Assembly: GCA_041598955.1 (NCBI GenBank) | Contig: JBFHXN010000001.1 | Coordinates: 1 to 39,693, forward strand | DNA from: Desulfuromonadales bacterium | GTDB taxonomy: Bacteria > Desulfobacterota > Desulfuromonadia > Desulfuromonadales > JBFHXN01 | Length of the DNA: 39,693 nt | Direction: 5' to 3' | Shown: one piece after another, positions 1-39,693 of the stretch | Numbering within the stretch: the stretch's first letter is position 1 | How the letters are laid out: each line of letters starts with the position of its first letter | Translations under genes and position numbers: made by a program | The notes under the pieces: generated by a model | Told to the model about the DNA's origin: nothing | Databases searched by the model: none | What the model saw: only the letters and a program-made list of their open reading frames with translations

Positions 1-318
1 ACCCCGGCCCACAGCCTCCCGCGCGTCGCCATCGGTCACCTCCCGCCCGTCCAGTTCCTGAACCAGGGCGAGGGCCCCGTTGGCAAGGAGCCCTTCGCGG
101 ACCTTCTCGCCGAGCTCACCCTGCTCGCGATCCACGAAGAGAACGCGGATGCTCCCCTCGCCGGTGGCCTCCAGGATATTGTTCTGGACCAGGGAGACCA
201 CGAGCACCAGCACGGCCGGCATGAGAAACAGCACCAGAAGACCGCCCCGGTCGCGGAAGAGCAGCAGAAGTTCCTTGCAGAATGTTGCCCAGAATTTATA
301 CATGGTTCCGTCAGACAT
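1..318 (-). CDS. ABC-2 type transporter permease, N-terminal part (gene continues beyond left window edge)
   Basis: Not in the ORF track because it runs off the window. The reverse complement of 1-318 reads MSDGTMYKFWATFCKELLLLFRDRGGLLVLFLMPAVLVLVVSLVQNN... The F-x-K-E...RD motif followed by a hydrophobic TM1 is typical of ABC-2 permease N-termini. It starts 24 nt downstream of the ATPase stop. An alternative ATG lies at 303. Confidence 0.6.
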   Translation of the reverse strand, partial: MSDGTMYKFWATFCKELLLLFRDRGGLLVLFLMPAVLVLVVSLVQNNILEATGEGSIRVLFVDREQGELGEKVREGLLANGALALVQELDGREVTDGDAREAVGRG

Positions 319-342
319 AGGGTTCGGGCCGGGGCCCCGGAT

Positions 343-1188
343 TCAATCCCGCAGATGCTTGCCTGTCAGCCGCAGGAAGAGTTCCTCCAGGTTGGAGCAC
401 CCCTCGGCGCCGGCCACGAGAGCCTCCGGTGGACCTTCGGTGAGAACGCGCCCCGCATCGACTATGGCCAGGTGGGTACAGAGCTGCCGGGCCTCTTCCA
501 TGTAGTGGGTGGTATAGACCATGGTCATCCCCTCCCGGTTCAACCGGAGGAGGTTCTCCAGGATCATGTTTCTCGACTGGGCGTCGATCCCGACGGTCGG
601 CTCGTCGAGAAAGAGGACTCGCGGCTCATGAAGCACCCCCGCGGCAAGGTTGGCACGGCGCTTCATGCCCCCGGAGTAGGTCGCCACCGGCCGGTCGGCG
701 CTCTCTCCCAGACCGACCATCCGCAGGCACTCCCCGATCCTGCCCTCGAGGGCTTTGCCCCGCAGCCCGTGCAGCCGCCCGAAGTACCGCAGGTTCTCCC
801 GGCCGGTGAGGCTGGGGTAGAGGGCAATCTCCTGGGGGACCAGCCCGATCATGCGCCGGGCCTCCCGGGGCTGTTTCATCACATCGACGCCACAGAGGAT
901 CATCTCCCCCGAGGTCGGCAGAAGCAGGGTGGTCATGATGGAGATGGCGGTGGTCTTCCCCGCCCCGTTGGGCCCCAGAAGACCCAAAACGCCGCCCTCG
1001 GCGATGGAGACGCTGAACCCGTTCAGGGCCGGCTGGCCCCCCCGCCTATAGACCTTGACCAGATCCCGGGCGTCCAGGGCCTTGGGTTTCGCAGCCCCGG
1101 CGGGCTTGTCCTGCCTGCCCGCCATCGGCACCGTTGCGGACGCGTTCATCGGGTCGCTCCTCGAATCGCCTCGGGGGTTCTCAGGCAA
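343..1188 (-). CDS. ABC transporter ATP-binding protein (ABC-2/DrrA-like exporter ATPase)
   Basis: Walker A GPNGAGKTT, ABC signature YSGGMKRR, Walker B LFLDEPTVGID. The start is uncertain (ATG at 1188, 1149 or 1125). The 1188 start overlaps the upstream stop by 8 nt. Confidence 0.9.
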   Translation of the reverse strand: MPENPRGDSRSDPMNASATVPMAGRQDKPAGAAKPKALDARDLVKVYRRGGQPALNGFSVSIAEGGVLGLLGPNGAGKTTAISIMTTLLLPTSGEMILCGVDVMKQPREARRMIGLVPQEIALYPSLTGRENLRYFGRLHGLRGKALEGRIGECLRMVGLGESADRPVATYSGGMKRRANLAAGVLHEPRVLFLDEPTVGIDAQSRNMILENLLRLNREGMTMVYTTHYMEEARQLCTHLAIVDAGRVLTEGPPEALVAGAEGCSNLEELFLRLTGKHLRD

Positions 1189-2182
1189 GGGCCTTCCCCA
1201 AGCTCCGGAAGAGCCGCTCTTCCCGGTCGGCGCATTCCCTCAGGATGTCGGCCAGCGCGCCGTAGGAGGTTTCGGCCGCCCCCCGGCCCCTGCAGTTGCG
1301 GGCCCCGAAAAGGGCGAACTCCCGCCAGCGGTCCCCGACGGCGGTCATCTCTCCGGAGATCTCCAGCAGGCGCCTCTCTCCCAGGACCTCGGCCGCTTCC
1401 TGCAGAAACGCCGCGTAGATGAAGCGAAAACCGCCCCCCCCTGTGCCGATCTCCTCCTGCATGCGGATCATATGCCCCAGGTAGAGAGAGGCCTTGCGTG
1501 GCCCCAGTTTTTCGGGCCAGCGCTCTATCTGGCCGGCAAGGAGCCGCATCCCCCTCACGCCGATGACCGGAACGGGATTTTTCACCATGGCCCGGCAGAC
1601 CTCCCGGATACCGGATCGCACCGCCCCGGGGAGGTCGAAATGGACCGGTGCCCCCTGGAGGCTGTACATCCGACCGCGTGGGGCCAGAGCCCCCTTGGCG
1701 AAACGGGCCCGGGCCAGATCCTGCGCAGAACAGACCACCGGTTCGTCCAGGACTGGATCGCTGATAAGGTAATTCTCCCCCTCCTTGCCGATCACAACCA
1801 GGTTGTGGGCATTGAAATGGAAGCGCAGGGCCGGGGGAAAATAAGGAAGCCAGAAGACCCCGGTCTGCAGGCCCGTGGGAATCCCTTGTTGGAGGTTCTG
1901 GTCGAGTTTCGCCATGGCCTTGGCCGGCAGGCGAAAGCGGGCGGTCGTCACACGGGCCCCCAACCTCCTGGTGACACGCTTGAAAATGCCTCCCGGGGCG
2001 TTTCGAAAGGTAATCAACGGCAGGCCGTTGATGCGCACCATGGGAAGGTAGCCGAAAAAGAGGCCGCTTCCGATGCCAAAAGCCATAGCCTCTGAAAGGA
2101 GGATGCCCTGGTGCCTGAAGAGGTTGGCCGTCACGCCGCTTTCACAGTGGGCGGATTGGCGATGGGGAAATTCGAGATTCAC
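1181..2182 (-). CDS. BtrH N-terminal domain / DUF4872-like protein (papain-fold, acyl-ACP transferase-like)
   Basis: The N-terminus HRQSAHCESGVTANLFRHQG with a conserved Cys, the length of about 330 aa and the C-terminal helical region resemble the butirosin BtrH family as I remember it. ATGA overlap with the upstream gene at 2179-2182. Confidence 0.65.
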   Translation of the reverse strand: MNLEFPHRQSAHCESGVTANLFRHQGILLSEAMAFGIGSGLFFGYLPMVRINGLPLITFRNAPGGIFKRVTRRLGARVTTARFRLPAKAMAKLDQNLQQGIPTGLQTGVFWLPYFPPALRFHFNAHNLVVIGKEGENYLISDPVLDEPVVCSAQDLARARFAKGALAPRGRMYSLQGAPVHFDLPGAVRSGIREVCRAMVKNPVPVIGVRGMRLLAGQIERWPEKLGPRKASLYLGHMIRMQEEIGTGGGGFRFIYAAFLQEAAEVLGERRLLEISGEMTAVGDRWREFALFGARNCRGRGAAETSYGALADILRECADREERLFRSLGKALA

Positions 2183-2625
2183 GAATTCTGGTCTTTCTCA
2201 AGCGGGGTGCGGAGAAGGGGAATCTCCGGTCTTTTCGGGACAAGGCCCAGCTCTGAGGGTTTCACGCCGAAAACCTCGGCGTATCGAGCCAGCAGGGCCG
2301 GCTTGAGCCGGCGGAAGATATCCGGGCGAAGATGTCTCCGCACCCGCCAGCGGGCCAAACCGGCATAAGTGGCCAGAAGGGATATATCCATCTGGCAGCG
2401 TGCCATCTGGAACGCCAGCGGGCTCGCTTCCCCGGCGGCGACCCGGCGGATGGCCGCCTCGATCTCTTCGCTGATGACCTCCCAGGCCTGTATATTGGCG
2501 ATATTTGCCGGGTCCCAGCCGGCGCTGGGCGCCAGTACGTAACGCCCCTGCTCGTCGATGGCGTAGCAGATCTCCCGCCACTGGCCGAAAAGGCACTTAT
2601 CCTGAGGGACTTCATTCTTGCGCAT
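2179..2625 (-). CDS. hypothetical protein, possible C-terminal helix-turn-helix
   Basis: 148-aa ORF with high third-position G+C in this frame. The segment MDISLLATYAGLARWRVRRHLRP...LLARYAEVFGVKPSEL looks XRE-type HTH-like. I recognise no firm family. Confidence 0.55.
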   Translation of the reverse strand: MRKNEVPQDKCLFGQWREICYAIDEQGRYVLAPSAGWDPANIANIQAWEVISEEIEAAIRRVAAGEASPLAFQMARCQMDISLLATYAGLARWRVRRHLRPDIFRRLKPALLARYAEVFGVKPSELGLVPKRPEIPLLRTPLEKDQNS

Positions 2626-2714
2626 GGACCAGGGACTCCGAACTGCCTTGAAGACTTCTTGAAAACATTGAAATGGAAAAACAGCCCGTAGGAACCGCTA
2701 CAAGGAGGGACAGA

Positions 2715-2748
2715 GGGCCTTTCCCGATGCTTTAGTCGGAAAGGGCCC
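2715..2748 (-). terminator. imperfect GC-rich hairpin downstream of the PagL-like gene (weak terminator or RNA stability element)
   Basis: GGGCCTTTCCCGA-N8-TCGGAAAGGGCCC, 11 of 13 positions pairing. No clear U-tract follows on the minus strand. Confidence 0.2.
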
Positions 2749-2769
2749 CCTTTGAGTTGTCGGGCCCTC

Positions 2770-3396
2770 TCAGAAATAGCGGCCGAGTTGCAGAAAGACC
2801 GAGTTGATTCCCCGGTTCTCGCGATGCAACTCGGCGTTGGAGACGTGATGCCCCCGCAAAGCGGCGAACCAGGTGGATCCGTCGTCGCCCTCGATCTCCA
2901 GGCCTAAGCCTGCCTGGGGATTGAAGTTGATCCTCAGGCCCTGTCCTTCGACCCGGAAGTCGGTGTAGACCAGGCCGATTCCCGCCTCGACGTAAGGACG
3001 GCAGGAGGAGGTGGCCCAGGGCTCGAGAAAATAGAGGGCCAGCATGTTGGCCGAAGCCATCGCCCGGGTCCCGGGGGCCATGGCAAGTCCCGCGCTCCCT
3101 TCCACCTTGAAGCGCAGCGCCTGGGGCGCCCGGTGGGGCCAGACGCGGTCGTAGTCGAAAAGGGCCACGGCCGAGACCAGGGCAAAGTCGATGTCGTTGG
3201 TCGGATCGTATGTCAGGCCATAGCCGACACCGGCCCCAAACCGGGTTGGAAGGAGTTGACCCTCTTCGGCCCCGCCGGGGGAGACCGCGAGCAGAGGCAG
3301 GATCAGGGCGAGAAGGCCGGCCCGCCACCCCACGGGGGGCTGAGTTCTAAAACTCGCCACGGCGTACGGTAAAGGAGCCAAAGCTCCCTTCTCCAT
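2770..3396 (-). CDS. PagL-like acyloxyacyl hydrolase / lipid A 3-O-deacylase family outer-membrane beta-barrel
   Basis: Signal-peptide-like WRAGLLALILPLLAVSPGGA. Alternating beta-strand pattern ending in the aromatic GRYF. C-terminal HHVSNAELHRENRGINS matches the H-x-S-N catalytic motif of PagL. The start is uncertain: ATG 3396 overlaps the upstream gene by 50 nt, and GTG at 3360 or 3333 is possible. Confidence 0.7.
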   Translation of the reverse strand: MEKGALAPLPYAVASFRTQPPVGWRAGLLALILPLLAVSPGGAEEGQLLPTRFGAGVGYGLTYDPTNDIDFALVSAVALFDYDRVWPHRAPQALRFKVEGSAGLAMAPGTRAMASANMLALYFLEPWATSSCRPYVEAGIGLVYTDFRVEGQGLRINFNPQAGLGLEIEGDDGSTWFAALRGHHVSNAELHRENRGINSVFLQLGRYF

Positions 3397-4444
3397 CGAT
3401 TTTCAGGCCGTAGACCGCGCGATCCCCCAGAGGGCCCTTGGCAGCGGCCCGGAAGGGAGTGTGCCCGGAGTCTGCGCCGGGCTGGGCAAATACCCTCCCT
3501 TCGCGCACGGCCAACCCAGCCACGGCGAGGTCGAAGGCCGGCCCCACGGGCAGTGCGCCGAAGAGGGGCGCATAGGCACCCACCTCGGCGCCGGGCGGAA
3601 GAAGCCCCCCGTAACCCGCGGCACACCGGGCGTGGCCGTCGGCGCCGAGCAACAGCAGGGCGTTTTCGGGCACCTTTGGCGCTCCGGCCGAAAGCCGACC
3701 GAAGCCCAGGTCGGTGAGATGTCCATATCGGGCCGCGGTACCCCCGGCGCGGGTGAGGAGGAAAAAGGCGGCACCTTCCCCGACCATCGCGCTCTGGCGC
3801 TCGAAGTGCAGGGGGCGCATCTCAGCCACCGGCGGGCCGAAGAAGCGATCCCAGCAATACCCCAGCACCGGGCAGCACTCGTCGACGCCGCCGAAGAGGA
3901 CCGCGTCGACCCGTTGCTCAACAAGCCACTGGCGGGCGCTGAGCAGGGCCGAGAAAACCGACATCTCGAACTGGCTCACTGTCAGGCTCGGCCCGGTGGC
4001 GCCAAGCAGGATCGAGACGTGGGCCGCCGCGGCGTTGTGAACCGAGTTTGAAAAATGGGTCGGCGATGCGCAGCCGTCCCCATCGTCAAGAACCGAATCG
4101 AGAAAGGAGAAGGTGGTGCGGGTGGCGCCGTAGCCGGTGGCGATCACAACCCCCAGTCGCCCCCGGTCCGCCCCCTCCATCCCCGCATCCTGAAGCGCCA
4201 GATGGGCTCCAAGTAGGGCCAGACGGGAGATGTGGTCGATACGGCGAAAGGCCCGCTTGGGGATGAACTCTTCCAGCCGGGAACTATCGGCGAGCAGGGC
4301 GGGCCGGGAGCCCCCCCCTTCTCCGGGCGCCGTGGCAAGAGCGCCTATCCGACTGGCTCCGGAGTCCAGGGCCTGCCGCAGATCGTCCACCCCGCAGCCG
4401 AAACCGCCCACCACTCCGATTCCCTCGATTGCCAGCGCCGTCAT
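3347..4444 (-). CDS. beta-ketoacyl synthase-like protein lacking the active-site Cys (chain-length-factor-like partner)
   Basis: Thiolase-fold KS similarity throughout. At the position of the A-C-S-S nucleophile motif it reads GPSLTVSQFEMSVFSAL, with no Cys. ATGA overlap with the upstream KS at 4441-4444. Confidence 0.8.
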   Translation of the reverse strand: MTALAIEGIGVVGGFGCGVDDLRQALDSGASRIGALATAPGEGGGSRPALLADSSRLEEFIPKRAFRRIDHISRLALLGAHLALQDAGMEGADRGRLGVVIATGYGATRTTFSFLDSVLDDGDGCASPTHFSNSVHNAAAAHVSILLGATGPSLTVSQFEMSVFSALLSARQWLVEQRVDAVLFGGVDECCPVLGYCWDRFFGPPVAEMRPLHFERQSAMVGEGAAFFLLTRAGGTAARYGHLTDLGFGRLSAGAPKVPENALLLLGADGHARCAAGYGGLLPPGAEVGAYAPLFGALPVGPAFDLAVAGLAVREGRVFAQPGADSGHTPFRAAAKGPLGDRAVYGLKIDGEGSFGSFTVRRGEF

Positions 4445-5643
4445 GATTTGTCTCCCGACCCGAAAACAATCACAGCGTTGTTGCCGCCGAAGGCCAGCGA
4501 TTCAGAGAGTGCGACCCGGCCTCGAACGGGGATCGTTTTTACCGTGGGCCGCCCGGGCAGATCGGGATCGGGGGTCGAAAACCCGACACTGGCCGGGATC
4601 TCCTTGCGCTCCAGACAGGCGACGGTGAGAGCCGCCTCGATCGCCCCGGCCGCGCCGAGGGTGTGGCCGGTATATCCCTTGGTGGAGAAAAAGGGGGTCT
4701 GCGGCAGCACCTCGCTGAGAACCCGGCTCTCCACCCGGTCATTGTCCGGGGTGCCGGTGCCGTGGGCGTTGACGAAGTCGATCTCCCCCGGTTGGGCGCC
4801 GCTGGAGGCGAGAGCCTCGGCGATGGCCCGCTTCAGCCCTGACCCGTCGGGACTCGGAGCGGTCAGGTGGTAAGCATCGCAGGCCGAGCCGTAACCGAGG
4901 ACGTAGGATCGGGCTCGCACTCCCCTCCTGCGATGCACCTCCTCGGATTCAAGGACCAGCATCGCAGCCCCCTCGCCGAGGTTGAGCCCCCGGCGGCTGA
5001 GATCGAAGGGACGGACCGCTTCGGCGTCGGTAATCATCAAAGAGATGAAGCCGTTGTAGGTCACCCGGCAGAGCTCATCGGCCCCCCCGGCGATGGCCAG
5101 GTCGCAGAGGCCTGCGCGGATCCACGAGGCGGCCAACCCGACGGCATCGGTCCCCGAGGAGCAGGCGTTGACCACCGTCTGGCAGGGGCCCCCTAAGCCG
5201 TAGCGGCGGGCGATCGCCCCCGCCGGGTTGCTCTGCAGAAAGCGCTCGATGGGAGTCATCGCTGGGGCTTCTCCCCGGCGGTATTGGCTGTAGAACTCCT
5301 CGTTGTTCATGGCGCTGCCCACCGTTGTCCCGACGCAGACGCCGACGCGCAGTCCGGCCAGATCAGCCGGGGCCCAGCCCGCGTCGGCGAAGGCCTCCTG
5401 CGCCGCGGCCAAAGCCAGGCTGGAGGTTCGCAGCAGACCGCTCCCCTCCCCGGGGACCTCGGCCAGCGCCTCATCCGGCACCTCGAAAACGGGATAGCGA
5501 CCCGGATGGCCGGTGGAAACGCGGCCGGGCGGCAGGGGGTTGCGCTTGCCGGCAAAGAGCGCCCCGGTGCATTCGGCCAGGTTGTTGCCGGCGGCGCACA
5601 GGCAGCCGAGGCCGGTGACGGCAACGGGAGCCTGGGAGATCAT
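4441..5643 (-). CDS. beta-ketoacyl-ACP synthase (FabF/KAS II-like)
   Basis: Active-site VVNACSSGTDAV, His motifs NAHGTGTPDND and GHTLGAAG. ATGA overlap with the ACP stop at 5640-5643. Confidence 0.9.
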   Translation of the reverse strand: MISQAPVAVTGLGCLCAAGNNLAECTGALFAGKRNPLPPGRVSTGHPGRYPVFEVPDEALAEVPGEGSGLLRTSSLALAAAQEAFADAGWAPADLAGLRVGVCVGTTVGSAMNNEEFYSQYRRGEAPAMTPIERFLQSNPAGAIARRYGLGGPCQTVVNACSSGTDAVGLAASWIRAGLCDLAIAGGADELCRVTYNGFISLMITDAEAVRPFDLSRRGLNLGEGAAMLVLESEEVHRRRGVRARSYVLGYGSACDAYHLTAPSPDGSGLKRAIAEALASSGAQPGEIDFVNAHGTGTPDNDRVESRVLSEVLPQTPFFSTKGYTGHTLGAAGAIEAALTVACLERKEIPASVGFSTPDPDLPGRPTVKTIPVRGRVALSESLAFGGNNAVIVFGSGDKS

Positions 5644-5894
5644 GCCGAAGTCCGCTGCTCGATGAAGGCCGCCAGGGTATCAACGGACTGCAGCGCGGGA
5701 CGACCCTGCTCCATGTCCTTGATCTCGACCCCGAAGTGCTTCTGCACCAGGACCACCAGTTCGACGGCATCGAGAGAATCGAGGCCCAGCCCTTCGCCGA
5801 ACAGAGGAGCGTCATCGACGATATCCTCCGGGCTCATATCCTCCAGGTTGAGCTCTTCCACCAGCACCTTCTTGAGTTTTTCCTTGATCGTCAT
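5640..5894 (-). CDS. acyl carrier protein
   Basis: MTIKEKLKKVLVEEL...GLDSLDAVELV carries the phosphopantetheine Ser motif. The ATG at 5894 lies just after the upstream stop at 5899. The longer track ORF (to 6044) is an unlikely extension that overlaps the acyltransferase. Confidence 0.9.
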   Translation of the reverse strand: MTIKEKLKKVLVEELNLEDMSPEDIVDDAPLFGEGLGLDSLDAVELVVLVQKHFGVEIKDMEQGRPALQSVDTLAAFIEQRTSA

Positions 5895-5898
5895 CGCT

Positions 5899-6867
5899 TC
5901 AGGCTCCTTTGGTGATCGCGGCAGGACTCTCCCCCTCAGTCGTCGGGGGAGTCTGCCACATGTCGTAGAAATTGAAAAACTGAAAAGGATGTTCCCGGGT
6001 GAATTCCTCCAGCACGTCAGCGAACTGCTGGGCATAGGGGGCAAAGGCCTCGGCGCGGCGACCGAGATCGGGCGCCACCCGGATCACCCGGAAGAGCTTG
6101 AGCTCATAATGTCTGGGCCCGCTCTTGCAGGAGAAGAGGACTGCCACCGGAGCGCCGGTGGCCGAAGCGAGCTTGAAGGCGCTGAAAGGGAAAAGAGCCT
6201 TGGCGCCGAGAAAGTCGACCGCCACCCCGTTCTGGTCGTTGCCGAGCATGCGGTCGCCCATGACCGAAAGGACCTCTCCGTTTTTGAGAACCCCGAGCAT
6301 CTCCATGGTGCCGCCGAGAAAACCTCTGGGGTCGATGATCCGGTAGGGGCAGGCCAGACCGGCATGCTCGAAGTAGTGGCGGTCGATGTCCCCCTCTTCG
6401 CGCTGCATCAGAAGGCTGACGGGAACCTGCAGGAACCCGAGGGCGGACATGGCCACCTGCCAGCATCCGACATGGGCCGTCATCAGCACCAGGCCCTTGC
6501 CTTCGCCCAGAAGGGCGAGGAGTTCCTCCCGGCCGCCGAGTCCCATCCCCATCTGCTCGGGCCCCAGAATCCCGACCACCGCCCGGTCGACAAGCACCTT
6601 TCCGATCTCGAGGCTCAGCCGGTAGCTCTTCACCAGGCGCCTGAGTGTTCCGTCCCCGGGGTAGCGCCGGCGAAGATAATATTCGCTCTTGCGCCGCTGG
6701 TCGGGACGCAGCAGAACGTAGTACAGAACGACGAAATAGAGCAGCAGATAGGCCGCGCGCCTTCCTCCGAGCCGAATCAGCAGGTAGAAGATCCGGTGCT
6801 GCCAGTCGGCGCCGATGCTGCGGCTGCTCCACCCGGCCCTGCCCTCCTGTCCCTCAGCCGGCGACAT
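5899..6867 (-). CDS. LpxL/HtrB-like lysophospholipid/lipid A acyltransferase family protein
   Basis: N-terminal TM segment, then LVLMTAHVGCWQ (the H-x4-type motif region of late lipid A acyltransferases). Length about 320 aa. C-terminal PFQFFNFYDMW is typical of the family. Confidence 0.8.
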   Translation of the reverse strand: MSPAEGQEGRAGWSSRSIGADWQHRIFYLLIRLGGRRAAYLLLYFVVLYYVLLRPDQRRKSEYYLRRRYPGDGTLRRLVKSYRLSLEIGKVLVDRAVVGILGPEQMGMGLGGREELLALLGEGKGLVLMTAHVGCWQVAMSALGFLQVPVSLLMQREEGDIDRHYFEHAGLACPYRIIDPRGFLGGTMEMLGVLKNGEVLSVMGDRMLGNDQNGVAVDFLGAKALFPFSAFKLASATGAPVAVLFSCKSGPRHYELKLFRVIRVAPDLGRRAEAFAPYAQQFADVLEEFTREHPFQFFNFYDMWQTPPTTEGESPAAITKGA

Positions 6868-8059
6868 GGTTTTTCCTCTTCAGCGCCAGCGCCATGCCGT
6901 AGATCGTCACCCCGGCCACCGCAGCCAGGAAGGGACCGAGGACAAGGGAACCGAGGAGCCACTCGTACAGCCGCTCCAGTCCCTGGTAGCCGAGGGTCTC
7001 CAGGGAGATCTCGGTGAGGAATTCCCCCTTGCGCAGGAAATACCCCGTCTCGATGCACAGGGCGGGAACCAGAGGGGGCATGCAGAGCTGGCTGGCACCC
7101 ACAGCGGCCACCTTGTTCAGCCGGAGAAAGCCTGCGGCGAAGAGGATCGCGACGGTGTGGCAGGCAATCAAGGGCGCGGCGCCCAGAAAGACTCCAAGGG
7201 CGCCTGCGGCGGCCAGCTGAGCCGGGGAGGCATTTTCGGTCATCAGAAGACGCAGGGAGCGCCAGGGGTGCAGCACGCTCACTTTCGGTTCGCCTCCGGG
7301 CGACGGGACGATCTTCCGGTGGGGCCATGGCAGGACCGAGCGCATGGTCAGCCTGGTATTGAGCTGGGTCAGGCGAAGGTTGTCCATGAACCCCCGGAAG
7401 TGGGAGACCCTCTCCCCGGCTGGCGGGTAGTAGACGTAGATATCGACATCCACCAGGGGCACCCCGGCCCAGGCCGCCTTGACCAGAACCTCGACCTCGA
7501 AGGAGTAGTGGCTCTCGCCCAGATTCAGCCCCTCCAGAACGACGAGGGGATAGGCGCGGAAACCGCTCTGGGTGTCCCCAAGAATCTGGCCGGTCTGAAG
7601 TCGCAGCCAGAAATTCGAGAATTTCCGTCCGAACCGGCTGGAGCCCGGGACATTGTCGGTGTCGAAATCGCGTTTGCCGACCACTACCGAAAGGGGGCGC
7701 TCGGCGAGAGCCTCGAAAAAGCGTGGGAGGTCGGAAGGATCATGCTGTCCGTCGGCGTCGAGGGTGATGATGTGGGTCATCCCCAACCGACGGGCCTCCC
7801 TGGCGGCGGTCATGATGGCCGCCCCCTTGCCGCGGTTCTTCTCATGACGCAGCAGCCCCACCTCGAGGTCGCGGAGGGTTTCGCCGCCCCCGTCGGTGCT
7901 GCCATCATCGACCACCAGGACCTGCCCGTGCATTTCCAGGGCCTGCTTCACCACCTCCCGGACAGTCGCGGCGTGGTTGAAGAGTGGAATGACGACAAGG
8001 GTTTTTTGCCGGTCGTAGGTCACTTCATTTCTCTCCCAGGCGCTGGTTGCTGCGAGCAA
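6854..8059 (-). CDS. family 2 glycosyltransferase fused to a C-terminal DUF2062-like membrane domain
   Basis: VVIPLFNHAATV...VVDDGSTDGG and LDADGQHDP are GT-A/GT2 motifs. The C-terminal third is hydrophobic. An alternative GTG start at 8023 follows GGGAGAG and sits 1 nt after the upstream stop, so it may be the true start. Confidence 0.85.
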   Translation of the reverse strand: MLAATSAWERNEVTYDRQKTLVVIPLFNHAATVREVVKQALEMHGQVLVVDDGSTDGGGETLRDLEVGLLRHEKNRGKGAAIMTAAREARRLGMTHIITLDADGQHDPSDLPRFFEALAERPLSVVVGKRDFDTDNVPGSSRFGRKFSNFWLRLQTGQILGDTQSGFRAYPLVVLEGLNLGESHYSFEVEVLVKAAWAGVPLVDVDIYVYYPPAGERVSHFRGFMDNLRLTQLNTRLTMRSVLPWPHRKIVPSPGGEPKVSVLHPWRSLRLLMTENASPAQLAAAGALGVFLGAAPLIACHTVAILFAAGFLRLNKVAAVGASQLCMPPLVPALCIETGYFLRKGEFLTEISLETLGYQGLERLYEWLLGSLVLGPFLAAVAGVTIYGMALALKRKNHVAG

Positions 8060-9494
8060 AGCGGAGGAAGTCAGCCAGATTCAGGATAAACCGCTTCCAG
8101 CTGTCGGGGGAGCGCCAGAGCATGGCCCCATAGCCGAGCAGCACCCGAGGCCGCATGAAATGTTTCTTGTAGAACTGCTGGAAGAGCTCTTCCAGCCGCT
8201 CTCTGGTCATGCCGTGGGGGATGAACTGGAACTGCATGCAGTCCATCTTCTCCCAATCCTCCTCGAAACTCCCAAGCTCGTGGATCTTCTCGTAGAGAGG
8301 CGAGCCGGGGAAGGGGGTGAACTTGGCCAGGTTGAATTCGTCGAGGGGGAGGGAGAAGACATAGTCCATGCTCCGCCCGATGCTCTCCTCGCTCTCCCCT
8401 GGAAGCCCCATCATCAGCAGCCCCTTGGTGCGGATGCCGGCCGCCTTGATCAGCCGGATCTTGTCGGTGAGCATCTGCAAGTCTGCATTCTGACGGTGCT
8501 GTGCGAGCAGCTCCGGGTCTCCGGTTTCTATCCCCAGGCTCGCCATCCAGCAGCCCGCCGCCTTCATCTTCCGCAACAGCCCCAGGTCGATATGCTCGGC
8601 CCGCACGGCGCAGTTGAAGGTCATGCCCAGCGGCCGGTCAACCATCAACCCGCAGAAGGCCTCAACCCGCTCACGGTTGAAGGTGAACTGGTCGTCGTAG
8701 AAGTTGACATGACGGATACCGAAGCGCTCCCTGAGATAGCGCAGGTGCTCGTAGAGGTAGTCAGCCGAGTTGTACCGGAAACTGCGCCTGAAAACCGACC
8801 GGTCGCAATAACTGCAGGCGTAGGGGCACCCTCGACTGGAGATGCAACTGGTGTTGGGGGCCTTGGGGTAGTTGAAAATCGGCAGCCGGTAGGCCTGTGG
8901 GTAACCGGCGAGCTTCTCGTAGGCCGGAAAAGGGAGGGCATCGAGATCGATCCCCTTTTCGCGGTAGCCGGTGAAGTTGACCTCCCCGCCCCTTTCGCGG
9001 TAGACGAGCCCCTTGATTCGTTCTGGATTCTGCCCGTCGGCGGCCAGAAGCTCACCCAGGGTCTCCTCCCCCTCCCCCACAACGGCGAAATCGACATCGG
9101 AATAATCCCGCAGGACCCTCTCCTTAAGGGCGGAGACGTGAGCGCCGCCGAAAACGGTGCGGATGGCGGGAAGCTCTTCCCTGGCAAGGGCTGCGATCCG
9201 CACTCCGTCGAGAAAGCTCGAGGTGGTGCAGGAGAGGCCGAGAAATGCCGGACGGTGCTCGCGCAACAGGTCGCGAATGACACGCTGGTCGTCGGGATGG
9301 GCATAGCAGTCGACGATCAGCGTCGAGTGCCCCTGCTGCTCCAGATAGGCGGCGATGCTCGCCAGGCCGAGGGGCGGCATGATATTCGCCATCCGGGAGA
9401 TGTCTCGCCCGGCGGCCTCGGCCCGGTACCCCAGGGGGTGGATGAGAAGGATGCTGCTCCCGTTGCGCGCCGTCATGTTCAGCTTTCCCCTCAT
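8025..9494 (-). CDS. B12-binding domain radical SAM protein (HpnJ-like by general appearance)
   Basis: N-terminal cobalamin-binding-type Rossmann region (ILLIHPLGY...PPLGLASIAAYLEQQGH), then radical SAM CPYACSYC (CX3CX2C). I chose the ATG at 9494 because it makes an ATGA overlap with the upstream stop. The track ORF extends to 9536. Confidence 0.9.
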   Translation of the reverse strand: MRGKLNMTARNGSSILLIHPLGYRAEAAGRDISRMANIMPPLGLASIAAYLEQQGHSTLIVDCYAHPDDQRVIRDLLREHRPAFLGLSCTTSSFLDGVRIAALAREELPAIRTVFGGAHVSALKERVLRDYSDVDFAVVGEGEETLGELLAADGQNPERIKGLVYRERGGEVNFTGYREKGIDLDALPFPAYEKLAGYPQAYRLPIFNYPKAPNTSCISSRGCPYACSYCDRSVFRRSFRYNSADYLYEHLRYLRERFGIRHVNFYDDQFTFNRERVEAFCGLMVDRPLGMTFNCAVRAEHIDLGLLRKMKAAGCWMASLGIETGDPELLAQHRQNADLQMLTDKIRLIKAAGIRTKGLLMMGLPGESEESIGRSMDYVFSLPLDEFNLAKFTPFPGSPLYEKIHELGSFEEDWEKMDCMQFQFIPHGMTRERLEELFQQFYKKHFMRPRVLLGYGAMLWRSPDSWKRFILNLADFLRFARSNQRLGEK

Positions 9495-10855
9495 GCCTTC
9501 TTTCTGGAGGAACGGTAGGAGATGAGCTTGTCCCAAAGAATGCCGCGGAAGCCGAAACGATGCATCACCGCCAGCTTCTCCTGCCCGTCGGAAGGGGGGA
9601 AGATGCGATCGCGGCGTCCCTGGAAGCTCGCCAGGATGCGGGCGTTCATCGCCTCGGGGTCAAGGGCCGGGGAAAAATAATAGCGCGGCATGAGCAGGGG
9701 AGCGCCGGCTTCGAGCACCCCCTCCCGCACGGCCTGGGCATGGAGGTCGGTGCCGGGCAGGATGCGGATTCCGGAGAAGCCGAAAACAACCGAATGCTCA
9801 AGGCGGGCGATATTCGCGAGCCCCTCCTCCAACGTCTCCATCGTTTCGCCGGGTCCTCCGAACATGATGAAATGGGCGCAGGGAAGCTCCTCGGCAACGC
9901 AGGCCTCGTTGACGGCCAGAACATCGGCGAAGGTGAGCCCCTTGTTCAGGCCCTTGAGGGTGGCGTCGCTGGCGGCATCGGTGCCGAGCTCCACGGCATA
10001 GAGCCCCGAGCGCTTGAGCAGGGAGAGCTCGGCTCGCCCCAGCCCCTGGGGGCGGAAAAACCCGCACCAGCGGATCCCCGCCTCCCGCCGGAGAAGCTCT
10101 TCGGCCACCTTCAGATAGTGCCCGCAGGCGTCGTTGAAGACCGAGTCGGTAAAGAAGAAGCTCGTCACGCCGTGATCGCGCTGGATGCGCTCGATGTCGT
10201 CCACGACCGCTTCGGGGTCCCGGACCCGGAAGAGATTCCCCTCCAGGGCCGGATAGGTGCAGTAGCTGCAGTTGTGGGGGCAGCCCCGCTTGGTCTGAAG
10301 GTTGACCATCCCGCTCTGCCCCACATAGAAATCAATCAGCTCCTGTTCGTAGAGCGGCGCCGCCATCCCCTCTCCGCTCAACGGCGCCGCGTTGCCCTGG
10401 GTGATGCGGGGGGGCTTCTCCCCGCGGGCAAGGGTGGCGACCAGATCGCAGACGGCCAGCTCCCCCTCGCCGGCGACCCCGTAGTCGGCACCGATGTAGT
10501 CGAGGATTTCCTCCGGCATGATGGAGAAGGCGGGGCCGCCGACGACCACCGGCGCGGCCGTCACCTCGCGGATGAGTGCCACTTGCGCCCGGGCCAGGGC
10601 CAGATACCAGGCCCGCTCCATGCTGAAGGAGTCGACGTTGTCGATATTGCGCAGGGAGAGGCAGATCGTCTCCGGACCGAATTCCCGCAGCGCCTCGCGC
10701 AGCTTGTCTTCGGAGCGCCCCGAGGCGAGAAAATCGAACTGGCGCAGTTCATGCCCCTTCGCGGCCAGGGCCGAGGCGATCACCGCCATCCCCAGGGGAT
10801 AGACGGGGTAAGGCTCGGTGGTGACGTTGGTGGAGAGCAGGAAAATCCGGCTCAT
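9491..10855 (-). CDS. B12-binding domain radical SAM protein (lipid-biosynthesis-associated type)
   Basis: N-terminal IFLLSTNVTTEPYPVYPLGMAVIASALAAKGH (B12-binding-like), then CPHNCSYC (CX3CX2C). ATGA overlap with the upstream stop at 10852-10855. Confidence 0.9.
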   Translation of the reverse strand: MSRIFLLSTNVTTEPYPVYPLGMAVIASALAAKGHELRQFDFLASGRSEDKLREALREFGPETICLSLRNIDNVDSFSMERAWYLALARAQVALIREVTAAPVVVGGPAFSIMPEEILDYIGADYGVAGEGELAVCDLVATLARGEKPPRITQGNAAPLSGEGMAAPLYEQELIDFYVGQSGMVNLQTKRGCPHNCSYCTYPALEGNLFRVRDPEAVVDDIERIQRDHGVTSFFFTDSVFNDACGHYLKVAEELLRREAGIRWCGFFRPQGLGRAELSLLKRSGLYAVELGTDAASDATLKGLNKGLTFADVLAVNEACVAEELPCAHFIMFGGPGETMETLEEGLANIARLEHSVVFGFSGIRILPGTDLHAQAVREGVLEAGAPLLMPRYYFSPALDPEAMNARILASFQGRRDRIFPPSDGQEKLAVMHRFGFRGILWDKLISYRSSRKKA

Positions 10856-12117
10856 GCTTCAACCTTTCGTCCCTCGAAGGTTCGCCGCGTTTTCGGGTCG
10901 TAGCGTCGGTAGGTTCCGTCGTCCATCTCCCGGCGAATGACCTGCTTGAAGAGTTCACCCATCTTGAGCTGGTGCCCCCCCCCGGCGTAGAAGGTGTCCC
11001 AGGCGTAGTAGTAGAGCTCCTGGAGTTTTTCAGGGGTCATCTGCTTGGGCTGGAAGACGACCTTGTCGGCGGTGTAGTCGAGCCAGTTGTTGCTCAGGAT
11101 GCGCCCCTCCCGTTCAAACTGGGCACGGATCGGGGAATGGGGGAAAGGGGTAAGGATGGTGAACTCGGCCACGTCGAGCTCCACCTCGAGCAGAAAATCG
11201 ACCAGACGCTTGATGTCATCCTCGTTTTGATCGTCGGTGCCGAGGATGATCGTCCCTTCGATACCGATGCCGTGTTCCTTGAGGCGCCGGATACGGTTGC
11301 GGATCACATCCGAGGTGTCGAAGACCGCCTGGTAGACGTACCAGGCCCCGGCGTCGGCCGCGAGCTTGAGGATCTCGGGATCATCGAGGATGGGGTGGGA
11401 GACCCACTTCTTCTTGAGGGGAATCATCGCCGTGAAGAGTTCCTTGAGCCATCCACGGTCCTGGGCGAGGGAGTTGTCGACGATAAAGAGGCGATTGTTG
11501 CGAATCGCCTCCATTTCGGCGATGACCTTTTCGACGGGGCGGGGCCGGAATTTTTTTCCGCCGAGATAACCGGTGCAGCAGGGAAAGCAGTCGAAGCGGC
11601 ATCCCCTGGACGCGTGAACCAGGTCGAGCATCTGCACGCCCCGGTAGTTGTAGAGGTCGCGATTGAGGATCTCGCGCCGGGCGGTGCCGATCAGCTCCAT
11701 CGAGGGAGGGTTGTTCATGTAATCGTAGACCGGCTTCAACCGACCCTTGCGAAAGTCCTCAAAGACGGCGCCGAGGCGCCCCTCGACCTCTCCGAGAAAG
11801 ATGGCGTCGGCGTGCTGCTTGACCTCCTCGGCGTGAAGCATGGTCGCAATGCCGCCGAAGATGACCGTACGCCCTCGGGCACGAAATTCCCGGGCCACCT
11901 CGAAGGCGCGCGGCAACTGGCAGGTGAGCATCGTGGAGATGGCGACCAGGTCGGCCGGGTCGTCGAAGTCGATCTCCTCGAGGTTCTCGTCGGTGAAGGC
12001 GACCTCGACCTCCGAAGGAACGGCGGCGGCGAATACGACGGGGCCGTGTGGGGGGAGGTGGAACTCGGTCTGGCGGTCGAGCTTGGGCCAGCTGGGGTAG
12101 ACAAGTTTCAGTTTCAT
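10852..12117 (-). CDS. B12-binding domain radical SAM protein
   Basis: N-terminal B12-binding-like region (LVAISTMLTCQLPRAFEVAREFRARGRTVIFGG), then CRFDCFPC (CX3CX2C). Confidence 0.9.
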   Translation of the reverse strand: MKLKLVYPSWPKLDRQTEFHLPPHGPVVFAAAVPSEVEVAFTDENLEEIDFDDPADLVAISTMLTCQLPRAFEVAREFRARGRTVIFGGIATMLHAEEVKQHADAIFLGEVEGRLGAVFEDFRKGRLKPVYDYMNNPPSMELIGTARREILNRDLYNYRGVQMLDLVHASRGCRFDCFPCCTGYLGGKKFRPRPVEKVIAEMEAIRNNRLFIVDNSLAQDRGWLKELFTAMIPLKKKWVSHPILDDPEILKLAADAGAWYVYQAVFDTSDVIRNRIRRLKEHGIGIEGTIILGTDDQNEDDIKRLVDFLLEVELDVAEFTILTPFPHSPIRAQFEREGRILSNNWLDYTADKVVFQPKQMTPEKLQELYYYAWDTFYAGGGHQLKMGELFKQVIRREMDDGTYRRYDPKTRRTFEGRKVEA

Positions 12118-12145
12118 GGGGCAACTCTCCCGAAAAAGAGGATGG

Positions 12146-12892
12146 TTAAGCGGTCATGGCGGCGCGTTTGCCACCCGGTAGAGCCGGAACAAGGCAGGCC
12201 CGTGCCACCTCGGCCCAGTCCCTGACCGGGACATTGTCAACGTCGAGGTTTCCCCCCGCATCAAGCCCGACCCGGGGGGTGATCTCCTTCCCTCCGGGCG
12301 ATGCGCCCCTCGACAGAACGAGAAAGAGTGCTCCGGGAAGGGCTGGCGAGGCCCAGGAGATCCCGGCGGGGAAGGGCAGGTCGCACACGCCGGCCAGGAT
12401 GACGTCACACTCGCCCCAGGAGAGGCTTTCGAGAGCCATGACCAGGCTGGCAAGGCGGCTGGCCTTGGTTTCGTTGATGACGAACCCCGTCCCCGTCAAG
12501 CCGAAGCGGATGGCGGCCTCCCCGAGGAAGCAGTTGGAGAGGGTATATGCGAAGAGATTGGGACTCGCCAGCCCTCCACCTTCGGGGAGGACGGTCTCGA
12601 AATAGGCGAGATCCGTCGTCAGGCAGCCGTAAGCGGTTGCGGCGATGAGGCCGACCTTGCGTTTTTCCCGCCACTGGTCGAGGCCCGCATCCCTCAAGGC
12701 GAGGGCGATCGCAGAGAGGCCGAGACGGGAAAACTCATCGAGCCGCCCGAACCGGGGGAAGGGCTCCTCGAAAACATCCTTGCGGGCAATGGGCGGCAGG
12801 GGGCCGGCCGGCATGGCAAAGTCGCCGCCAGTGCCACCCCGCCCGAGACCGGCGGCAGTGATCCAGCCGAGCCCTTGAATCACGGCTCTCAT
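12146..12892 (-). CDS. short beta-ketoacyl synthase N-terminal-like protein without catalytic Cys (CLF-like partner, about 248 aa)
   Basis: MRAVIQGLGWITAAGLG... has KS N-terminal-domain similarity. At the nucleophile position it reads FVINETKASRLAS, with no Cys. The ATG at 12892 forms an ATGA overlap with the upstream KS stop. The track ORF extension to 13249 is Arg/Gly-rich and overlaps that KS. Confidence 0.65.
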   Translation of the reverse strand: MRAVIQGLGWITAAGLGRGGTGGDFAMPAGPLPPIARKDVFEEPFPRFGRLDEFSRLGLSAIALALRDAGLDQWREKRKVGLIAATAYGCLTTDLAYFETVLPEGGGLASPNLFAYTLSNCFLGEAAIRFGLTGTGFVINETKASRLASLVMALESLSWGECDVILAGVCDLPFPAGISWASPALPGALFLVLSRGASPGGKEITPRVGLDAGGNLDVDNVPVRDWAEVARACLVPALPGGKRAAMTA

Positions 12893-14022
12893 GCCTCGGC
12901 TCCTTTCCCGAGAAGAATTGCGGCATTGACGCCACCGAAGCCCGAGTTGGTGGACAGCAGGACATCTCCCGAAAAGGAAACGGCGGCGGGGCTTACGATG
13001 GCCTCCGCCCCCGTCTCGGGGGTGCGAAAACCGACCGTCGGCGGAACGGTTCCGGCGGCCAGGGATTTGACACCCAGCGCCACCTCGATGCCTCCGGCTG
13101 CGCCCAGGGTATGGCCGATGGCCCCCTTGACCGAATGGGTCGGCAGACGATGCTCGCCAAAGACAGCGCGAAAGGCCGTCAGCTCCATCGCATCGTTGTA
13201 AACGGTACCGGTGCCGTGGGCGCTGATGGCAGAAACCCCATCGGGGCACAGAGCCGCCTTCGCCAGGGCCTCTCGGATCGCAAGAATCAGGCCGCTGCCG
13301 TCTCGGGCCGGTGCGGTGATGTGGTTGGCGTCGTTGGCCACCCCCCAGCCGAGGACCTGGCCCAGGGGGGAGCGGCCTTCCCGCCGGGCCCGCTGGGGAC
13401 TCATCAGCAGCAGGGCGGCCGCTCCCTCGCCGAGGGTGAGTCCTGCCCGCTCCCGATCGAAGGGGCGACTCGGCTCGGGAGAGAGGGCCCGCAGGGCTGA
13501 GAAGCCGGAGAAAACGAATTCGCTCACCAGATCGAGGCAGCAGACCAGAACAGTCTCGGCCCGCCCCGAGGCGATCAGGGCGGCCCCCCGGGCCACGGCG
13601 ATGGTGGAGGAGGCGCAGGCGGCATTGATGTTCACGCCTCCGTCGGTGAGCGCAAAACGGTGGGCAATGGCCTCCAGTATCGCCTCCGGAAGCATTTCGC
13701 GGGGCCGGACCTCCCCCCCCCTGCTCAACCGCTCCAGGACGTCGATCCCCCCCTTGGTGGTGGCGACCAGAAGCCGGCTCTCCGCAGGGACCGGCGCGAA
13801 GCCGTCAAAAAGTCGCTCGAGCATGGGATGAAGAAGCGTTTCCCCTTCCCCCCTGACCAGCCCCGGAACGCAGGAGGCGAGGTGCGCCTGGTAGGCACCG
13901 GTGGCAAAACGGGTCACCGGGGCGATGGCCGAATCCCCCGCCAGGAGGCGCCGCCAGCTCTCCTCCAGGCTGTCCCCGAGACCGGTGACGGCGGCGGCAT
14001 CGGTAATCCAGACCGGTATCAT
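12889..14022 (-). CDS. beta-ketoacyl-ACP synthase
   Basis: NINAACASSTIAV (Cys), SAHGTGTVYND and GHTLGAAG (His, His). The ATG at 14022 forms an ATGA overlap with the thioesterase stop. Confidence 0.9.
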   Translation of the reverse strand: MIPVWITDAAAVTGLGDSLEESWRRLLAGDSAIAPVTRFATGAYQAHLASCVPGLVRGEGETLLHPMLERLFDGFAPVPAESRLLVATTKGGIDVLERLSRGGEVRPREMLPEAILEAIAHRFALTDGGVNINAACASSTIAVARGAALIASGRAETVLVCCLDLVSEFVFSGFSALRALSPEPSRPFDRERAGLTLGEGAAALLLMSPQRARREGRSPLGQVLGWGVANDANHITAPARDGSGLILAIREALAKAALCPDGVSAISAHGTGTVYNDAMELTAFRAVFGEHRLPTHSVKGAIGHTLGAAGGIEVALGVKSLAAGTVPPTVGFRTPETGAEAIVSPAAVSFSGDVLLSTNSGFGGVNAAILLGKGAEA

Positions 14023-14480
14023 TCCACCTCCCCCAGCCGCCATCGGGCACAGAACTCCTGGTAGAAGGGGGGGGCCAGAAGCAGCAGGCTGTGGTCCTGA
14101 TCCATCATCATCTGGACCGTGTAGCCCGTGGTTGTCACCTGCCCCTCGTCGTTGCGCAGGATGAATTCGAAGTTGAGTCGGGCGGCCTCGGACCAGTGGA
14201 GGATCCCCTCAATGGAGAAGGCTTCACCGAAACGGAGGGGACGATGATAATCGAGGTGCATCTTCTTGATCGGCGCCAGGATGCCCTGGCGATAGAAGTC
14301 CATGTACCCGACGCCGTAGCGCTCGCCAAGCGCGACCCGTCCATCCTCGAAATAGCTCGGGTAGCGGCCGTGCCAGACGATACCGAGGGGATCGACTTCC
14401 TCAAAGCGCACCACCCGCGACACCTGCACCCGCAGAGGGAGAGGATCCCCGGGCTGGGGCCGAAAATAAGGCTTGTTCAT
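14019..14480 (-). CDS. 4HBT/YbgC-type hotdog acyl-CoA/acyl-ACP thioesterase
   Basis: MNKPYF...VRFEEVDPLGIVWHGRYPSYFEDGR is the 4-hydroxybenzoyl-CoA thioesterase family signature. The ATG at 14480 forms an ATGA overlap with the upstream stop. Confidence 0.8.
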   Translation of the reverse strand: MNKPYFRPQPGDPLPLRVQVSRVVRFEEVDPLGIVWHGRYPSYFEDGRVALGERYGVGYMDFYRQGILAPIKKMHLDYHRPLRFGEAFSIEGILHWSEAARLNFEFILRNDEGQVTTTGYTVQMMMDQDHSLLLLAPPFYQEFCARWRLGEVE

Positions 14481-14863
14481 TGTGGATCTCCGGCGCCGGC
14501 CAGGTGCAGCACGAAAGTGGCGGCCAGAGCTCCCTGCAGCATCAGACGCCCCTCCACCACCGGCTGCTCCCCTCCCTCGCGCTCCCGGCAACGCACCTCG
14601 AGCTCCTGCAGCGGGAGGAGTTGAAGAAGAAATTTGGCATGGTCGACCCCGCGAAGGGAAAAGGACCGCCCGTTCCCCCTTTCAAAGAGGGTCTGAGCCA
14701 TGCGCACCTGAACGACCGCCGGCACGATGGGATAGCCTGGAAAGTGTCCGGCGAAACCGGGGAAATCCTCCGCGAAACGGTACCTGCCGACCAGCTCCCC
14801 GTCCGCCTCTCGCCGCGGCTCTTCAAGCGCCGCTGCCTCAATGGCCGCCTTAAGTCGCATCAT
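14477..14863 (-). CDS. FabA/FabZ-like 3-hydroxyacyl-ACP dehydratase (hotdog)
   Basis: FAGHFPGYPIVPAVVQVRMAQ matches the FabZ H-F-P-x-x-P-(I/V)-x-P-G-V active-site motif. Confidence 0.8.
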   Translation of the reverse strand: MMRLKAAIEAAALEEPRREADGELVGRYRFAEDFPGFAGHFPGYPIVPAVVQVRMAQTLFERGNGRSFSLRGVDHAKFLLQLLPLQELEVRCREREGGEQPVVEGRLMLQGALAATFVLHLAGAGDPQ

Positions 14864-15533
14864 CGCTCCGTTTAACGCTTTCGAGCCAGAGGATCAGACG
14901 GTAGCCTGCGATCCGGTCCTCCAAGACAATCCCAGAGGGATACGCTACTCCGTCCTCGACACGATATTCAAAAAAACGCACTCGCCACTCCTCCCCTTCC
15001 CCCGCCGCCCGCGTCTCCAGCCATTGCGGGCCAATGCCGCCAAAGACAAAGGTGAGGGTTCCCCCGGCCTCCCGGCGCCGCAGGCGGTACTCCAGGGCGT
15101 CAACCTCCAGCGCATCCTCTCCGGCGGGGCGGGGGGTCAAAAAGATGCGGCGCACCGAGGTCGCCACCGCCTCGGCAAAACCAGGGAAGCGTGCCAGCTC
15201 GGGAAGAACGAAGTGCTCCTCGACCCCCTGGCTGTTCACCGTCAGGTCGAAGAACTTGACCCCCAGATCGTTCAACGCCACCAGCCGGGCTGTGAGGGTT
15301 GATGAATCGAGCACCATGAACCCGACCAACGGCAGTTTGCGCCCACGGAACTCGAAGAGGACCGTTTGGCGTATCCGCAGGGTTGCAGGCTGCCCGGTCC
15401 AGGTGCGGGCCGCAAGCTCGGCCGCGGAGACTCCCGGTCGCGTAGGGACGGGTTCCGTGACGGCAAAGGGAAGAGGAGTGCACCCGCAGAGCAGGGCCGC
15501 AGCAAGCAGCAGAGCGCCAAGGACCCGGTTCAC
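14850..15533 (-). CDS. lipoprotein of unknown function (DUF3261-like position in APE-type clusters)
   Basis: GTG start at 15533, forming a GTGA overlap with the exporter stop. VNRVLGALLLAAALLCGC carries a lipobox L-C-G-C. The track ORF extension to 16019 lies inside the MMPL gene in another frame and was rejected. Confidence 0.65.
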   Translation of the reverse strand: MNRVLGALLLAAALLCGCTPLPFAVTEPVPTRPGVSAAELAARTWTGQPATLRIRQTVLFEFRGRKLPLVGFMVLDSSTLTARLVALNDLGVKFFDLTVNSQGVEEHFVLPELARFPGFAEAVATSVRRIFLTPRPAGEDALEVDALEYRLRRREAGGTLTFVFGGIGPQWLETRAAGEGEEWRVRFFEYRVEDGVAYPSGIVLEDRIAGYRLILWLESVKRSDDAT

Positions 15534-17905
15534 TTCACCCCTCCCCGGTGAAGCGCCGGGATCACCAGCAACGCCGCCGGGATGGCGGCGCCGATCCCAA
15601 GCAGCACCGTAACCCCGATGGAATGCAGGGCGGGATGACGGGCCAGCACCAGGGCCCCGAAACCGGCCAGGGTCGTCAGGCCCGAAACCAGCACCGCCCG
15701 ATCGACGGATCGATTCATCCCCTGCGCCAGCTTGCAGACCATGAAGATTCCGTAGTCGACCCCCAGGCCGATGACGAGAATGGTGGCGACGACATTGAAG
15801 AGGGTAAAATCCAGACCCAGCGCCCCCATGGCCCCGAACATCACGGCCAGGCCCGTGCCGACGGGAACCAGGGCCAGAAGAACCTTGCCCGGGGACCGGA
15901 AGAGCCAAACGAGAAGCAGGGTCACGGCCAGGGAGGCCAGGGCGATGAATTGAAAGAAATCCCGACCGATGGCCCTCCCGACCTCTTGGCGGAAGCGGCT
16001 CTGGCTGACGAGTCTCCATGCCGGGTCGGCCTTTTCACCCTCCTCGACGATGGCAGCCACCTCGGCGGTGTCGGGGACCATGCTGAGAATCCGCACCATC
16101 CCCTCCTCCTCGAGAATCATGGCTTGCAGCAGCTCGCCCAAGCCGGCGGCGGTGAGGGCCTCGGCGGTCACCGGCGGCGGACTTTGCCCAAGCCCCTCGA
16201 GAAAGGGGGTGAAAGCGGCGGCGGAGAAGCCGAGGGTCTCGGCCTTTTGACTCAACTGACGCTTCGCCCGGGCTCCAGCCTCTCCCTGCCAGTAACCGTG
16301 CCATCGGGTACGATTGGCGGATTGGGTCGCCTCGGAGGGGAACAGGGGGGCCAGGCTGACAATTTGACCGGCCGGCAGGGAGGCCGAAAGACTCTCAAAA
16401 AGGCGGTCGTTGGCCGCCAGGGCAGACTGCAGACTCTCCCCTTCGGAAAAAATGAGGGCCTTGCCGCGCAAATCCCCCCAGGTCTCGCCAAGCTGTGCCT
16501 CGGCGGCAGCAAGCTCATCGGGGACCAGGCTCAGGGTGCGCAGGTCGCCGTTGAAATGAAGGCTGCTTCCCTGCCAGAGAGACAGCACCAGCAGCAGCCC
16601 CCAGACCAGGAGAATGGGGCGGCGACCTCGGTTGGCGGACGAAGATGCATCCTCCGGAGCCCGATCAGGCCCCTGGGTCGCCGGCACCAGATGCGGCAAC
16701 ACCACGAGGGAGAGAAGCAGCGAGACCGTCAGCCCGACGATGGCAAAGACCGCCAGCTGTCGCTGCCCGGGAAGATCGGAAAAGAGCAGGACGGCAAAGG
16801 CGGCCACCGTCGTCAGGCCTCCGAAGACCACCGGACGGGCCACTTCGCCCACGATCTTATCGGGTTCGGCCCCGCCCTGGCGCAGGGCGAAATAGGTATG
16901 CAGGGCGTAGTCGACCGAAATCCCGAGCAGGACGGCCCCGAAACCAATGGTGACCGCCGATACCGAGGGGTAGACCAGCGAGACCGCCACGGCCGCCAGG
17001 CAAAGGACCGAAAAGGGGATGAGAAAAACGAAAATCGCCCGCCAGTGCCTCAGATAAAGAAGAAAGAGGGCGAGAATCGCGAGGGAGGAGGCACTGAGGA
17101 TGACCAGGAGGTCCTTCTTGATCGCCTCGGCGTTGGCCAGGGTATAGCGATGCCCACTGACCAGGGTGGCCTTTATGGAAGGGGGCAGCTTGCCCGCAGC
17201 CTCCTCGAACTCGGCGAGAAGCTTTCCTGCTCCGGCCGAATCGGTAATCGCGACGGGCGTCTCTGCAATCAGCAGCGAATGTCGTCCGTCGGCGCTGACA
17301 AAATGTCCCCCCTCCAGGCGCACCTTGGGGATGAGATTGACATGCCCCATCTTTTCCAGCGAAAGCTTGTGAAGGGCGAGGGGGTCTTTGCGGATGAGCC
17401 CCTTGAGGGCCCAGCCTTCAGGGGACAGAAGCTGCCGATAGCTCTCGGAAAGACGCTCTCCGACCCCCCCCTCATCGAGATCGGCGGCCAGCCTCGACAG
17501 GTCCCCATCGGTGAAGAGGCTTGGCAGGGCCTCGCTCAGCCAGGGCAAAAGACGCTCCCCCCCGAGGCCTGCGGGGCCGGTCACCACACGATTGAACAAG
17601 GGAGAGGAGAGAGAGTCGGCCAGCCGGTCCGCCGACTCTCCAAGGAGGACCCTGCCCGCCTCGTCCCTGGCTTCCAGATCGATGACAACCTTGCGCAGCA
17701 TGGGGGCACGCTGCAGCAGGCGAAAATCGACGGATACCGAGGAGTCGTCATCGGGGAGCATCGACTCGATGTTCTCCTCCATCCGCACCCCCTGGAAACC
17801 CAGAACGCTCGCCAGCAACAGGACCACCGTGCCGGCAAGGAGCGAGCGCCTTCGGCGGGAGAAGAAGCGGTAAGTTGTCGAGAAAACCCCGTTGACGTCC
17901 ATCAC
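15530..17905 (-). CDS. MMPL/RND-superfamily membrane exporter (two 6-TM bundles with periplasmic loops)
   Basis: 791 aa. Two hydrophobic blocks at roughly residues 270-420 and 640-790 are separated by soluble domains. This is typical of the predicted-exporter gene of APE clusters. Confidence 0.85.
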   Translation of the reverse strand: MMDVNGVFSTTYRFFSRRRRSLLAGTVVLLLASVLGFQGVRMEENIESMLPDDDSSVSVDFRLLQRAPMLRKVVIDLEARDEAGRVLLGESADRLADSLSSPLFNRVVTGPAGLGGERLLPWLSEALPSLFTDGDLSRLAADLDEGGVGERLSESYRQLLSPEGWALKGLIRKDPLALHKLSLEKMGHVNLIPKVRLEGGHFVSADGRHSLLIAETPVAITDSAGAGKLLAEFEEAAGKLPPSIKATLVSGHRYTLANAEAIKKDLLVILSASSLAILALFLLYLRHWRAIFVFLIPFSVLCLAAVAVSLVYPSVSAVTIGFGAVLLGISVDYALHTYFALRQGGAEPDKIVGEVARPVVFGGLTTVAAFAVLLFSDLPGQRQLAVFAIVGLTVSLLLSLVVLPHLVPATQGPDRAPEDASSSANRGRRPILLVWGLLLVLSLWQGSSLHFNGDLRTLSLVPDELAAAEAQLGETWGDLRGKALIFSEGESLQSALAANDRLFESLSASLPAGQIVSLAPLFPSEATQSANRTRWHGYWQGEAGARAKRQLSQKAETLGFSAAAFTPFLEGLGQSPPPVTAEALTAAGLGELLQAMILEEEGMVRILSMVPDTAEVAAIVEEGEKADPAWRLVSQSRFRQEVGRAIGRDFFQFIALASLAVTLLLVWLFRSPGKVLLALVPVGTGLAVMFGAMGALGLDFTLFNVVATILVIGLGVDYGIFMVCKLAQGMNRSVDRAVLVSGLTTLAGFGALVLARHPALHSIGVTVLLGIGAAIPAALLVIPALHRGGVK

Positions 17906-17908
17906 TCT

Positions 17909-18529
17909 CTAGAACAGATCCCCGGCAAGCGGTTTATTGAGCATCGTATTCTCAAAACGGATGCGGGTGAAATCCCCGTCCTTCTCATGAACCTCCACCA
18001 CCTGGACGTGCCGGCCATCGGCCGAAAAGACGATCTGGAGGTGGTCAAGAAAATTGGCGGCGACGGTGGTCGGCTCGAGCCGCAGTTTCACCGGGGTCTC
18101 ATCGAGCAGAACGATGCGATATTCCTTGCGCAGCGATGTGAAATCGGCCCGGGTCCAGGCGAGGAGTTGGGCGGCGACGATTTTCATCACCGGCTCGCGA
18201 CTGATGTCGAAGGCTTCGGTTTCACCGGTGCGGCTGTGCCAGCGCCGCCCGGTTTGCCCGTTGAGAACGAAGCCCGCCTGCACAGGCAGGGTGAGCTCCC
18301 AGCGCAGCCGATCCTCCCGGGCAAAATAAAAACGTCCCCGGGAGACCAACACTTCCCGGAAAACCGTCAGGTGCTTTTCCTGAACGAAATCGCTCTCCAG
18401 AGTCTGCACGCCCGAGGCCAGTTTCTCGATCCGCGCCAGAAGCGGGTCAAGAGACCCGGAAGCCGCCGCCGGAAAGGGTCCGCCCATGGCGAAAAAAAAC
18501 ATCAGAGTCGTCGCTGCGAATCGTCTCAT
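17909..18529 (-). CDS. LolA-like outer-membrane lipoprotein carrier family protein
   Basis: Signal peptide MRRFAATTLMFFFAMGGPFPAAASG. LESDFVQEKHLTVFREVLVSRGRFYF is the LolA-fold signature region. The ATG at 18529 forms an ATGA overlap with the upstream stop. Confidence 0.75.
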   Translation of the reverse strand: MRRFAATTLMFFFAMGGPFPAAASGSLDPLLARIEKLASGVQTLESDFVQEKHLTVFREVLVSRGRFYFAREDRLRWELTLPVQAGFVLNGQTGRRWHSRTGETEAFDISREPVMKIVAAQLLAWTRADFTSLRKEYRIVLLDETPVKLRLEPTTVAANFLDHLQIVFSADGRHVQVVEVHEKDGDFTRIRFENTMLNKPLAGDLF

Positions 18530-18984
18530 TCCCTGCTCTGCTCCTTCTGGGGGACCGGGGGCACCCAAAGCTTGAGGGTTCCGGTGGCGAGCACCTCATC
18601 ACCCCTTCTGACCTCCCCCTCGGCGATGGCAAAACCCTCGATGCTCGCCACGGTCCGGATCGAAACCTCGAGACGGTCGCCCAACCGGGCCCTTCCCTGC
18701 AGATGCGAGCGGCGGATCCCCACCAGAAAGCCCTGGCCCACCTCCCCGCCCCGCTGAAGATCTGAGTACCCCTTCACAGCGGCATAGGCCTGGGCGAGGA
18801 TTTCGAGCATCGCAACCTCGTCGAGATAGCCACCGGCATCCAGAAAGAGATGGCCGGCCGCCACCTCCGCCTCGACCGTCCCCCCCCCATCGGCAAAGCT
18901 CAGCAGACGATCGACCAGACGCATGGGGAGGCGGTGGGGAATCAGCGACTCAGCCGGGATCGGCAAGGTCGTCTCAACTGCCAT
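18526..18984 (-). CDS. hotdog-fold dehydratase (APE-cluster ApeI-type 3-hydroxyacyl-ACP dehydratase-like)
   Basis: LIPHRLPMRLVDRLL at the N-terminus and a size of about 150 aa match the second dehydratase type found in aryl-polyene clusters. Confidence 0.7.
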   Translation of the reverse strand: MAVETTLPIPAESLIPHRLPMRLVDRLLSFADGGGTVEAEVAAGHLFLDAGGYLDEVAMLEILAQAYAAVKGYSDLQRGGEVGQGFLVGIRRSHLQGRARLGDRLEVSIRTVASIEGFAIAEGEVRRGDEVLATGTLKLWVPPVPQKEQSRE

Positions 18985-19017
18985 GGGGCCCTCCAGAATC
19001 GTTGGCCGGCGATCCGG

Positions 19018-20604
19018 CTACAGCCAGTAAACCTGAAGATCGTCGAAGATCTGACTGGAAAAAAGGAGCTTGCGGAACTTCACAAGATCCTCGTGGAAGA
19101 TTCGCTCGTTGTCGTAGACGGAAAACTCCCGTGCCAGGATTTCGTAGATACGTCCGATTCCAGTTCCCAACCCCGCCGCATTGCGGAAGGAGAGGGCCTG
19201 AAGGTCGGTCAGGATCTCGAGGGTCAGAATGTGCTTGGCGTTGCTGACCGCGCGGAAGGCCTTGCGGGCTGCCACCGTCCCCATGCTCACCACATCCTGG
19301 TTGGACGCGTTGCAGGAGATGGAGTTGGTGCTCACCGGCCCTGCGAGTTGCCGGTTTTCCGCGGTGGTGGAGGTCGCCAGATACTGGGCACCCATGAAAC
19401 CCATGGTCAGACCGAGGGTCCCGGGGATCAAGAACTCTGGCAACCCCTCGTTGAGATGCTTGTCGAGGAACTTGTTGGTGCGCCGCTCCGATATGTTGCA
19501 CAGGGTGGAGATGGCAATACACAGGGAATCCATGACAAAACCGATGCTCTGGCCATGAAAATTGCCGCCATGAATGATCTTTTTCTTCTCGGGGATGATG
19601 ATGGGATTGTCGTTGGAGGAGTTGGCCTCGGTTTCCACGGTACGCGTGGCGGCCGCGATCGCCTCTGCCACCGGCGCGAGTACCTGGGGGGTGCAGCGCA
19701 CCGAATAGACATCCTGGACGTTGATGTCCGTCTCGAAGACCGGCCCGCCTTTCTGCTGCTTGCGGATGCGCTCGTGCATGTTGGCCCGCAGGGTGATGTT
19801 TTTTGACCCGTGGTAGAGGTTGCGGATCGTCTGCGCGATCTCGACCTGACCGGCATGGGGCTTGACCAGATGCAGATCCTCGTCGAAGGCGTCGTCGATT
19901 CCACCGAAGATCTCCAGTGCAAAGGCACCGGTCACGCAACTGATCCGCAGAAGTTTCTTGGCGCCGAAGAGGGCGAAGGCGGCAAGGGCGGTCATGGCGC
20001 TGGTGCCGTTCATCAGGGCGATCCCCTCCTTGAAGGAGAGACGCATCGGAGACAGGCCGAGGGAGGCATACACCTCCGCAGCCCCGCGCAGCTCACCCTG
20101 GTAGAAGACCTTCCCCTCGCCGATGATCCCCAGGGACATGTGCGCCAGGTGAATGAGATCTCCGGAGGCTCCGACGCTGCCGCATTCGGGAATGTACGGG
20201 GCGATGCCGCGGTTGATCATCTCCTGCATGAAGTGAAGCAGTTCGAGGCGAACACCGCTGTATCCCTTGACCAGGGTATTGAGGCGCACCACCAGGACGG
20301 CCAAGGCGATGTAAGGCTTGAGGGGATTGCCGAGGCCGGCGGCGTGGCTGCGGATCAGGTTGACCTGCAGGGCCTGGATCTCGTTGTCTTCGATGATCTT
20401 GTTGCACATCGGCCCAAAGGAGGTGTTGACGCCGTAGATGATGCGCCGTGCCCTTACCTCCTCTTCCAGAAACTGCCGGCTGGCCCGACAACGCTCGAGC
20501 GCGGCGGCATCGAGGGCCACCTGCTTGTCCCCCACCCCGATGGCGACGATATCTTCGATGGTCAGGTCATTTCCGTTCAAAACGACGGTCGGACGCTCAG
20601 ACAT
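19018..20604 (-). CDS. MIO-dependent aromatic amino acid/histidine ammonia-lyase family enzyme (HAL/PAL/TAL)
   Basis: GSVGASGDL is the Ala-Ser-Gly MIO-forming triad. YGVNTSFG, MNGT, DVYSVRCTPQV and GGNFHG are all family-conserved blocks. 528 aa. Confidence 0.95.
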   Translation of the reverse strand: MSERPTVVLNGNDLTIEDIVAIGVGDKQVALDAAALERCRASRQFLEEEVRARRIIYGVNTSFGPMCNKIIEDNEIQALQVNLIRSHAAGLGNPLKPYIALAVLVVRLNTLVKGYSGVRLELLHFMQEMINRGIAPYIPECGSVGASGDLIHLAHMSLGIIGEGKVFYQGELRGAAEVYASLGLSPMRLSFKEGIALMNGTSAMTALAAFALFGAKKLLRISCVTGAFALEIFGGIDDAFDEDLHLVKPHAGQVEIAQTIRNLYHGSKNITLRANMHERIRKQQKGGPVFETDINVQDVYSVRCTPQVLAPVAEAIAAATRTVETEANSSNDNPIIIPEKKKIIHGGNFHGQSIGFVMDSLCIAISTLCNISERRTNKFLDKHLNEGLPEFLIPGTLGLTMGFMGAQYLATSTTAENRQLAGPVSTNSISCNASNQDVVSMGTVAARKAFRAVSNAKHILTLEILTDLQALSFRNAAGLGTGIGRIYEILAREFSVYDNERIFHEDLVKFRKLLFSSQIFDDLQVYWL

Positions 20605-20652
20605 GGTTTTTGTAGTCCTTGTAAGTTGAATGATTCGAGCCGCCTCGCCAGG

Positions 20653-21969
20653 TCACGGCTGGACTGCGGAACGGCGATAGTCGAAAAAGATGACGGGTTT
20701 GCGCTTTTCTCCCTGAAGGGTGCGTCGCGCGACTTCTTCGGGGGTAGTGAGGACGACCTCGGGTTTGAAGCGGATGCGGGCGGCGATCCTCTCGGCGACC
20801 GCCTCGGCGTTGAGTCCCGGCTCCCGGGTTCCCGCCACCACGCGGATGCGGTCGGATAGCTCGAATTCGTCATAGACCTCGAGAAAGTAGCCCTCGATCC
20901 CCTTCAGTTCCTGAAGAACCGAGAAAATGGCCGGAGGATAGACGGTGGTCCCTCGGCATTTGAGCATCTGCGCCTTGCGCCCCAGGACCGGCCCCAGCCG
21001 GGGGGTACGACGGCCGCAGGAACAGGTCTCGGCGTGCAGGGTGGCGATATCTCCAGTTCTGTATCGCAGCAGCGGCATCCCCGTGACCCGCAGGGGGGTT
21101 GCAACCACTTCTCCGGGCTCCCCCGGAGGCAGCTCACGCCCCTGCTCGTCGACCACTTCGACAACAGCCAGCTCGGGGTGGAGATGCCCGCCCCTCCCCT
21201 CGACGCAGTCGGTAAAGGCCGTGGCCATTTCGGTGCTGGCGTAGGTGCCGTAGATCTGCGCTCCCCATTGCTCCTGCAGCCGTACTCCGAGGGCCGACAG
21301 AGAAAGGTCGGCCGACCTCACCGGCTCGCCGATGCAAATGAGCCTCCCCACTCCAAGCCTCGCGGGGTCAACCCCTTCCTCCCTGAGACGGGTGCCCAGA
21401 AGAGCGAGCAAGGAGGGGACTCCGACCATGGCCGTGGGCTCGTAGCGGCGAACCATTTCACCCAGCATGGGAACGCTGCTTGAGCCGCCCCGGATCGCCA
21501 TCGCCCCGATCCGGGCCAGGCCGAGAAAATAGGCGAGTCCGGCCATGAAACAGCGATCGAGGGTGGCGGCGATCAGAACTCGGTCATCCTGACCGAGTCC
21601 GGCGCACCGAAAGGAAACCTCCTCGTTGAAAGCGACCCGCTCCAGATCCTGCCGGGTCTGCATCATGGCCACCGGCTTGCCGGTGGTCCCCGAGGTCAGA
21701 CAGAGATCGACGATCTCTTCCCTGCCGGTGCACAAAAGCTCCTCGTTCCAATTTTCGAGATCGGACTTGGTCGTGAAAGGGAGCAGCGAAATCTCGGAGA
21801 CCCCCCCGATGGCCTCCGGGTCGATGCCCTGGGCGGCGAAGATCCTCCGATAGTAGGGAGAATTCTCTGCCAGGTAGCGAAGGTGCCGCCGGAACAGTTC
21901 GTCCTGCCGCTCGCGAAGGCCATCCCCCGGGGATGCTTCCAGATGAAAGGTCCGCTGAGCGTCAAACAT
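20653..21969 (-). CDS. PaaK/coenzyme F390 synthetase-like adenylate-forming ligase (aryl/acyl-CoA or -ACP ligase)
   Basis: TSGTTGKP adenylation motif, YRTGD-like RYRTGDIA, length about 440 aa, PaaK-type N-terminus (YYRRIF...). Confidence 0.85.
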   Translation of the reverse strand: MFDAQRTFHLEASPGDGLRERQDELFRRHLRYLAENSPYYRRIFAAQGIDPEAIGGVSEISLLPFTTKSDLENWNEELLCTGREEIVDLCLTSGTTGKPVAMMQTRQDLERVAFNEEVSFRCAGLGQDDRVLIAATLDRCFMAGLAYFLGLARIGAMAIRGGSSSVPMLGEMVRRYEPTAMVGVPSLLALLGTRLREEGVDPARLGVGRLICIGEPVRSADLSLSALGVRLQEQWGAQIYGTYASTEMATAFTDCVEGRGGHLHPELAVVEVVDEQGRELPPGEPGEVVATPLRVTGMPLLRYRTGDIATLHAETCSCGRRTPRLGPVLGRKAQMLKCRGTTVYPPAIFSVLQELKGIEGYFLEVYDEFELSDRIRVVAGTREPGLNAEAVAERIAARIRFKPEVVLTTPEEVARRTLQGEKRKPVIFFDYRRSAVQP

Positions 21970-21981
21970 GGCAACCGGCCC

Positions 21982-22794
21982 TCACCCCTCCTGCCCGAGG
22001 CGCATTTCAGCAAGGTTGCGGGCGATCATTTCCTTGACCTTCTTCCTCATCCGCACATGCCCCTCTGGGCCAGGAAAATCCCCGGGATCGACGGGTTCCA
22101 GAGCGCGCAGGGTCACCGCGGCCGGCCGCAGCCAGAAACGGCCGGGGGGGAGCAGGGTGTCGGTGCCGGTGATGCACAGGGGCACCACCGGGCGCCCCGT
22201 TTCGACGGCAAGCCGAAAAGCGCCGCTGTAGAAGTGCTGCAGCTGCCCGTCCCGACTGCGGTGCCCTTCAGGGAAAAAGAGTACCGAGCCCCCCTCCTCC
22301 AGGATCCGCCGGCCGCTCCGGGAAATCTCCTCCCACTCCCAACTCTCCACGTTGAGGTACTCCGCCAGGCGCATGAAATAGGAGTACCAGAACATCCTGA
22401 AGGGCCACGCCCGAACCGCAAAGGCGACGTCGAAAAGGGGGAGCAGGGCCATGCAGTAGGTGTCGAAGAAGGAGAGATGGTTGATGACCAGGATCCCCGG
22501 GCCGGGGTTCCACCCCCTGGGAAACCCCTCCCTGCGAAAGCGGACGAAGGGGGACATGATGACCATCCACCCCCGGCCGTAGATCCAGATGAAATGCCGC
22601 ATGATCCTTCCCGGACTCCACCCTGTCACCACTTTCCAGAGCCCGAAGCCCAAAGGGAAGAGGATCACGCCGAGCAGAGTCCAGAGGGCTATGAGGGGAA
22701 AGGCCGCCAGGTTCATCGCAAGGAAGACCGGCCGGGCGAACAGTTTCTTTTTCACGCAGACCTTGTTGACTTGGAAGGCTTCGACCCGGGGCAC
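21982..22794 (-). CDS. PlsC-type 1-acyl-sn-glycerol-3-phosphate/lysophospholipid acyltransferase
   Basis: N-terminal TM helices, H-x4-D motif NHLSFFD, FPEGHRSRDG block. Confidence 0.85.
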   Translation of the reverse strand: MPRVEAFQVNKVCVKKKLFARPVFLAMNLAAFPLIALWTLLGVILFPLGFGLWKVVTGWSPGRIMRHFIWIYGRGWMVIMSPFVRFRREGFPRGWNPGPGILVINHLSFFDTYCMALLPLFDVAFAVRAWPFRMFWYSYFMRLAEYLNVESWEWEEISRSGRRILEEGGSVLFFPEGHRSRDGQLQHFYSGAFRLAVETGRPVVPLCITGTDTLLPPGRFWLRPAAVTLRALEPVDPGDFPGPEGHVRMRKKVKEMIARNLAEMRLGQEG

Positions 22795-23058
22795 TTAGGC
22801 CTTCTTTTCCAGCTGACGCTTCTTGTCGATGACGAAACGGTGAATGTCGCCGAGGGTGCGGATTTCGCGGATGGCTTCCTCTTCGCGGATCTTGAACCCG
22901 AAGGCCCCCTCGAGGACGATGACCATATCGACGGTATCGAGGCTGTCGAGTCCGAGGTCGTCGTAAAGGGTGGTGTCGGGTGTCATCTCAGAGAGCTCGA
23001 GCTCGAACTCCTCGGCCAGCGAGGTGTTGATCCGTTCAACGATTTGCTGATCAGTCAT
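22795..23058 (-). CDS. acyl carrier protein
   Basis: LGLDSLDTVDMV phosphopantetheine attachment motif. 87 aa. Confidence 0.9.
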   Translation of the reverse strand: MTDQQIVERINTSLAEEFELELSEMTPDTTLYDDLGLDSLDTVDMVIVLEGAFGFKIREEEAIREIRTLGDIHRFVIDKKRQLEKKA

Positions 23059-24286
23059 GAAGGTATCTCCTTAATACGATCGATGAATTGACGCCGCCGA
23101 GGGCGAAGTTGTTTTTGATAACCGCATTGACCGGCCCCTTTTCCACCTGCCGCAGATAGTTCAGGGGGCTGCAGGCCGGGTCGACATTGTGCAGGTTGAG
23201 TGTGGGGACAAGGGCGCCGCGGCGCATCATCTCGACACTGGCCAGCAACTCGATGGACCCGCTGGCCGCCATGGTATGTCCCATATGTCCCTTGAGGCTG
23301 CTGACAGGCACCCGGGACCCGAAGATGGCGTAAATGGCCTCGCTCTCCGCCACGTCACCCTGCTCGGTCGCCGTGGCGTGGGCATTGACGTAATCGACCT
23401 CGTCTGCCGCCATGCCAGCCTCGGCCAGCGCCAGACGCATGCAGCGCTCCATCGCTTCGGCATTGGGGTTGGCGATGTTGGTCGGATCGGAAATGGTGGC
23501 AAAACCGACGACCTCTGCGAGGATCGGCACCTCTCGTGACAAGGCCGAATCGAGGGACTCGAGAAGGACAACGCCAGCCCCTTCGGCGCAGACCACGCCG
23601 TCGCGCTCCCGGTCGAAGGGGCGCGGGGTCTGGGTCGGGGAGTCGTTGAAGCGCAGGGAAGCGGCGTTCATGATGTCAAAGGTGGCGGCCGTCAGCGGGT
23701 GGAACTCGTCCGCCCCTCCGCAGAGCATCTGTTCCTGCCGCCCCAGGGCGATTGACTCGTAACCGTAACCGATGGCGTGACAGCCGGTGGAACATGCCGC
23801 CGAGGGGGCAAGGATGCGGCCGGTGATTCCCAGGGTCTGGGCCACGTTGGCGGCACAGGAATGGTTCATGATCTGGAAGAAGAAGGTCGACTTCATCCGC
23901 TCCAGGCTGTGATCGGTGAAAAAATCCCGGAAAAACTCTTCCGTCGTGCCGGTGCTCCCCACGGTGGACCCGATCGAAACCCCCAACCGTCCGCTGCCGC
24001 ACTCTTTCTCGGAAAAGCCTGCCTGGGCCAGGGCATCATGGCAGGCGAGGGTGGCATAGACCGACATGGGTGACATGGAGCGGCGAAACTTGCGGGGTAT
24101 TTCCTTCGGATCGATCCCCGGCACCAGGGCAGCCACCCTGGTGCGGAGGCCGCCGACCTGGTCGAGCTCGGGAATGTTTCTGACCGCGCTTCGCCCCTCC
24201 AGAAGGGCGTCGATCAACGTGTCCCCCCCCCGACCGAAGGGGGAGACCGAACCCATGCCAGTGATCACCACACGTTTCAGCGACAT
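23051..24286 (-). CDS. beta-ketoacyl-ACP synthase
   Basis: MSLKRVVITGMGSVSPFG start, Cys motif APSAACSTGCHAIG, His motifs NAHATATEQGD and GHTMAASG. The ATG at 24286 is preferred, because the track extension to 24532 is Arg/Gly/Pro-rich and lies inside the oxidoreductase gene. Confidence 0.9.
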   Translation of the reverse strand: MSLKRVVITGMGSVSPFGRGGDTLIDALLEGRSAVRNIPELDQVGGLRTRVAALVPGIDPKEIPRKFRRSMSPMSVYATLACHDALAQAGFSEKECGSGRLGVSIGSTVGSTGTTEEFFRDFFTDHSLERMKSTFFFQIMNHSCAANVAQTLGITGRILAPSAACSTGCHAIGYGYESIALGRQEQMLCGGADEFHPLTAATFDIMNAASLRFNDSPTQTPRPFDRERDGVVCAEGAGVVLLESLDSALSREVPILAEVVGFATISDPTNIANPNAEAMERCMRLALAEAGMAADEVDYVNAHATATEQGDVAESEAIYAIFGSRVPVSSLKGHMGHTMAASGSIELLASVEMMRRGALVPTLNLHNVDPACSPLNYLRQVEKGPVNAVIKNNFALGGVNSSIVLRRYLHD

Positions 24287-25767
24287 AACTTCAATTCCTT
24301 TCGCATCCTGTCGTGCCCCAGAATGTTTCCGCAGACGAGGTAGCCGGAGAGCACCGCGCCGAGAACCCCCGGCGCCACGACCCCCTGGCCGGCCAGCCAG
24401 ACTCCCGGGATGCGGGTGGCGGGTTGGGGGTTGAATTGTCCGGCCTTGTGCTTGACCCCGTAGAGACCACCTCGGGGCGCCTGGGTGAAGTCGCGCATGG
24501 TCAGGGGGGTCGCCCCTTCCCTGAAAAGGCACTGCCCCTTCAGCTCCGGGATCTCTCCCTCGATGCGACTCCAGAGGCGACCCATCACCTCCTCTTTGTA
24601 CCGCCGGTAGGCTTCGGGCCGGCTTCGACTCCCGGAATCCGCCCAGCGCTCAACCTCCCGGTAGTCGGCGGGACAGATGACGATCAAGCCGCCGGCCCCA
24701 TCTCCCCCTTCCGCCGGCGATGCGGCGGTGACGTAAAGACAGCGCCCCTCGAGGCTCCCTTCGGTCAAAACCGGCGGCCAGGACTCCTCCCCGCCGAGAA
24801 AGAGATTTCTTTTGTTCAGACGGTCCACCGGCTTCTCGGTCACGGCGTAAAGGACAAATGCCGAGGCAGTCTCCTCCAGTCTTTCCAGCCGATGGCGATA
24901 GGCGGGACGCAACGATGCATCGCGCACCAGATTCAGAAAGAGGTGGGGATGGATCGTGGAGACGCAGCCGCTGCAGGGCAGGTCAGTGCCGTCCTCGAGC
25001 CGTATCCCGGAAAGGCCGCCCGACGGGGAGAGCAGAACCTTCTCCGCCCCCCTCCCCAGGAACAGCTCAACCCCCAACTGGCCGAGCCGTTTCTCAAAGG
25101 CCTTGGCCAGGCTCAGCCCCCCGCCCCGCAATCCGTACACCGACTGGTAATAGGTTCCGACCACGGCGGCATGCTGGGAAAAGGAGACCTCTTCCGGCGA
25201 CACCCCGTAGAGAAGGGCGTGGAGGGAGAGCAGCCTCTTGAGAGGGGCGGACGCCGTCAACCGGTCGAGAACCTCGCCCAGGGTTTCGGAATGCACCTGT
25301 CCGAGGGCCGAGAAGCTCTCCCAGGACGCGTCGAGGTTGAGGTAGGGAAAGGTGTCGCAGACCTCGCGGACCTTGCGCAAATACTCGGCCACCCCCCGGG
25401 CTTCACTGGGGAAGGCGTCGCTGAGGGCCTCTCCCAGGGACTCATAGCCGAAAGGGAAGCCAAACTCCTTCTCGGTGCCAGGTCCGCGATAACCGTCGAA
25501 GCCGGCCTGGTCGAAGGGGTATTTGGAAAGATCGCCGGAGAGCCCCAGATGGCGGAAGGAGAGGTCGAGTGTTTCCCCATCCCCGAGGCCACCGGTGTAG
25601 TGAAAGCCCGTATCGAAATAGACCCCCTTGCGGGAAAAGCCGCGCAGCAGGGGGGCGAGCTTCGGCGCCTTCTCCACCAGTGCCACCCGAAATCCGGCCT
25701 GGGCCAAAAGCACCGCGGTCGTCATCCCGGAAACGCCGGCGCCGATGACCACGTAGTCGAAGCTCAT
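24277..25767 (-). CDS. FAD/NAD(P)-dependent oxidoreductase, phytoene desaturase (CrtI)-like family
   Basis: N-terminal dinucleotide fold DYVVIGAGVSGMTTAVLLAQAGFRVALVEK. About 496 aa. C-terminal GVWLAGQGVVAPGVLGAVLSG is typical of the CrtI/amine-oxidase fold. Confidence 0.85.
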   Translation of the reverse strand: MSFDYVVIGAGVSGMTTAVLLAQAGFRVALVEKAPKLAPLLRGFSRKGVYFDTGFHYTGGLGDGETLDLSFRHLGLSGDLSKYPFDQAGFDGYRGPGTEKEFGFPFGYESLGEALSDAFPSEARGVAEYLRKVREVCDTFPYLNLDASWESFSALGQVHSETLGEVLDRLTASAPLKRLLSLHALLYGVSPEEVSFSQHAAVVGTYYQSVYGLRGGGLSLAKAFEKRLGQLGVELFLGRGAEKVLLSPSGGLSGIRLEDGTDLPCSGCVSTIHPHLFLNLVRDASLRPAYRHRLERLEETASAFVLYAVTEKPVDRLNKRNLFLGGEESWPPVLTEGSLEGRCLYVTAASPAEGGDGAGGLIVICPADYREVERWADSGSRSRPEAYRRYKEEVMGRLWSRIEGEIPELKGQCLFREGATPLTMRDFTQAPRGGLYGVKHKAGQFNPQPATRIPGVWLAGQGVVAPGVLGAVLSGYLVCGNILGHDRMRKELKLCR

Positions 25768-26984
25768 TCGGAAAACCTCAGGACCAGGCAGGAGTTGGTC
25801 CCTCCAAAACCGGCCGAATTGCAGAGTACATGCTCCGGGGGTCGCGGTTGCACCTCGGTGACAATTTTCAGTCGGGCCGAACTCTCGTCCGGAGTTTCGA
25901 AATTGGCGTTGGGCGCGATGAACCCCTGCCGAGCCATGATCGTCGAGTAGACGACCTGGGAGGCGCCGGACATCCAGAGTTCATGCCCGGTCATCGACTT
26001 CAGTGACGACACCCAGGGGGTCCGGTTTCCGAAGACGGCGACGATGTTGTCCGCTTCAGCCGCATCTCCCGCCGGGGTTGAAGTGGCGTGGGCACAGAGA
26101 TAGTCGATATCGGCCGGCGTCCTGCCCGCTCCCTCCAGGGCCTTGCGCATCGCCCGCTGCAAGCCGTCCTGGCTCGGCACCGAAAGGTGGCTGCCATCCG
26201 AGGAGAAGGCGTAGGAGCAGACTTCGCCGAGGATGGTGGCGCCCCGGGCCTTGGCCAGGTCATATCGCTCCAGGACCAGGGCTGCCGCCCCGCCGCTCGG
26301 AACCAGGCCGTCACGATTGGCGTCGAAGGGACGGCTGGCGGCGTGGGGCTCATCGGTGCGGGTGGAAAAGGCGTTCAAGGCGTCGAAACTGCACATCGAT
26401 TCCCAATTCACTTCCTGCGCCCCGCCGCAGATCATGCGCTCCTGGCGACCCAGGGCGATGAGATCGGCGGCTTGACCGACGGCATGCCCACCGCTGGAGC
26501 AGGCACTGCTGATGGTCCAGCAGGCGCCTCGGGTCTGCAGCAGGGTGTTGAGATTCATGGTGATGCAGGAGGTCATGGAACGAAAGACAAAACCGCTGCC
26601 GATCTGTTTCGTTTCCCCCTTCTCGCGCAGGATGTCGACCTGTTCGATGGCGGCGATGCAGCTGGAGTCGCAGCCGAAGATCATTCCCGTATTCTCGTTC
26701 CGGATCTCTTCCTCTTCCAGGCGGGCCAACGCCAAGGCATCCCGGGCGGCGGAGTAAGCGTGGATGGCGAAGTCGGGCATGGTTTTTCGCTGTTTTTTGG
26801 ACAGCACGGCGGCGGCGTCAAACCCCCGAATCGCGCCGGTCAAGGGACTGCGGAAGCCAAGCCGGAGCCGCTCTTCGTCAACAACGATCCCCGACCGTCC
26901 CTGGCGCAGAGCATCCCCGACAGTGGTCAAATCCTGCCCGAGGCAGGAGACGATACCAATTCCCGTAATAGCGACCCTGTACAT
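25764..26984 (-). CDS. beta-ketoacyl-ACP synthase (FabB/FabF-like)
   Basis: TISSACSSGGHAVG (Cys), CAHATSTPAGD and GHELWMSG (His, His). Its stop overlaps the downstream start as ATGA (25764-25767). Confidence 0.9.
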   Translation of the reverse strand: MYRVAITGIGIVSCLGQDLTTVGDALRQGRSGIVVDEERLRLGFRSPLTGAIRGFDAAAVLSKKQRKTMPDFAIHAYSAARDALALARLEEEEIRNENTGMIFGCDSSCIAAIEQVDILREKGETKQIGSGFVFRSMTSCITMNLNTLLQTRGACWTISSACSSGGHAVGQAADLIALGRQERMICGGAQEVNWESMCSFDALNAFSTRTDEPHAASRPFDANRDGLVPSGGAAALVLERYDLAKARGATILGEVCSYAFSSDGSHLSVPSQDGLQRAMRKALEGAGRTPADIDYLCAHATSTPAGDAAEADNIVAVFGNRTPWVSSLKSMTGHELWMSGASQVVYSTIMARQGFIAPNANFETPDESSARLKIVTEVQPRPPEHVLCNSAGFGGTNSCLVLRFSE

Positions 26985-27057
26985 GGATCCCTTCCGATGG
27001 TGGATAAAATCGATAGTGGACTTCTATGGGAGGATGCCCGGTGACCGATGGAAGGAT

Positions 27058-27795
27058 CTACATGTAAGCGCCGCCATTGACGGAGAATACCTGGCCTGTA
27101 ATGTAGGTTGCCTTCTCGGAGCAGAGGAAACTGACCATGTCCGCCACCTCCTGGGGTGTCCCGATCCGCCCCAGGGGAATCATGGGGAGAATTCGTTCCC
27201 GGGGGAGATCCTGAATCATCTCCGTCTCGATGAAACCGGGAGAAACGGCATTGACCAGGACGTTCCGCCGGGCCACCTCGGCCGCCAGGGACCGGGTCGC
27301 GCCGATGAGGCCGGCCTTGGCCGTGCTGTAGTTGACCTGGCCGGGGACGCCACTTTCTCCAGAGGTGGACACGATATTGATGATCCTGCCTTGCCGCCTT
27401 TTCAACATCTGTGTGAGTACCGTCTTGGTTGCGTAAAAGAATCCGTCCAAATGAACCGCGAGGACATCCTTCCACTCCCGATCCTTCATCCAGACCATCA
27501 GGCCGTCGCGGGCAAAACCGGCGTTATTGACCAAGGCGAAGGGAGTTGCCGTTTCCAGCAGGGGCTCGAGTGCCTTTCGCGTCGCCTCTGCATCGGCCAC
27601 ATCGAAGGGAAGCAGGCGGCATTGGCCGCCTGCTTCCTCGACCTTTCGGGCCACCTGCTCGGCGGCCTTCGAATCACTGCGAAAATTGAGCCAAATATCA
27701 AAACCGTTTCGGGCCAAATCCACGGCAATGGCGGCGCCTATTCCTTTGCTCCCGCCGGTTACAAGGGCTATTTTCCGTTTTTCTTCCGAACCCAT
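27058..27795 (-). CDS. fabG: 3-oxoacyl-ACP reductase (SDR, FabG family)
   Basis: TGGSKGIGAAIA cofactor motif, NNAG, catalytic S...YSTAK. 245 aa. Confidence 0.95.
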   Translation of the reverse strand: MGSEEKRKIALVTGGSKGIGAAIAVDLARNGFDIWLNFRSDSKAAEQVARKVEEAGGQCRLLPFDVADAEATRKALEPLLETATPFALVNNAGFARDGLMVWMKDREWKDVLAVHLDGFFYATKTVLTQMLKRRQGRIINIVSTSGESGVPGQVNYSTAKAGLIGATRSLAAEVARRNVLVNAVSPGFIETEMIQDLPRERILPMIPLGRIGTPQEVADMVSFLCSEKATYITGQVFSVNGGAYM

Positions 27796-27827
27796 CGCTC
27801 TCCCCCGTCTCCTTCAGCCGCTTTCTG

Positions 27828-27855
27828 AAAATAGTGGCCCGAATCAATAAGGCAA
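27828..27855 (-). promoter_or_regulatory. candidate sigma70-type promoter upstream of the KR gene
   Basis: The minus strand reads TTGCCT-16 nt-TATTTT about 35 nt upstream of the fabG-like ATG, with GGAGA as the RBS. This is a pattern match only. Confidence 0.25.
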
Positions 27856-27865
27856 AAAACCTTTT

Positions 27866-28462
27866 CTAATCCTTGACTTTGACAACCTTCCCGTCCTCCC
27901 CGAACTCGACGGCGATAGTGCCGAACCGATTGGTCCAGTAAACCCAGACCGGGGCGTTCAAGGAAGGAGTTTTATGGGCCGCGGGATAACCAAGGGCTGT
28001 CATGACACCGTCCCTGGTCATGCCGACCAAAGCCTTCCCTTCCTTGATCCCTTTCTGGTCTACGCTGGAAAACTTTTTGGCCGGGACGGCATCGGGTGAA
28101 GTGATTAAGGAAATATACTCATTCACCTTCATCCCCATGCGGGGCTCACTGTATTCGAAATCAACCAGGAAATCTTGATTTTTGCTGACAAAGGAAAAAC
28201 TTCGTCCTGATATTTTAGTGATCGTTATCGGAGATCCGGCCGGAACGATCAAATGAACTGGACCTGGATTCGTATAATTTGCATAGCTTGCTTGATAAAC
28301 CTTATTGCCTCTTCTGTCCAATTGTTGCTGGACGTGAATGTTGTACTTGGTATACGCAGCCTTCTCGATTGCAACAGCAGGAACACAACCAACCAGGCAA
28401 AAACTGAAGAATAAAACAATTGCCCATATACCCCTGGATCTTTGCTTAGACGCGGACATCAT
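27866..28462 (-). CDS. lipoprotein of unknown function, possible BamE/SmpA-OmlA-like C-terminal domain
   Basis: MMSASKQRSRGIWAIVLFFSFCLVGC has a lipobox L-V-G-C. C-terminal GMTRDGVMTALGYPA resembles the BamE-fold motif. G+C and codon usage are markedly lower than in the neighbours. RBS GGGGGAGG lies upstream. Confidence 0.7.
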   Translation of the reverse strand: MMSASKQRSRGIWAIVLFFSFCLVGCVPAVAIEKAAYTKYNIHVQQQLDRRGNKVYQASYANYTNPGPVHLIVPAGSPITITKISGRSFSFVSKNQDFLVDFEYSEPRMGMKVNEYISLITSPDAVPAKKFSSVDQKGIKEGKALVGMTRDGVMTALGYPAAHKTPSLNAPVWVYWTNRFGTIAVEFGEDGKVVKVKD

Positions 28463-28533
28463 TACCTCCCCCTAATGATTTATTTTCTCTGCGGAACAGA
28501 TCCCTCACTCTTTCCGAGAAAACTCCACGCGGC

Positions 28534-28562
28534 TTCTTAGCAAAAATGGTACCTTTGGTCAA
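28534..28562 (-). promoter_or_regulatory. candidate sigma70-type promoter for the lipoprotein-led operon
   Basis: The minus strand reads TTGACC-17 nt-TAAGAA about 70 nt upstream of the ATG at 28462. This is a pattern match only. Confidence 0.25.
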
Positions 28563-28856
28563 CCTAGATTTACCGACCCACTCTTCCCTGCGTCCAGAAT
28601 ACATTACCTTGCGGTTGCAGATCTACCCACCTTCACCCCTGTCATTTCCATGACACGGTTTTCCAGTGGCAATCCATGGCATGTTCCACCGTTGGGATCG
28701 CCCCGGATTCCCTGCTCACATCTACGACAGACAGCGATATCCGGGGTGAAAATTGAGACGCAAGAGGATGAGGATGGATGGGGAGAGAGGAACTCGGGAA
28801 GGATGTCAAGACCTTGGGGCGGTTGCTGGCAAGTGCGGCGCTTTCGGGGGTGGGGC

Positions 28857-28882
28857 GCTGGGGCGCAGCACCGCCCCCCAGC
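28857..28882 (-). terminator. GC-rich hairpin about 18 nt after the CoA-transferase B stop (possible operon-end terminator, no U-tract)
   Basis: The minus strand reads GCTGGGG-GGCGGTGCTGCG-CCCCAGC, a 7-bp outer stem plus inner pairs. It is followed by a C-rich rather than U-rich tail. Confidence 0.3.
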
Positions 28883-28900
28883 ACCCCGATTGCGCCGGCG

Positions 28901-29725
28901 TCAGTCGGCCTTTTTCACCTTGGGGATGAAAATCTGCTCCGGGTCGAGAACCTCGTGGATCAGGTGGAGCTCTTGCCGGGTCGGCGGCAAGGTCTCCCCG
29001 CCGACCCGGGAGATGTCGAGATCGAACTGGCAGAGCCCCTTGATCTCCTCGGGGGTTTTTCCGGGGTGGCAGGTGTCGAGGTACATCCGGCCGCTTGGCT
29101 CATCGAAGCGGAAGACCCCGGCGGTGCTGATCACCGCCGAGGGCCCCCCGCGGAAGGCGGCGCCGTAGAGTTCGCGACGCGGTACCATCTCCCCCCCCGG
29201 CCACTGTTTGACCCGCCACCCGGGGCTGGTGATGTAGCTGACGTTTTCGACAAAGCGCCGTGGCTCGTGGACCATGATGAAGACGGTACGCCGGGCGAAG
29301 GAGTTGATGTCGGGATTGCCGCCGCTGCCGGTCAGGCGCAGCTCAGGGTTCAGGTAGTCGCCGATGCAGGTGGTGTTGACATTGCCGTACTGGTCGACCT
29401 CGGCGCCGCCCAGAAATCCGAGATCGACATAGCCGCGCTGGGCGATGCTGAAGGCGTCGTAGAGCCCCGAGGCGCGGGAGGCCCCCATCTCGCAGCGGGC
29501 GTCCCCGACGGAGGTCGGAATCTGCGGCGGACGCCCATCGAGGGTGCCGGCCTCGAAGATCAGCTTGAGGTTCGGTGCATGGGTCTTCTGCGCCAGCATG
29601 ATCGCCACCATCGGCAGACCGGTGCCGGCAAAGACAATCTCGTGGTCCTGCACCTCGCGGGCGGCGGCGCAGCAAAGGAGGTCGGCGAGACCGAATTCTT
29701 CCGGGGATGCGTAGTCCTGGCTCAT
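28901..29725 (-). CDS. CoA-transferase subunit B (glutaconate/3-oxoacid CoA-transferase family I, beta)
   Basis: GGAEVDQYGNVN and LTGSGGNPD blocks. Candidate catalytic Glu region LIFEAGT. It is paired with an adjacent subunit A gene. Confidence 0.85.
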   Translation of the reverse strand: MSQDYASPEEFGLADLLCCAAAREVQDHEIVFAGTGLPMVAIMLAQKTHAPNLKLIFEAGTLDGRPPQIPTSVGDARCEMGASRASGLYDAFSIAQRGYVDLGFLGGAEVDQYGNVNTTCIGDYLNPELRLTGSGGNPDINSFARRTVFIMVHEPRRFVENVSYITSPGWRVKQWPGGEMVPRRELYGAAFRGGPSAVISTAGVFRFDEPSGRMYLDTCHPGKTPEEIKGLCQFDLDISRVGGETLPPTRQELHLIHEVLDPEQIFIPKVKKAD

Positions 29726-29726
29726 G

Positions 29727-30698
29727 TCAAAGCCCCCTTTTCACCGAGGTGGAATAGTTGAGTGCGGTATTCGCCCTGAGGCCCAGCATGCGGCCCCAGC
29801 CGAGTTTTTCCAGGTAGGCGAGGTGGTCGAGACCATGGATCCACTCCTGGGCGAAGGCGTCGTAGCCCTCCTGGGTGCGGGTCCTGCCGTAGAAGTCCTT
29901 GAGGAAGGCGCCATCGACGTCGTAGCGGCCGAACATCCCGGTGGGATGAGCACCGAAGGGGCATTCGAGGATATGGTCGACCTCGAAGCTGGGGATGGTG
30001 TTTTGGTCGGCCTGGCGGCGCAGGTATTCCTCGGGGACGATCTCCTCGGCCATGACGATGGTCAGATCGGCGGCGCGCGCCGCCTCGGGGTCGGAGTAAT
30101 ACTGGCCGCTGACCCGCACCGTCCCCTCCTCGCCGACCTGCTGCACGCACATCACGGCGATGTCGACCTTGGCCGCCGGCACCAGCACCTGGGCGCCGGC
30201 ACCGTAGAAGGGATCCTCGGTGAAGACATACTTCTGCCTGGCGATGCGCTGGCCGTCCCGCCTGCCGGCCTGGCCGAGCATGTCGTAGGCGGGGTTGTGG
30301 ATGTCCGTGCCCAGCGACGTCTGGGTCACCGCGTAGGGGGCTCCGCTGGCGGCAGCGGCGAAGCGGAACAGCATCTCGGCGTGGCTGTAGTCCTCGACGA
30401 TCATCTCCTTGGCCCCGACCTTGCGCGAGAGGTTGGCGCCGTACTTGCCGTAGAGCTCGTGGCCGACCCAGCACGACTCCCAGATATCGACGCAACCGGC
30501 GCCGACCAGGAATTCGGTCTGCGGGCCGCCGTTGACCTCGATCAGGTGCAGACCGCGGCGCTGCTGGCGGATCAGCTCGAAGATGATCGCCATCGGCCGG
30601 CGCCAGATGGTGAAGCCCGAGAAGGTCAGGCTCGATCCGTCCTTGATGATCTCGGCGGCCTGCTGAAGGGTGATGCGTTTGTCAGTGCTCATACTCAA
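29727..30698 (-). CDS. CoA-transferase subunit A (family I, alpha)
   Basis: ITLQQAAEIIKDGSSLTFSGF is a typical N-terminus. Length about 320 aa (GctA-like). It sits 1 nt upstream of subunit B. The track start appears to be TTG, and an ATG lies two codons in. Confidence 0.85.
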   Translation of the reverse strand: MSMSTDKRITLQQAAEIIKDGSSLTFSGFTIWRRPMAIIFELIRQQRRGLHLIEVNGGPQTEFLVGAGCVDIWESCWVGHELYGKYGANLSRKVGAKEMIVEDYSHAEMLFRFAAAASGAPYAVTQTSLGTDIHNPAYDMLGQAGRRDGQRIARQKYVFTEDPFYGAGAQVLVPAAKVDIAVMCVQQVGEEGTVRVSGQYYSDPEAARAADLTIVMAEEIVPEEYLRRQADQNTIPSFEVDHILECPFGAHPTGMFGRYDVDGAFLKDFYGRTRTQEGYDAFAQEWIHGLDHLAYLEKLGWGRMLGLRANTALNYSTSVKRGL

Positions 30699-30708
30699 CC
30701 TCCTGAAA

Positions 30709-30747
30709 TGGGACCTATAAGTCCCATAGGACCCATGGGTCCCATGC
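30709..30747. repeat. four tandem 9-bp units AT(G/A)(G/A)G(A/T)CC(C/T) forming adjacent palindromes, intergenic
   Basis: The plus strand reads ATGGGACCT ATAAGTCCC ATAGGACCC ATGGGTCCC ATG. It contains the perfect 14-bp palindrome GGACCCATGGGTCC. It shares the 11-mer ATGGGACCTAT with 35811-35821. Confidence 0.6.
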
Positions 30748-30770
30748 GATGACAGTCCGATTGAAGCTGA

Positions 30771-31928
30771 TCAGCCGAAATTCTTCAGAATCTCCCGCGC
30801 GATAATCACCCGCTGGATTTCGTTGGTCCCTTCGTAGATGGAGGTGATGCGGGCATCACGGGCGTAGCGCTCGACGGGAAAATCCTGGGTGTAGCCGTAA
30901 CCGCCGAGCATCTGCAGCGCCTTGTAGCAGGCCTGGTTGGCCGCCTCGGTGGCGAACATCTTGGCCATCGACGCCTCCTTGGCGAAGGGCTTCCCCCGCT
31001 CCTTTCGGAAGGCGGCATTCATCAGCAGCAGCCGCGCCGCCTCGAGAGCGGTATAGGCATCGGCGACCATCCACTGGATCGCCTGGAAGTTGCTGATCTT
31101 CTGCCCGAACTGAGCCCGTTCGCAGGAGTAGCGGCTGGCGTAGTCCATGGCTGCCAGGCCGACGCCGAGGCCGAGGGACCCGATGCCGATCCGGCCGCCT
31201 GCCAATTCGCCGACCGCCGTTCGGAAGCCGTCGTTCTGCTTTCCCATCAGGGCGCTCTTGGGGACGCGGCAGTCGGCGAAGATGACTTCGTTGGTCGCCG
31301 AGGCGTGCTGCCCCATCTTCTTCTCCTCCTTGCCGATGATCAGCCCCGGGGTGCCGGCTTCGACGAGAAAGCAGCTGATCCCCTTCCCCTTCGGCGCGCT
31401 CCTGTCGGTCACCGCCCAGACGACGAAGACCCCGGCGTAAGGGGCGCTGGTGATAAAGAGTTTGCTGCCGTTGAGGATATAGCTGTCGCCGTCGTCGACG
31501 GCCTGGGTCGTCATCCCCGAGGGGTCGGACCCGGCACCGGTCTCGGTCAGGGCAAAAGCCCCCGCGGCGAATTCGCCGGAGCAGATCTTCGGGATGTAGG
31601 CGAGGCGCTGTTCCTCGCTCCCGATGGCCTGGATCACCTCGCAGACCATGTTGTTGACCGAGACCGTCACCGCCGTCGAGGCGCAGGCTTTGGATATCTC
31701 GGTCATGGCGACGGAAAAGGCGACCACCCCGGCTTCGGAGCCGCCGTAGAGGTCCTTGACGTTGAGCCCCATGAAGCCGAGCTCCGCCAGCTTTTTCAGG
31801 TTGGCCAGCAGGGCGCCGCGGTCGTTCCCCTGGTCGAGTTGGGCCGCCACCGGCTCGAGCTCGGCCCTGGCGAAGTCCCGGGCTGTCTCCTGGATCAGTT
31901 TCTGCTCTTCGGTCAGTTCGAGAAACAT
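30771..31928 (-). CDS. acyl-CoA dehydrogenase
   Basis: Full-length ACAD. C-terminal YEGTNEIQRVIIAREI, and a catalytic-base region typical of short/medium-chain ACADs. Confidence 0.95.
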   Translation of the reverse strand: MFLELTEEQKLIQETARDFARAELEPVAAQLDQGNDRGALLANLKKLAELGFMGLNVKDLYGGSEAGVVAFSVAMTEISKACASTAVTVSVNNMVCEVIQAIGSEEQRLAYIPKICSGEFAAGAFALTETGAGSDPSGMTTQAVDDGDSYILNGSKLFITSAPYAGVFVVWAVTDRSAPKGKGISCFLVEAGTPGLIIGKEEKKMGQHASATNEVIFADCRVPKSALMGKQNDGFRTAVGELAGGRIGIGSLGLGVGLAAMDYASRYSCERAQFGQKISNFQAIQWMVADAYTALEAARLLLMNAAFRKERGKPFAKEASMAKMFATEAANQACYKALQMLGGYGYTQDFPVERYARDARITSIYEGTNEIQRVIIAREILKNFG

Positions 31929-31976
31929 GGACTACCTCCGCATATCGGGTGAGGGGCGTGCTCGACGGGCCGCTGC

Positions 31977-32804
31977 CTACGGTTCCCGAAGGGCGACGAT
32001 CGGCACATCCTGCTGCTGCCCCCAGGCCTGCCAATCCTCCGCGGGACGGGTCGCAAAGACGCGGCGATAGTCGTCTGCGGTCCGGATCCCGAGCGCCGTT
32101 TCCAACCGTTTCTTGAAATGGGGTTCGAGGGCCGCCACGGCCACCCAGCCCTTCTGCGCCTCGTAAAGATTGTATTCGGGCACCCCGCCGCCGAGGTTGG
32201 CCCCGGGGAGGGTCGTCTCGTAGCGCAGCGGTTCGGCCATGGCCGATGCAGCCTCGGACAGGGCGACTTCGGCATAGCCGGGGCCTTCGCCCCGCTCCCG
32301 CGCCAGCAGCAGGGCCAGGGCGGCGGAGACTGCCATCTCGGCGCCGGCCATGTCGGCCAGCAGCGTGCGCGGCATGTGGGGCGGGGTCAGCAGCCCGAGA
32401 GTGGCCTGGTAGGTCAGATCGTGGCCGGCCTCGTTCTGCCGCGGCGCTGGGTAGCCGACGATGGCGACCTGGCTGAGCCGTGGGCAGTCCCGCTGCAGCC
32501 TTGTCCAGTCGAGTCCGAGCCTCGCCAGGGCCGCCGGGCGCGAGGCGGTGATCAGCAGGTCGGCCTTGACCAGGAGGCGGCCGAGGCGTTCCCGGTCATG
32601 ACTTGTCTTCAGATCGAGGCGCATGACCGTCTGGTCGGCCGCCAGATCCCGGTACCAGCCGGCATGGTAGCTCGCCATGGGATCTCCCGCCGGGGGTTCG
32701 ACCTTGACCACCGTCGCTCCCAGCGTCCGCAGGCGTCGAGCCGCTTCCGGGCCCGGGAGGTTGAGAGCCAGGTTGACCACGCGCATGCCCTCAAGGGTTG
32801 CCAT
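31977..32804 (-). CDS. family III CoA-transferase (CaiB/BaiF-like), unusually short (about 275 aa)
   Basis: MATLEGMRVVNLALNLPGPEAARRLRTLGATVVKVEPPAGDP is the family III N-terminal fold. GHDLTYQA contains the expected catalytic Asp context. The track ORF extension to 33449 overlaps the Fe-S protein gene in another frame and was rejected. Confidence 0.7.
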   Translation of the reverse strand: MATLEGMRVVNLALNLPGPEAARRLRTLGATVVKVEPPAGDPMASYHAGWYRDLAADQTVMRLDLKTSHDRERLGRLLVKADLLITASRPAALARLGLDWTRLQRDCPRLSQVAIVGYPAPRQNEAGHDLTYQATLGLLTPPHMPRTLLADMAGAEMAVSAALALLLARERGEGPGYAEVALSEAASAMAEPLRYETTLPGANLGGGVPEYNLYEAQKGWVAVAALEPHFKKRLETALGIRTADDYRRVFATRPAEDWQAWGQQQDVPIVALREP

Positions 32805-33531
32805 GTCGCTTCCTCCCTTTCCTCCCCCAGGGGCAGACCTTGATGCAGATGCCGCAAATCGGCTTTTCGATCTGCGGCAGGTTCTTGAATTCGTTGACCA
32901 GCAGCTCGGCGCATTTGCTGAAATCAAGCGCCTCCTCCCGGGAGGCGTAGTGGAATTCGACATTGACGTTTCGAATCGCCTGGGCCACGCAGGCTTCCGT
33001 GCAGGCCCGGCAGTTTCCACAGCGGTTTTTAAGGGGGCTATCGGCATCCAGCGGCAGGTCGGTGAGAACCGTCGCCAGCCGCACCCGGGGGCCGAACTCG
33101 GGGGTGACGATGAGGAGGCTTTTCCCCTGCCAGCCGAGACCGGCGGCATTGGCGACCGCCTTGGCCGAGAGGTGGGAGGTGAAATGGACCATGTCGAGGG
33201 GGAGGGAGGCCGGTATCGGCAGGGCGTTGCCCCCCTGATCCTCGATCCAGTCGCTGAGCTTGAAGGCAATGGTGTCGAGCAGGGCGTTGGCCTGCTGGTA
33301 GACCTGCGAATAGAGCGGAGTCGGGCGGTCCTCGAGCTGCTCGAAGACGGCGCTGGGGAGCTTGACGGCAAAGGAAACGGCGCGGGTGTAAGGGGCGAGC
33401 AGATCGGCCGGGGTCGTCTCGATCCCCGCCAGCAGCTCCAGATCGGCAACCCCGACCAGATTGGCGCCCAGGGCCCGTGCCCGCCGCTTGAGACGTTCTG
33501 TCAGTGACCTCTGCGCTCCCGACATCCCCAC
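32791..33531 (-). CDS. QueG/reductive-dehalogenase-superfamily-like protein with two 4Fe-4S motifs (short form)
   Basis: AGLGWQGKSLLIVTPEFGPRVRLATVLTDLPLDAD followed by CGNCRACTEAC and CGICIKVCPWG matches the epoxyqueuosine reductase core and ferredoxin motifs. At 246 aa it lacks the QueG C-terminal extension. Confidence 0.8.
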   Translation of the reverse strand: MGMSGAQRSLTERLKRRARALGANLVGVADLELLAGIETTPADLLAPYTRAVSFAVKLPSAVFEQLEDRPTPLYSQVYQQANALLDTIAFKLSDWIEDQGGNALPIPASLPLDMVHFTSHLSAKAVANAAGLGWQGKSLLIVTPEFGPRVRLATVLTDLPLDADSPLKNRCGNCRACTEACVAQAIRNVNVEFHYASREEALDFSKCAELLVNEFKNLPQIEKPICGICIKVCPWGRKGRKRHGNP

Positions 33532-33548
33532 CTCCCGCTGCCCGCCGC

Positions 33549-34079
33549 CTACTTCTCGATGCCGACTCGGGCCTGCACCCCTTGGGCATAGTAGTGCTTG
33601 ACCTCGCGCATCTCCGTCACCAGGTCGGCGGCGGCCATGACCCTCTCGTCGGCGCCGCGCCCCGTCAGGACCAGCTCCACCGTCGCCGGCTTGGCCTCCA
33701 TGAGCCCCAGGATGGACTCGACCTCGATCAGACCGAACCAGGCGGCGCCGTTGATCTCATCGAGGATCACCAGATCGTACTCCCCGCCGAGGAGGGTCTG
33801 CCGTGCCAGCTCCAGGGTCTCGCCGGCGATGCGGACATCCTCGGGATCGAGTCGGTCGCGGTGAATCCAGCCGTCGCGCCCGGTCTGGTGGATGATGAGC
33901 CGGGGAAGGTAGCGGGCCGCGGCGAGATGCTCGCCGTAGGCGCCCCCCCCCTTGATGAACTGGATCATGCAGACCTTCAGCCCCCGGCCCACGGCCCGCA
34001 GCGCCAGCCCCAGGGCGGCGGTGGTCTTCCCCTTGCCGTTTCCGGTGTAGACCTGGATCAGGCCGCGCTCCAGGCTCAT
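33549..34079 (-). CDS. cobO: ATP:cob(I)alamin/cob(I)yrinic acid a,c-diamide adenosyltransferase (CobA/CobO/BtuR type)
   Basis: IQVYTGNGKGKTTAALGLALRAVGRGLKVCMIQFIKG is the P-loop signature of the family. 176 aa. The ATG overlaps the etfA stop as ATGA. Confidence 0.9.
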   Translation of the reverse strand: MSLERGLIQVYTGNGKGKTTAALGLALRAVGRGLKVCMIQFIKGGGAYGEHLAAARYLPRLIIHQTGRDGWIHRDRLDPEDVRIAGETLELARQTLLGGEYDLVILDEINGAAWFGLIEVESILGLMEAKPATVELVLTGRGADERVMAAADLVTEMREVKHYYAQGVQARVGIEK

Positions 34080-34990
34080 TTCGCCAGCCTTGCGGTGAGG
34101 GCCGGCACGAACTGCAGCACGTCGGCGACGACCAGCACGTCGGCGACCTCACCGATCGGGGCGTCCTTGTCCTTGTTGATGGCGACGACGAATTCCGATT
34201 TCTTCATCCCCGCCAGATGCTGGATGGCTCCGCTGATGCCGCAGGCCACGTAGAGCTTGGGGGCGACGCTCTGGCCCGTCGTGCCGACCTGGTGACCGTG
34301 ATCCACCCAGCCGGCGTCGACCACCGGCCGGCTCGCCCCGAGTTCGCCGCCGAGGGCCTTGGCCAGAGCCTCGATGAGGGGCACGTTCTCCTTTTTGCCG
34401 ATGCCCCGCCCGGCGCTGACGATGACCTCGGCCCGGGTCAGATCGACCCCCTTGGCCTCGGCCGGCTCGTAGCCGACGAATTCGATTGCAGACGCCCCAC
34501 CCTCGACCTCCAGGGGCTCGATCTGCGGCGTCCCTCCCGGCGGCTGGGCCGTGAAGGCTCCGGCCTGGATCGTCAGGACGGTGCGCTGCGTCGCCGGCTT
34601 CACCGCGCGCCGCATCTTGGCGTTGCAGCAGCCGACCTCGTAGCCCCCCTCTGCCAGTCCGAGCACCTCGGAGACCTGTCCCGCCTGCAGCGCCGCCGCC
34701 ACCCTGGGGGCCAGATCCCAGCCGTAGGAGGAGTGGACGAAGACGATGATGTCGGGCTGCGCCTTGGCAACCGCCTCCAGAATGAGCCGCTTGTGCTGGT
34801 CGGGGTTGTATTCGCCGTACCTCGAGACGTCGGCCAGGTAGAGGGTTCCCCCGAAAGCCGGCAGCTGCGTGCTGCTGCCGACCAGAAAAAGGGACGCCTC
34901 GGCGCCGGAGCGGGCCGCAAAGCCGAAGAGTTCATAGGTGCTCTCGAGGAGTTTGCCCTCCCGATATTCGCCGATCAGCAATGCTTTCAT
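34076..34990 (-). CDS. etfA: electron transfer flavoprotein alpha subunit
   Basis: PKLYVACGISGAIQHLAGM FAD-binding signature. 304 aa. Located downstream of etfB. Confidence 0.95.
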   Translation of the reverse strand: MKALLIGEYREGKLLESTYELFGFAARSGAEASLFLVGSSTQLPAFGGTLYLADVSRYGEYNPDQHKRLILEAVAKAQPDIIVFVHSSYGWDLAPRVAAALQAGQVSEVLGLAEGGYEVGCCNAKMRRAVKPATQRTVLTIQAGAFTAQPPGGTPQIEPLEVEGGASAIEFVGYEPAEAKGVDLTRAEVIVSAGRGIGKKENVPLIEALAKALGGELGASRPVVDAGWVDHGHQVGTTGQSVAPKLYVACGISGAIQHLAGMKKSEFVVAINKDKDAPIGEVADVLVVADVLQFVPALTARLAK

Positions 34991-34999
34991 CGTCGCCTC

Positions 35000-35776
35000 C
35001 TAGCGCAGAACCGCGGTTTTTTCCTTGAGAATGCCGACCAGTTGCTCCACCTGGGCTCCGACCTCCCCCTCCAGGACCAGGCCACCCCCCTTTTTGACCG
35101 GCGGGTAGAAGCGCAGGGTCGCGGCGCGGGGTCCTTCGCCGGAGAGGCTGGCGACCGGCAGGGCCTCGATCTCCTTCTTCTTGGCTTTCATGATGTTGGG
35201 GAGGGTCGGATAGCGCGGCACGTTGAGCCCGAGCTGGCAGGTGACAAGGGCCGGGGTGCGCAGTTTTGCCACCCCCTTGATCCCCCCTTCGAGTTCGCGC
35301 TTGGCCGTGATCACGCCGTCGGCATAGGAGAAGCCGACCAGGGTGGTGACGCAGGCGATGCCGAGGCGCTCGGCCAGGGTCACCCCGACCTGTGCGCTTC
35401 CGCGGTCCTGCGACTGCATGCCGGTGAAGATCAGGTCGAACCCCTTCCCCTCGGCGTAGGCGGCGATAAGGGCGGCGATCTGCCAGGGGTCCTTCTGAGC
35501 CGCCGCAGGATCCTGCAGATGCACGGCGCGGTCGCACCCCATCGCCAGGGCCTTCTTCAGCGCCTCGACCACCCGATCCGGACCTATGGAGAGGACCGTC
35601 ACCTCGGAGCCTTCGCCGAGCTGCTCCCTGAGGCGCACCGATTGCTCGACGGCGTACTCGTCGTATTCGTTCATGCGCCAGGCGAGGTCGGCTTCGTCGA
35701 ACCAGACCCCGGAGGCGTTCGGTTTGAAGCGGGACTCGAGATCGGGAACCTGTTTGATGCAGACGAGAATTTTCAT
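35000..35776 (-). CDS. etfB: electron transfer flavoprotein beta subunit
   Basis: MKILVCIKQVPD N-terminus. 258 aa. Confidence 0.95.
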   Translation of the reverse strand: MKILVCIKQVPDLESRFKPNASGVWFDEADLAWRMNEYDEYAVEQSVRLREQLGEGSEVTVLSIGPDRVVEALKKALAMGCDRAVHLQDPAAAQKDPWQIAALIAAYAEGKGFDLIFTGMQSQDRGSAQVGVTLAERLGIACVTTLVGFSYADGVITAKRELEGGIKGVAKLRTPALVTCQLGLNVPRYPTLPNIMKAKKKEIEALPVASLSGEGPRAATLRFYPPVKKGGGLVLEGEVGAQVEQLVGILKEKTAVLR

Positions 35777-35801
35777 AAAGACCTCCAGTCAAAAGCTTTC
35801 T

Positions 35802-35822
35802 CTGGGACTTATGGGACCTATG
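35802..35822. repeat. second copy of the GGGAC(C/T)-type 9-bp repeat (2-3 units), overlapping the stop codon of the Fe-S oxidoreductase gene
   Basis: The plus strand reads TGGGACTT ATGGGACCT ATG. ATGGGACCTAT is identical to 30709-30719, and GGGACTTAT is the reverse complement of ATAAGTCCC at 30718-30726. Confidence 0.5.
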
Positions 35823-37809
35823 CCCTGAGCCTGTCCGCCACCACCTCCGCCAGATCCCTGACCTGCAGGGTCCCCTCGCAGCCGCCGGTCTTGATTCCGT
35901 CTTCGAACATGGTCAGGCAGAAGGGGCAGTTGGAGACCAGCAGCGGCGCTCCGCTCGCCCGGGCCATCTCGACCCTCGCCACGCTGATGCGGCTGCCGAG
36001 CTTCTCTTCGGCGAGGATGCGCCCGCCGCCGGCGCCGCAGCAGAAGCTCTCGGCGCCGCTGCGCGCCATCTCGGAGATGCGGCCGCCGGCCGCCTCAAGC
36101 ACGCTGCGGGGCTCCCGGTAGAGGTCGAGGTAGCGGCCGAGGTAGCAGGAGTCGTGATAGGTGACGTCAAAGGGCTCGCCGCTCAGGGCCAGGCGATCGT
36201 CGGCGAGGAGCCCGGCGAGAAAGCTGGCGTAGTGTTGGACCGGCACGTCGAGGCCGAGGTCGCGGTAGTCGCGCCCGAGAGTGTTGCAGCAGTGGGGGCA
36301 GCTGGTGACGATCTGCTTGACGCCGTAGCCCTTGATCAGCTCGATGTTCTCCATCGCCAACATCTGGTAGAGGTACTCGTTGCCGAGCTTGCGCGCAGGC
36401 TCGCCGCAGCACTTCTCCTGCTTGCCGAGGATGCCGACCCGAAGGCCGGCGGCGGCGCAGATCCTGACGAAGTTGCGAGCCACCTCCTGGTTGCGCCGGT
36501 CGAAGGAGGCGTAGCAGCCGACGAAGTAGAGCAGATCGACCTCCGCGCCGCTCTCCATCACCGTGACCGGCAGCCCCTCGGCCCACTCGCCTCGCCCGGC
36601 GAAGGCGAGGCCGAAGGGATTGCCGTTGACCTCGAGGTTGCCGACGGCGGTGCGCACCTCGTCTCCGGGGAAGGCCCCCTCCATCAACGTCAGGTTGCGG
36701 CGCAGCTCGACGATCTTGTTGACGTGCTCGACCTGGGCCGGGCAGATCTCCTGGCATGCGCGGCAGGTGGTGCAGGCCCAGATGGCGTCCCGCCCGACCA
36801 CTTCGGCAAGCTCCTCCTGTGGCGCCTCGACGGCGCAGGCGCCGATTTGCTGCACCAGGCGCATGGGGGAAAGGGGCTTGTCGGTCGCGGAGGCCGGGCA
36901 GCGATCCTGGCAGCGCTGGCAGCTGGTGCAGGCGTCGCCGTCGAAGAGATCCTTCCAGGTCAGGTCCTTGACCCGGGCGGCGCCGAACTGCTCGGCGCTC
37001 TCGTCCTCCAGGTCGAGGGTGGCGATCCCCCCCTTGGGCCCGAGGTCGGCAAAGAGGTAATTGGCGCTGGTGGTGAGGATGTGGCGCAGCTTGGTGAAGG
37101 GGAGCGCGGCAATCAGGGCCAGGGCGAGGAGCAGATGGAGCCACCACAGCCCCTTGTGCAGAGCCGCCAACTGAGCCCCGGGCAGGTCGAGCAGCAGAAG
37201 TCCGACGGCCTTGCCCACCGGGGACCAGGCGGCCAGCGCCGGGTTTTGCGTCAGTTCCGTCGCCGCCATGCGCGCCCCTTCGATGGCGAAACCGGTCAGC
37301 AGGATGGCCAGGAGCAGGGCGTGCAGCAGATAGTCGTCGCGGACGCTTTCCAGTCCCTGCGGCCGCAGCACGAAGCGCCGCACCAGAAGGCCACCGAGCA
37401 TCACCAGGGCAACCAGCCCGGCGAGATCGAGGGCCAGGGAATAGATGCGGTAGAAATTCCCCTTCAGAAAAACCACGCCGAAGAGGGGCTGGGTGAGATC
37501 GGCCTGGAGCATGATCAGAAGGGTACCGACAAAGAGCAGGGCAAAGCCCCAGAAGAAGCAGGCGTGGAAGGTCCCGGCGATGGCGCGCCGGCGCACGCGG
37601 GCCTGCGTCAGCAGATTGCGCGCCAGCAGCCCCAGTCTCCTCGCGAGCTGATCGAGACGCTGCAGGGGGCGCCCCTGCCTGTAGACCGGCAGGCGCCGCC
37701 AGATCCCCCAGGCCAGCAGCGCCAGGGTCAGGGCGGTCAGCAGGCACATCGGCAGGATCACGCCGGTTCCGACGTTCCAGTAGATTTCGCGCGTAGCATC
37801 CATGGCCAA
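35818..37809 (-). CDS. membrane-anchored Fe-S oxidoreductase (N-terminal multi-TM domain + 2x[4Fe-4S] + two CCG domains; HdrD/GlpC-like, ETF-associated)
   Basis: About 6 hydrophobic helices in the first 260 aa. CTSCQRCQDRCP and CTTCRACQEICP ferredoxin motifs. CCG-type Cys motifs (CCGEPARK, SCPHCCNTL, FCCGAGGG, NCPFCLTMF). Confidence 0.9.
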   Translation of the reverse strand: MAMDATREIYWNVGTGVILPMCLLTALTLALLAWGIWRRLPVYRQGRPLQRLDQLARRLGLLARNLLTQARVRRRAIAGTFHACFFWGFALLFVGTLLIMLQADLTQPLFGVVFLKGNFYRIYSLALDLAGLVALVMLGGLLVRRFVLRPQGLESVRDDYLLHALLLAILLTGFAIEGARMAATELTQNPALAAWSPVGKAVGLLLLDLPGAQLAALHKGLWWLHLLLALALIAALPFTKLRHILTTSANYLFADLGPKGGIATLDLEDESAEQFGAARVKDLTWKDLFDGDACTSCQRCQDRCPASATDKPLSPMRLVQQIGACAVEAPQEELAEVVGRDAIWACTTCRACQEICPAQVEHVNKIVELRRNLTLMEGAFPGDEVRTAVGNLEVNGNPFGLAFAGRGEWAEGLPVTVMESGAEVDLLYFVGCYASFDRRNQEVARNFVRICAAAGLRVGILGKQEKCCGEPARKLGNEYLYQMLAMENIELIKGYGVKQIVTSCPHCCNTLGRDYRDLGLDVPVQHYASFLAGLLADDRLALSGEPFDVTYHDSCYLGRYLDLYREPRSVLEAAGGRISEMARSGAESFCCGAGGGRILAEEKLGSRISVARVEMARASGAPLLVSNCPFCLTMFEDGIKTGGCEGTLQVRDLAEVVADRLRA

Positions 37810-37888
37810 TCCGTTCGAATGAGCCCCTTTTGCTCAGGGGGCAGGGGGAGCACTTCCCCCGGCCTCCCGGCAAAAAAAGCAGAGAGCG

Positions 37889-39028
37889 TCAGGAAAGAAG
37901 GAGCTTCGAGATCACCACCCGCTGCACTTCGTTGGTCCCTTCGTAGATCTCGGTGATCTTGGCGTCACGGTACATGCGCTCGACCTCGTAGTCGCAGATG
38001 TAGCCGTAGCCACCGTGGATCTGGATCGCCTCCTTGGTGACGTAGGTGGCCGCCTCGGAGGCGAGCATCTTGCACATCGCCGACTCCATGGTGTAGTTCC
38101 TGTTCGCATCCTTGAGGCAGGCGGCCTTGTAGGTCATCAGCTTGCTGGTTTCGATGCGGGCGTACATGTCGGCAAGCTTGAACTGGATCGCCTGGAGGTC
38201 GCAGATCGGAGCGCCGAACTGCTTGCGTTCCTTGGAGTAGGCCAGCGCCAGCTCGAAGGCCCCCTCGGCGATGCCGAGGGCCTGGGAGGCGATGCCGATG
38301 CGGCCTCCGTTGAGGGTATCCATGGCGATCTTGAACCCCTGCCCTTCGGCGCCCAGAATGTTCTCCGCCGGGATGCGAACGTCATCGAGGGCGAAGGCCG
38401 TGGTGTAGCTGCCGCGGATGCCGAGCTTCTTCTCGTTCTTGAGGATCTCCACCCCCGGCGACTGCAGATCGATGATGAAGGCCGTGACCCCCTTGTGCTT
38501 GAGGCTCTTGTCGGAGGTGGCGAAGAGCACCCCGGTGCCGCGATAGCCGCCGTTGGTGATGAATATCTTGCTCCCATTGACCACGAAGTGGTCGCCGTCG
38601 CGCTTGTAGGTGGTGGCAATGGCCCCGGCATCGCTGCCGGCGTCCGGTTCCGTCAGCAGAAAGCAGCCGATGGAGGCCCCGGTGTTCAGGGCCGGCAGCC
38701 ATTTCTTCTTCTGCTCCTCGGTGCCGAAGGTGTAGATCGGGCCGCAGGCCAGGGAGGTGTGGGCCGAGATCAGCACGCCGCTCGAGCCGCAGGCCTTGGA
38801 CACCTCCTCGACGACAATGGCGTAGGAGAGCATGTCGAGACCGGCTCCGCCATACTCCTCGGGGAGGTAGCTGCCGAGGAATCCCATCTCCCCCATCTTG
38901 CGCACCAGGTCGTCGGGGATGGAGTGCTCCTCGTCGATCTGCACGGCGAGGGGCTTGACTTCCTTCTCGACGAAATCGCGCACGGCGTCGCGCAACACCT
39001 TGTGATCCTGGGACAGTTCGAAATCCAT
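37889..39028 (-). CDS. acyl-CoA dehydrogenase (butyryl/short-chain type)
   Basis: MDFELSQDHKVLRDAVRDFVEKEV N-terminus with RBS GAGGAGGAAG upstream. C-terminal YEGTNEVQRVVISKLL. The track extension to 39334 overlaps the crotonase gene and was rejected. Confidence 0.95.
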   Translation of the reverse strand: MDFELSQDHKVLRDAVRDFVEKEVKPLAVQIDEEHSIPDDLVRKMGEMGFLGSYLPEEYGGAGLDMLSYAIVVEEVSKACGSSGVLISAHTSLACGPIYTFGTEEQKKKWLPALNTGASIGCFLLTEPDAGSDAGAIATTYKRDGDHFVVNGSKIFITNGGYRGTGVLFATSDKSLKHKGVTAFIIDLQSPGVEILKNEKKLGIRGSYTTAFALDDVRIPAENILGAEGQGFKIAMDTLNGGRIGIASQALGIAEGAFELALAYSKERKQFGAPICDLQAIQFKLADMYARIETSKLMTYKAACLKDANRNYTMESAMCKMLASEAATYVTKEAIQIHGGYGYICDYEVERMYRDAKITEIYEGTNEVQRVVISKLLLS

Positions 39029-39071
39029 GACTTCCTCCTCGGACGGCAGGGCCCGCAGCCGCTGCTGACAA

Positions 39072-39693
39072 TTATTTCCCCTGAAAGACCGCCTTGCGCT
39101 TTTCGACGAAGGCCCCCATCCCTTCCTTCTGGTCCGCGCTGGCGAAGAGAACCCCAAAGAGTGAGGCCTCGTAGCGGAAGCCGTCTTCCTTGGCCATGTT
39201 GAGGCCGTTGGCGACAGCATCCTTGGCGTAGCCGACCGCCAGCGCCCCGACCCCTGCGATGTAACCGGCGGTCTCGCGGACCCTGCCCAGCAGCTCCCCG
39301 GCCGGACAGACCTCGTTGACGATTCCCCAAGCACAGGCCTTCGGCGCTTCGATCATCTTCCCGGTGAAGATCAGTTCGTTGGCCCGGCTCTTGCCGATCA
39401 GGCGGGCCAGGTTCTGGGTGCCGCCGAAGCCGGGAATGATGCCGAGGGTCACCTCGGGGAAGCCGAGCTTGGCCTTCTCCGCGGCATAGATGAAGTCGCA
39501 GCCGAGGGCGAGCTCGAGGCCGCCGCCGAGGGCAAAGCCGTTGACCGCGGCGATGACCGGCTTTCTCATCTTCTCCAGGGCGAGCATCACCCTCTGCCCC
39601 TGGCGGGCGAAATCATGCCCCTGGCAGGCGTTCATCTCCGCCATCTCCTTGATGTCGGCGCCGGCGACGAAGGCCTTCTCCCCGGCGCCGGTC
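39072..39693 (-). CDS. enoyl-CoA hydratase (crotonase family), 5'-truncated by the window edge
   Basis: AAVNGFALGGGLELALGCDF oxyanion-hole motif. The frame stays open to the window end (TGAGEKAFVAGADIKEMAEM...). Confidence 0.9.
   Translation of the reverse strand, partial: TGAGEKAFVAGADIKEMAEMNACQGHDFARQGQRVMLALEKMRKPVIAAVNGFALGGGLELALGCDFIYAAEKAKLGFPEVTLGIIPGFGGTQNLARLIGKSRANELIFTGKMIEAPKACAWGIVNEVCPAGELLGRVRETAGYIAGVGALAVGYAKDAVANGLNMAKEDGFRYEASLFGVLFASADQKEGMGAFVEKRKAVFQGK

Follow-up and report, generated by a model that had tools for sequence, protein, structure and literature searches.

A gene cluster widely conserved in anaerobic Desulfuromonas/Geobacter-type bacteria, probably for a B12 radical SAM-tailored pigment lipid

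The window analysed here (the whole stretch of DNA, 39,693 nt) carries at positions 1-28462 what is probably the larger part of a biosynthetic locus, conserved and about 34 kb long, from an uncultured Desulfuromonas-like anaerobe. The cluster is real and is widely conserved in anaerobic Desulfuromonas/Geobacter-type bacteria. It likely joins three gene sets, each described before. Set A would be an aryl-polyene (APE)/flexirubin-type type II polyketide synthase with lipid anchoring and export genes (g28-g27, g25-g13 and g09). Set B would be a dialkylresorcinol (dar) accessory set (g03, g02 and g01/g00, with the acyl carrier protein ACP3 and a StlD/DarB ketosynthase just past the window edge). 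Set C would be a 'lipid biosynthesis B12 radical SAM' module, formed by g11, a second ketosynthase, chain-length-factor-like partner and acyl carrier protein (KS2/CLF2/ACP2) and an LpxL-like acyltransferase; its companions, in a locus of the type that antiSMASH calls 'ladderane', would be the B12 radical SAM genes g10 and g12 and the CrtI/RetSat-like g26. Judging from the encoded proteins, we favour as the likely product not a ladderane but a flexirubin/APEL-like pigment lipid of the outer membrane, which B12 radical SAM enzymes would tailor.

Organization and extent of the locus

GC3 frame analysis and Pfam/NCBIfam scans show that minus-strand genes follow one another without a break from 28462 to the edge of the window, and all coordinates below refer to that strand. 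The preliminary description of this DNA had counted 28 consecutive minus-strand genes; the co-directional run stands, the count does not, as 30 genes lie in positions 1-28462 (g29 to g00, the last cut by the edge). It had also reported about ten 4-nt stop-start overlaps and gaps mostly under 75 nt, with which the junction analysis agrees. Eleven 4-nt start/stop overlaps are possible among the g29-g00 junctions (g27/26, g20/19, g18/17, g16/15, g15/14, g14/13, g12/11, g11/10, g07/06, g06/05 and g03/02), or ten without g11/g10. The g11/g10 overlap, created by an alternative g10 start at 9494, is in doubt, since on a 99.8%-identical contig the public annotation starts g10 at 9476. The remaining junctions are 8-14 nt overlaps or 0-73 nt gaps, with the single exception of g04/g03, where 144 nt separate the end of g04 (2770) from the start of g03 (2625).

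Minus-strand genes continue upstream of the cluster as far as 39693. The 5' end was placed at g29/g28 because of a 438-nt intergenic stretch (28463-28900), around which the GC content dips to about 0.54, and because the upstream neighbours differ in relatives. The first cluster gene, g29 (27866-28462), encodes a lipoprotein (lipobox LVGC) with no match in Pfam or NCBIfam profile scans; its ATG is preceded by a strong RBS (AGGGGGAGG), and a homologue occupies the matching position in L081, an 80%-identical relative.

The 3' end lies beyond the window, a cut of which the preliminary description took no account. Contig L084, 99.77% identical to the window, extends the cluster by 5.6 kb; past the ABC-2 permease it carries ACP3, then the StlD/DarB ketosynthase (577 bits vs cutoff 450), then a fourth B12 radical SAM gene (rSAM4). 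The same 3' gene set recurs in all four loci with enough flank, two of them from cultured organisms (D. soudanensis and Geoalkalibacter halelectricus). The genes may not form a single transcription unit: 144 nt lie ahead of g03, and the DarB/rSAM4 unit is convergent.

Inside the window, set B comprises a DarG-family protein of the dialkylresorcinol/flexirubin accessory set (g03, 2179-2625; NF053536, 147 bits vs cutoff 70), DarH, a BtrH-related acyltransferase with an N-terminal Cys13 (g02, 1181-2182; NF053550, 482 bits vs cutoff 300; BtrH_N and DUF4872), a DrrA/NodI-like ABC transporter ATPase found by Pfam/NCBIfam scans (g01, 343-1149) and the N-terminus of an edge-cut ABC-2 permease (g00, 1-303), whose full 446-aa gene is on L084. 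None of the NCBIfam matches to the six ORFs in the 5.6-kb extension can be read as the aromatase DarA, for which the library may hold no model; the ring could thus remain a cyclohexanedione.

Polyketide synthase core, starter and export genes

The APE-type core announced in the preliminary description is present, and its domain assignments and gene inventory were all reproduced by Pfam/NCBIfam scans and motif checks. The ketoreductase is a FabG/ApeQ/FlxB-like SDR protein (g28, 27058-27795; adh_short_C2, 188 bits) that passes one FabG equivalog model (287 vs 273) and scores 305 bits with FlxB_rubin_SDR (cutoff 340). Profile scans and alignment identify a FabB-like ketosynthase (g27, 25764-26984), an ApeR-like one of the PRK09116 type (g25, 23051-24286; NF006587, 422 bits vs cutoff 470) and an ApeO-like one that is also AmcF-like (g14, 12889-14022; 220 bits), all with the Cys-His-His triad intact. 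The ApeC-like product of g13 (12146-12892) is a shortened chain-length-factor-like partner of 248 aa, the N-terminal half only, with Lys in place of Cys. ACP1 (g24, 22795-23058; profile scans) has its DSL motif at residue 38. Two hotdog dehydratases accompany them: g20 (18526-18984), ApeP-like, has a weak FabZ match and a Geomonas orthologue that matches PF22817 (ApeP-like), and g16 (14477-14863), ApeI-like, has weak FabA and ApeI-like matches, a GHFPG motif and an orthologue that matches PF22818. An ApeK-like 4HBT thioesterase follows (g15, 14019-14480; 4HBT_2, 62 bits). Pfam scans found no enoyl reductase encoded in the cluster, nor does the cluster hold a class-I methyltransferase of the ApeB kind.

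Starter supply is represented by a PaaK/FlxY-like adenylating ligase, putatively activating the starter acid (g22, 20653-21969; FlxY_rubin, 455 bits vs cutoff 520), and by an MIO-dependent aromatic amino-acid ammonia-lyase, or aminomutase (g21, 19018-20604; Lyase_aromatic, 556 bits; ASG motif). The lyase scores below cutoff with the NCBIfam models for HAL (504-509 bits) and FlxA (477 bits). Its Ser86-His87 aligns with Ser82-His83 of P. putida HAL, the HAL-type Ser-His, and its C-terminal NQDVVSM matches SgTAM; among orthologues 75-88% identical, LIRSHAAG is invariant in 14 of 15. Since the selectivity switch lacks the TAL-type His, the starter may not be 4-coumarate.

Anchoring and export are covered by an ApeD-like PlsC-type (lyso)phospholipid acyltransferase (g23, 21982-22794; Acyltransferase, 63 bits; HX4D motif), a fusion of a GT2 glycosyltransferase with a DUF2062 membrane domain in an ApeJ-like role (g09, 6854-8023; PpgS-like, 86 bits), an ApeL-like LolA-type periplasmic lipid carrier (g19, 17909-18529; LolA, 63 bits; LolA2_flexi, 89 bits vs cutoff 125), an ApeM-like MMPL/RND exporter (g18, 15530-17905; MMPL, 67 bits; HpnN-like, 131 bits) and, at the position of the LolB-like ApeN, a lipoprotein with lipobox LCGC (g17, 14850-15533) that has no family match in Pfam and NCBIfam scans and is syntenic in 57% of loci.

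In alignment, the triad is intact in four ketosynthases of the cluster, and two partners lack the Cys; two DSL-motif ACPs and two lipobox proteins lie within the window. The four ketosynthases, three radical SAM proteins, ACPs, PlsC acyltransferase and MIO lyase all retain intact catalytic motifs.

B12 radical SAM module and its companions

The second B12-binding radical SAM enzyme (g11, 9491-10855) matches TIGR04072 over its full length (705 bits vs cutoff 360), a model for 'lipid biosynthesis B12-binding/radical SAM protein' with the NCBI name rSAM_ladder_B12. After TIGR04072 the protein scores best with the BzaD and TsrM families, and among solved structures TsrM 6wte comes closest. Homologues number more than 2046 at E<=1e-20, in at least 547 genomes at species level. 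This kind of cluster is already known: it has been seen in genomes since 2009, NCBIfam curates a model for the family and antiSMASH has a class for it; the novelty implied earlier is overstated. The third enzyme is divergent (g12, 10852-12117; scans and the motif CRFDCFPC) and the first is HpnJ/BchE-like, far below the cutoffs (g10, 8025-9476); CxxxCxxC occurs in all three such proteins of the window.

KS2 (g06, 4441-5643) has an intact triad by scans and alignment, and in CLF2 (g05, 3347-4444) Cys is replaced by Glu, the first His by Ala, and the region of the second His is absent. ACP2 is of the PRK09184 type (g07, 5640-5894; 73 bits vs cutoff 70; DSL at residue 39). The LpxL/PatA-type acyltransferase (g08, 5899-6867; Lip_A_acyltrans, 41 bits) yielded no HX4[DE] motif in a search of the protein, and g04 (2770-3396) encodes a PagL-like outer-membrane beta-barrel protein (PagL, 66 bits).

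The FAD enzyme g26 (24277-25767; Amino_oxidase, 58 bits) belongs to the CrtI/CrtISO/RetSat superfamily and could, on this resemblance, be a desaturase, isomerase or saturase. Every NCBIfam carotenoid model scores far below cutoff, the closest solved structure (CrtI 4dgk) gives only 29 bits, and homologues carry the JGI name 'all-trans-retinol 13,14-reductase'. Its synteny is kept in eight loci (L081, L083, L040, L053, L054, L059, L075 and L079).

Conservation across genomes

Dozens of genomes show the cluster in nearly the same gene-for-gene arrangement, among them those of the cultured Desulfuromonas soudanensis, Geoalkalibacter halelectricus, Geomonas agri and Geothermobacter hydrogeniphilus; the 5' half is in unchanged order in L081 and Geomonas agri. 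Among 35 species genomes with the full +-10 kb around g11, genes g05-g08 are found in 86-94%, g12 in 80%, g10 in 69% and g13-g20 in 57-80%. Order and orientation are held gene for gene in Desulfuromonadales, Geobacterales and other lineages at only 45-70% protein identity, and the block stays constant while flanking genes vary. Lyase and ligase are missing, g23 adjoining g20, from nine loci (L002, L014, L032, L035, L037, L048, L049, L063 and L065), and the dar set from other relatives. Genes g10 and g12-g14 are absent from Desulfovibrio-type loci; beyond an occasional g10, acidobacterial loci carry just g11 and g05-g08. Since many relatives do without either the lyase and ligase or the dar genes, the cluster is built of modular parts, which may serve more than one product.

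Proposed pathway

We propose a route to the pigment lipid in which every step is assigned by homology. The MIO lyase would give an aryl- or heteroaryl-acrylate, and the ligase would put this acid on ACP1. Ketosynthases g25/g27, the KS/CLF pair g14/g13, ketoreductase g28 and dehydratases g20/g16 would produce a polyene without enoyl reduction, and a second chain would be primed and extended on ACP2 by KS2/CLF2. The B12 radical SAM enzymes would modify chains or rings, most probably by C-methylation, to which the BzaD and TsrM relationships of g11 lend support. That role is a guess from family resemblance, and g10 could equally well carry out cyclisation or ring contraction of the BchE/HpnJ kind. 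DarB would condense a pair of acyl chains to give a dialkyl-cyclohexanedione or a resorcinol, and attachment of the parts to an anchor, either a lipid or a glycolipid, would fall to DarH, the GT2 and the acyltransferases of the PlsC and LpxL types. Finally, the LolA-like, lipoprotein, MMPL, ABC-2 and PagL-like proteins would carry the product to the outer membrane.

Alternative explanations

Separate APE, radical SAM lipid and dar operons with unrelated products could have become neighbours by chance, as might be thought from the 144-nt gap and from lineages in which the sets occur apart (Desulfovibrio-type and acidobacterial loci, loci without lyase or dar genes). Very little probability attaches to this, given the gene order held at 45-70% protein identity, the unchanged block between differing flanks and the translationally coupled overlaps that span set boundaries, such as g14/g13 next to g12/g11. 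Tested in this way, the association of radical SAM, CrtI-like and lyase genes with the APE core held, being syntenic in many genomes; as far as synteny tells, the combination is not a chance juxtaposition. The several KS paralogues, the CrtI-superfamily g26 and the missing enoyl reductase would also suit an oxygen-independent PUFA/hydrocarbon pathway, proposed by Rattray et al. for Desulfotalea/Kuenenia, with CrtI-like and radical SAM enzymes desaturating acyl chains, and D. psychrophila, with a syntenic cluster, does make polyunsaturated hydrocarbons (PMC2649909). We regard it as unlikely here: a starter module (MIO lyase and ligase), dar genes and a StlD/DarB ketosynthase are present, the complete LolA/MMPL/lipoprotein export set is typical of APE/flexirubin pigments, and a desaturase would be unnecessary because KS/KR/DH cycles without enoyl reduction already give polyenes. 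Later work on other bacteria reportedly traced such hydrocarbons to the Pfa and Ole genes.

The link to ladderane candidates with deltaproteobacterial look-alikes, made in the preliminary description, is real: Rattray et al. (2009) described the synteny of such clusters between anammox bacteria and deltaproteobacteria and proposed for ladderanes FAS-like clusters that include genes of the B12 radical SAM and phytoene-desaturase-like types (PMC2649909). From these clusters derives the antiSMASH 'ladderane' class, so labelling such loci. B12 radical SAM enzymes that cyclise ACP-bound polyenoyl chains to ladderane-like (cyclobutane) or other carbocyclic lipids would agree with this descent, with the place of g11 in rSAM_ladder_B12, with the likeness of g10 to the ring-forming or ring-contracting BchE and HpnJ, and with the parts shared with anammox 'Cluster I' (KS/CLF, ACP, FabZ-like, PDH-like and B12 radical SAM genes). 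It is nevertheless highly improbable, as ladderanes were not found in D. psychrophila (PMC2649909), and anammox workers call Cluster I, its involvement itself unproven, exclusive to ladderane producers. The top PDB match of KS2, 9s5h_B (219 bits), is barely above ordinary FabF (214 bits), and KS precedes CLF here, whereas in anammox bacteria the mutated partner comes first.

Relation to known systems

No characterised product was found in the literature for any member of this cluster type, in keeping with the preliminary description, which knew of none for the deltaproteobacterial version. Its division into an APE core and genes outside it was right for the core and partly wrong for the remainder. 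APE lipids have two polyene chains, built on two ACPs, with ApeD/ApeJ for anchoring and ApeL/M/N for export (10.1101/2020.12.19.423268); the second ACP, set aside as non-core, is a normal ape component, as are the GT2 and an acyltransferase (ApeF, ApeJ and ApeD, respectively). In flexirubin synthesis the first steps belong to a TAL and a ligase, and the MIO lyase g21, taken for an extra, forms with g22 a pair that resembles the initiation pair FlxA/FlxY (PMC3992019). None of the equivalog models FlxA, FlxB, FlxY and LolA2 reaches its cutoff here. The BtrH-like protein and the ABC-2 exporter are likewise no mere additions: DarH, the DarG-family g03 and the exporter match the dar cluster of Azoarcus, where hypothetical, BtrH-like, ABC, ACP and KS accessory genes are also found (PMC3949708).

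Organization and boundaries of the cluster

An unbroken chain of minus-strand genes runs from 28462 to position 1 of the window (~64% GC), as followed by GC3 frame analysis and by Pfam and NCBIfam scans. It contains 30 genes, counted from g29 to g00 in the direction of transcription; of g00, an ABC-2 permease gene interrupted by the edge of the window, only the N-terminal part is included. Analysis of the junctions gave intergenic gaps of 0-73 nt, with the sole exception of 144 nt between g04 (PagL-like) and g03 (DarG family), 11 possible 4-nt start/stop overlaps and several further junctions that overlap by 8-14 nt. The preliminary description, made from the sequence alone, of a co-directional chain with short junctions is correct, and its domain assignments were reproduced by the profile scans.

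Minus-strand genes also run on upstream of g29, as far as 39693, parted from it by a 438-nt intergenic region around which the GC content dips to ~0.54. The gene order of the 5′ half (KR, KS, CrtI-like, KS, ACP, acyltransferase, ligase, MIO lyase, dehydratase, LolA, MMPL, lipoprotein, ApeI-like, thioesterase) is common to an 80%-identical metagenomic relative (L081/L082) and to cultured Geomonas agri (L083). Since the genes further upstream differ in each of them, the 5′ end of the cluster is placed at g29/g28.

The 3′ end lies beyond the window, and the continuation was read on L084, a metagenome-assembled contig (JBFHVF010000001.1, GCA_041589715.1) that is 99.77% identical to window positions 1-12182 and extends 5.6 kb further. 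The extension carries the full 446-aa ABC-2 permease and a third ACP, followed on the opposite strand by an StlD/DarB-family ketosynthase and a fourth, HpnR-like B12 radical SAM gene (rSAM4), then by a small PNPOx-like protein and an alpha/beta-hydrolase. The convergent DarB/rSAM4 unit (L084:13641-16648, outside the window) has the same layout in the related loci L088, L089 and L071, and an ending with ACP3, DarB and rSAM4 was found in all four loci with enough flank, namely L084, Desulfuromonas soudanensis WTL, Geoalkalibacter halelectricus and a Geobacter MAG. The protein that follows DarB/rSAM4 has 134-137 aa in L084 and L088, and its PNPOx match is weak in L084. Directly after the 3′ end, in the Geoalkalibacter halelectricus strain only, there is an RPE65-family (carotenoid-cleavage-oxygenase-like) gene, L089:18003-19544; it is odd for an anaerobe to have a member of a polyene-cleaving enzyme family adjoining its polyene cluster.

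Upstream region and regulatory signals

Region 28901-39693 of the minus strand holds a separate gene set, encoding two CoA-transferase subunits, two acyl-CoA dehydrogenases, a family III CoA-transferase, a 4Fe-4S protein, the corrinoid adenosyltransferase CobA/BtuR (33549-34079, minus strand), ETF alpha and beta, and an HdrD-like oxidoreductase that is a membrane protein with NarI-like, Fer4 and CCG domains. The set looks like an anaerobic acyl-CoA oxidation or ETF-to-quinone module. Membership of its CoA-transferase, acyl-CoA dehydrogenase, ETF and CobA genes in the cluster was considered and rejected, since relatives carry other genes upstream of FabG/g29. For the same reason the proximity of the adenosyltransferase, ~5 kb upstream of the cluster start and ~21 kb from the B12 radical SAM genes of the cluster, may be a coincidence. 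Between 31977 and 33531 two long minus-strand ORFs overlap in different frames; the CoA_transf_3 match of ORF 31977-33449 is limited to residues 219-466 (profile positions 1-270 of 366), and the 4Fe-4S match of ORF 32791-33531 is confined to the C-terminus. The stretch is probably made up of two adjacent shorter genes, and a truncation or a frameshift in the CoA-transferase at 31977-33449 is possible.

No RNA element, cobalamin riboswitches included, reached the gathering score when the whole window was scanned with Rfam. Searches for sigma-70 promoters and terminators between 27700 and 29100 yielded nothing above chance on the minus strand, and the sigma-54 consensus gave chance-level matches only, all outside the intergenic region. 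The sequence TTGACC-17 nt-TAAGAA, ~55 nt upstream of g29, was recognized by eye only as a possible promoter and proves nothing.

Aryl-polyene core and probable starter lyase

Alignments showed that the Cys-His-His residues are retained in four ketosynthases, among them g14, g25 and g27 of the aryl-polyene (APE) core. The CLF-like partner g13 amounts to the N-terminal half of a KS (248 aa), in which Lys stands in place of the Cys. The core is completed by two ACPs, ACP1 and ACP2, both with the DSL motif, by the ApeI-like (g16) and ApeP-like (g20) dehydratases and the SDR ketoreductase g28, and by the MMPL transporter g18 with the LolA-like carrier g19; the PlsC-type acyltransferase carries HX4D. 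The CrtI-like flavoenzyme g26 belongs only loosely to the CrtI superfamily (29 bits to CrtI 4dgk), and its homologues are labelled RetSat by JGI; judging from its sequence it could act as a desaturase, an isomerase or a saturase.

The lyase g21 carries the ASG motif of MIO lyases. Its Ser86-His87 pair aligns exactly with Ser82-His83 of Pseudomonas putida HAL, the Watts selectivity switch. The second diagnostic position, occupied in HAL by Glu but in TAL and PAL by Gln according to the flexirubin paper (PMC3992019), is Gln in g21, within an NQDVVSM motif identical to that of SgTAM. The two parts of the protein also differ in their best matches, which are HALs for the N-terminal 170 residues and Tyr/Phe aminomutases and TAL for the C-terminal 169. 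Orthologues in 15 syntenic clusters (L081, L082, L071, L017, L038, L043, L034, L025, L045, L083, L041, L009, L011, L042 and L012) show 75-88% identity, and 14 of them have LIRSHAAG unchanged; the lyase is markedly more conserved than its neighbours rSAM2 (45-70%) and the CrtI-like protein (~50-56%). The lyase g21 and its orthologues may constitute a subfamily, and the unusual mixed HAL/TAL signature merits an enzyme assay.

Flexirubin-like and dialkylresorcinol genes

Several proteins resemble flexirubin families, with scores that come near to the Bacteroidota-trained NCBIfam cutoffs and fall under them: FlxY, by far the best-scoring family for the ligase g22 (455 versus 520), FlxB (305 versus 340), LolA2_flexi (89 versus 125) and FlxA (477 versus 700). 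The accessory genes of dialkylresorcinol (dar) synthesis surpass their cutoffs, with 482 versus 300 for DarH (g02, a BtrH-related acyltransferase) and 147 versus 70 for the DarG family (g03). DarB itself is found outside the window, 1.5 kb past its edge on L084, with 577 versus 450 for NF005293 and 474 versus 550, below the cutoff, for a narrower DarB model; an StlD/DarB ketosynthase takes the same position in L071, L088 and L089. Among the six ORFs past the window edge no NCBIfam match could be read as the aromatase DarA, a result meaningful only if the library holds a DarA model, and past DarB and rSAM4 in L084 the only proteins are the 134-aa PNPOx-like one and the alpha/beta-hydrolase. We know of no earlier description of DarB and a B12 radical SAM enzyme as a pair.

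Radical SAM module

The three B12-binding radical SAM proteins of the window keep CxxxCxxC. Among them g11 (rSAM2), with the radical SAM motif CPHNCSYC and a B12 domain, matches TIGR04072 over the whole profile (positions 1-443 of 443) with a score of 705 versus a cutoff of 360. The families that fit it best after TIGR04072 are BzaD and the Trp C2-methyltransferase TsrM, TsrM being also the closest solved structure; g10 (rSAM1) is only distantly like HpnJ and BchE, and g12 (rSAM3) is divergent. The neighbourhood expected of a TIGR04072-type cluster, with FabF paralogues (one without Cys), an ACP and an acyltransferase, corresponds to g05-g08, which accompany g11 in 86-94% of 35 loci. CLF2 (g05) has Glu instead of the Cys and retains none of the His residues.

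A connection of KS2/CLF2/ACP2 with anammox amxFabF2, amxFabFmut and amxACP through PDB matches was also considered and could not be sustained. The top match of KS2 is 9s5h_B, and 9s5h_C is a top match of CLF2; since the scores are barely above that of ordinary FabF (219 versus 214 bits) and the PDB codes are not given in the anammox preprint, orthology is not claimed. In the PDB, ACP2 (5640-5894) is best matched by the 86-aa 'acyl carrier protein' 9ls6_A with 55.6 bits, the next ACPs reaching ~36 bits. An H-x4-[D/E] motif is absent from the entire LpxL/PatA-type protein g08 (5899-6867), which may rely on a separated His/Glu pair as in PatA or may be catalytically divergent.

Distribution and synteny

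Homologues of g11 number more than 2046 at E<=1e-20, many of them named 'lipid biosynthesis B12-binding/radical SAM protein', and, with one genome scanned per species, relatives of this marker gene turned up in at least 547 species-level genomes; the cluster type is very widespread in anaerobic sediment and subsurface bacteria. Synteny was analyzed by tblastn of all window proteins against the best 80 loci. Near gene-for-gene synteny was found in Desulfuromonadales, Geobacterales and other 'deltaproteobacterial' lineages, and reduced versions in Desulfovibrionales, Desulfobulbales, Acidobacteriota, Lentisphaerota, Verrucomicrobiota and Omnitrophota. Among the 35 loci whose flanks reach the full +-10 kb, g05-g08 are kept beside g11 at the frequencies stated for its neighbourhood, g12 in 80%, g09 (GT2) in 77% and g10 in 69%; for the APE-type genes g13-g20 the figure is 57-80%. 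The lyase and the ligase are missing in many loci, g23 then abutting g20 directly; the dar set is variable, and Desulfovibrio-type loci are devoid of rSAM1, rSAM3 and KS/CLF1. The preliminary description had named, among the results that would undo it, a chance juxtaposition of the radical SAM, CrtI-like and lyase genes with the APE core; the comparison with the best 80 loci speaks against this. The association of the gene sets is real and modular.

In the Geobacter MAG (L071, VFJK01000094.1), rSAM1-3 and the APE core occur together with the lyase, the ABC-2 exporter, ACP3, DarB and rSAM4, whereas KS2/CLF2/ACP2, the LpxL-like acyltransferase and DarG/DarH are lacking at their usual place; ACP3 is followed by an extra 442-aa protein without family matches. 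The radical SAM genes thus do not strictly require the KS2/CLF2/ACP2 module nearby. Cultured carriers of the cluster are D. soudanensis WTL, Geoalkalibacter halelectricus, Geomonas agri and Geothermobacter hydrogeniphilus, and its presence in cultured strains makes the question of the product experimentally approachable.

Proposed pathway

By analogy with the APE lipids (APELs), we propose that the lyase and the ligase would load an aryl- or heteroaryl-acrylate onto ACP1, which would be extended to a polyene by the ketosynthases g25 and g27, KS/CLF g14/g13, the KR and the two dehydratases. A second chain would be primed and extended on ACP2 by KS2/CLF2; the anammox KS/CLF-like heterodimer decarboxylates malonyl-ACP and so initiates synthesis. 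The B12 radical SAM enzymes would tailor chains or rings, most likely by C-methylation, a reaction favoured by the nearest characterised relatives and by the lack of an ApeB-type methyltransferase. DarB would form a dialkyl-cyclohexanedione or resorcinol; DarH, two other acyltransferases and the GT2 would assemble the lipid, and the LolA-like, lipoprotein, MMPL, ABC-2 and PagL-like proteins would export it.

A bolder alternative to C-methylation is that the TIGR04072-type and other B12 radical SAM enzymes form C-C bonds, by cyclisation or cross-linking, on ACP-bound polyenoyl or resorcinol-lipid intermediates, giving rise to an undescribed class of carbocyclic polyene-derived outer-membrane lipids, possibly with a non-tyrosine head, e.g. 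a histidine-derived urocanyl. We give this alternative little chance of being right. Should it be true, culturable Desulfuromonas and Geobacter would offer a tractable model for the suspected ladderane chemistry. With C-methylation retained as the most likely reaction, the product and the radical SAM chemistry constitute a testable question; the cluster itself is unlikely to surprise a specialist, and identification of its product would add a case to those known for such enzymes.

Comparison with known clusters

The core used by Grammbitter et al. 2020 for ape clusters (KS, CLF, two ACPs, two dehydratases, KR and transporter) is matched here, together with ApeD-, ApeH-, ApeJ-, ApeK-, ApeL- and ApeN-like functions. 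Common to the ape clusters of E. coli CFT073 and Xenorhabdus doucetiae are the KS (ApeO/R), the truncated CLF (ApeC), two ACPs, the KR, two hotdog dehydratases (ApeI/P), thioesterase, adenylating ligase, PlsC-type acyltransferase, GT2, LolA-like protein, lipoprotein and RND/MMPL exporter. The ape products are APELs, whose two polyene chains are assembled on two ACPs and attached to a glycerol-phosphate-GalNAc anchor (10.1101/2020.12.19.423268), and this logic of two acyl chains on two ACPs is paralleled here by gene content. On the other hand, the ApeB-type methyltransferase is absent, and the starter probably comes from the MIO lyase instead of being 4-hydroxybenzoate. Three B12 radical SAM genes (four with the extension), a full second KS/CLF pair, the CrtI/RetSat-like enzyme, the dar genes, the PagL-like barrel and the ABC-2 exporter are additional.

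Flexirubin synthesis is initiated by a lyase and a ligase (PMC3992019), and the MIO lyase and PaaK-like ligase found here may follow the same logic. The flexirubin clusters of Chitinophaga pinensis and Flavobacterium johnsoniae and the arcuflavin/dar cluster of Azoarcus sp. BH72 share with this one the KR, LolA, exporter, GT and acyltransferase, and likewise the DarG/DarH-type proteins, the ABC transporter, the ACP and the StlD/DarB ketosynthase beside polyene genes. The accessory genes around Azoarcus darAB (darD hypothetical, darE BtrH-like, darF/darI ABC, darC ACP; PMC3949708) are reproduced by g02, g03, the ABC ATPase and permease, ACP3 and DarB. The differences are a Ser-His instead of a His-Leu lyase switch, hosts that are strict anaerobes, and the B12 radical SAM and CrtI-like genes, which do not figure in the gene tables and text consulted on the flexirubin and Azoarcus clusters (PMC3992019, PMC3949708).

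The preliminary description also pointed to ladderane-candidate clusters with deltaproteobacterial look-alikes, as is borne out by Rattray et al. 2009, who described synteny of Kuenenia stuttgartiensis (Kuste3335-3352) with loci of Desulfotalea psychrophila, Geobacter and Pelobacter, comprising SAM radical enzymes, phytoene-dehydrogenase-like and phenylacetyl-CoA-ligase-like proteins, a glycosyltransferase and a membrane protein, along with additional FabF paralogues, some of which lack the Cys (PMC2649909). No ladderanes were found in D. psychrophila, a carrier of the syntenic cluster (PMC2649909). The present cluster shares with the ladderane type the curated family of B12 radical SAM protein and the extra FabF paralogues, Cys-less ones among them, and, in synteny, phytoene-desaturase-like, phenylacetyl-CoA-ligase-like, glycosyltransferase and membrane exporter genes; a putative link of g11 to Kuste3342/3343 is drawn from PMC2649909 and the family name, the 80 loci and 120 proteins compared being without Kuenenia sequences. 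With respect to Kuenenia, it is a deltaproteobacterial-type member with a full APE/flexirubin and dar complement, devoid of counterparts of the SAM methyltransferase Kuste3347 and other anammox-only genes.

The 'ladderane' class of antiSMASH 3 was built on Rattray et al. 2009. Later surveys found such clusters expressed in Desulfobacterota, Myxococcota and others, giving no function, and reviews up to 2026 list none for these B12 radical SAM enzymes. A characterised product of the cluster type was not found in the literature, in agreement with the preliminary description of its deltaproteobacterial version; nor was any mention of TIGR04072 or any paper combining ladderane, arylpolyene and Geobacter, and the genome papers on Pelobacter and G. 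bemidjiensis contained nothing pertinent. Genome mining routinely labels the type 'ladderane' or 'arylpolyene'; the former is misleading for these loci, whose gene content is that of flexirubin/APE-plus-dialkylresorcinol pigment-lipid clusters together with a B12 radical SAM module. The window is a further example of an already described, chemically uncharacterised cluster type, to which the present analysis adds that the deltaproteobacterial version combines flexirubin/APE and dar genes, extends past the window and is found in cultured strains.

Follow-up and report, generated by a model that had tools for sequence, protein, structure and literature searches.

Related clusters described previously

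FASII-like gene clusters of Kuenenia, Desulfotalea, Geobacter and Pelobacter were described in 2009 (Rattray et al., PMC2649909). They contain several radical SAM genes as well as genes encoding phytoene-desaturase-like and phenylacetate-CoA-ligase-like proteins and a glycosyltransferase (PMC2649909), and the antiSMASH class 'ladderane' rests on this work (PMC4489286). The ladderane-type clusters used for comparison in this study were kuste3335-3352 of Kuenenia, the DP1853/DP1855 region of Desulfotalea psychrophila and those of Geobacter and Pelobacter. Common to them and to the cluster analysed here are several radical SAM genes located beside genes for these three proteins, of which the desaturase-like one is a flavoprotein, and for FabF-like KS/CLF and ACPs. 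The Ape clusters of E. coli CFT073, Vibrio and Xenorhabdus and the flexirubin clusters of Bacteroidota served as the second group of references. According to the original prediction, canonical aryl-polyene clusters include an ordinary SAM methyltransferase or none; the methyltransferase that they use is the class-I enzyme ApeB (PMC8253772).

Gene content of the cluster

The window, which is the whole stretch of 39,693 nucleotides analysed from a Desulfuromonadales bacterium, contains a long cluster of minus-strand genes. Its upstream part (21982-27795) encodes a FlxB/FabG-like ketoreductase (27058-27795), a KS (25764-26984), a CrtI/CrtD-like FAD desaturase (24277-25767), a second KS (23051-24286), an ACP (22795-23058) and a PlsC-type acyltransferase. 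A FlxY-like aryl-CoA/ACP ligase (20653-21969; NCBIfam FlxY 455 bits, cutoff 520) and an aromatic ammonia-lyase of the TAL/HAL family (19018-20604; NCBIfam FlxA 477 bits, cutoff 700; HAL 509 bits) follow and would jointly supply the aryl starter. All scores against the flexirubin equivalogs FlxA, FlxY, FlxB and LolA2 were under the cutoffs. Positions 15530-18984 encode an MMPL/RND exporter (ApeM-like), a LolA-like carrier (ApeL-like) and an ApeP/FabZ-like dehydratase, and positions 14019-15533 encode a 4HBT thioesterase (ApeK-like), an ApeI-like dehydratase (14477-14863) and a DUF3261-like lipoprotein (ApeN-like; 14850-15533). The orthologues of Desulfuromonas versatilis carry recorded DUF3261 and ApeI-like domains. 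A KS/CLF pair (pair b, 12146-14022; KS 12889-14022, CLF-like 12146-12892) with FabF-type NCBIfam matches, whose gene calls on an identical MAG contig are 377 and 248 aa long, lies directly upstream of three radical SAM genes, rSAM1, rSAM2 and rSAM3. Immediately downstream of rSAM3 is a gene for an ApeJ-like GT2-DUF2062 glycosyltransferase (6854-8059; Pfam Glycos_transf_2 83 bits, DUF2062 47 bits), followed by those for an LpxL-type acyltransferase (ApeD-like; 5899-6867), an ACP (5640-5894), KS/CLF pair a (3347-5643), a PagL-like protein (2770-3396), a DarG-family protein (2179-2625), DarH, a BtrH-related acyltransferase (1181-2182), and an ABC ATPase (343-1188). DarH and the DarG-family protein reached the NCBIfam cutoffs. 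The window also contains a corrinoid adenosyltransferase gene at 33549-34079.

The window has in common with the Ape clusters KS/CLF and ACPs, ApeI/ApeP-like dehydratases and a ketoreductase, a thioesterase and an LpxL-type acyltransferase, and GT2-DUF2062, as well as an MMPL exporter, a LolA-like carrier and a DUF3261 protein (PMC8253772). Different from them, it lacks ApeB, and three class-B radical SAM genes and the CrtI-like desaturase gene are inserted. Neither family searches with the cluster genes nor scanning of the window and of the loci with the trio for motif I, a weak negative test, revealed a class-I methyltransferase. DarA and DarB are absent from the window. With the Desulfotalea-type loci, the window has in common rSAM1, rSAM2, the ligase, the desaturase-like gene and the glycosyltransferase. 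It additionally has the aromatic ammonia-lyase, DarG/DarH, the PagL-like protein and a complete Ape export set, and these additions point to an aryl-polyene rather than a ladderane product. The arrangement itself is not new: clusters with several radical SAM genes were published in 2009 (PMC2649909), the curated family TIGR04072, which covers rSAM2, dates from after that description, and antiSMASH has its 'ladderane' class (PMC4489286). The cluster type is already known as 'ladderane-type' from the anammox literature and genome mining, and the trio is a conserved member of it.

Organization and conservation of the three radical SAM genes

The three adjacent genes rSAM1 (10852-12117, 421 aa), rSAM2 (9491-10855, 454 aa) and rSAM3 (8025-9494, 489 aa) were confirmed on the minus strand, between KS/CLF pair b and the GT2-DUF2062 gene as predicted. 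Both ATGA overlaps (10855-10852 and 9494-9491) were likewise confirmed by reading the sequence directly. The length of rSAM3 follows from the ATG at 9494, while the mechanical open reading frame reaches a TTG at 9536. Given the overlaps and the gap of only 28 nt between rSAM1 and the upstream CLF gene, the trio genes are placed in one operon; the stop codon of rSAM3 falls within the GT2 open reading frame. Long plus-strand open reading frames over this region were rejected as genes, being shadow frames of DNA with 64% G+C. Each protein consists of a Rossmann-type N-terminal domain and a radical SAM core with a single CX3CX2C motif (CRFDCFPC at residue 173 of rSAM1, CPHNCSYC at 192 of rSAM2 and CPYACSYC at 223 of rSAM3), and the N-terminal domains share a PxG / GG / GExE pattern. 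The pairwise identities of 22-27% exclude a recent triplication, in line with the original prediction. Judged from their sequences, the three are real, co-transcribed genes for anciently diverged radical SAM enzymes of class-B type, that is, with a cobalamin-type domain, located in a type II PKS/lipid gene cluster of aryl-polyene type.

The trio is contiguous and identically ordered in at least 14 Desulfuromonadales/Geobacter-type genomes: about 14 of the 29 genome loci compared have it, and so does the complete genome of the cultured D. versatilis. The genes recur in this order at amino-acid identities of 58-83% in many independent genomes, so the arrangement is beyond chance. Desulfobulbales keep the adjacency of rSAM1 and rSAM2. 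Ape/flexirubin-type neighbours, matching the E. coli Ape gene table (PMC8253772), were present at every informative locus. GT2-DUF2062 adjoins rSAM2 or rSAM3 in most of the 29 loci, and likewise in L031, wherever the flank extends far enough downstream; at L004, L012 and L029, the gene after rSAM3 is instead one for an acyltransferase or a PagL-like protein. L027 and L028 have a minimal TAL-rSAM2-GT2 arrangement. In the examined stretch of some related loci (L012), both TAL and the FlxY-like ligase are absent.

Protein families of rSAM2 and rSAM3

The family searches made rSAM2 a full member of TIGR04072 (rSAM_ladder_B12, 'lipid biosynthesis B12-binding/radical SAM protein'), which it matched with 705 bits (NCBIfam cutoff 360) over model positions 1-443 of 443, and left rSAM1 and rSAM3 outside all curated families. 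In Pfam, Radical_SAM scored 63 and 84 bits and B12-binding 62 and 82 bits (cutoff 32) for rSAM2 and rSAM3, respectively, all clearly above the cutoffs. The next NCBIfam models for rSAM2 were BzaD (205 bits, cutoff 450) and the TsrM family (151 bits, cutoff 500), and TsrM was its top PDB match (6wte, E = 4e-32). The benzimidazole C-methylase BzaD and the tryptophan 2-C-methyltransferase TsrM, both class-B enzymes with aromatic sp2 carbons as their targets, are thus the closest characterised relatives of rSAM2, which scores far under the cutoffs of both families. The motif S-x-R-N-x-D, whose RN-x-D part includes the equivalent of TsrM Arg69, was invariant across 29 sequences. The position of TsrM Glu273 is occupied by Val, so the non-radical mechanism of TsrM is not simply transferable, and the iron-sulfur cluster of rSAM2 is probably free to bind SAM.

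The best matches of rSAM3 were HpnJ (178 bits, cutoff 578) and BchE (176 bits, cutoff 481) in NCBIfam, about one third of the cutoffs, and AprD4 in the PDB (6fd2, E = 6e-23). Five further cysteines of rSAM3 (C89, C217, C295, C315 and C419) are invariant.

Proposed function of the trio

From the family assignments, the cluster product would be an aryl-primed polyene acyl chain, built by the ammonia-lyase, the FlxY-like ligase, the KS/CLF pairs, the ACPs, the ketoreductase and the ApeI/ApeP-like dehydratases. The chain would be attached to a lipid or glycosyl anchor by GT2-DUF2062, the LpxL/PlsC-type acyltransferases and DarG/DarH, and exported to the outer membrane by the MMPL, LolA-like and DUF3261-like proteins. 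The trio would tailor this product independently of oxygen, most probably by cobalamin-dependent C-methylation: rSAM2 would methylate the phenolic ring, standing in for the absent ApeB, and rSAM1 and rSAM3 would introduce further methyl groups or a rearrangement. We assign this reading, a conserved trio performing mainly C-methylation with rSAM2 in place of ApeB, a probability of about 50%. The aromatic C-methylases nearest to rSAM2, its invariant Arg69-equivalent motif, the class-B methylases MgmA, TsrM and CysS among the top structural matches of rSAM1 and the failure to find a class-I methyltransferase in the searches above all argue for methylation. Against it, HpnJ, BchE and AprD4 are non-methylases, rSAM2 lacks the Glu273 equivalent, the B12-binding score of rSAM1 is under the Pfam cutoff, and TAL and the FlxY-like ligase are absent from the examined stretch of some related loci (L012). 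Moreover, demonstrated activity is lacking for every member of all three families (PMC10139942, PMC13459092), and the Kuenenia cluster contains class-I SAM methyltransferases beside its radical SAM genes (PMC4790861), so the radical SAM enzymes are not necessarily ApeB substitutes. The analysis establishes the genes themselves, their domains, their family placement, the synteny and the cluster type; substrates, cobalamin use and reaction type of the trio are what we infer, and the original prediction that three radical steps follow one another on a chain bound to an ACP is likewise an inference.

HpnJ works beside a GT2 enzyme, and its substrate is a lipid-linked sugar. By analogy with HpnI/HpnJ, AprD4 and GenK, rSAM2 and/or rSAM3 could modify the sugar or anchor installed by GT2-DUF2062 instead of the polyene, by ring contraction, dehydration or sugar C-methylation. 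Adjacency of rSAM2 or rSAM3 with the following GT2-DUF2062 gene is the most conserved one in the related loci, down to the minimal arrangement of L027 and L028, and the position of the rSAM3 stop codon as well as its matches to HpnJ and AprD4 fit such a role. However, adjacency inside a long operon is weak evidence, all scores are far under the family cutoffs and the nearest relatives of rSAM2 act on aromatic rings, not sugars, which makes head-group tailoring unlikely.

More doubtful still is radical C-C bond formation, in which at least one trio enzyme, together with the CrtI/CrtD-like desaturase, would cross-link or cyclise an unsaturated acyl chain. The anammox 'ladderane' hypothesis proposes such a role for the homologous genes, and the set of several radical SAM genes with those for a phytoene-desaturase-like protein, a PCL-like ligase and a glycosyltransferase shows synteny between Kuenenia and Desulfotalea (PMC2649909). 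The name of the rSAM2 family, the presence of a cyclase (BchE) and a ring-contracting enzyme (HpnJ) among the nearest families of rSAM3, and the extra cysteines of rSAM3, which could hold an auxiliary cluster, are consistent with it. However, the carriers are not known ladderane makers, and in D. psychrophila the polyunsaturated chains observed were all acyclic (PMC2649909); no new lipids appeared when the Kuenenia genes were expressed heterologously (PMC4790861); the anammox-specific B12-radical SAM gene is another one, kuste2803 (PMC2649909, PMC10139942); and methylases make up most of the class-B enzymes characterised so far.

Probable cobalamin binding by rSAM1

The predicted cobalamin-type N-terminal domains held for rSAM2 and rSAM3 by Pfam score but not for rSAM1, whose B12-binding score was 24.6 bits (cutoff 32.1); its Radical_SAM score was marginal (30.3 bits, cutoff 29.5). 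More than 6500 homologues of rSAM1 were found, and its orthologue group is tight (at least 48% identity). The top NCBIfam model was the archaeal TIGR04013 (54 bits, cutoff 251), and the top Foldseek matches of its AF2 model (pLDDT 76) were MgmA (methyl-coenzyme M reductase glutamine C-methylase, PDB 9ccb), TsrM, MiaB and CysS, with RimO also listed. The TIGR04013 score and the 18% identity and TM-score of about 0.5 to MgmA, the best fold match, speak for a common architecture and no more.

AprD4 is an example of a B12-type domain without cobalamin. Like it, the Rossmann domain of rSAM1 could have lost corrinoid binding, or serve otherwise, leaving two B12 enzymes instead of three. Besides the Pfam score, this would fit the matches to MiaB/RimO, whose N-terminal domain is not of the B12 type, and the low model confidence at the loop of residues 15-22 and around the cluster motif. 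However, the PxG / GG / GExE pattern is shared with two clear B12 domains, relatives at 37-49% identity exceed the B12-binding cutoff (one relative is fused to an MMPL lipid transporter), and MgmA and TsrM are cobalamin enzymes. Moreover, the only invariant cysteines are C66 and the three of the cluster, so the second conserved set of methylthiotransferases is absent. A cobalamin-independent rSAM1 is hence improbable, and cobalamin binding by rSAM1 is indirectly supported only.

The trio in its cluster

That the trio belongs to a hopanoid side-chain, bacteriochlorophyll, B12 lower-ligand or RiPP pathway and is merely sited here, as weak similarity to the HpnJ, BchE, BzaD and ApyD models and the corrinoid adenosyltransferase gene might suggest, is extremely improbable: each of these models scored less than half its cutoff (HpnR, like HpnJ, BchE and BzaD, was far under its NCBIfam cutoff), family searches found no hopanoid, bacteriochlorophyll or RiPP precursor genes nearby, and the trio is translationally coupled to neighbouring genes and stays within the Ape-like cluster across orders and phyla. 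Aminoglycoside genes were not found near the trio either. As its gene order and protein families indicate, the trio is a conserved module in an anaerobe variant of the Ape/flexirubin-like type II PKS-lipid cluster, where it would serve the oxygen-independent tailoring of the cluster product.

Organization of the Three Radical SAM Genes

The radical SAM genes rSAM1, rSAM2 and rSAM3 are located on the minus strand at positions 10852–12117, 9491–10855 and 8025–9494, and encode polypeptides of 421, 454 and 489 amino acid residues, respectively, the last counted from the ATG at 9494. Two stop/start ATGA overlaps, seen directly in the sequence, link the genes of this trio, and the gap between rSAM1 and the upstream chain-length-factor gene is only 28 nt. 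Each polypeptide contains exactly one CX3CX2C motif. The original prediction of three adjacent radical SAM open reading frames was confirmed in its coordinates, both overlaps and the CX3CX2C motif of each polypeptide. The trio lies between one KS/CLF pair and GT2-DUF2062, an ApeJ-like glycosyltransferase gene (6854–8059, minus strand) directly downstream of rSAM3, and belongs to a single run of tightly packed minus-strand genes from ~28.5 kb down to 0.3 kb. The G+C content of the window is ~64%. Plus-strand open reading frames of 452, 447 and 417 residues opposite the trio (8160–12225, plus strand) are shadow frames, which are typical at high G+C, and not genes. The pairwise identities within the trio were 22–27%, in agreement with the earlier statement that the three differ clearly from each other. 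With such low mutual identities, the trio are old paralogs of different subfamilies.

Domains and Relatives of rSAM1, rSAM2, and rSAM3

The predicted Radical_SAM domain (PF04055) was found in all three polypeptides, with scores of 30.3, 63.3 and 83.8 bits for rSAM1, rSAM2 and rSAM3, respectively, against a cutoff of 29.5 bits that rSAM1 barely exceeded. The predicted N-terminal B12-binding domain (PF02310, cutoff of 32.1 bits) was found in rSAM2 (62.5 bits) and rSAM3 (82.4 bits), but rSAM1 scored only 24.6 bits. As AprD4 illustrates, a B12-type domain by itself is no proof of cobalamin binding. The trio is predicted to be of the class B (cobalamin-domain) type, of which the use of cobalamin is putative.

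rSAM2 is a member of TIGR04072, described as "lipid biosynthesis B12-binding/radical SAM protein" with the short name rSAM_ladder_B12. It scored 705 bits against a cutoff of 360 bits, and its residues 3–446 aligned with positions 1–443 of the 443-position model. rSAM1 (41.6 bits) and rSAM3 (95.7 bits) fall outside this family. The next-best families of rSAM2 were BzaD (205 bits, cutoff of 450) and the TsrM-type tryptophan 2-C-methyltransferases (151 bits, cutoff of 500), and its best solved relative was TsrM (E = 4e-32). In the HMMER alignment, the VRNTD motif with Arg69 of TsrM paired with LRNID of rSAM2, and the pattern SxRNxD was invariant in 29 members of the rSAM2 family. The position of TsrM Glu273 (TDSEFN) is Val in rSAM2 (TDSVFN) and is not conserved. 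In the TsrM structure, Arg69 reportedly lies under the corrin, and Glu273 is said to be a ligand of the unique iron that blocks SAM. If these roles are right, rSAM2 keeps a TsrM-like cobalamin pocket but can probably bind SAM at the cluster.

The B12-binding and Radical_SAM domains of rSAM3 were strong, and no curated family was matched. Its best family scores were for HpnJ (178 bits, cutoff of 578), BchE (176 bits, cutoff of 481) and ApyD (169 bits), and its best solved relative was AprD4. Five cysteine residues outside the CX3CX2C triad (C89, C217, C295, C315, and C419) were invariant in 15 sequences and may form an auxiliary Fe-S site. None of the models for HpnJ, HpnR, BchE, BzaD, TsrM, PhpK, AprD4 and MgmA reached its cutoff in the trio, the HpnR model scoring at most 69 bits against 650. 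The trio was therefore rejected as enzymes of these known pathways, including those of hopanoid and bacteriochlorophyll, against which the original prediction had asked to be checked. Moreover, no likeness to tetraether synthase was seen among the solved-structure matches of the trio, which included no Tes/GDGT-MAS-type entry.

The best family match of rSAM1 was TIGR04013 (54 bits). Its AF2 model (pLDDT of 76) best matched the class-B methylases MgmA, TsrM and CysS, and also MiaB. MiaB and RimO were both in the Foldseek list, and a methylthiotransferase reading of rSAM1 was rejected for the absence of a second conserved cysteine set. That rSAM1 uses no cobalamin at all would fit its own B12-binding score and is compatible with the other readings of the module. 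However, its N-terminal domain shares the PxG/GG/GExE pattern with rSAM2 and rSAM3, and its relatives at 37–49% identity passed the B12-binding cutoff, and we consider a cobalamin-free rSAM1 unlikely.

More than 6500 homologs of rSAM1 were found at E ≤ 1e-10, and a comparable number with the Desulfotalea copy as query. In a library clustered at 50% identity, the orthologous group of rSAM1 was narrow (at least 48% identity) and the surrounding superfamily broad, with 708 representatives at E ≤ 1e-30. An NCBI MAG from the project that produced the Trichloromonas MAGs encodes a protein identical to rSAM1, and close homologs occur in several further cultured Desulfuromonadales, among them D. acetexigens, Geoalkalibacter halelectricus and Geopsychrobacter electrodiphilus with no less than 81% identity. 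Residues 16–26 of rSAM1 (Q-T-E-F-H-L-P-P-H-G-P) were invariant among 40 homologs of 57–88% identity. They lie in the loop after the first β-strand, where AF2 confidence was low, and His24 sits where the PPLG motif of rSAM3 has Leu. In addition, in one protein of the representative library (P0366, 1210 residues), an rSAM1 relative (36% identity over residues 811–1169) is joined to an MMPL/RND transporter that has a sterol-sensing-like region. This fusion is a possible Rosetta-stone link of the rSAM1 clade to lipid export, but may also be an artifact of gene calling.

Conservation of the Module

A scan for rSAM2 relatives with one genome per species returned 29 loci, onto which all proteins of the window were mapped. 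In about 14 of these, the three genes followed one another without interruption and in the order of the window. These loci came from Desulfuromonas, Trichloromonas, Geobacter, Candidatus Deferrimicrobium, a Hydrogenedentes MAG and others. Identities to the proteins of the window in these loci were 72–83% for rSAM1, 48–70% for rSAM2 and 62–78% for rSAM3. In the complete genome of the cultured Desulfuromonas versatilis, the gene order is exactly that of the window. In the Desulfobulbales (Desulfotalea and Desulfocapsaceae), the adjacency of rSAM1 and rSAM2 was kept, and rSAM3 was either ~5 kb downstream or outside the stretch examined. The Desulfobulbales clusters also contained an extra radical SAM-SPASM gene (~350 residues) two genes upstream of rSAM1 (7039–8100 in locus L021 and 6647–7696 in locus L025), which was absent from the window. 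Thus, these clusters have three to four radical SAM enzymes each, in a different mix.

In two other loci, L027 and L028, rSAM2 was the sole member of the trio and was arranged as TAL-rSAM2-GT2. The genes of this variant (1901–12467 in L027) are those for an ACP, two radical-SAM-like open reading frames, two KS, a thioesterase, a PKS-type dehydratase, an ACP, TAL, rSAM2 and GT2-DUF2062. The two radical-SAM-like frames, of 351 and 360 residues, were weak matches below the Pfam cutoff. The module is carried by Desulfuromonadales and Desulfobulbales rather than by anammox bacteria. Our results show that the trio consists of co-transcribed and distinct class-B-type radical SAM genes that form a conserved module within the aryl polyene (Ape)-like cluster of anaerobes.

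The Surrounding Gene Cluster

Gene content was assigned from family searches of the window and the Pfam records of D. versatilis orthologs. The core assembly genes encode a FlxB/FabG-like ketoreductase, two FabB/F-like KS, a CrtI/CrtD-like FAD desaturase, two ACPs and two KS/CLF pairs. A FlxY-like aryl ligase and an aromatic ammonia-lyase (TAL/HAL) would supply the aryl starter, and ApeP-like and ApeI-like dehydratases and a 4HBT thioesterase would serve in dehydration and release. The predicted attachment proteins are a PlsC-type acyltransferase, GT2-DUF2062, an LpxL-type acyltransferase, a DarG-family protein and the BtrH-related acyltransferase DarH, and the predicted export proteins are a LolA-like carrier, an MMPL exporter, a DUF3261 lipoprotein and an ABC ATPase. 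Hence, KS/CLF pairs, ACPs, ApeI/ApeP-type dehydratases, a ketoreductase and an aryl-acid activating enzyme for Ape synthesis are all present, as are the LpxL-type acyltransferase, GT2/DUF2062, MMPL/RND exporter, LolA-like carrier and DUF3261 protein of Ape attachment and export listed for E. coli (PMC8253772). The ApeI-like match was weak in the window (22.6 bits), and the D. versatilis orthologs are on record as ApeI-like and ApeP-like. Judged by gene content against the E. coli table (PMC8253772), the cluster is a predicted aryl-polyene cluster with flexirubin-like extras.

Different from the E. coli Ape cluster (PMC8253772), the cluster in the window lacks the class-I methyltransferase ApeB and adds the radical SAM trio and the desaturase-like gene. 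Family scans of the cluster genes and two motif-I scans, the latter a crude test, found no ApeB-like methyltransferase among the real open reading frames, either in the window or in the trio loci; the one motif-I match was at the edge of L027. The window also contains a gene for a PagL-like protein (2770–3396, minus strand), with the fold of an outer-membrane lipid A 3-O-deacylase, which lies inside the cluster, is kept in related loci and is missing from the gene lists of the E. coli Ape clusters.

Most flexirubin equivalog models were below their cutoffs: FlxA (477 of 700 bits), FlxY (455 of 520), FlxB (305 of 340), LolA2 (89 of 125) and flexirubin_DarG (138 of 170). Among the Flx/Dar models, only DarH (482 against 300) and the DarG subfamily model (147 against 70) passed, and neither DarA nor a FabH-like DarB was found within the window. 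The cluster is therefore named flexirubin-like rather than flexirubin.

No cobalamin riboswitch, nor any other Rfam family at gathering score, was found within the window. About 5 kb past the cluster is a gene for a cob(I)yrinic acid a,c-diamide adenosyltransferase of the CobA/BtuR type (33549–34079, minus strand; 172–179 bits), beside that for a small Fe-S protein with partial likeness to QueG and reductive dehalogenases (32791–33531, minus strand). These corrinoid-related genes (32791–34079) are near those of three putative B12 enzymes, yet in a different operon. The region 28901–39644 is an acyl-CoA metabolism block that appears unrelated to the trio; it encodes two CoA-transferase-like subunits, two acyl-CoA dehydrogenases, ETF alpha and beta, a TfrB/LdhH/DsrK-like membrane Fe-S oxidoreductase and an enoyl-CoA hydratase.

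Relation to "Ladderane" Gene Clusters

FASII-like clusters have previously been described from Kuenenia stuttgartiensis, in which several radical SAM genes occur together with phytoene-dehydrogenase-like genes and with genes for a phenylacetyl-CoA-ligase-like protein and a glycosyltransferase; clusters called "very similar" were noted in Desulfotalea psychrophila, Pelobacter carbinolicus and Geobacter (Rattray et al., 2009; PMC2649909). A reviewer comment by Galperin printed with that paper paired Kuste3343 with DP1855 and Kuste3342 with DP1853. One-to-one orthology of the trio with kuste3338/3342/3343 is putative and taken from the text of that paper (PMC2649909). The "ladderane" class of antiSMASH 3 was built on Rattray et al. 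(PMC4489286), and "ladderane" calls are now routine in Desulfobacterota, Myxococcota and other non-anammox phyla, where their function was remarked to be unknown (PMC9902471). Given that the arrangement was published in 2009 (PMC2649909) and has since entered curated databases as TIGR04072 and the antiSMASH class, the trio is a further instance of a named, known but uncharacterized module. The architecture and context proposed in the original prediction stand; neither its claim of novelty nor its "three successive radical steps" has been established.

When the Kuenenia genes were expressed in E. coli, no product was formed, and kuste3342/3343 were undetected even as protein (PMC4790861). The radical SAM steps were still hypothetical in later structural work and in a 2026 review (PMC10139942, PMC13459092). 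The cluster reported to be unique to anammox bacteria, which contains the B12-radical SAM gene kuste2803, is a different one (PMC2649909, PMC10139942), and the anammox-specific genes named for ladderane biosynthesis are amxACP, amxFabZ and the kuste2803-type radical SAM gene. In the searchable literature, nobody equates the "ladderane-type" with the aryl-polyene/flexirubin-type cluster, and our search found nothing joining flexirubin to radical SAM, nothing under the descriptive name of the rSAM2 family, nothing relevant on Geobacter aryl polyenes, and no chemical data for any Desulfuromonadales carrier, whose aryl polyene product here is a predicted one. The link that our results suggest between these two cluster types is the main addition of this analysis; it is a reading of annotations and not proof.

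Possible Functions of the Trio

The trio would tailor the ACP-bound or lipid-bound product of the cluster without oxygen. For at least part of the module, we favor C-methylation, with a probability of about one half. C-methylation is the commonest activity of class-B enzymes, and electron-rich aromatic carbons are the methylation sites of the enzymes nearest to rSAM2 among those characterized. Moreover, methionine-derived ring methyl groups put on by ApeB-type enzymes are normal in flexirubins, yet no such methyltransferase was found here. The same groups and enzymes are normal in aryl polyenes (PMC8253772). The roles of rSAM1 and rSAM3 are much less constrained than that of rSAM2.

Several observations argue against methylation, however. 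rSAM2 or rSAM3 almost always adjoins GT2-DUF2062, which fits tailoring of the head group, a doubtful alternative in our assessment given the aromatic substrates of the rSAM2 relatives. Of the families nearest to rSAM3, one is a cyclase, one contracts rings and one is a dehydratase; radical cyclization or cross-linking by the module is rather improbable. In Kuenenia, class-I methyltransferases are found beside the radical SAM genes (PMC4790861). A passenger origin of the trio, whose order is kept across genera, is extremely improbable.

In a more far-reaching scheme, which we consider less likely than not, the trio and the CrtI/CrtD-like desaturase would remodel the carbon skeleton of a fatty-acid/polyketide-derived chain by O2-independent radical chemistry, and do the same in the Kuenenia kuste3335-3352 cluster. 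The outcome would be carotenoid-mimicking methyl branches, or rings and cross-links. If so, a ketoacyl (non-isoprenoid) membrane lipid would for the first time be shown to carry modifications made by radical SAM enzymes. Given the complete Ape export/attachment set, the aromatic ammonia-lyase, the lack of ApeB and the TsrM/BzaD-like rSAM2, the context suggests anaerobic aryl-polyene lipids for which cobalamin radical SAM enzymes take the tailoring role of class-I or oxygen-dependent ones.

The module is present in thousands of anaerobe genomes, of which this locus is one, and automated tools call it "ladderane." The gene order of D. versatilis and the rSAM1 homologs of cultured Desulfuromonadales make this biochemical question, tied to the long-standing ladderane problem, approachable in cultured carriers and therefore outside the unculturable anammox bacteria. 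The answer bears on whether the genes common with anammox bacteria relate to ladderanes at all, and, if the skeleton is remodeled as proposed, most "ladderane" calls outside anammox bacteria would become anaerobic aryl-polyene lipids.

Follow-up and report, generated by a model that had tools for sequence, protein, structure and literature searches.

Only two activities of the class-III B12 fold are, to our knowledge, known, namely organohalide reduction and epoxyqueuosine reduction. Cobalamin reductases for adenosyltransferases are known as well (PduS, CobR and the flavodoxin FldA), and the human chain that supplies and repairs the cofactor is distributed among four disease genes. QueG and RdhA, the characterised branches of the class-III fold, are both substrate reductases (PMC4646009). 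Short QueG-like proteins make up 131 or more clusters at 50% identity (E 1e-30 or better), and our literature search found no paper on them. Databases label many of them 'epoxyqueuosine reductase', and this label is routinely wrong. Here we describe one such protein, QGL (QueG/RdhA-like), from a genome of the order Desulfuromonadales. The locus offers the first specific handle on one clade of these proteins, which it ties to an adenosylcobalamin mutase operon and a putatively dedicated adenosyltransferase.

Gene order and gene calls

The genes of interest lie on the minus strand of a stretch of 39,693 nucleotides, the window (Table 1). A previous sequence-only reading had described the order etfA, cobO, QGL and short CaiB-like gene with tight overlaps, all of which were found: the cobO start overlaps the etfA stop in ATGA (tcat on the plus strand at 34076-34079), and the start of the CaiB-like ORF overlaps the QGL stop by 14 nt. 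The gap of 17 nt reported between cobO and QGL holds for a GTG start at 33531. Since the mRNA upstream of QGL reads GGAGG-TGGGG-ATG, however, the ATG at 33525 is the likelier start, giving a predicted protein of 244 aa and a gap of 23 nt; the database protein P0004, 98% identical to QGL, has the same length of 244 aa.

The ORF of acyl-CoA dehydrogenase 1 is open back to 39334, and ortholog alignments begin at 39028, with 84% identity to the copy of the syntenic relative G024. The operon extends upstream of the crotonase gene onto DNA outside the window; the G024 crotonase protein matches ECH_1 at 235 bits. The subunits A and B of the family I CoA-transferase (CoA_trans 76.6 and 87.6 bits; 84-87% identity in G024) mark the operon end. 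Homologs of the CaiB-like gene share 60-74% identity in three QGL-bearing relatives and 70% in the QGL-less cluster of G017. A candidate cobalamin riboswitch at 28611-28720 was rejected, as Rfam gave no match in the window at the gathering threshold or in 28400-29000 at E up to 10.

Table 1. Coordinates of the annotated features in the window
Feature	Position	Strand	Profile match or remark
Family I CoA-transferase subunit B	28901-29725	minus	CoA_trans
Family I CoA-transferase subunit A	29727-30698	minus	CoA_trans
Acyl-CoA dehydrogenase 2 (ACAD2)	30771-31928	minus	
Short CaiB-like family III CoA-transferase-like protein, 275 aa	31977-32804	minus	PF02515 151.3 bits, profile positions 1-270 of 366
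QGL (QueG/RdhA-like Fe-S gene)	32791-33531	minus	246 aa from GTG 33531
cobO paralog, ATP:cob(I)alamin (corrinoid) adenosyltransferase, 176 aa	33549-34079	minus	
etfA	34076-34990	minus	ETF_alpha 127.1 bits, ETF 60.6 bits
etfB	35000-35776	minus	ETF 156.2 bits
Membrane Fe-S oxidoreductase (NarI-like, ferredoxin + 2 CCG domains), ETF:quinone oxidoreductase type	35818-37809	minus	CCG 106.3, Nitrate_red_gam 38.2, Fer4_10 37.7 bits
Acyl-CoA dehydrogenase 1, butyryl-CoA dehydrogenase-like	37889-39028	minus	Acyl-CoA_dh N, M, C-terminal domains
Enoyl-CoA hydratase (crotonase), truncated by contig end	39072-39692	minus	78% identity to G024 ECH, residues 55-260

Sequence features and predicted fold of QGL

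QGL carries the epoxyqueuosine-reductase core GLGWQGKSLLIVTPEFGPRVRL together with the Cys clusters CGNCRACTEAC and CGICIKVCPWG, and it ends 13 residues past its last Cys. Profiles, alignments and fold bear out the membership in the QueG/RdhA superfamily that had been read from these motifs, as well as the lack of the C-terminal extension of QueG. The matches to TIGR00276 (74.5 bits, cut-off 200; residues 118-240 only) and to TIGR02486 of the reductive dehalogenases (62.5 bits, cut-off 160.35; residues 120-238 only) are far under both family cut-offs, and by these scores QGL is classed as neither QueG nor RdhA. Fer4_16 is matched at 38.7 bits. Eight Cys (C171, C174, C177, C181, C207, C226, C229 and C233) show no variation among 18 sequences, and the ligand pattern CX2CX2CX3C...C...CX2CX3C, which is QueG's own (PMC5175355), is conserved to 96-99% in 114 family representatives. 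Lys124 of QGL aligns with Arg141 of QueG, which sits beneath the corrin (PMC5175355). Among the same 114 representatives Tyr74, Tyr78 and Asn82 are 90-96% conserved and position 123 is His in 106; the clade linked to IcmF (see below) has Ala or Ser there. A selenocysteine considered for the homolog G061 was discarded, the apparent in-frame TGA being its stop codon.

The structure of QGL was predicted with AF2 (pLDDT 76). Foldseek returned QueG and PceA as best matches of the model (E 2e-10), and VIA-align gave Z scores of 15.4 for QueG and NpRdhA, 14.2 for PceA, 10.3 for MMACHC (CblC) and 8.7 for CblD. The range across QueG, PceA, NpRdhA and the RDH complex was 13.4-15.4, while FMN nitroreductases scored only about 7. 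The model places QGL in a minimal class-III fold, composed of a nitroreductase-like corrinoid domain and a ferredoxin domain for two [4Fe-4S] clusters. Corrinoid binding is predicted from this fold and the motifs.

An operon for an adenosylcobalamin-dependent mutase

The cobO gene of the window matches PF02572 at 206.6 bits and TIGR00708 at 171.8 bits (cut-off 167.75) and its P-loop GNGKGKTTAALG is present with GNGKGKTT, so that by score and motif its product is assigned to the CobA/CobO/BtuR adenosyltransferases. Three cobO copies are present in the genome. One, on contig C84, adjoins cobU-cobT-cobS, and another, on contig C219, lies 215 nt upstream of the B12-binding subunit of a mutase. Since the latter lies by a mutase subunit and the window copy belongs to an IcmF operon, the extra cobO copies are paired with mutases in this genome.

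Relatives with a contiguous locus encode, in this order, a TRAP transporter, DUF6125, IcmF, nitroreductase, M24 hydrolase, thiolase, 3-hydroxyacyl-CoA dehydrogenase (hbd), crotonase, acyl-CoA dehydrogenase, membrane Fe-S oxidoreductase, EtfBA, CobO, QGL, the short CaiB-like protein (in part of the genomes), a second acyl-CoA dehydrogenase and CoA-transferase AB. This comparison shows that the window holds the 3' half of an operon of ~22 kb that oxidises a short or branched carboxylate, most plausibly isobutyrate or butyrate. G024 holds the entire operon on a single contig, and its IcmF ortholog combines the B12-binding, MeaB and mutase Pfam domains in one chain. In our genome a full-length IcmF (1-1076; NF045497 1910.9 bits, cut-off 1500) is located on contig C33 beside the same upstream genes as in the relatives. 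Being outside the window, it had been missed by the sequence-only reading. A thiolase-hbd bridge between C33 and the window contig C1 was not found in the assembly, where the best 3-hydroxyacyl-CoA dehydrogenase match had 45% identity; the linkage of both contigs in this genome therefore rests on the synteny of the relatives.

IcmF, the fused isobutyryl-CoA mutase, requires adenosylcobalamin, which explains the presence of cobO in the operon. The first description had rightly judged cobO foreign to classical beta-oxidation, and the B12 client of the operon is IcmF. Its second suggestion, that cobO and QGL serve the neighbouring radical-SAM operon, is not supported: that lipid cluster is not adjacent in G024. 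B12 radical-SAM methylases work with methylcobalamin and not with adenosylcobalamin, the product of CobO.

The association of QGL with IcmF extends to the relatives. IcmF occurs in all 14 genomes of the same order that carry this QGL clade versus 73 of 233 overall, and in 8 of the 14 both genes share a contig at a distance of 3.5-14 kb. The IcmF-linked QGL sequences form one clade (100/99 support; 13 sequences, one partial copy left out). The trio etfA-cobO-QGL is conserved in 8 genomes including this one, four of which also have the CaiB-like gene, and cobO is adjacent to QGL in 8 of 14 loci. Three genomes show another arrangement (B), with QGL beside the TRAP genes and no cobO within 10 kb. 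Through at least two rearrangements, and in six of the order's families, QGL has stayed linked to the IcmF cluster.

QGL and cobO are optional add-ons to the IcmF clusters. Those of G017 and G018 lack both genes while retaining the mutase, ETF, oxidoreductase, thiolase, hbd, crotonase, the two dehydrogenases and the CoA-transferases, and this absence is easier to reconcile with upkeep of the cofactor than with a central step of catalysis. That QGL depends on ACAD2 as an obligate partner was rejected, since ACAD2 orthologs (76-79% identity) are present in QGL-less clusters.

Spread of the QGL family

QGL is found in 69 of 401 genomes of the phylum, and look-alike clusters occur in several other phyla. 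The matches listed by a search for related loci were mostly true QueG genes, with at least 10 close QGL loci among them. The wider family (62% identity or less) sits by housekeeping genes such as argC, flavodoxin, cysS, NAD synthase and mnmG. The neighbourhoods of these distant homologs revealed no conserved partner, and no B12-related genes beyond scattered ACAD, ECH and nitroreductase genes. Longer fusion forms were not detected at E 1e-25 or better; the longer family representatives are tandem copies or joined to DUF3795, GNAT or a Zn ribbon, with no fusion to an adenosyltransferase, MeaB or another B12-trafficking protein among them. Our genome encodes QueH (PF02677, 208 bits) and no QueG above cut-off. 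In the phylum QueH is present in about 57 of 68 QGL-positive genomes versus 339 of 401 overall. Since this is the background rate, QGL does not fill gaps left by QueH.

Proposed role of QGL and alternatives

We propose, with a probability of roughly 0.4, that QGL assists CobO and IcmF as a partner that reduces or processes the corrinoid. The cobO-QGL pair most likely services the cofactor of IcmF and not tRNA. CobO of the window would be an adenosyltransferase dedicated to IcmF, whose adenosylcobalamin it produces or regenerates, while QGL would hold the corrinoid base-off and take up low-potential electrons via its two clusters. In this way it could reduce or strip cobalamin that was inactivated by IcmF or carries a wrong upper ligand, and deliver a form that CobO can adenosylate. 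QGL would then take, as an iron-sulfur protein, the place that CblC has in the human chain of CblC, adenosyltransferase and MeaB/mutase. That it represents a bacterial B12-processing enzyme of an uncharacterised kind, an Fe-S-driven CblC analogue that reduces or de-ligates cobalamin for CobO, is a tentative proposal. Several points argue against a partner of CobO and IcmF. Passing cob(I)alamin from one protein to another is chemically difficult, and a plain electron donor would need no corrinoid pocket. CobO accompanies QGL in only the 8 of 14 loci, the wider family lives in unrelated neighbourhoods and yielded no adenosyltransferase or MeaB fusions in the searches, and the IcmF half of this genome lies on another contig than the window.

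Both characterised branches of the fold reduce substrates, and QGL may likewise be a true B12-dependent reductase of a pathway metabolite, e.g. a substituted acyl-CoA or carboxylate, with electrons from ferredoxin or the ETF system. The neighbourhood is consistent with this: of the ACAD genes, ACAD2 lies closest to QGL in 12 of 13 relatives, directly or across the CaiB-like gene and in both gene orders, QGL overlaps a CoA-transferase-like gene, and the conserved Tyr74, Tyr78 and Asn82 could form an active site. However, the sole catalytic Tyr common to QueG and RdhA (the D-Y-H position) is Leu in QGL in two independent alignments, and the gene set points to no candidate substrate. The potentials of ETF are much too high for the formation of Co(I). 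The clusters of QueG have potentials of -510 and -575 mV (PMC5175355). The sequence-only reading had favoured such a reductive step on an acyl-CoA with electrons through ETF; it is weakened by the G017 cluster, which retains the pathway enzymes without QGL, and we consider a substrate reductase less likely than a partner of CobO and IcmF. If QGL were nevertheless a class-III reductase of a third kind, the search for its substrate would be narrowed by the operon.

It is still less probable that QGL is a housekeeping protein unrelated to IcmF, or a simple Fe-S electron carrier that has lost corrinoid binding, and that its place in the operon is a chance result of gene order in one clade. The stand-alone occurrence of the wider family in varied housekeeping contexts, its spread over the phylum and beyond, and the uninformative fusions would agree with such a protein, but not the persistence of the IcmF linkage through the rearrangements. 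The change of His123 to Ala or Ser, specific for this clade, points to a specialised role. A function as ordinary or short-form epoxyqueuosine reductase finishing queuosine in tRNA is very improbable: despite the database names, the AGLGWQGK motif identical in QueG and some distant members beside tRNA-related genes such as mnmG and cysS, QGL scores far below the TIGR00276 cut-off, lacks the HEAT tRNA-binding domain and the equivalents of His106 and Tyr105, occurs together with QueH in this genome and accompanies QueH at background rate in the phylum, in line with the initial view that it is no ordinary queG.

If QGL is such a CblC analogue, one operon of an anaerobe would encode the full supply-and-repair chain of the cofactor, consisting of processing enzyme, adenosyltransferase, G-protein chaperone and mutase. 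Should QGL turn out to be the low-potential cobalamin reductase or processing enzyme that is so far missing, this would explain how cob(I)alamin is regenerated in anaerobes when a mutase is repaired, and many 'epoxyqueuosine reductase' annotations would be corrected.

Comparison with known systems

QueG (TIGR00276; PDB 5D08, 5D6S) resembles QGL in having a base-off corrinoid nitroreductase-like domain followed by a 2x[4Fe-4S] ferredoxin domain. It shares the AGLGWQGK loop and is the best structural match, with 180 residues aligned at the Z score of 15.4. In contrast, the C-terminal HEAT-like tRNA-binding domain of QueG (~130 aa), which spans Leu257-Leu385 in B. subtilis (PMC5175355), has no counterpart in QGL by MAFFT or hhalign. 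The catalytic Asp104-Tyr105-His106 of QueG is replaced by Ala83-Leu84-Leu85 in both alignment methods; Asp134 aligns with Asp113 of QGL, where only 60% of the family have Asp. QGL also lacks the 26-residue N-terminal segment of QueG, the ferredoxin inserts are unlike, and a long branch (100/100 support) parts both proteins in the tree. Since QueH is encoded, queuosine synthesis in this genome does not require QGL.

RdhA (TIGR02486; PceA 4UQU, NpRdhA 4RAS) has the core fold and the redox chain in common with QGL (Z 14-15.4), and the position of PceA Arg305 is occupied by a basic residue in the sequence alignment. QGL is about half the size of RdhA, and the alignment does not retain the catalytic Tyr. 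An RdhB-type anchor gene was not found near QGL, whose neighbours are cobO and the CoA-transferase-like gene.

PduS, CobR and FldA supply reduced cobalamin to an ATP:corrinoid adenosyltransferase, the role that is proposed here for QGL. Their folds and cofactors (flavin, or flavin and Fe-S) are unrelated to those of QGL.

CblC/MMACHC, the human B12-processing decyanase/dealkylase chaperone, is similar to QGL in size and in its nitroreductase-like corrinoid-binding fold (Z 10.3, 170 of 237 residues aligned). Sequence similarity between them is not detectable, and QGL has no CblC match in Pfam or NCBIfam. CblC works with flavin or glutathione and lacks the Fe-S domain of QGL, for which a processing role is putative. 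With QGL as the putative processing enzyme, the locus mirrors the human chain, in which a processing enzyme and an adenosyltransferase are followed by a MeaB-type G-protein with the mutase.

The IcmF operon and its genes

By Pfam and NCBIfam, the gene order in the window is crotonase (truncated at the contig end), acyl-CoA dehydrogenase, membrane Fe–S oxidoreductase, EtfB, EtfA, CobO, the short QueG/RdhA-like Fe–S protein QGL, a short CaiB-like protein, a second acyl-CoA dehydrogenase (ACAD2) and CoA-transferases A and B. From etfA to the CaiB-like gene, all genes are on the minus strand; the arrangement and overlaps given by the sequence-only reading are exact, and all motifs it quoted were found. 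For its 246-aa QGL ORF, the ATG at 33525 (244 aa) is a better start than the GTG, since the mRNA reads GGAGG-TGGGG-ATG there and the database protein P0004, 98% identical to QGL, has this length.

Coordinates of the features discussed (G000, genome of the window; L, loci)
Feature	Location	Position	Strand	Remark
etfA	window	34076-34990	minus	
cobO	window	33549-34079	minus	start overlaps etfA stop as ATGA
QGL, 246-aa Fe–S ORF	window	32791-33531	minus	
CaiB-like ORF, 275 aa	window	31977-32804	minus	14-nt overlap with QGL
lipid cluster	window	1-27800		
cobO	C84			adjoins cobU, cobT, cobS; housekeeping copy
cobO	C219 (L120)	2006-2551		between thioesterase/crotonase and mutase B12-binding small subunit
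mutase B12-binding small subunit	C219 (L120)	2766-3170		TIGR00640, 169 bits
recurring IcmF-side genes	G000:C33 (L129)	412-2111, 5435-6001		
recurring IcmF-side genes	L123	5014-5559, 8908-10620		
307-aa ORF	C117 (L122)	4969-5892	plus	

In the relative G024, this block is found at 60–87% identity on a 1.36-Mb contig and extends upstream on the same strand with TRAP DctPQM, DUF6125, a 1092-aa protein that combines B12-binding, MeaB and methylmalonyl-CoA-mutase domains, nitroreductase, M24 hydrolase, thiolase, 3-hydroxyacyl-CoA dehydrogenase (hbd) and crotonase. In G000 this upstream half lies on contig C33, in unchanged order. The mutase there reaches 1910.9 bits, above the equivalog cut-off of 1500 for IcmF, the fused isobutyryl-CoA mutase/GTPase. 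Since the thiolase–hbd bridge joining C33 and the window's contig is absent from the G000 assembly, we infer their linkage. IcmF is adenosylcobalamin-dependent, which accounts for a CobO-type adenosyltransferase inside a 'beta-oxidation' operon. Anaerobes degrade isobutyrate via isobutyryl-CoA mutase, followed by butyrate beta-oxidation (PMC5017805).

The window cobO lies above family thresholds (TIGR00708, 171.8 bits, cut-off 167.75; PF02572, 206.6 bits) and is one of three copies in G000. On C219, the B12-binding subunit is followed by crotonase and acyl-CoA dehydrogenase; a separate mutase large subunit lies on contig C293. The placement of the C219 and window copies indicates that extra cobO copies travel with mutase genes, and each acyl-CoA mutase in G000 seems to have its own adenosyltransferase. 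Supply of adenosylcobalamin for IcmF by CobO is well supported.

The short CaiB-like protein (family III CoA-transferase-like) is conserved in three relatives (60–74% identity) and retained in the QGL-less IcmF cluster of the relative G017 (70%), and is therefore not a one-off truncation. Several relatives also have a BluB-like nitroreductase, an M24/creatinase-type hydrolase and a DUF6125 protein next to IcmF, though individual clusters do not always include the full set; the nitroreductase (79 bits against BluB, cut-off 150) is another candidate cobalamin-handling protein. Downstream of the operon lies a lipid cluster of the aryl-polyene/ladderane type, which includes three B12 radical-SAM genes. 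This cluster is not adjacent to the ETF/IcmF operon in syntenic G024 and is a separate unit. A candidate cobalamin riboswitch at 28611-28720 was rejected, as no Rfam match supports it, either in the window at the gathering threshold or over 28400-29000 with E relaxed to 10.

Linkage of QGL with IcmF

Among 233 genomes of the order, G000 included, 15 have a QGL match, 14 of them in the QGL clade of the window (63–85% identity). IcmF is present in all 14 genomes with this clade, compared to 73/233 overall, and in eight genomes both genes share a contig, 3.5 to 14 kb apart. Two arrangements occur. The first, etfA-cobO-QGL-(CaiB-like)-ACAD2, lacks cobO in one genome; a survey of gene neighbourhoods, as the sequence-only reading had proposed for the quartet with the CaiB-like gene, found the etfA-cobO-QGL trio in eight genomes, including G000. 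The second, ACAD2-QGL-DctPQM-IcmF, is the layout of three genomes, in which the 10 kb around QGL hold no cobO. In a maximum-likelihood tree, from which the partial copy from G545 was left out, 13 linked QGL sequences form one clade (support 100/99) within the QGL family, which is split from QueG (100/100). The QGL-less IcmF clusters of G017 and G018 keep ACAD2, ETF, oxidoreductase, thiolase, hbd, crotonase and CoA-transferases, so that QGL and cobO are optional add-ons; ACAD2 is thereby ruled out as obligate QGL partner.

Fold and family of QGL

QGL scores below cut-off against the profiles of QueG (74.5 bits, cut-off 200) and reductive dehalogenase RdhA (62.5 bits, cut-off 160.35), both matches being confined to residues 118-240. 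A profile built from 18 homologs found PceA, QueG and NpRdhA in the PDB (E 1e-17 to 1e-9). With the AlphaFold model (pLDDT 76; N-terminal domain >90), Foldseek matched QueG and PceA (E about 1e-10), and VIA-align gave Z 15.4 for QueG, 15.4 for NpRdhA, 14.2 for PceA, 10.3 for MMACHC/CblC and 8.7 for CblD, with FMN nitroreductases at just about 7. These matches place QGL in the class-III corrinoid/[4Fe–4S] fold.

Alignments of QGL to six true QueG sequences gave the same picture with MAFFT and hhalign. QGL retains each of the eight Cys in the QueG pattern. The C-terminal extension noted as missing from sequence alone proved to be the ~130-residue HEAT domain, which in QueG binds tRNA (PMC5175355). 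QGL also lacks a 26-residue N-terminal segment of QueG and has Ala-Leu-Leu instead of the catalytic Asp-Tyr-His, whose Tyr is the single active-site residue common to QueG and RdhA (PMC4646009). Lys124 aligns with QueG Arg141 under the corrin, and Asp113 with QueG Asp134, a site with Asp in just 60% of the family.

The family numbers 1,591 or more homologs, each about 240–250 aa long. At 50% identity it forms at least 131 clusters with E 1e-30 or better, and clusters of similar appearance occur in Bacillota, Chloroflexota and further phyla; its gene neighbourhoods are heterogeneous and fusions uninformative. Over 114 representatives, Tyr74 (96%), Tyr78 (90%), Asn82 (90%), Leu85 (94%), Arg151 (99%) and the eight Cys (96–99%) are conserved. 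Of these representatives, 106 of 114 (93%) have His at position 123, the neighbour of the residue predicted to lie beneath the corrin, but the window QGL and all 12 linked relatives examined have Ala or Ser there, which suggests a functional shift in the IcmF-linked clade. Most IcmF-linked QGL instead carry His three positions before this site (SHLSAK, against SYISHK in the family), perhaps a ligand or catalytic residue that has moved.

The 307-aa ORF on contig C117 has no Pfam match; it matches the QueG/RdhA core weakly (TIGR00276, 24.7 bits), shares 36% identity with QGL across 77 residues and may be another highly divergent member of this fold. In three genomes of one phylum family (L094-L096; G090, G127, G161), QGL is flanked by a DUF169 protein and a longer QGL-like paralog (352 aa, 24–26% identity).

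Possible function of QGL

We tentatively propose, with a probability of about 0.4, that QGL serves CobO and IcmF in the redox chemistry or processing of corrinoids. Four points favour this: QGL has a corrinoid fold and low-potential clusters, it is linked exclusively to a B12 mutase operon, it was inserted together with cobO, and the core pathway can do without it. Against it, the second arrangement lacks cobO and the wider family lacks B12 context. That QGL is instead a substrate reductase is less likely, and an unrelated housekeeping or Fe–S role is less probable still. Short QueG-like proteins were the subject of no paper in the literature collection searched.

Identity with QueG is highly improbable: G000 has no QueG above cut-off, a full-length copy elsewhere having been sought as the sequence-only reading suggested, and carries QueH (208 bits) instead; since QueH, found in 339 of 401 genomes of a phylum sample (QGL in 69, QueG above cut-off in 33), accompanies QGL at this background rate (about 57/68 QGL-positive genomes, counted by reading tables), QGL fills no gap in queuosine synthesis.

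Background on the repair of mutase cofactors is given in PMC10481361 and PMC10356863. The putative role of QGL would be analogous to that of CblC, which acts upstream of an adenosyltransferase and a MeaB/mutase pair.
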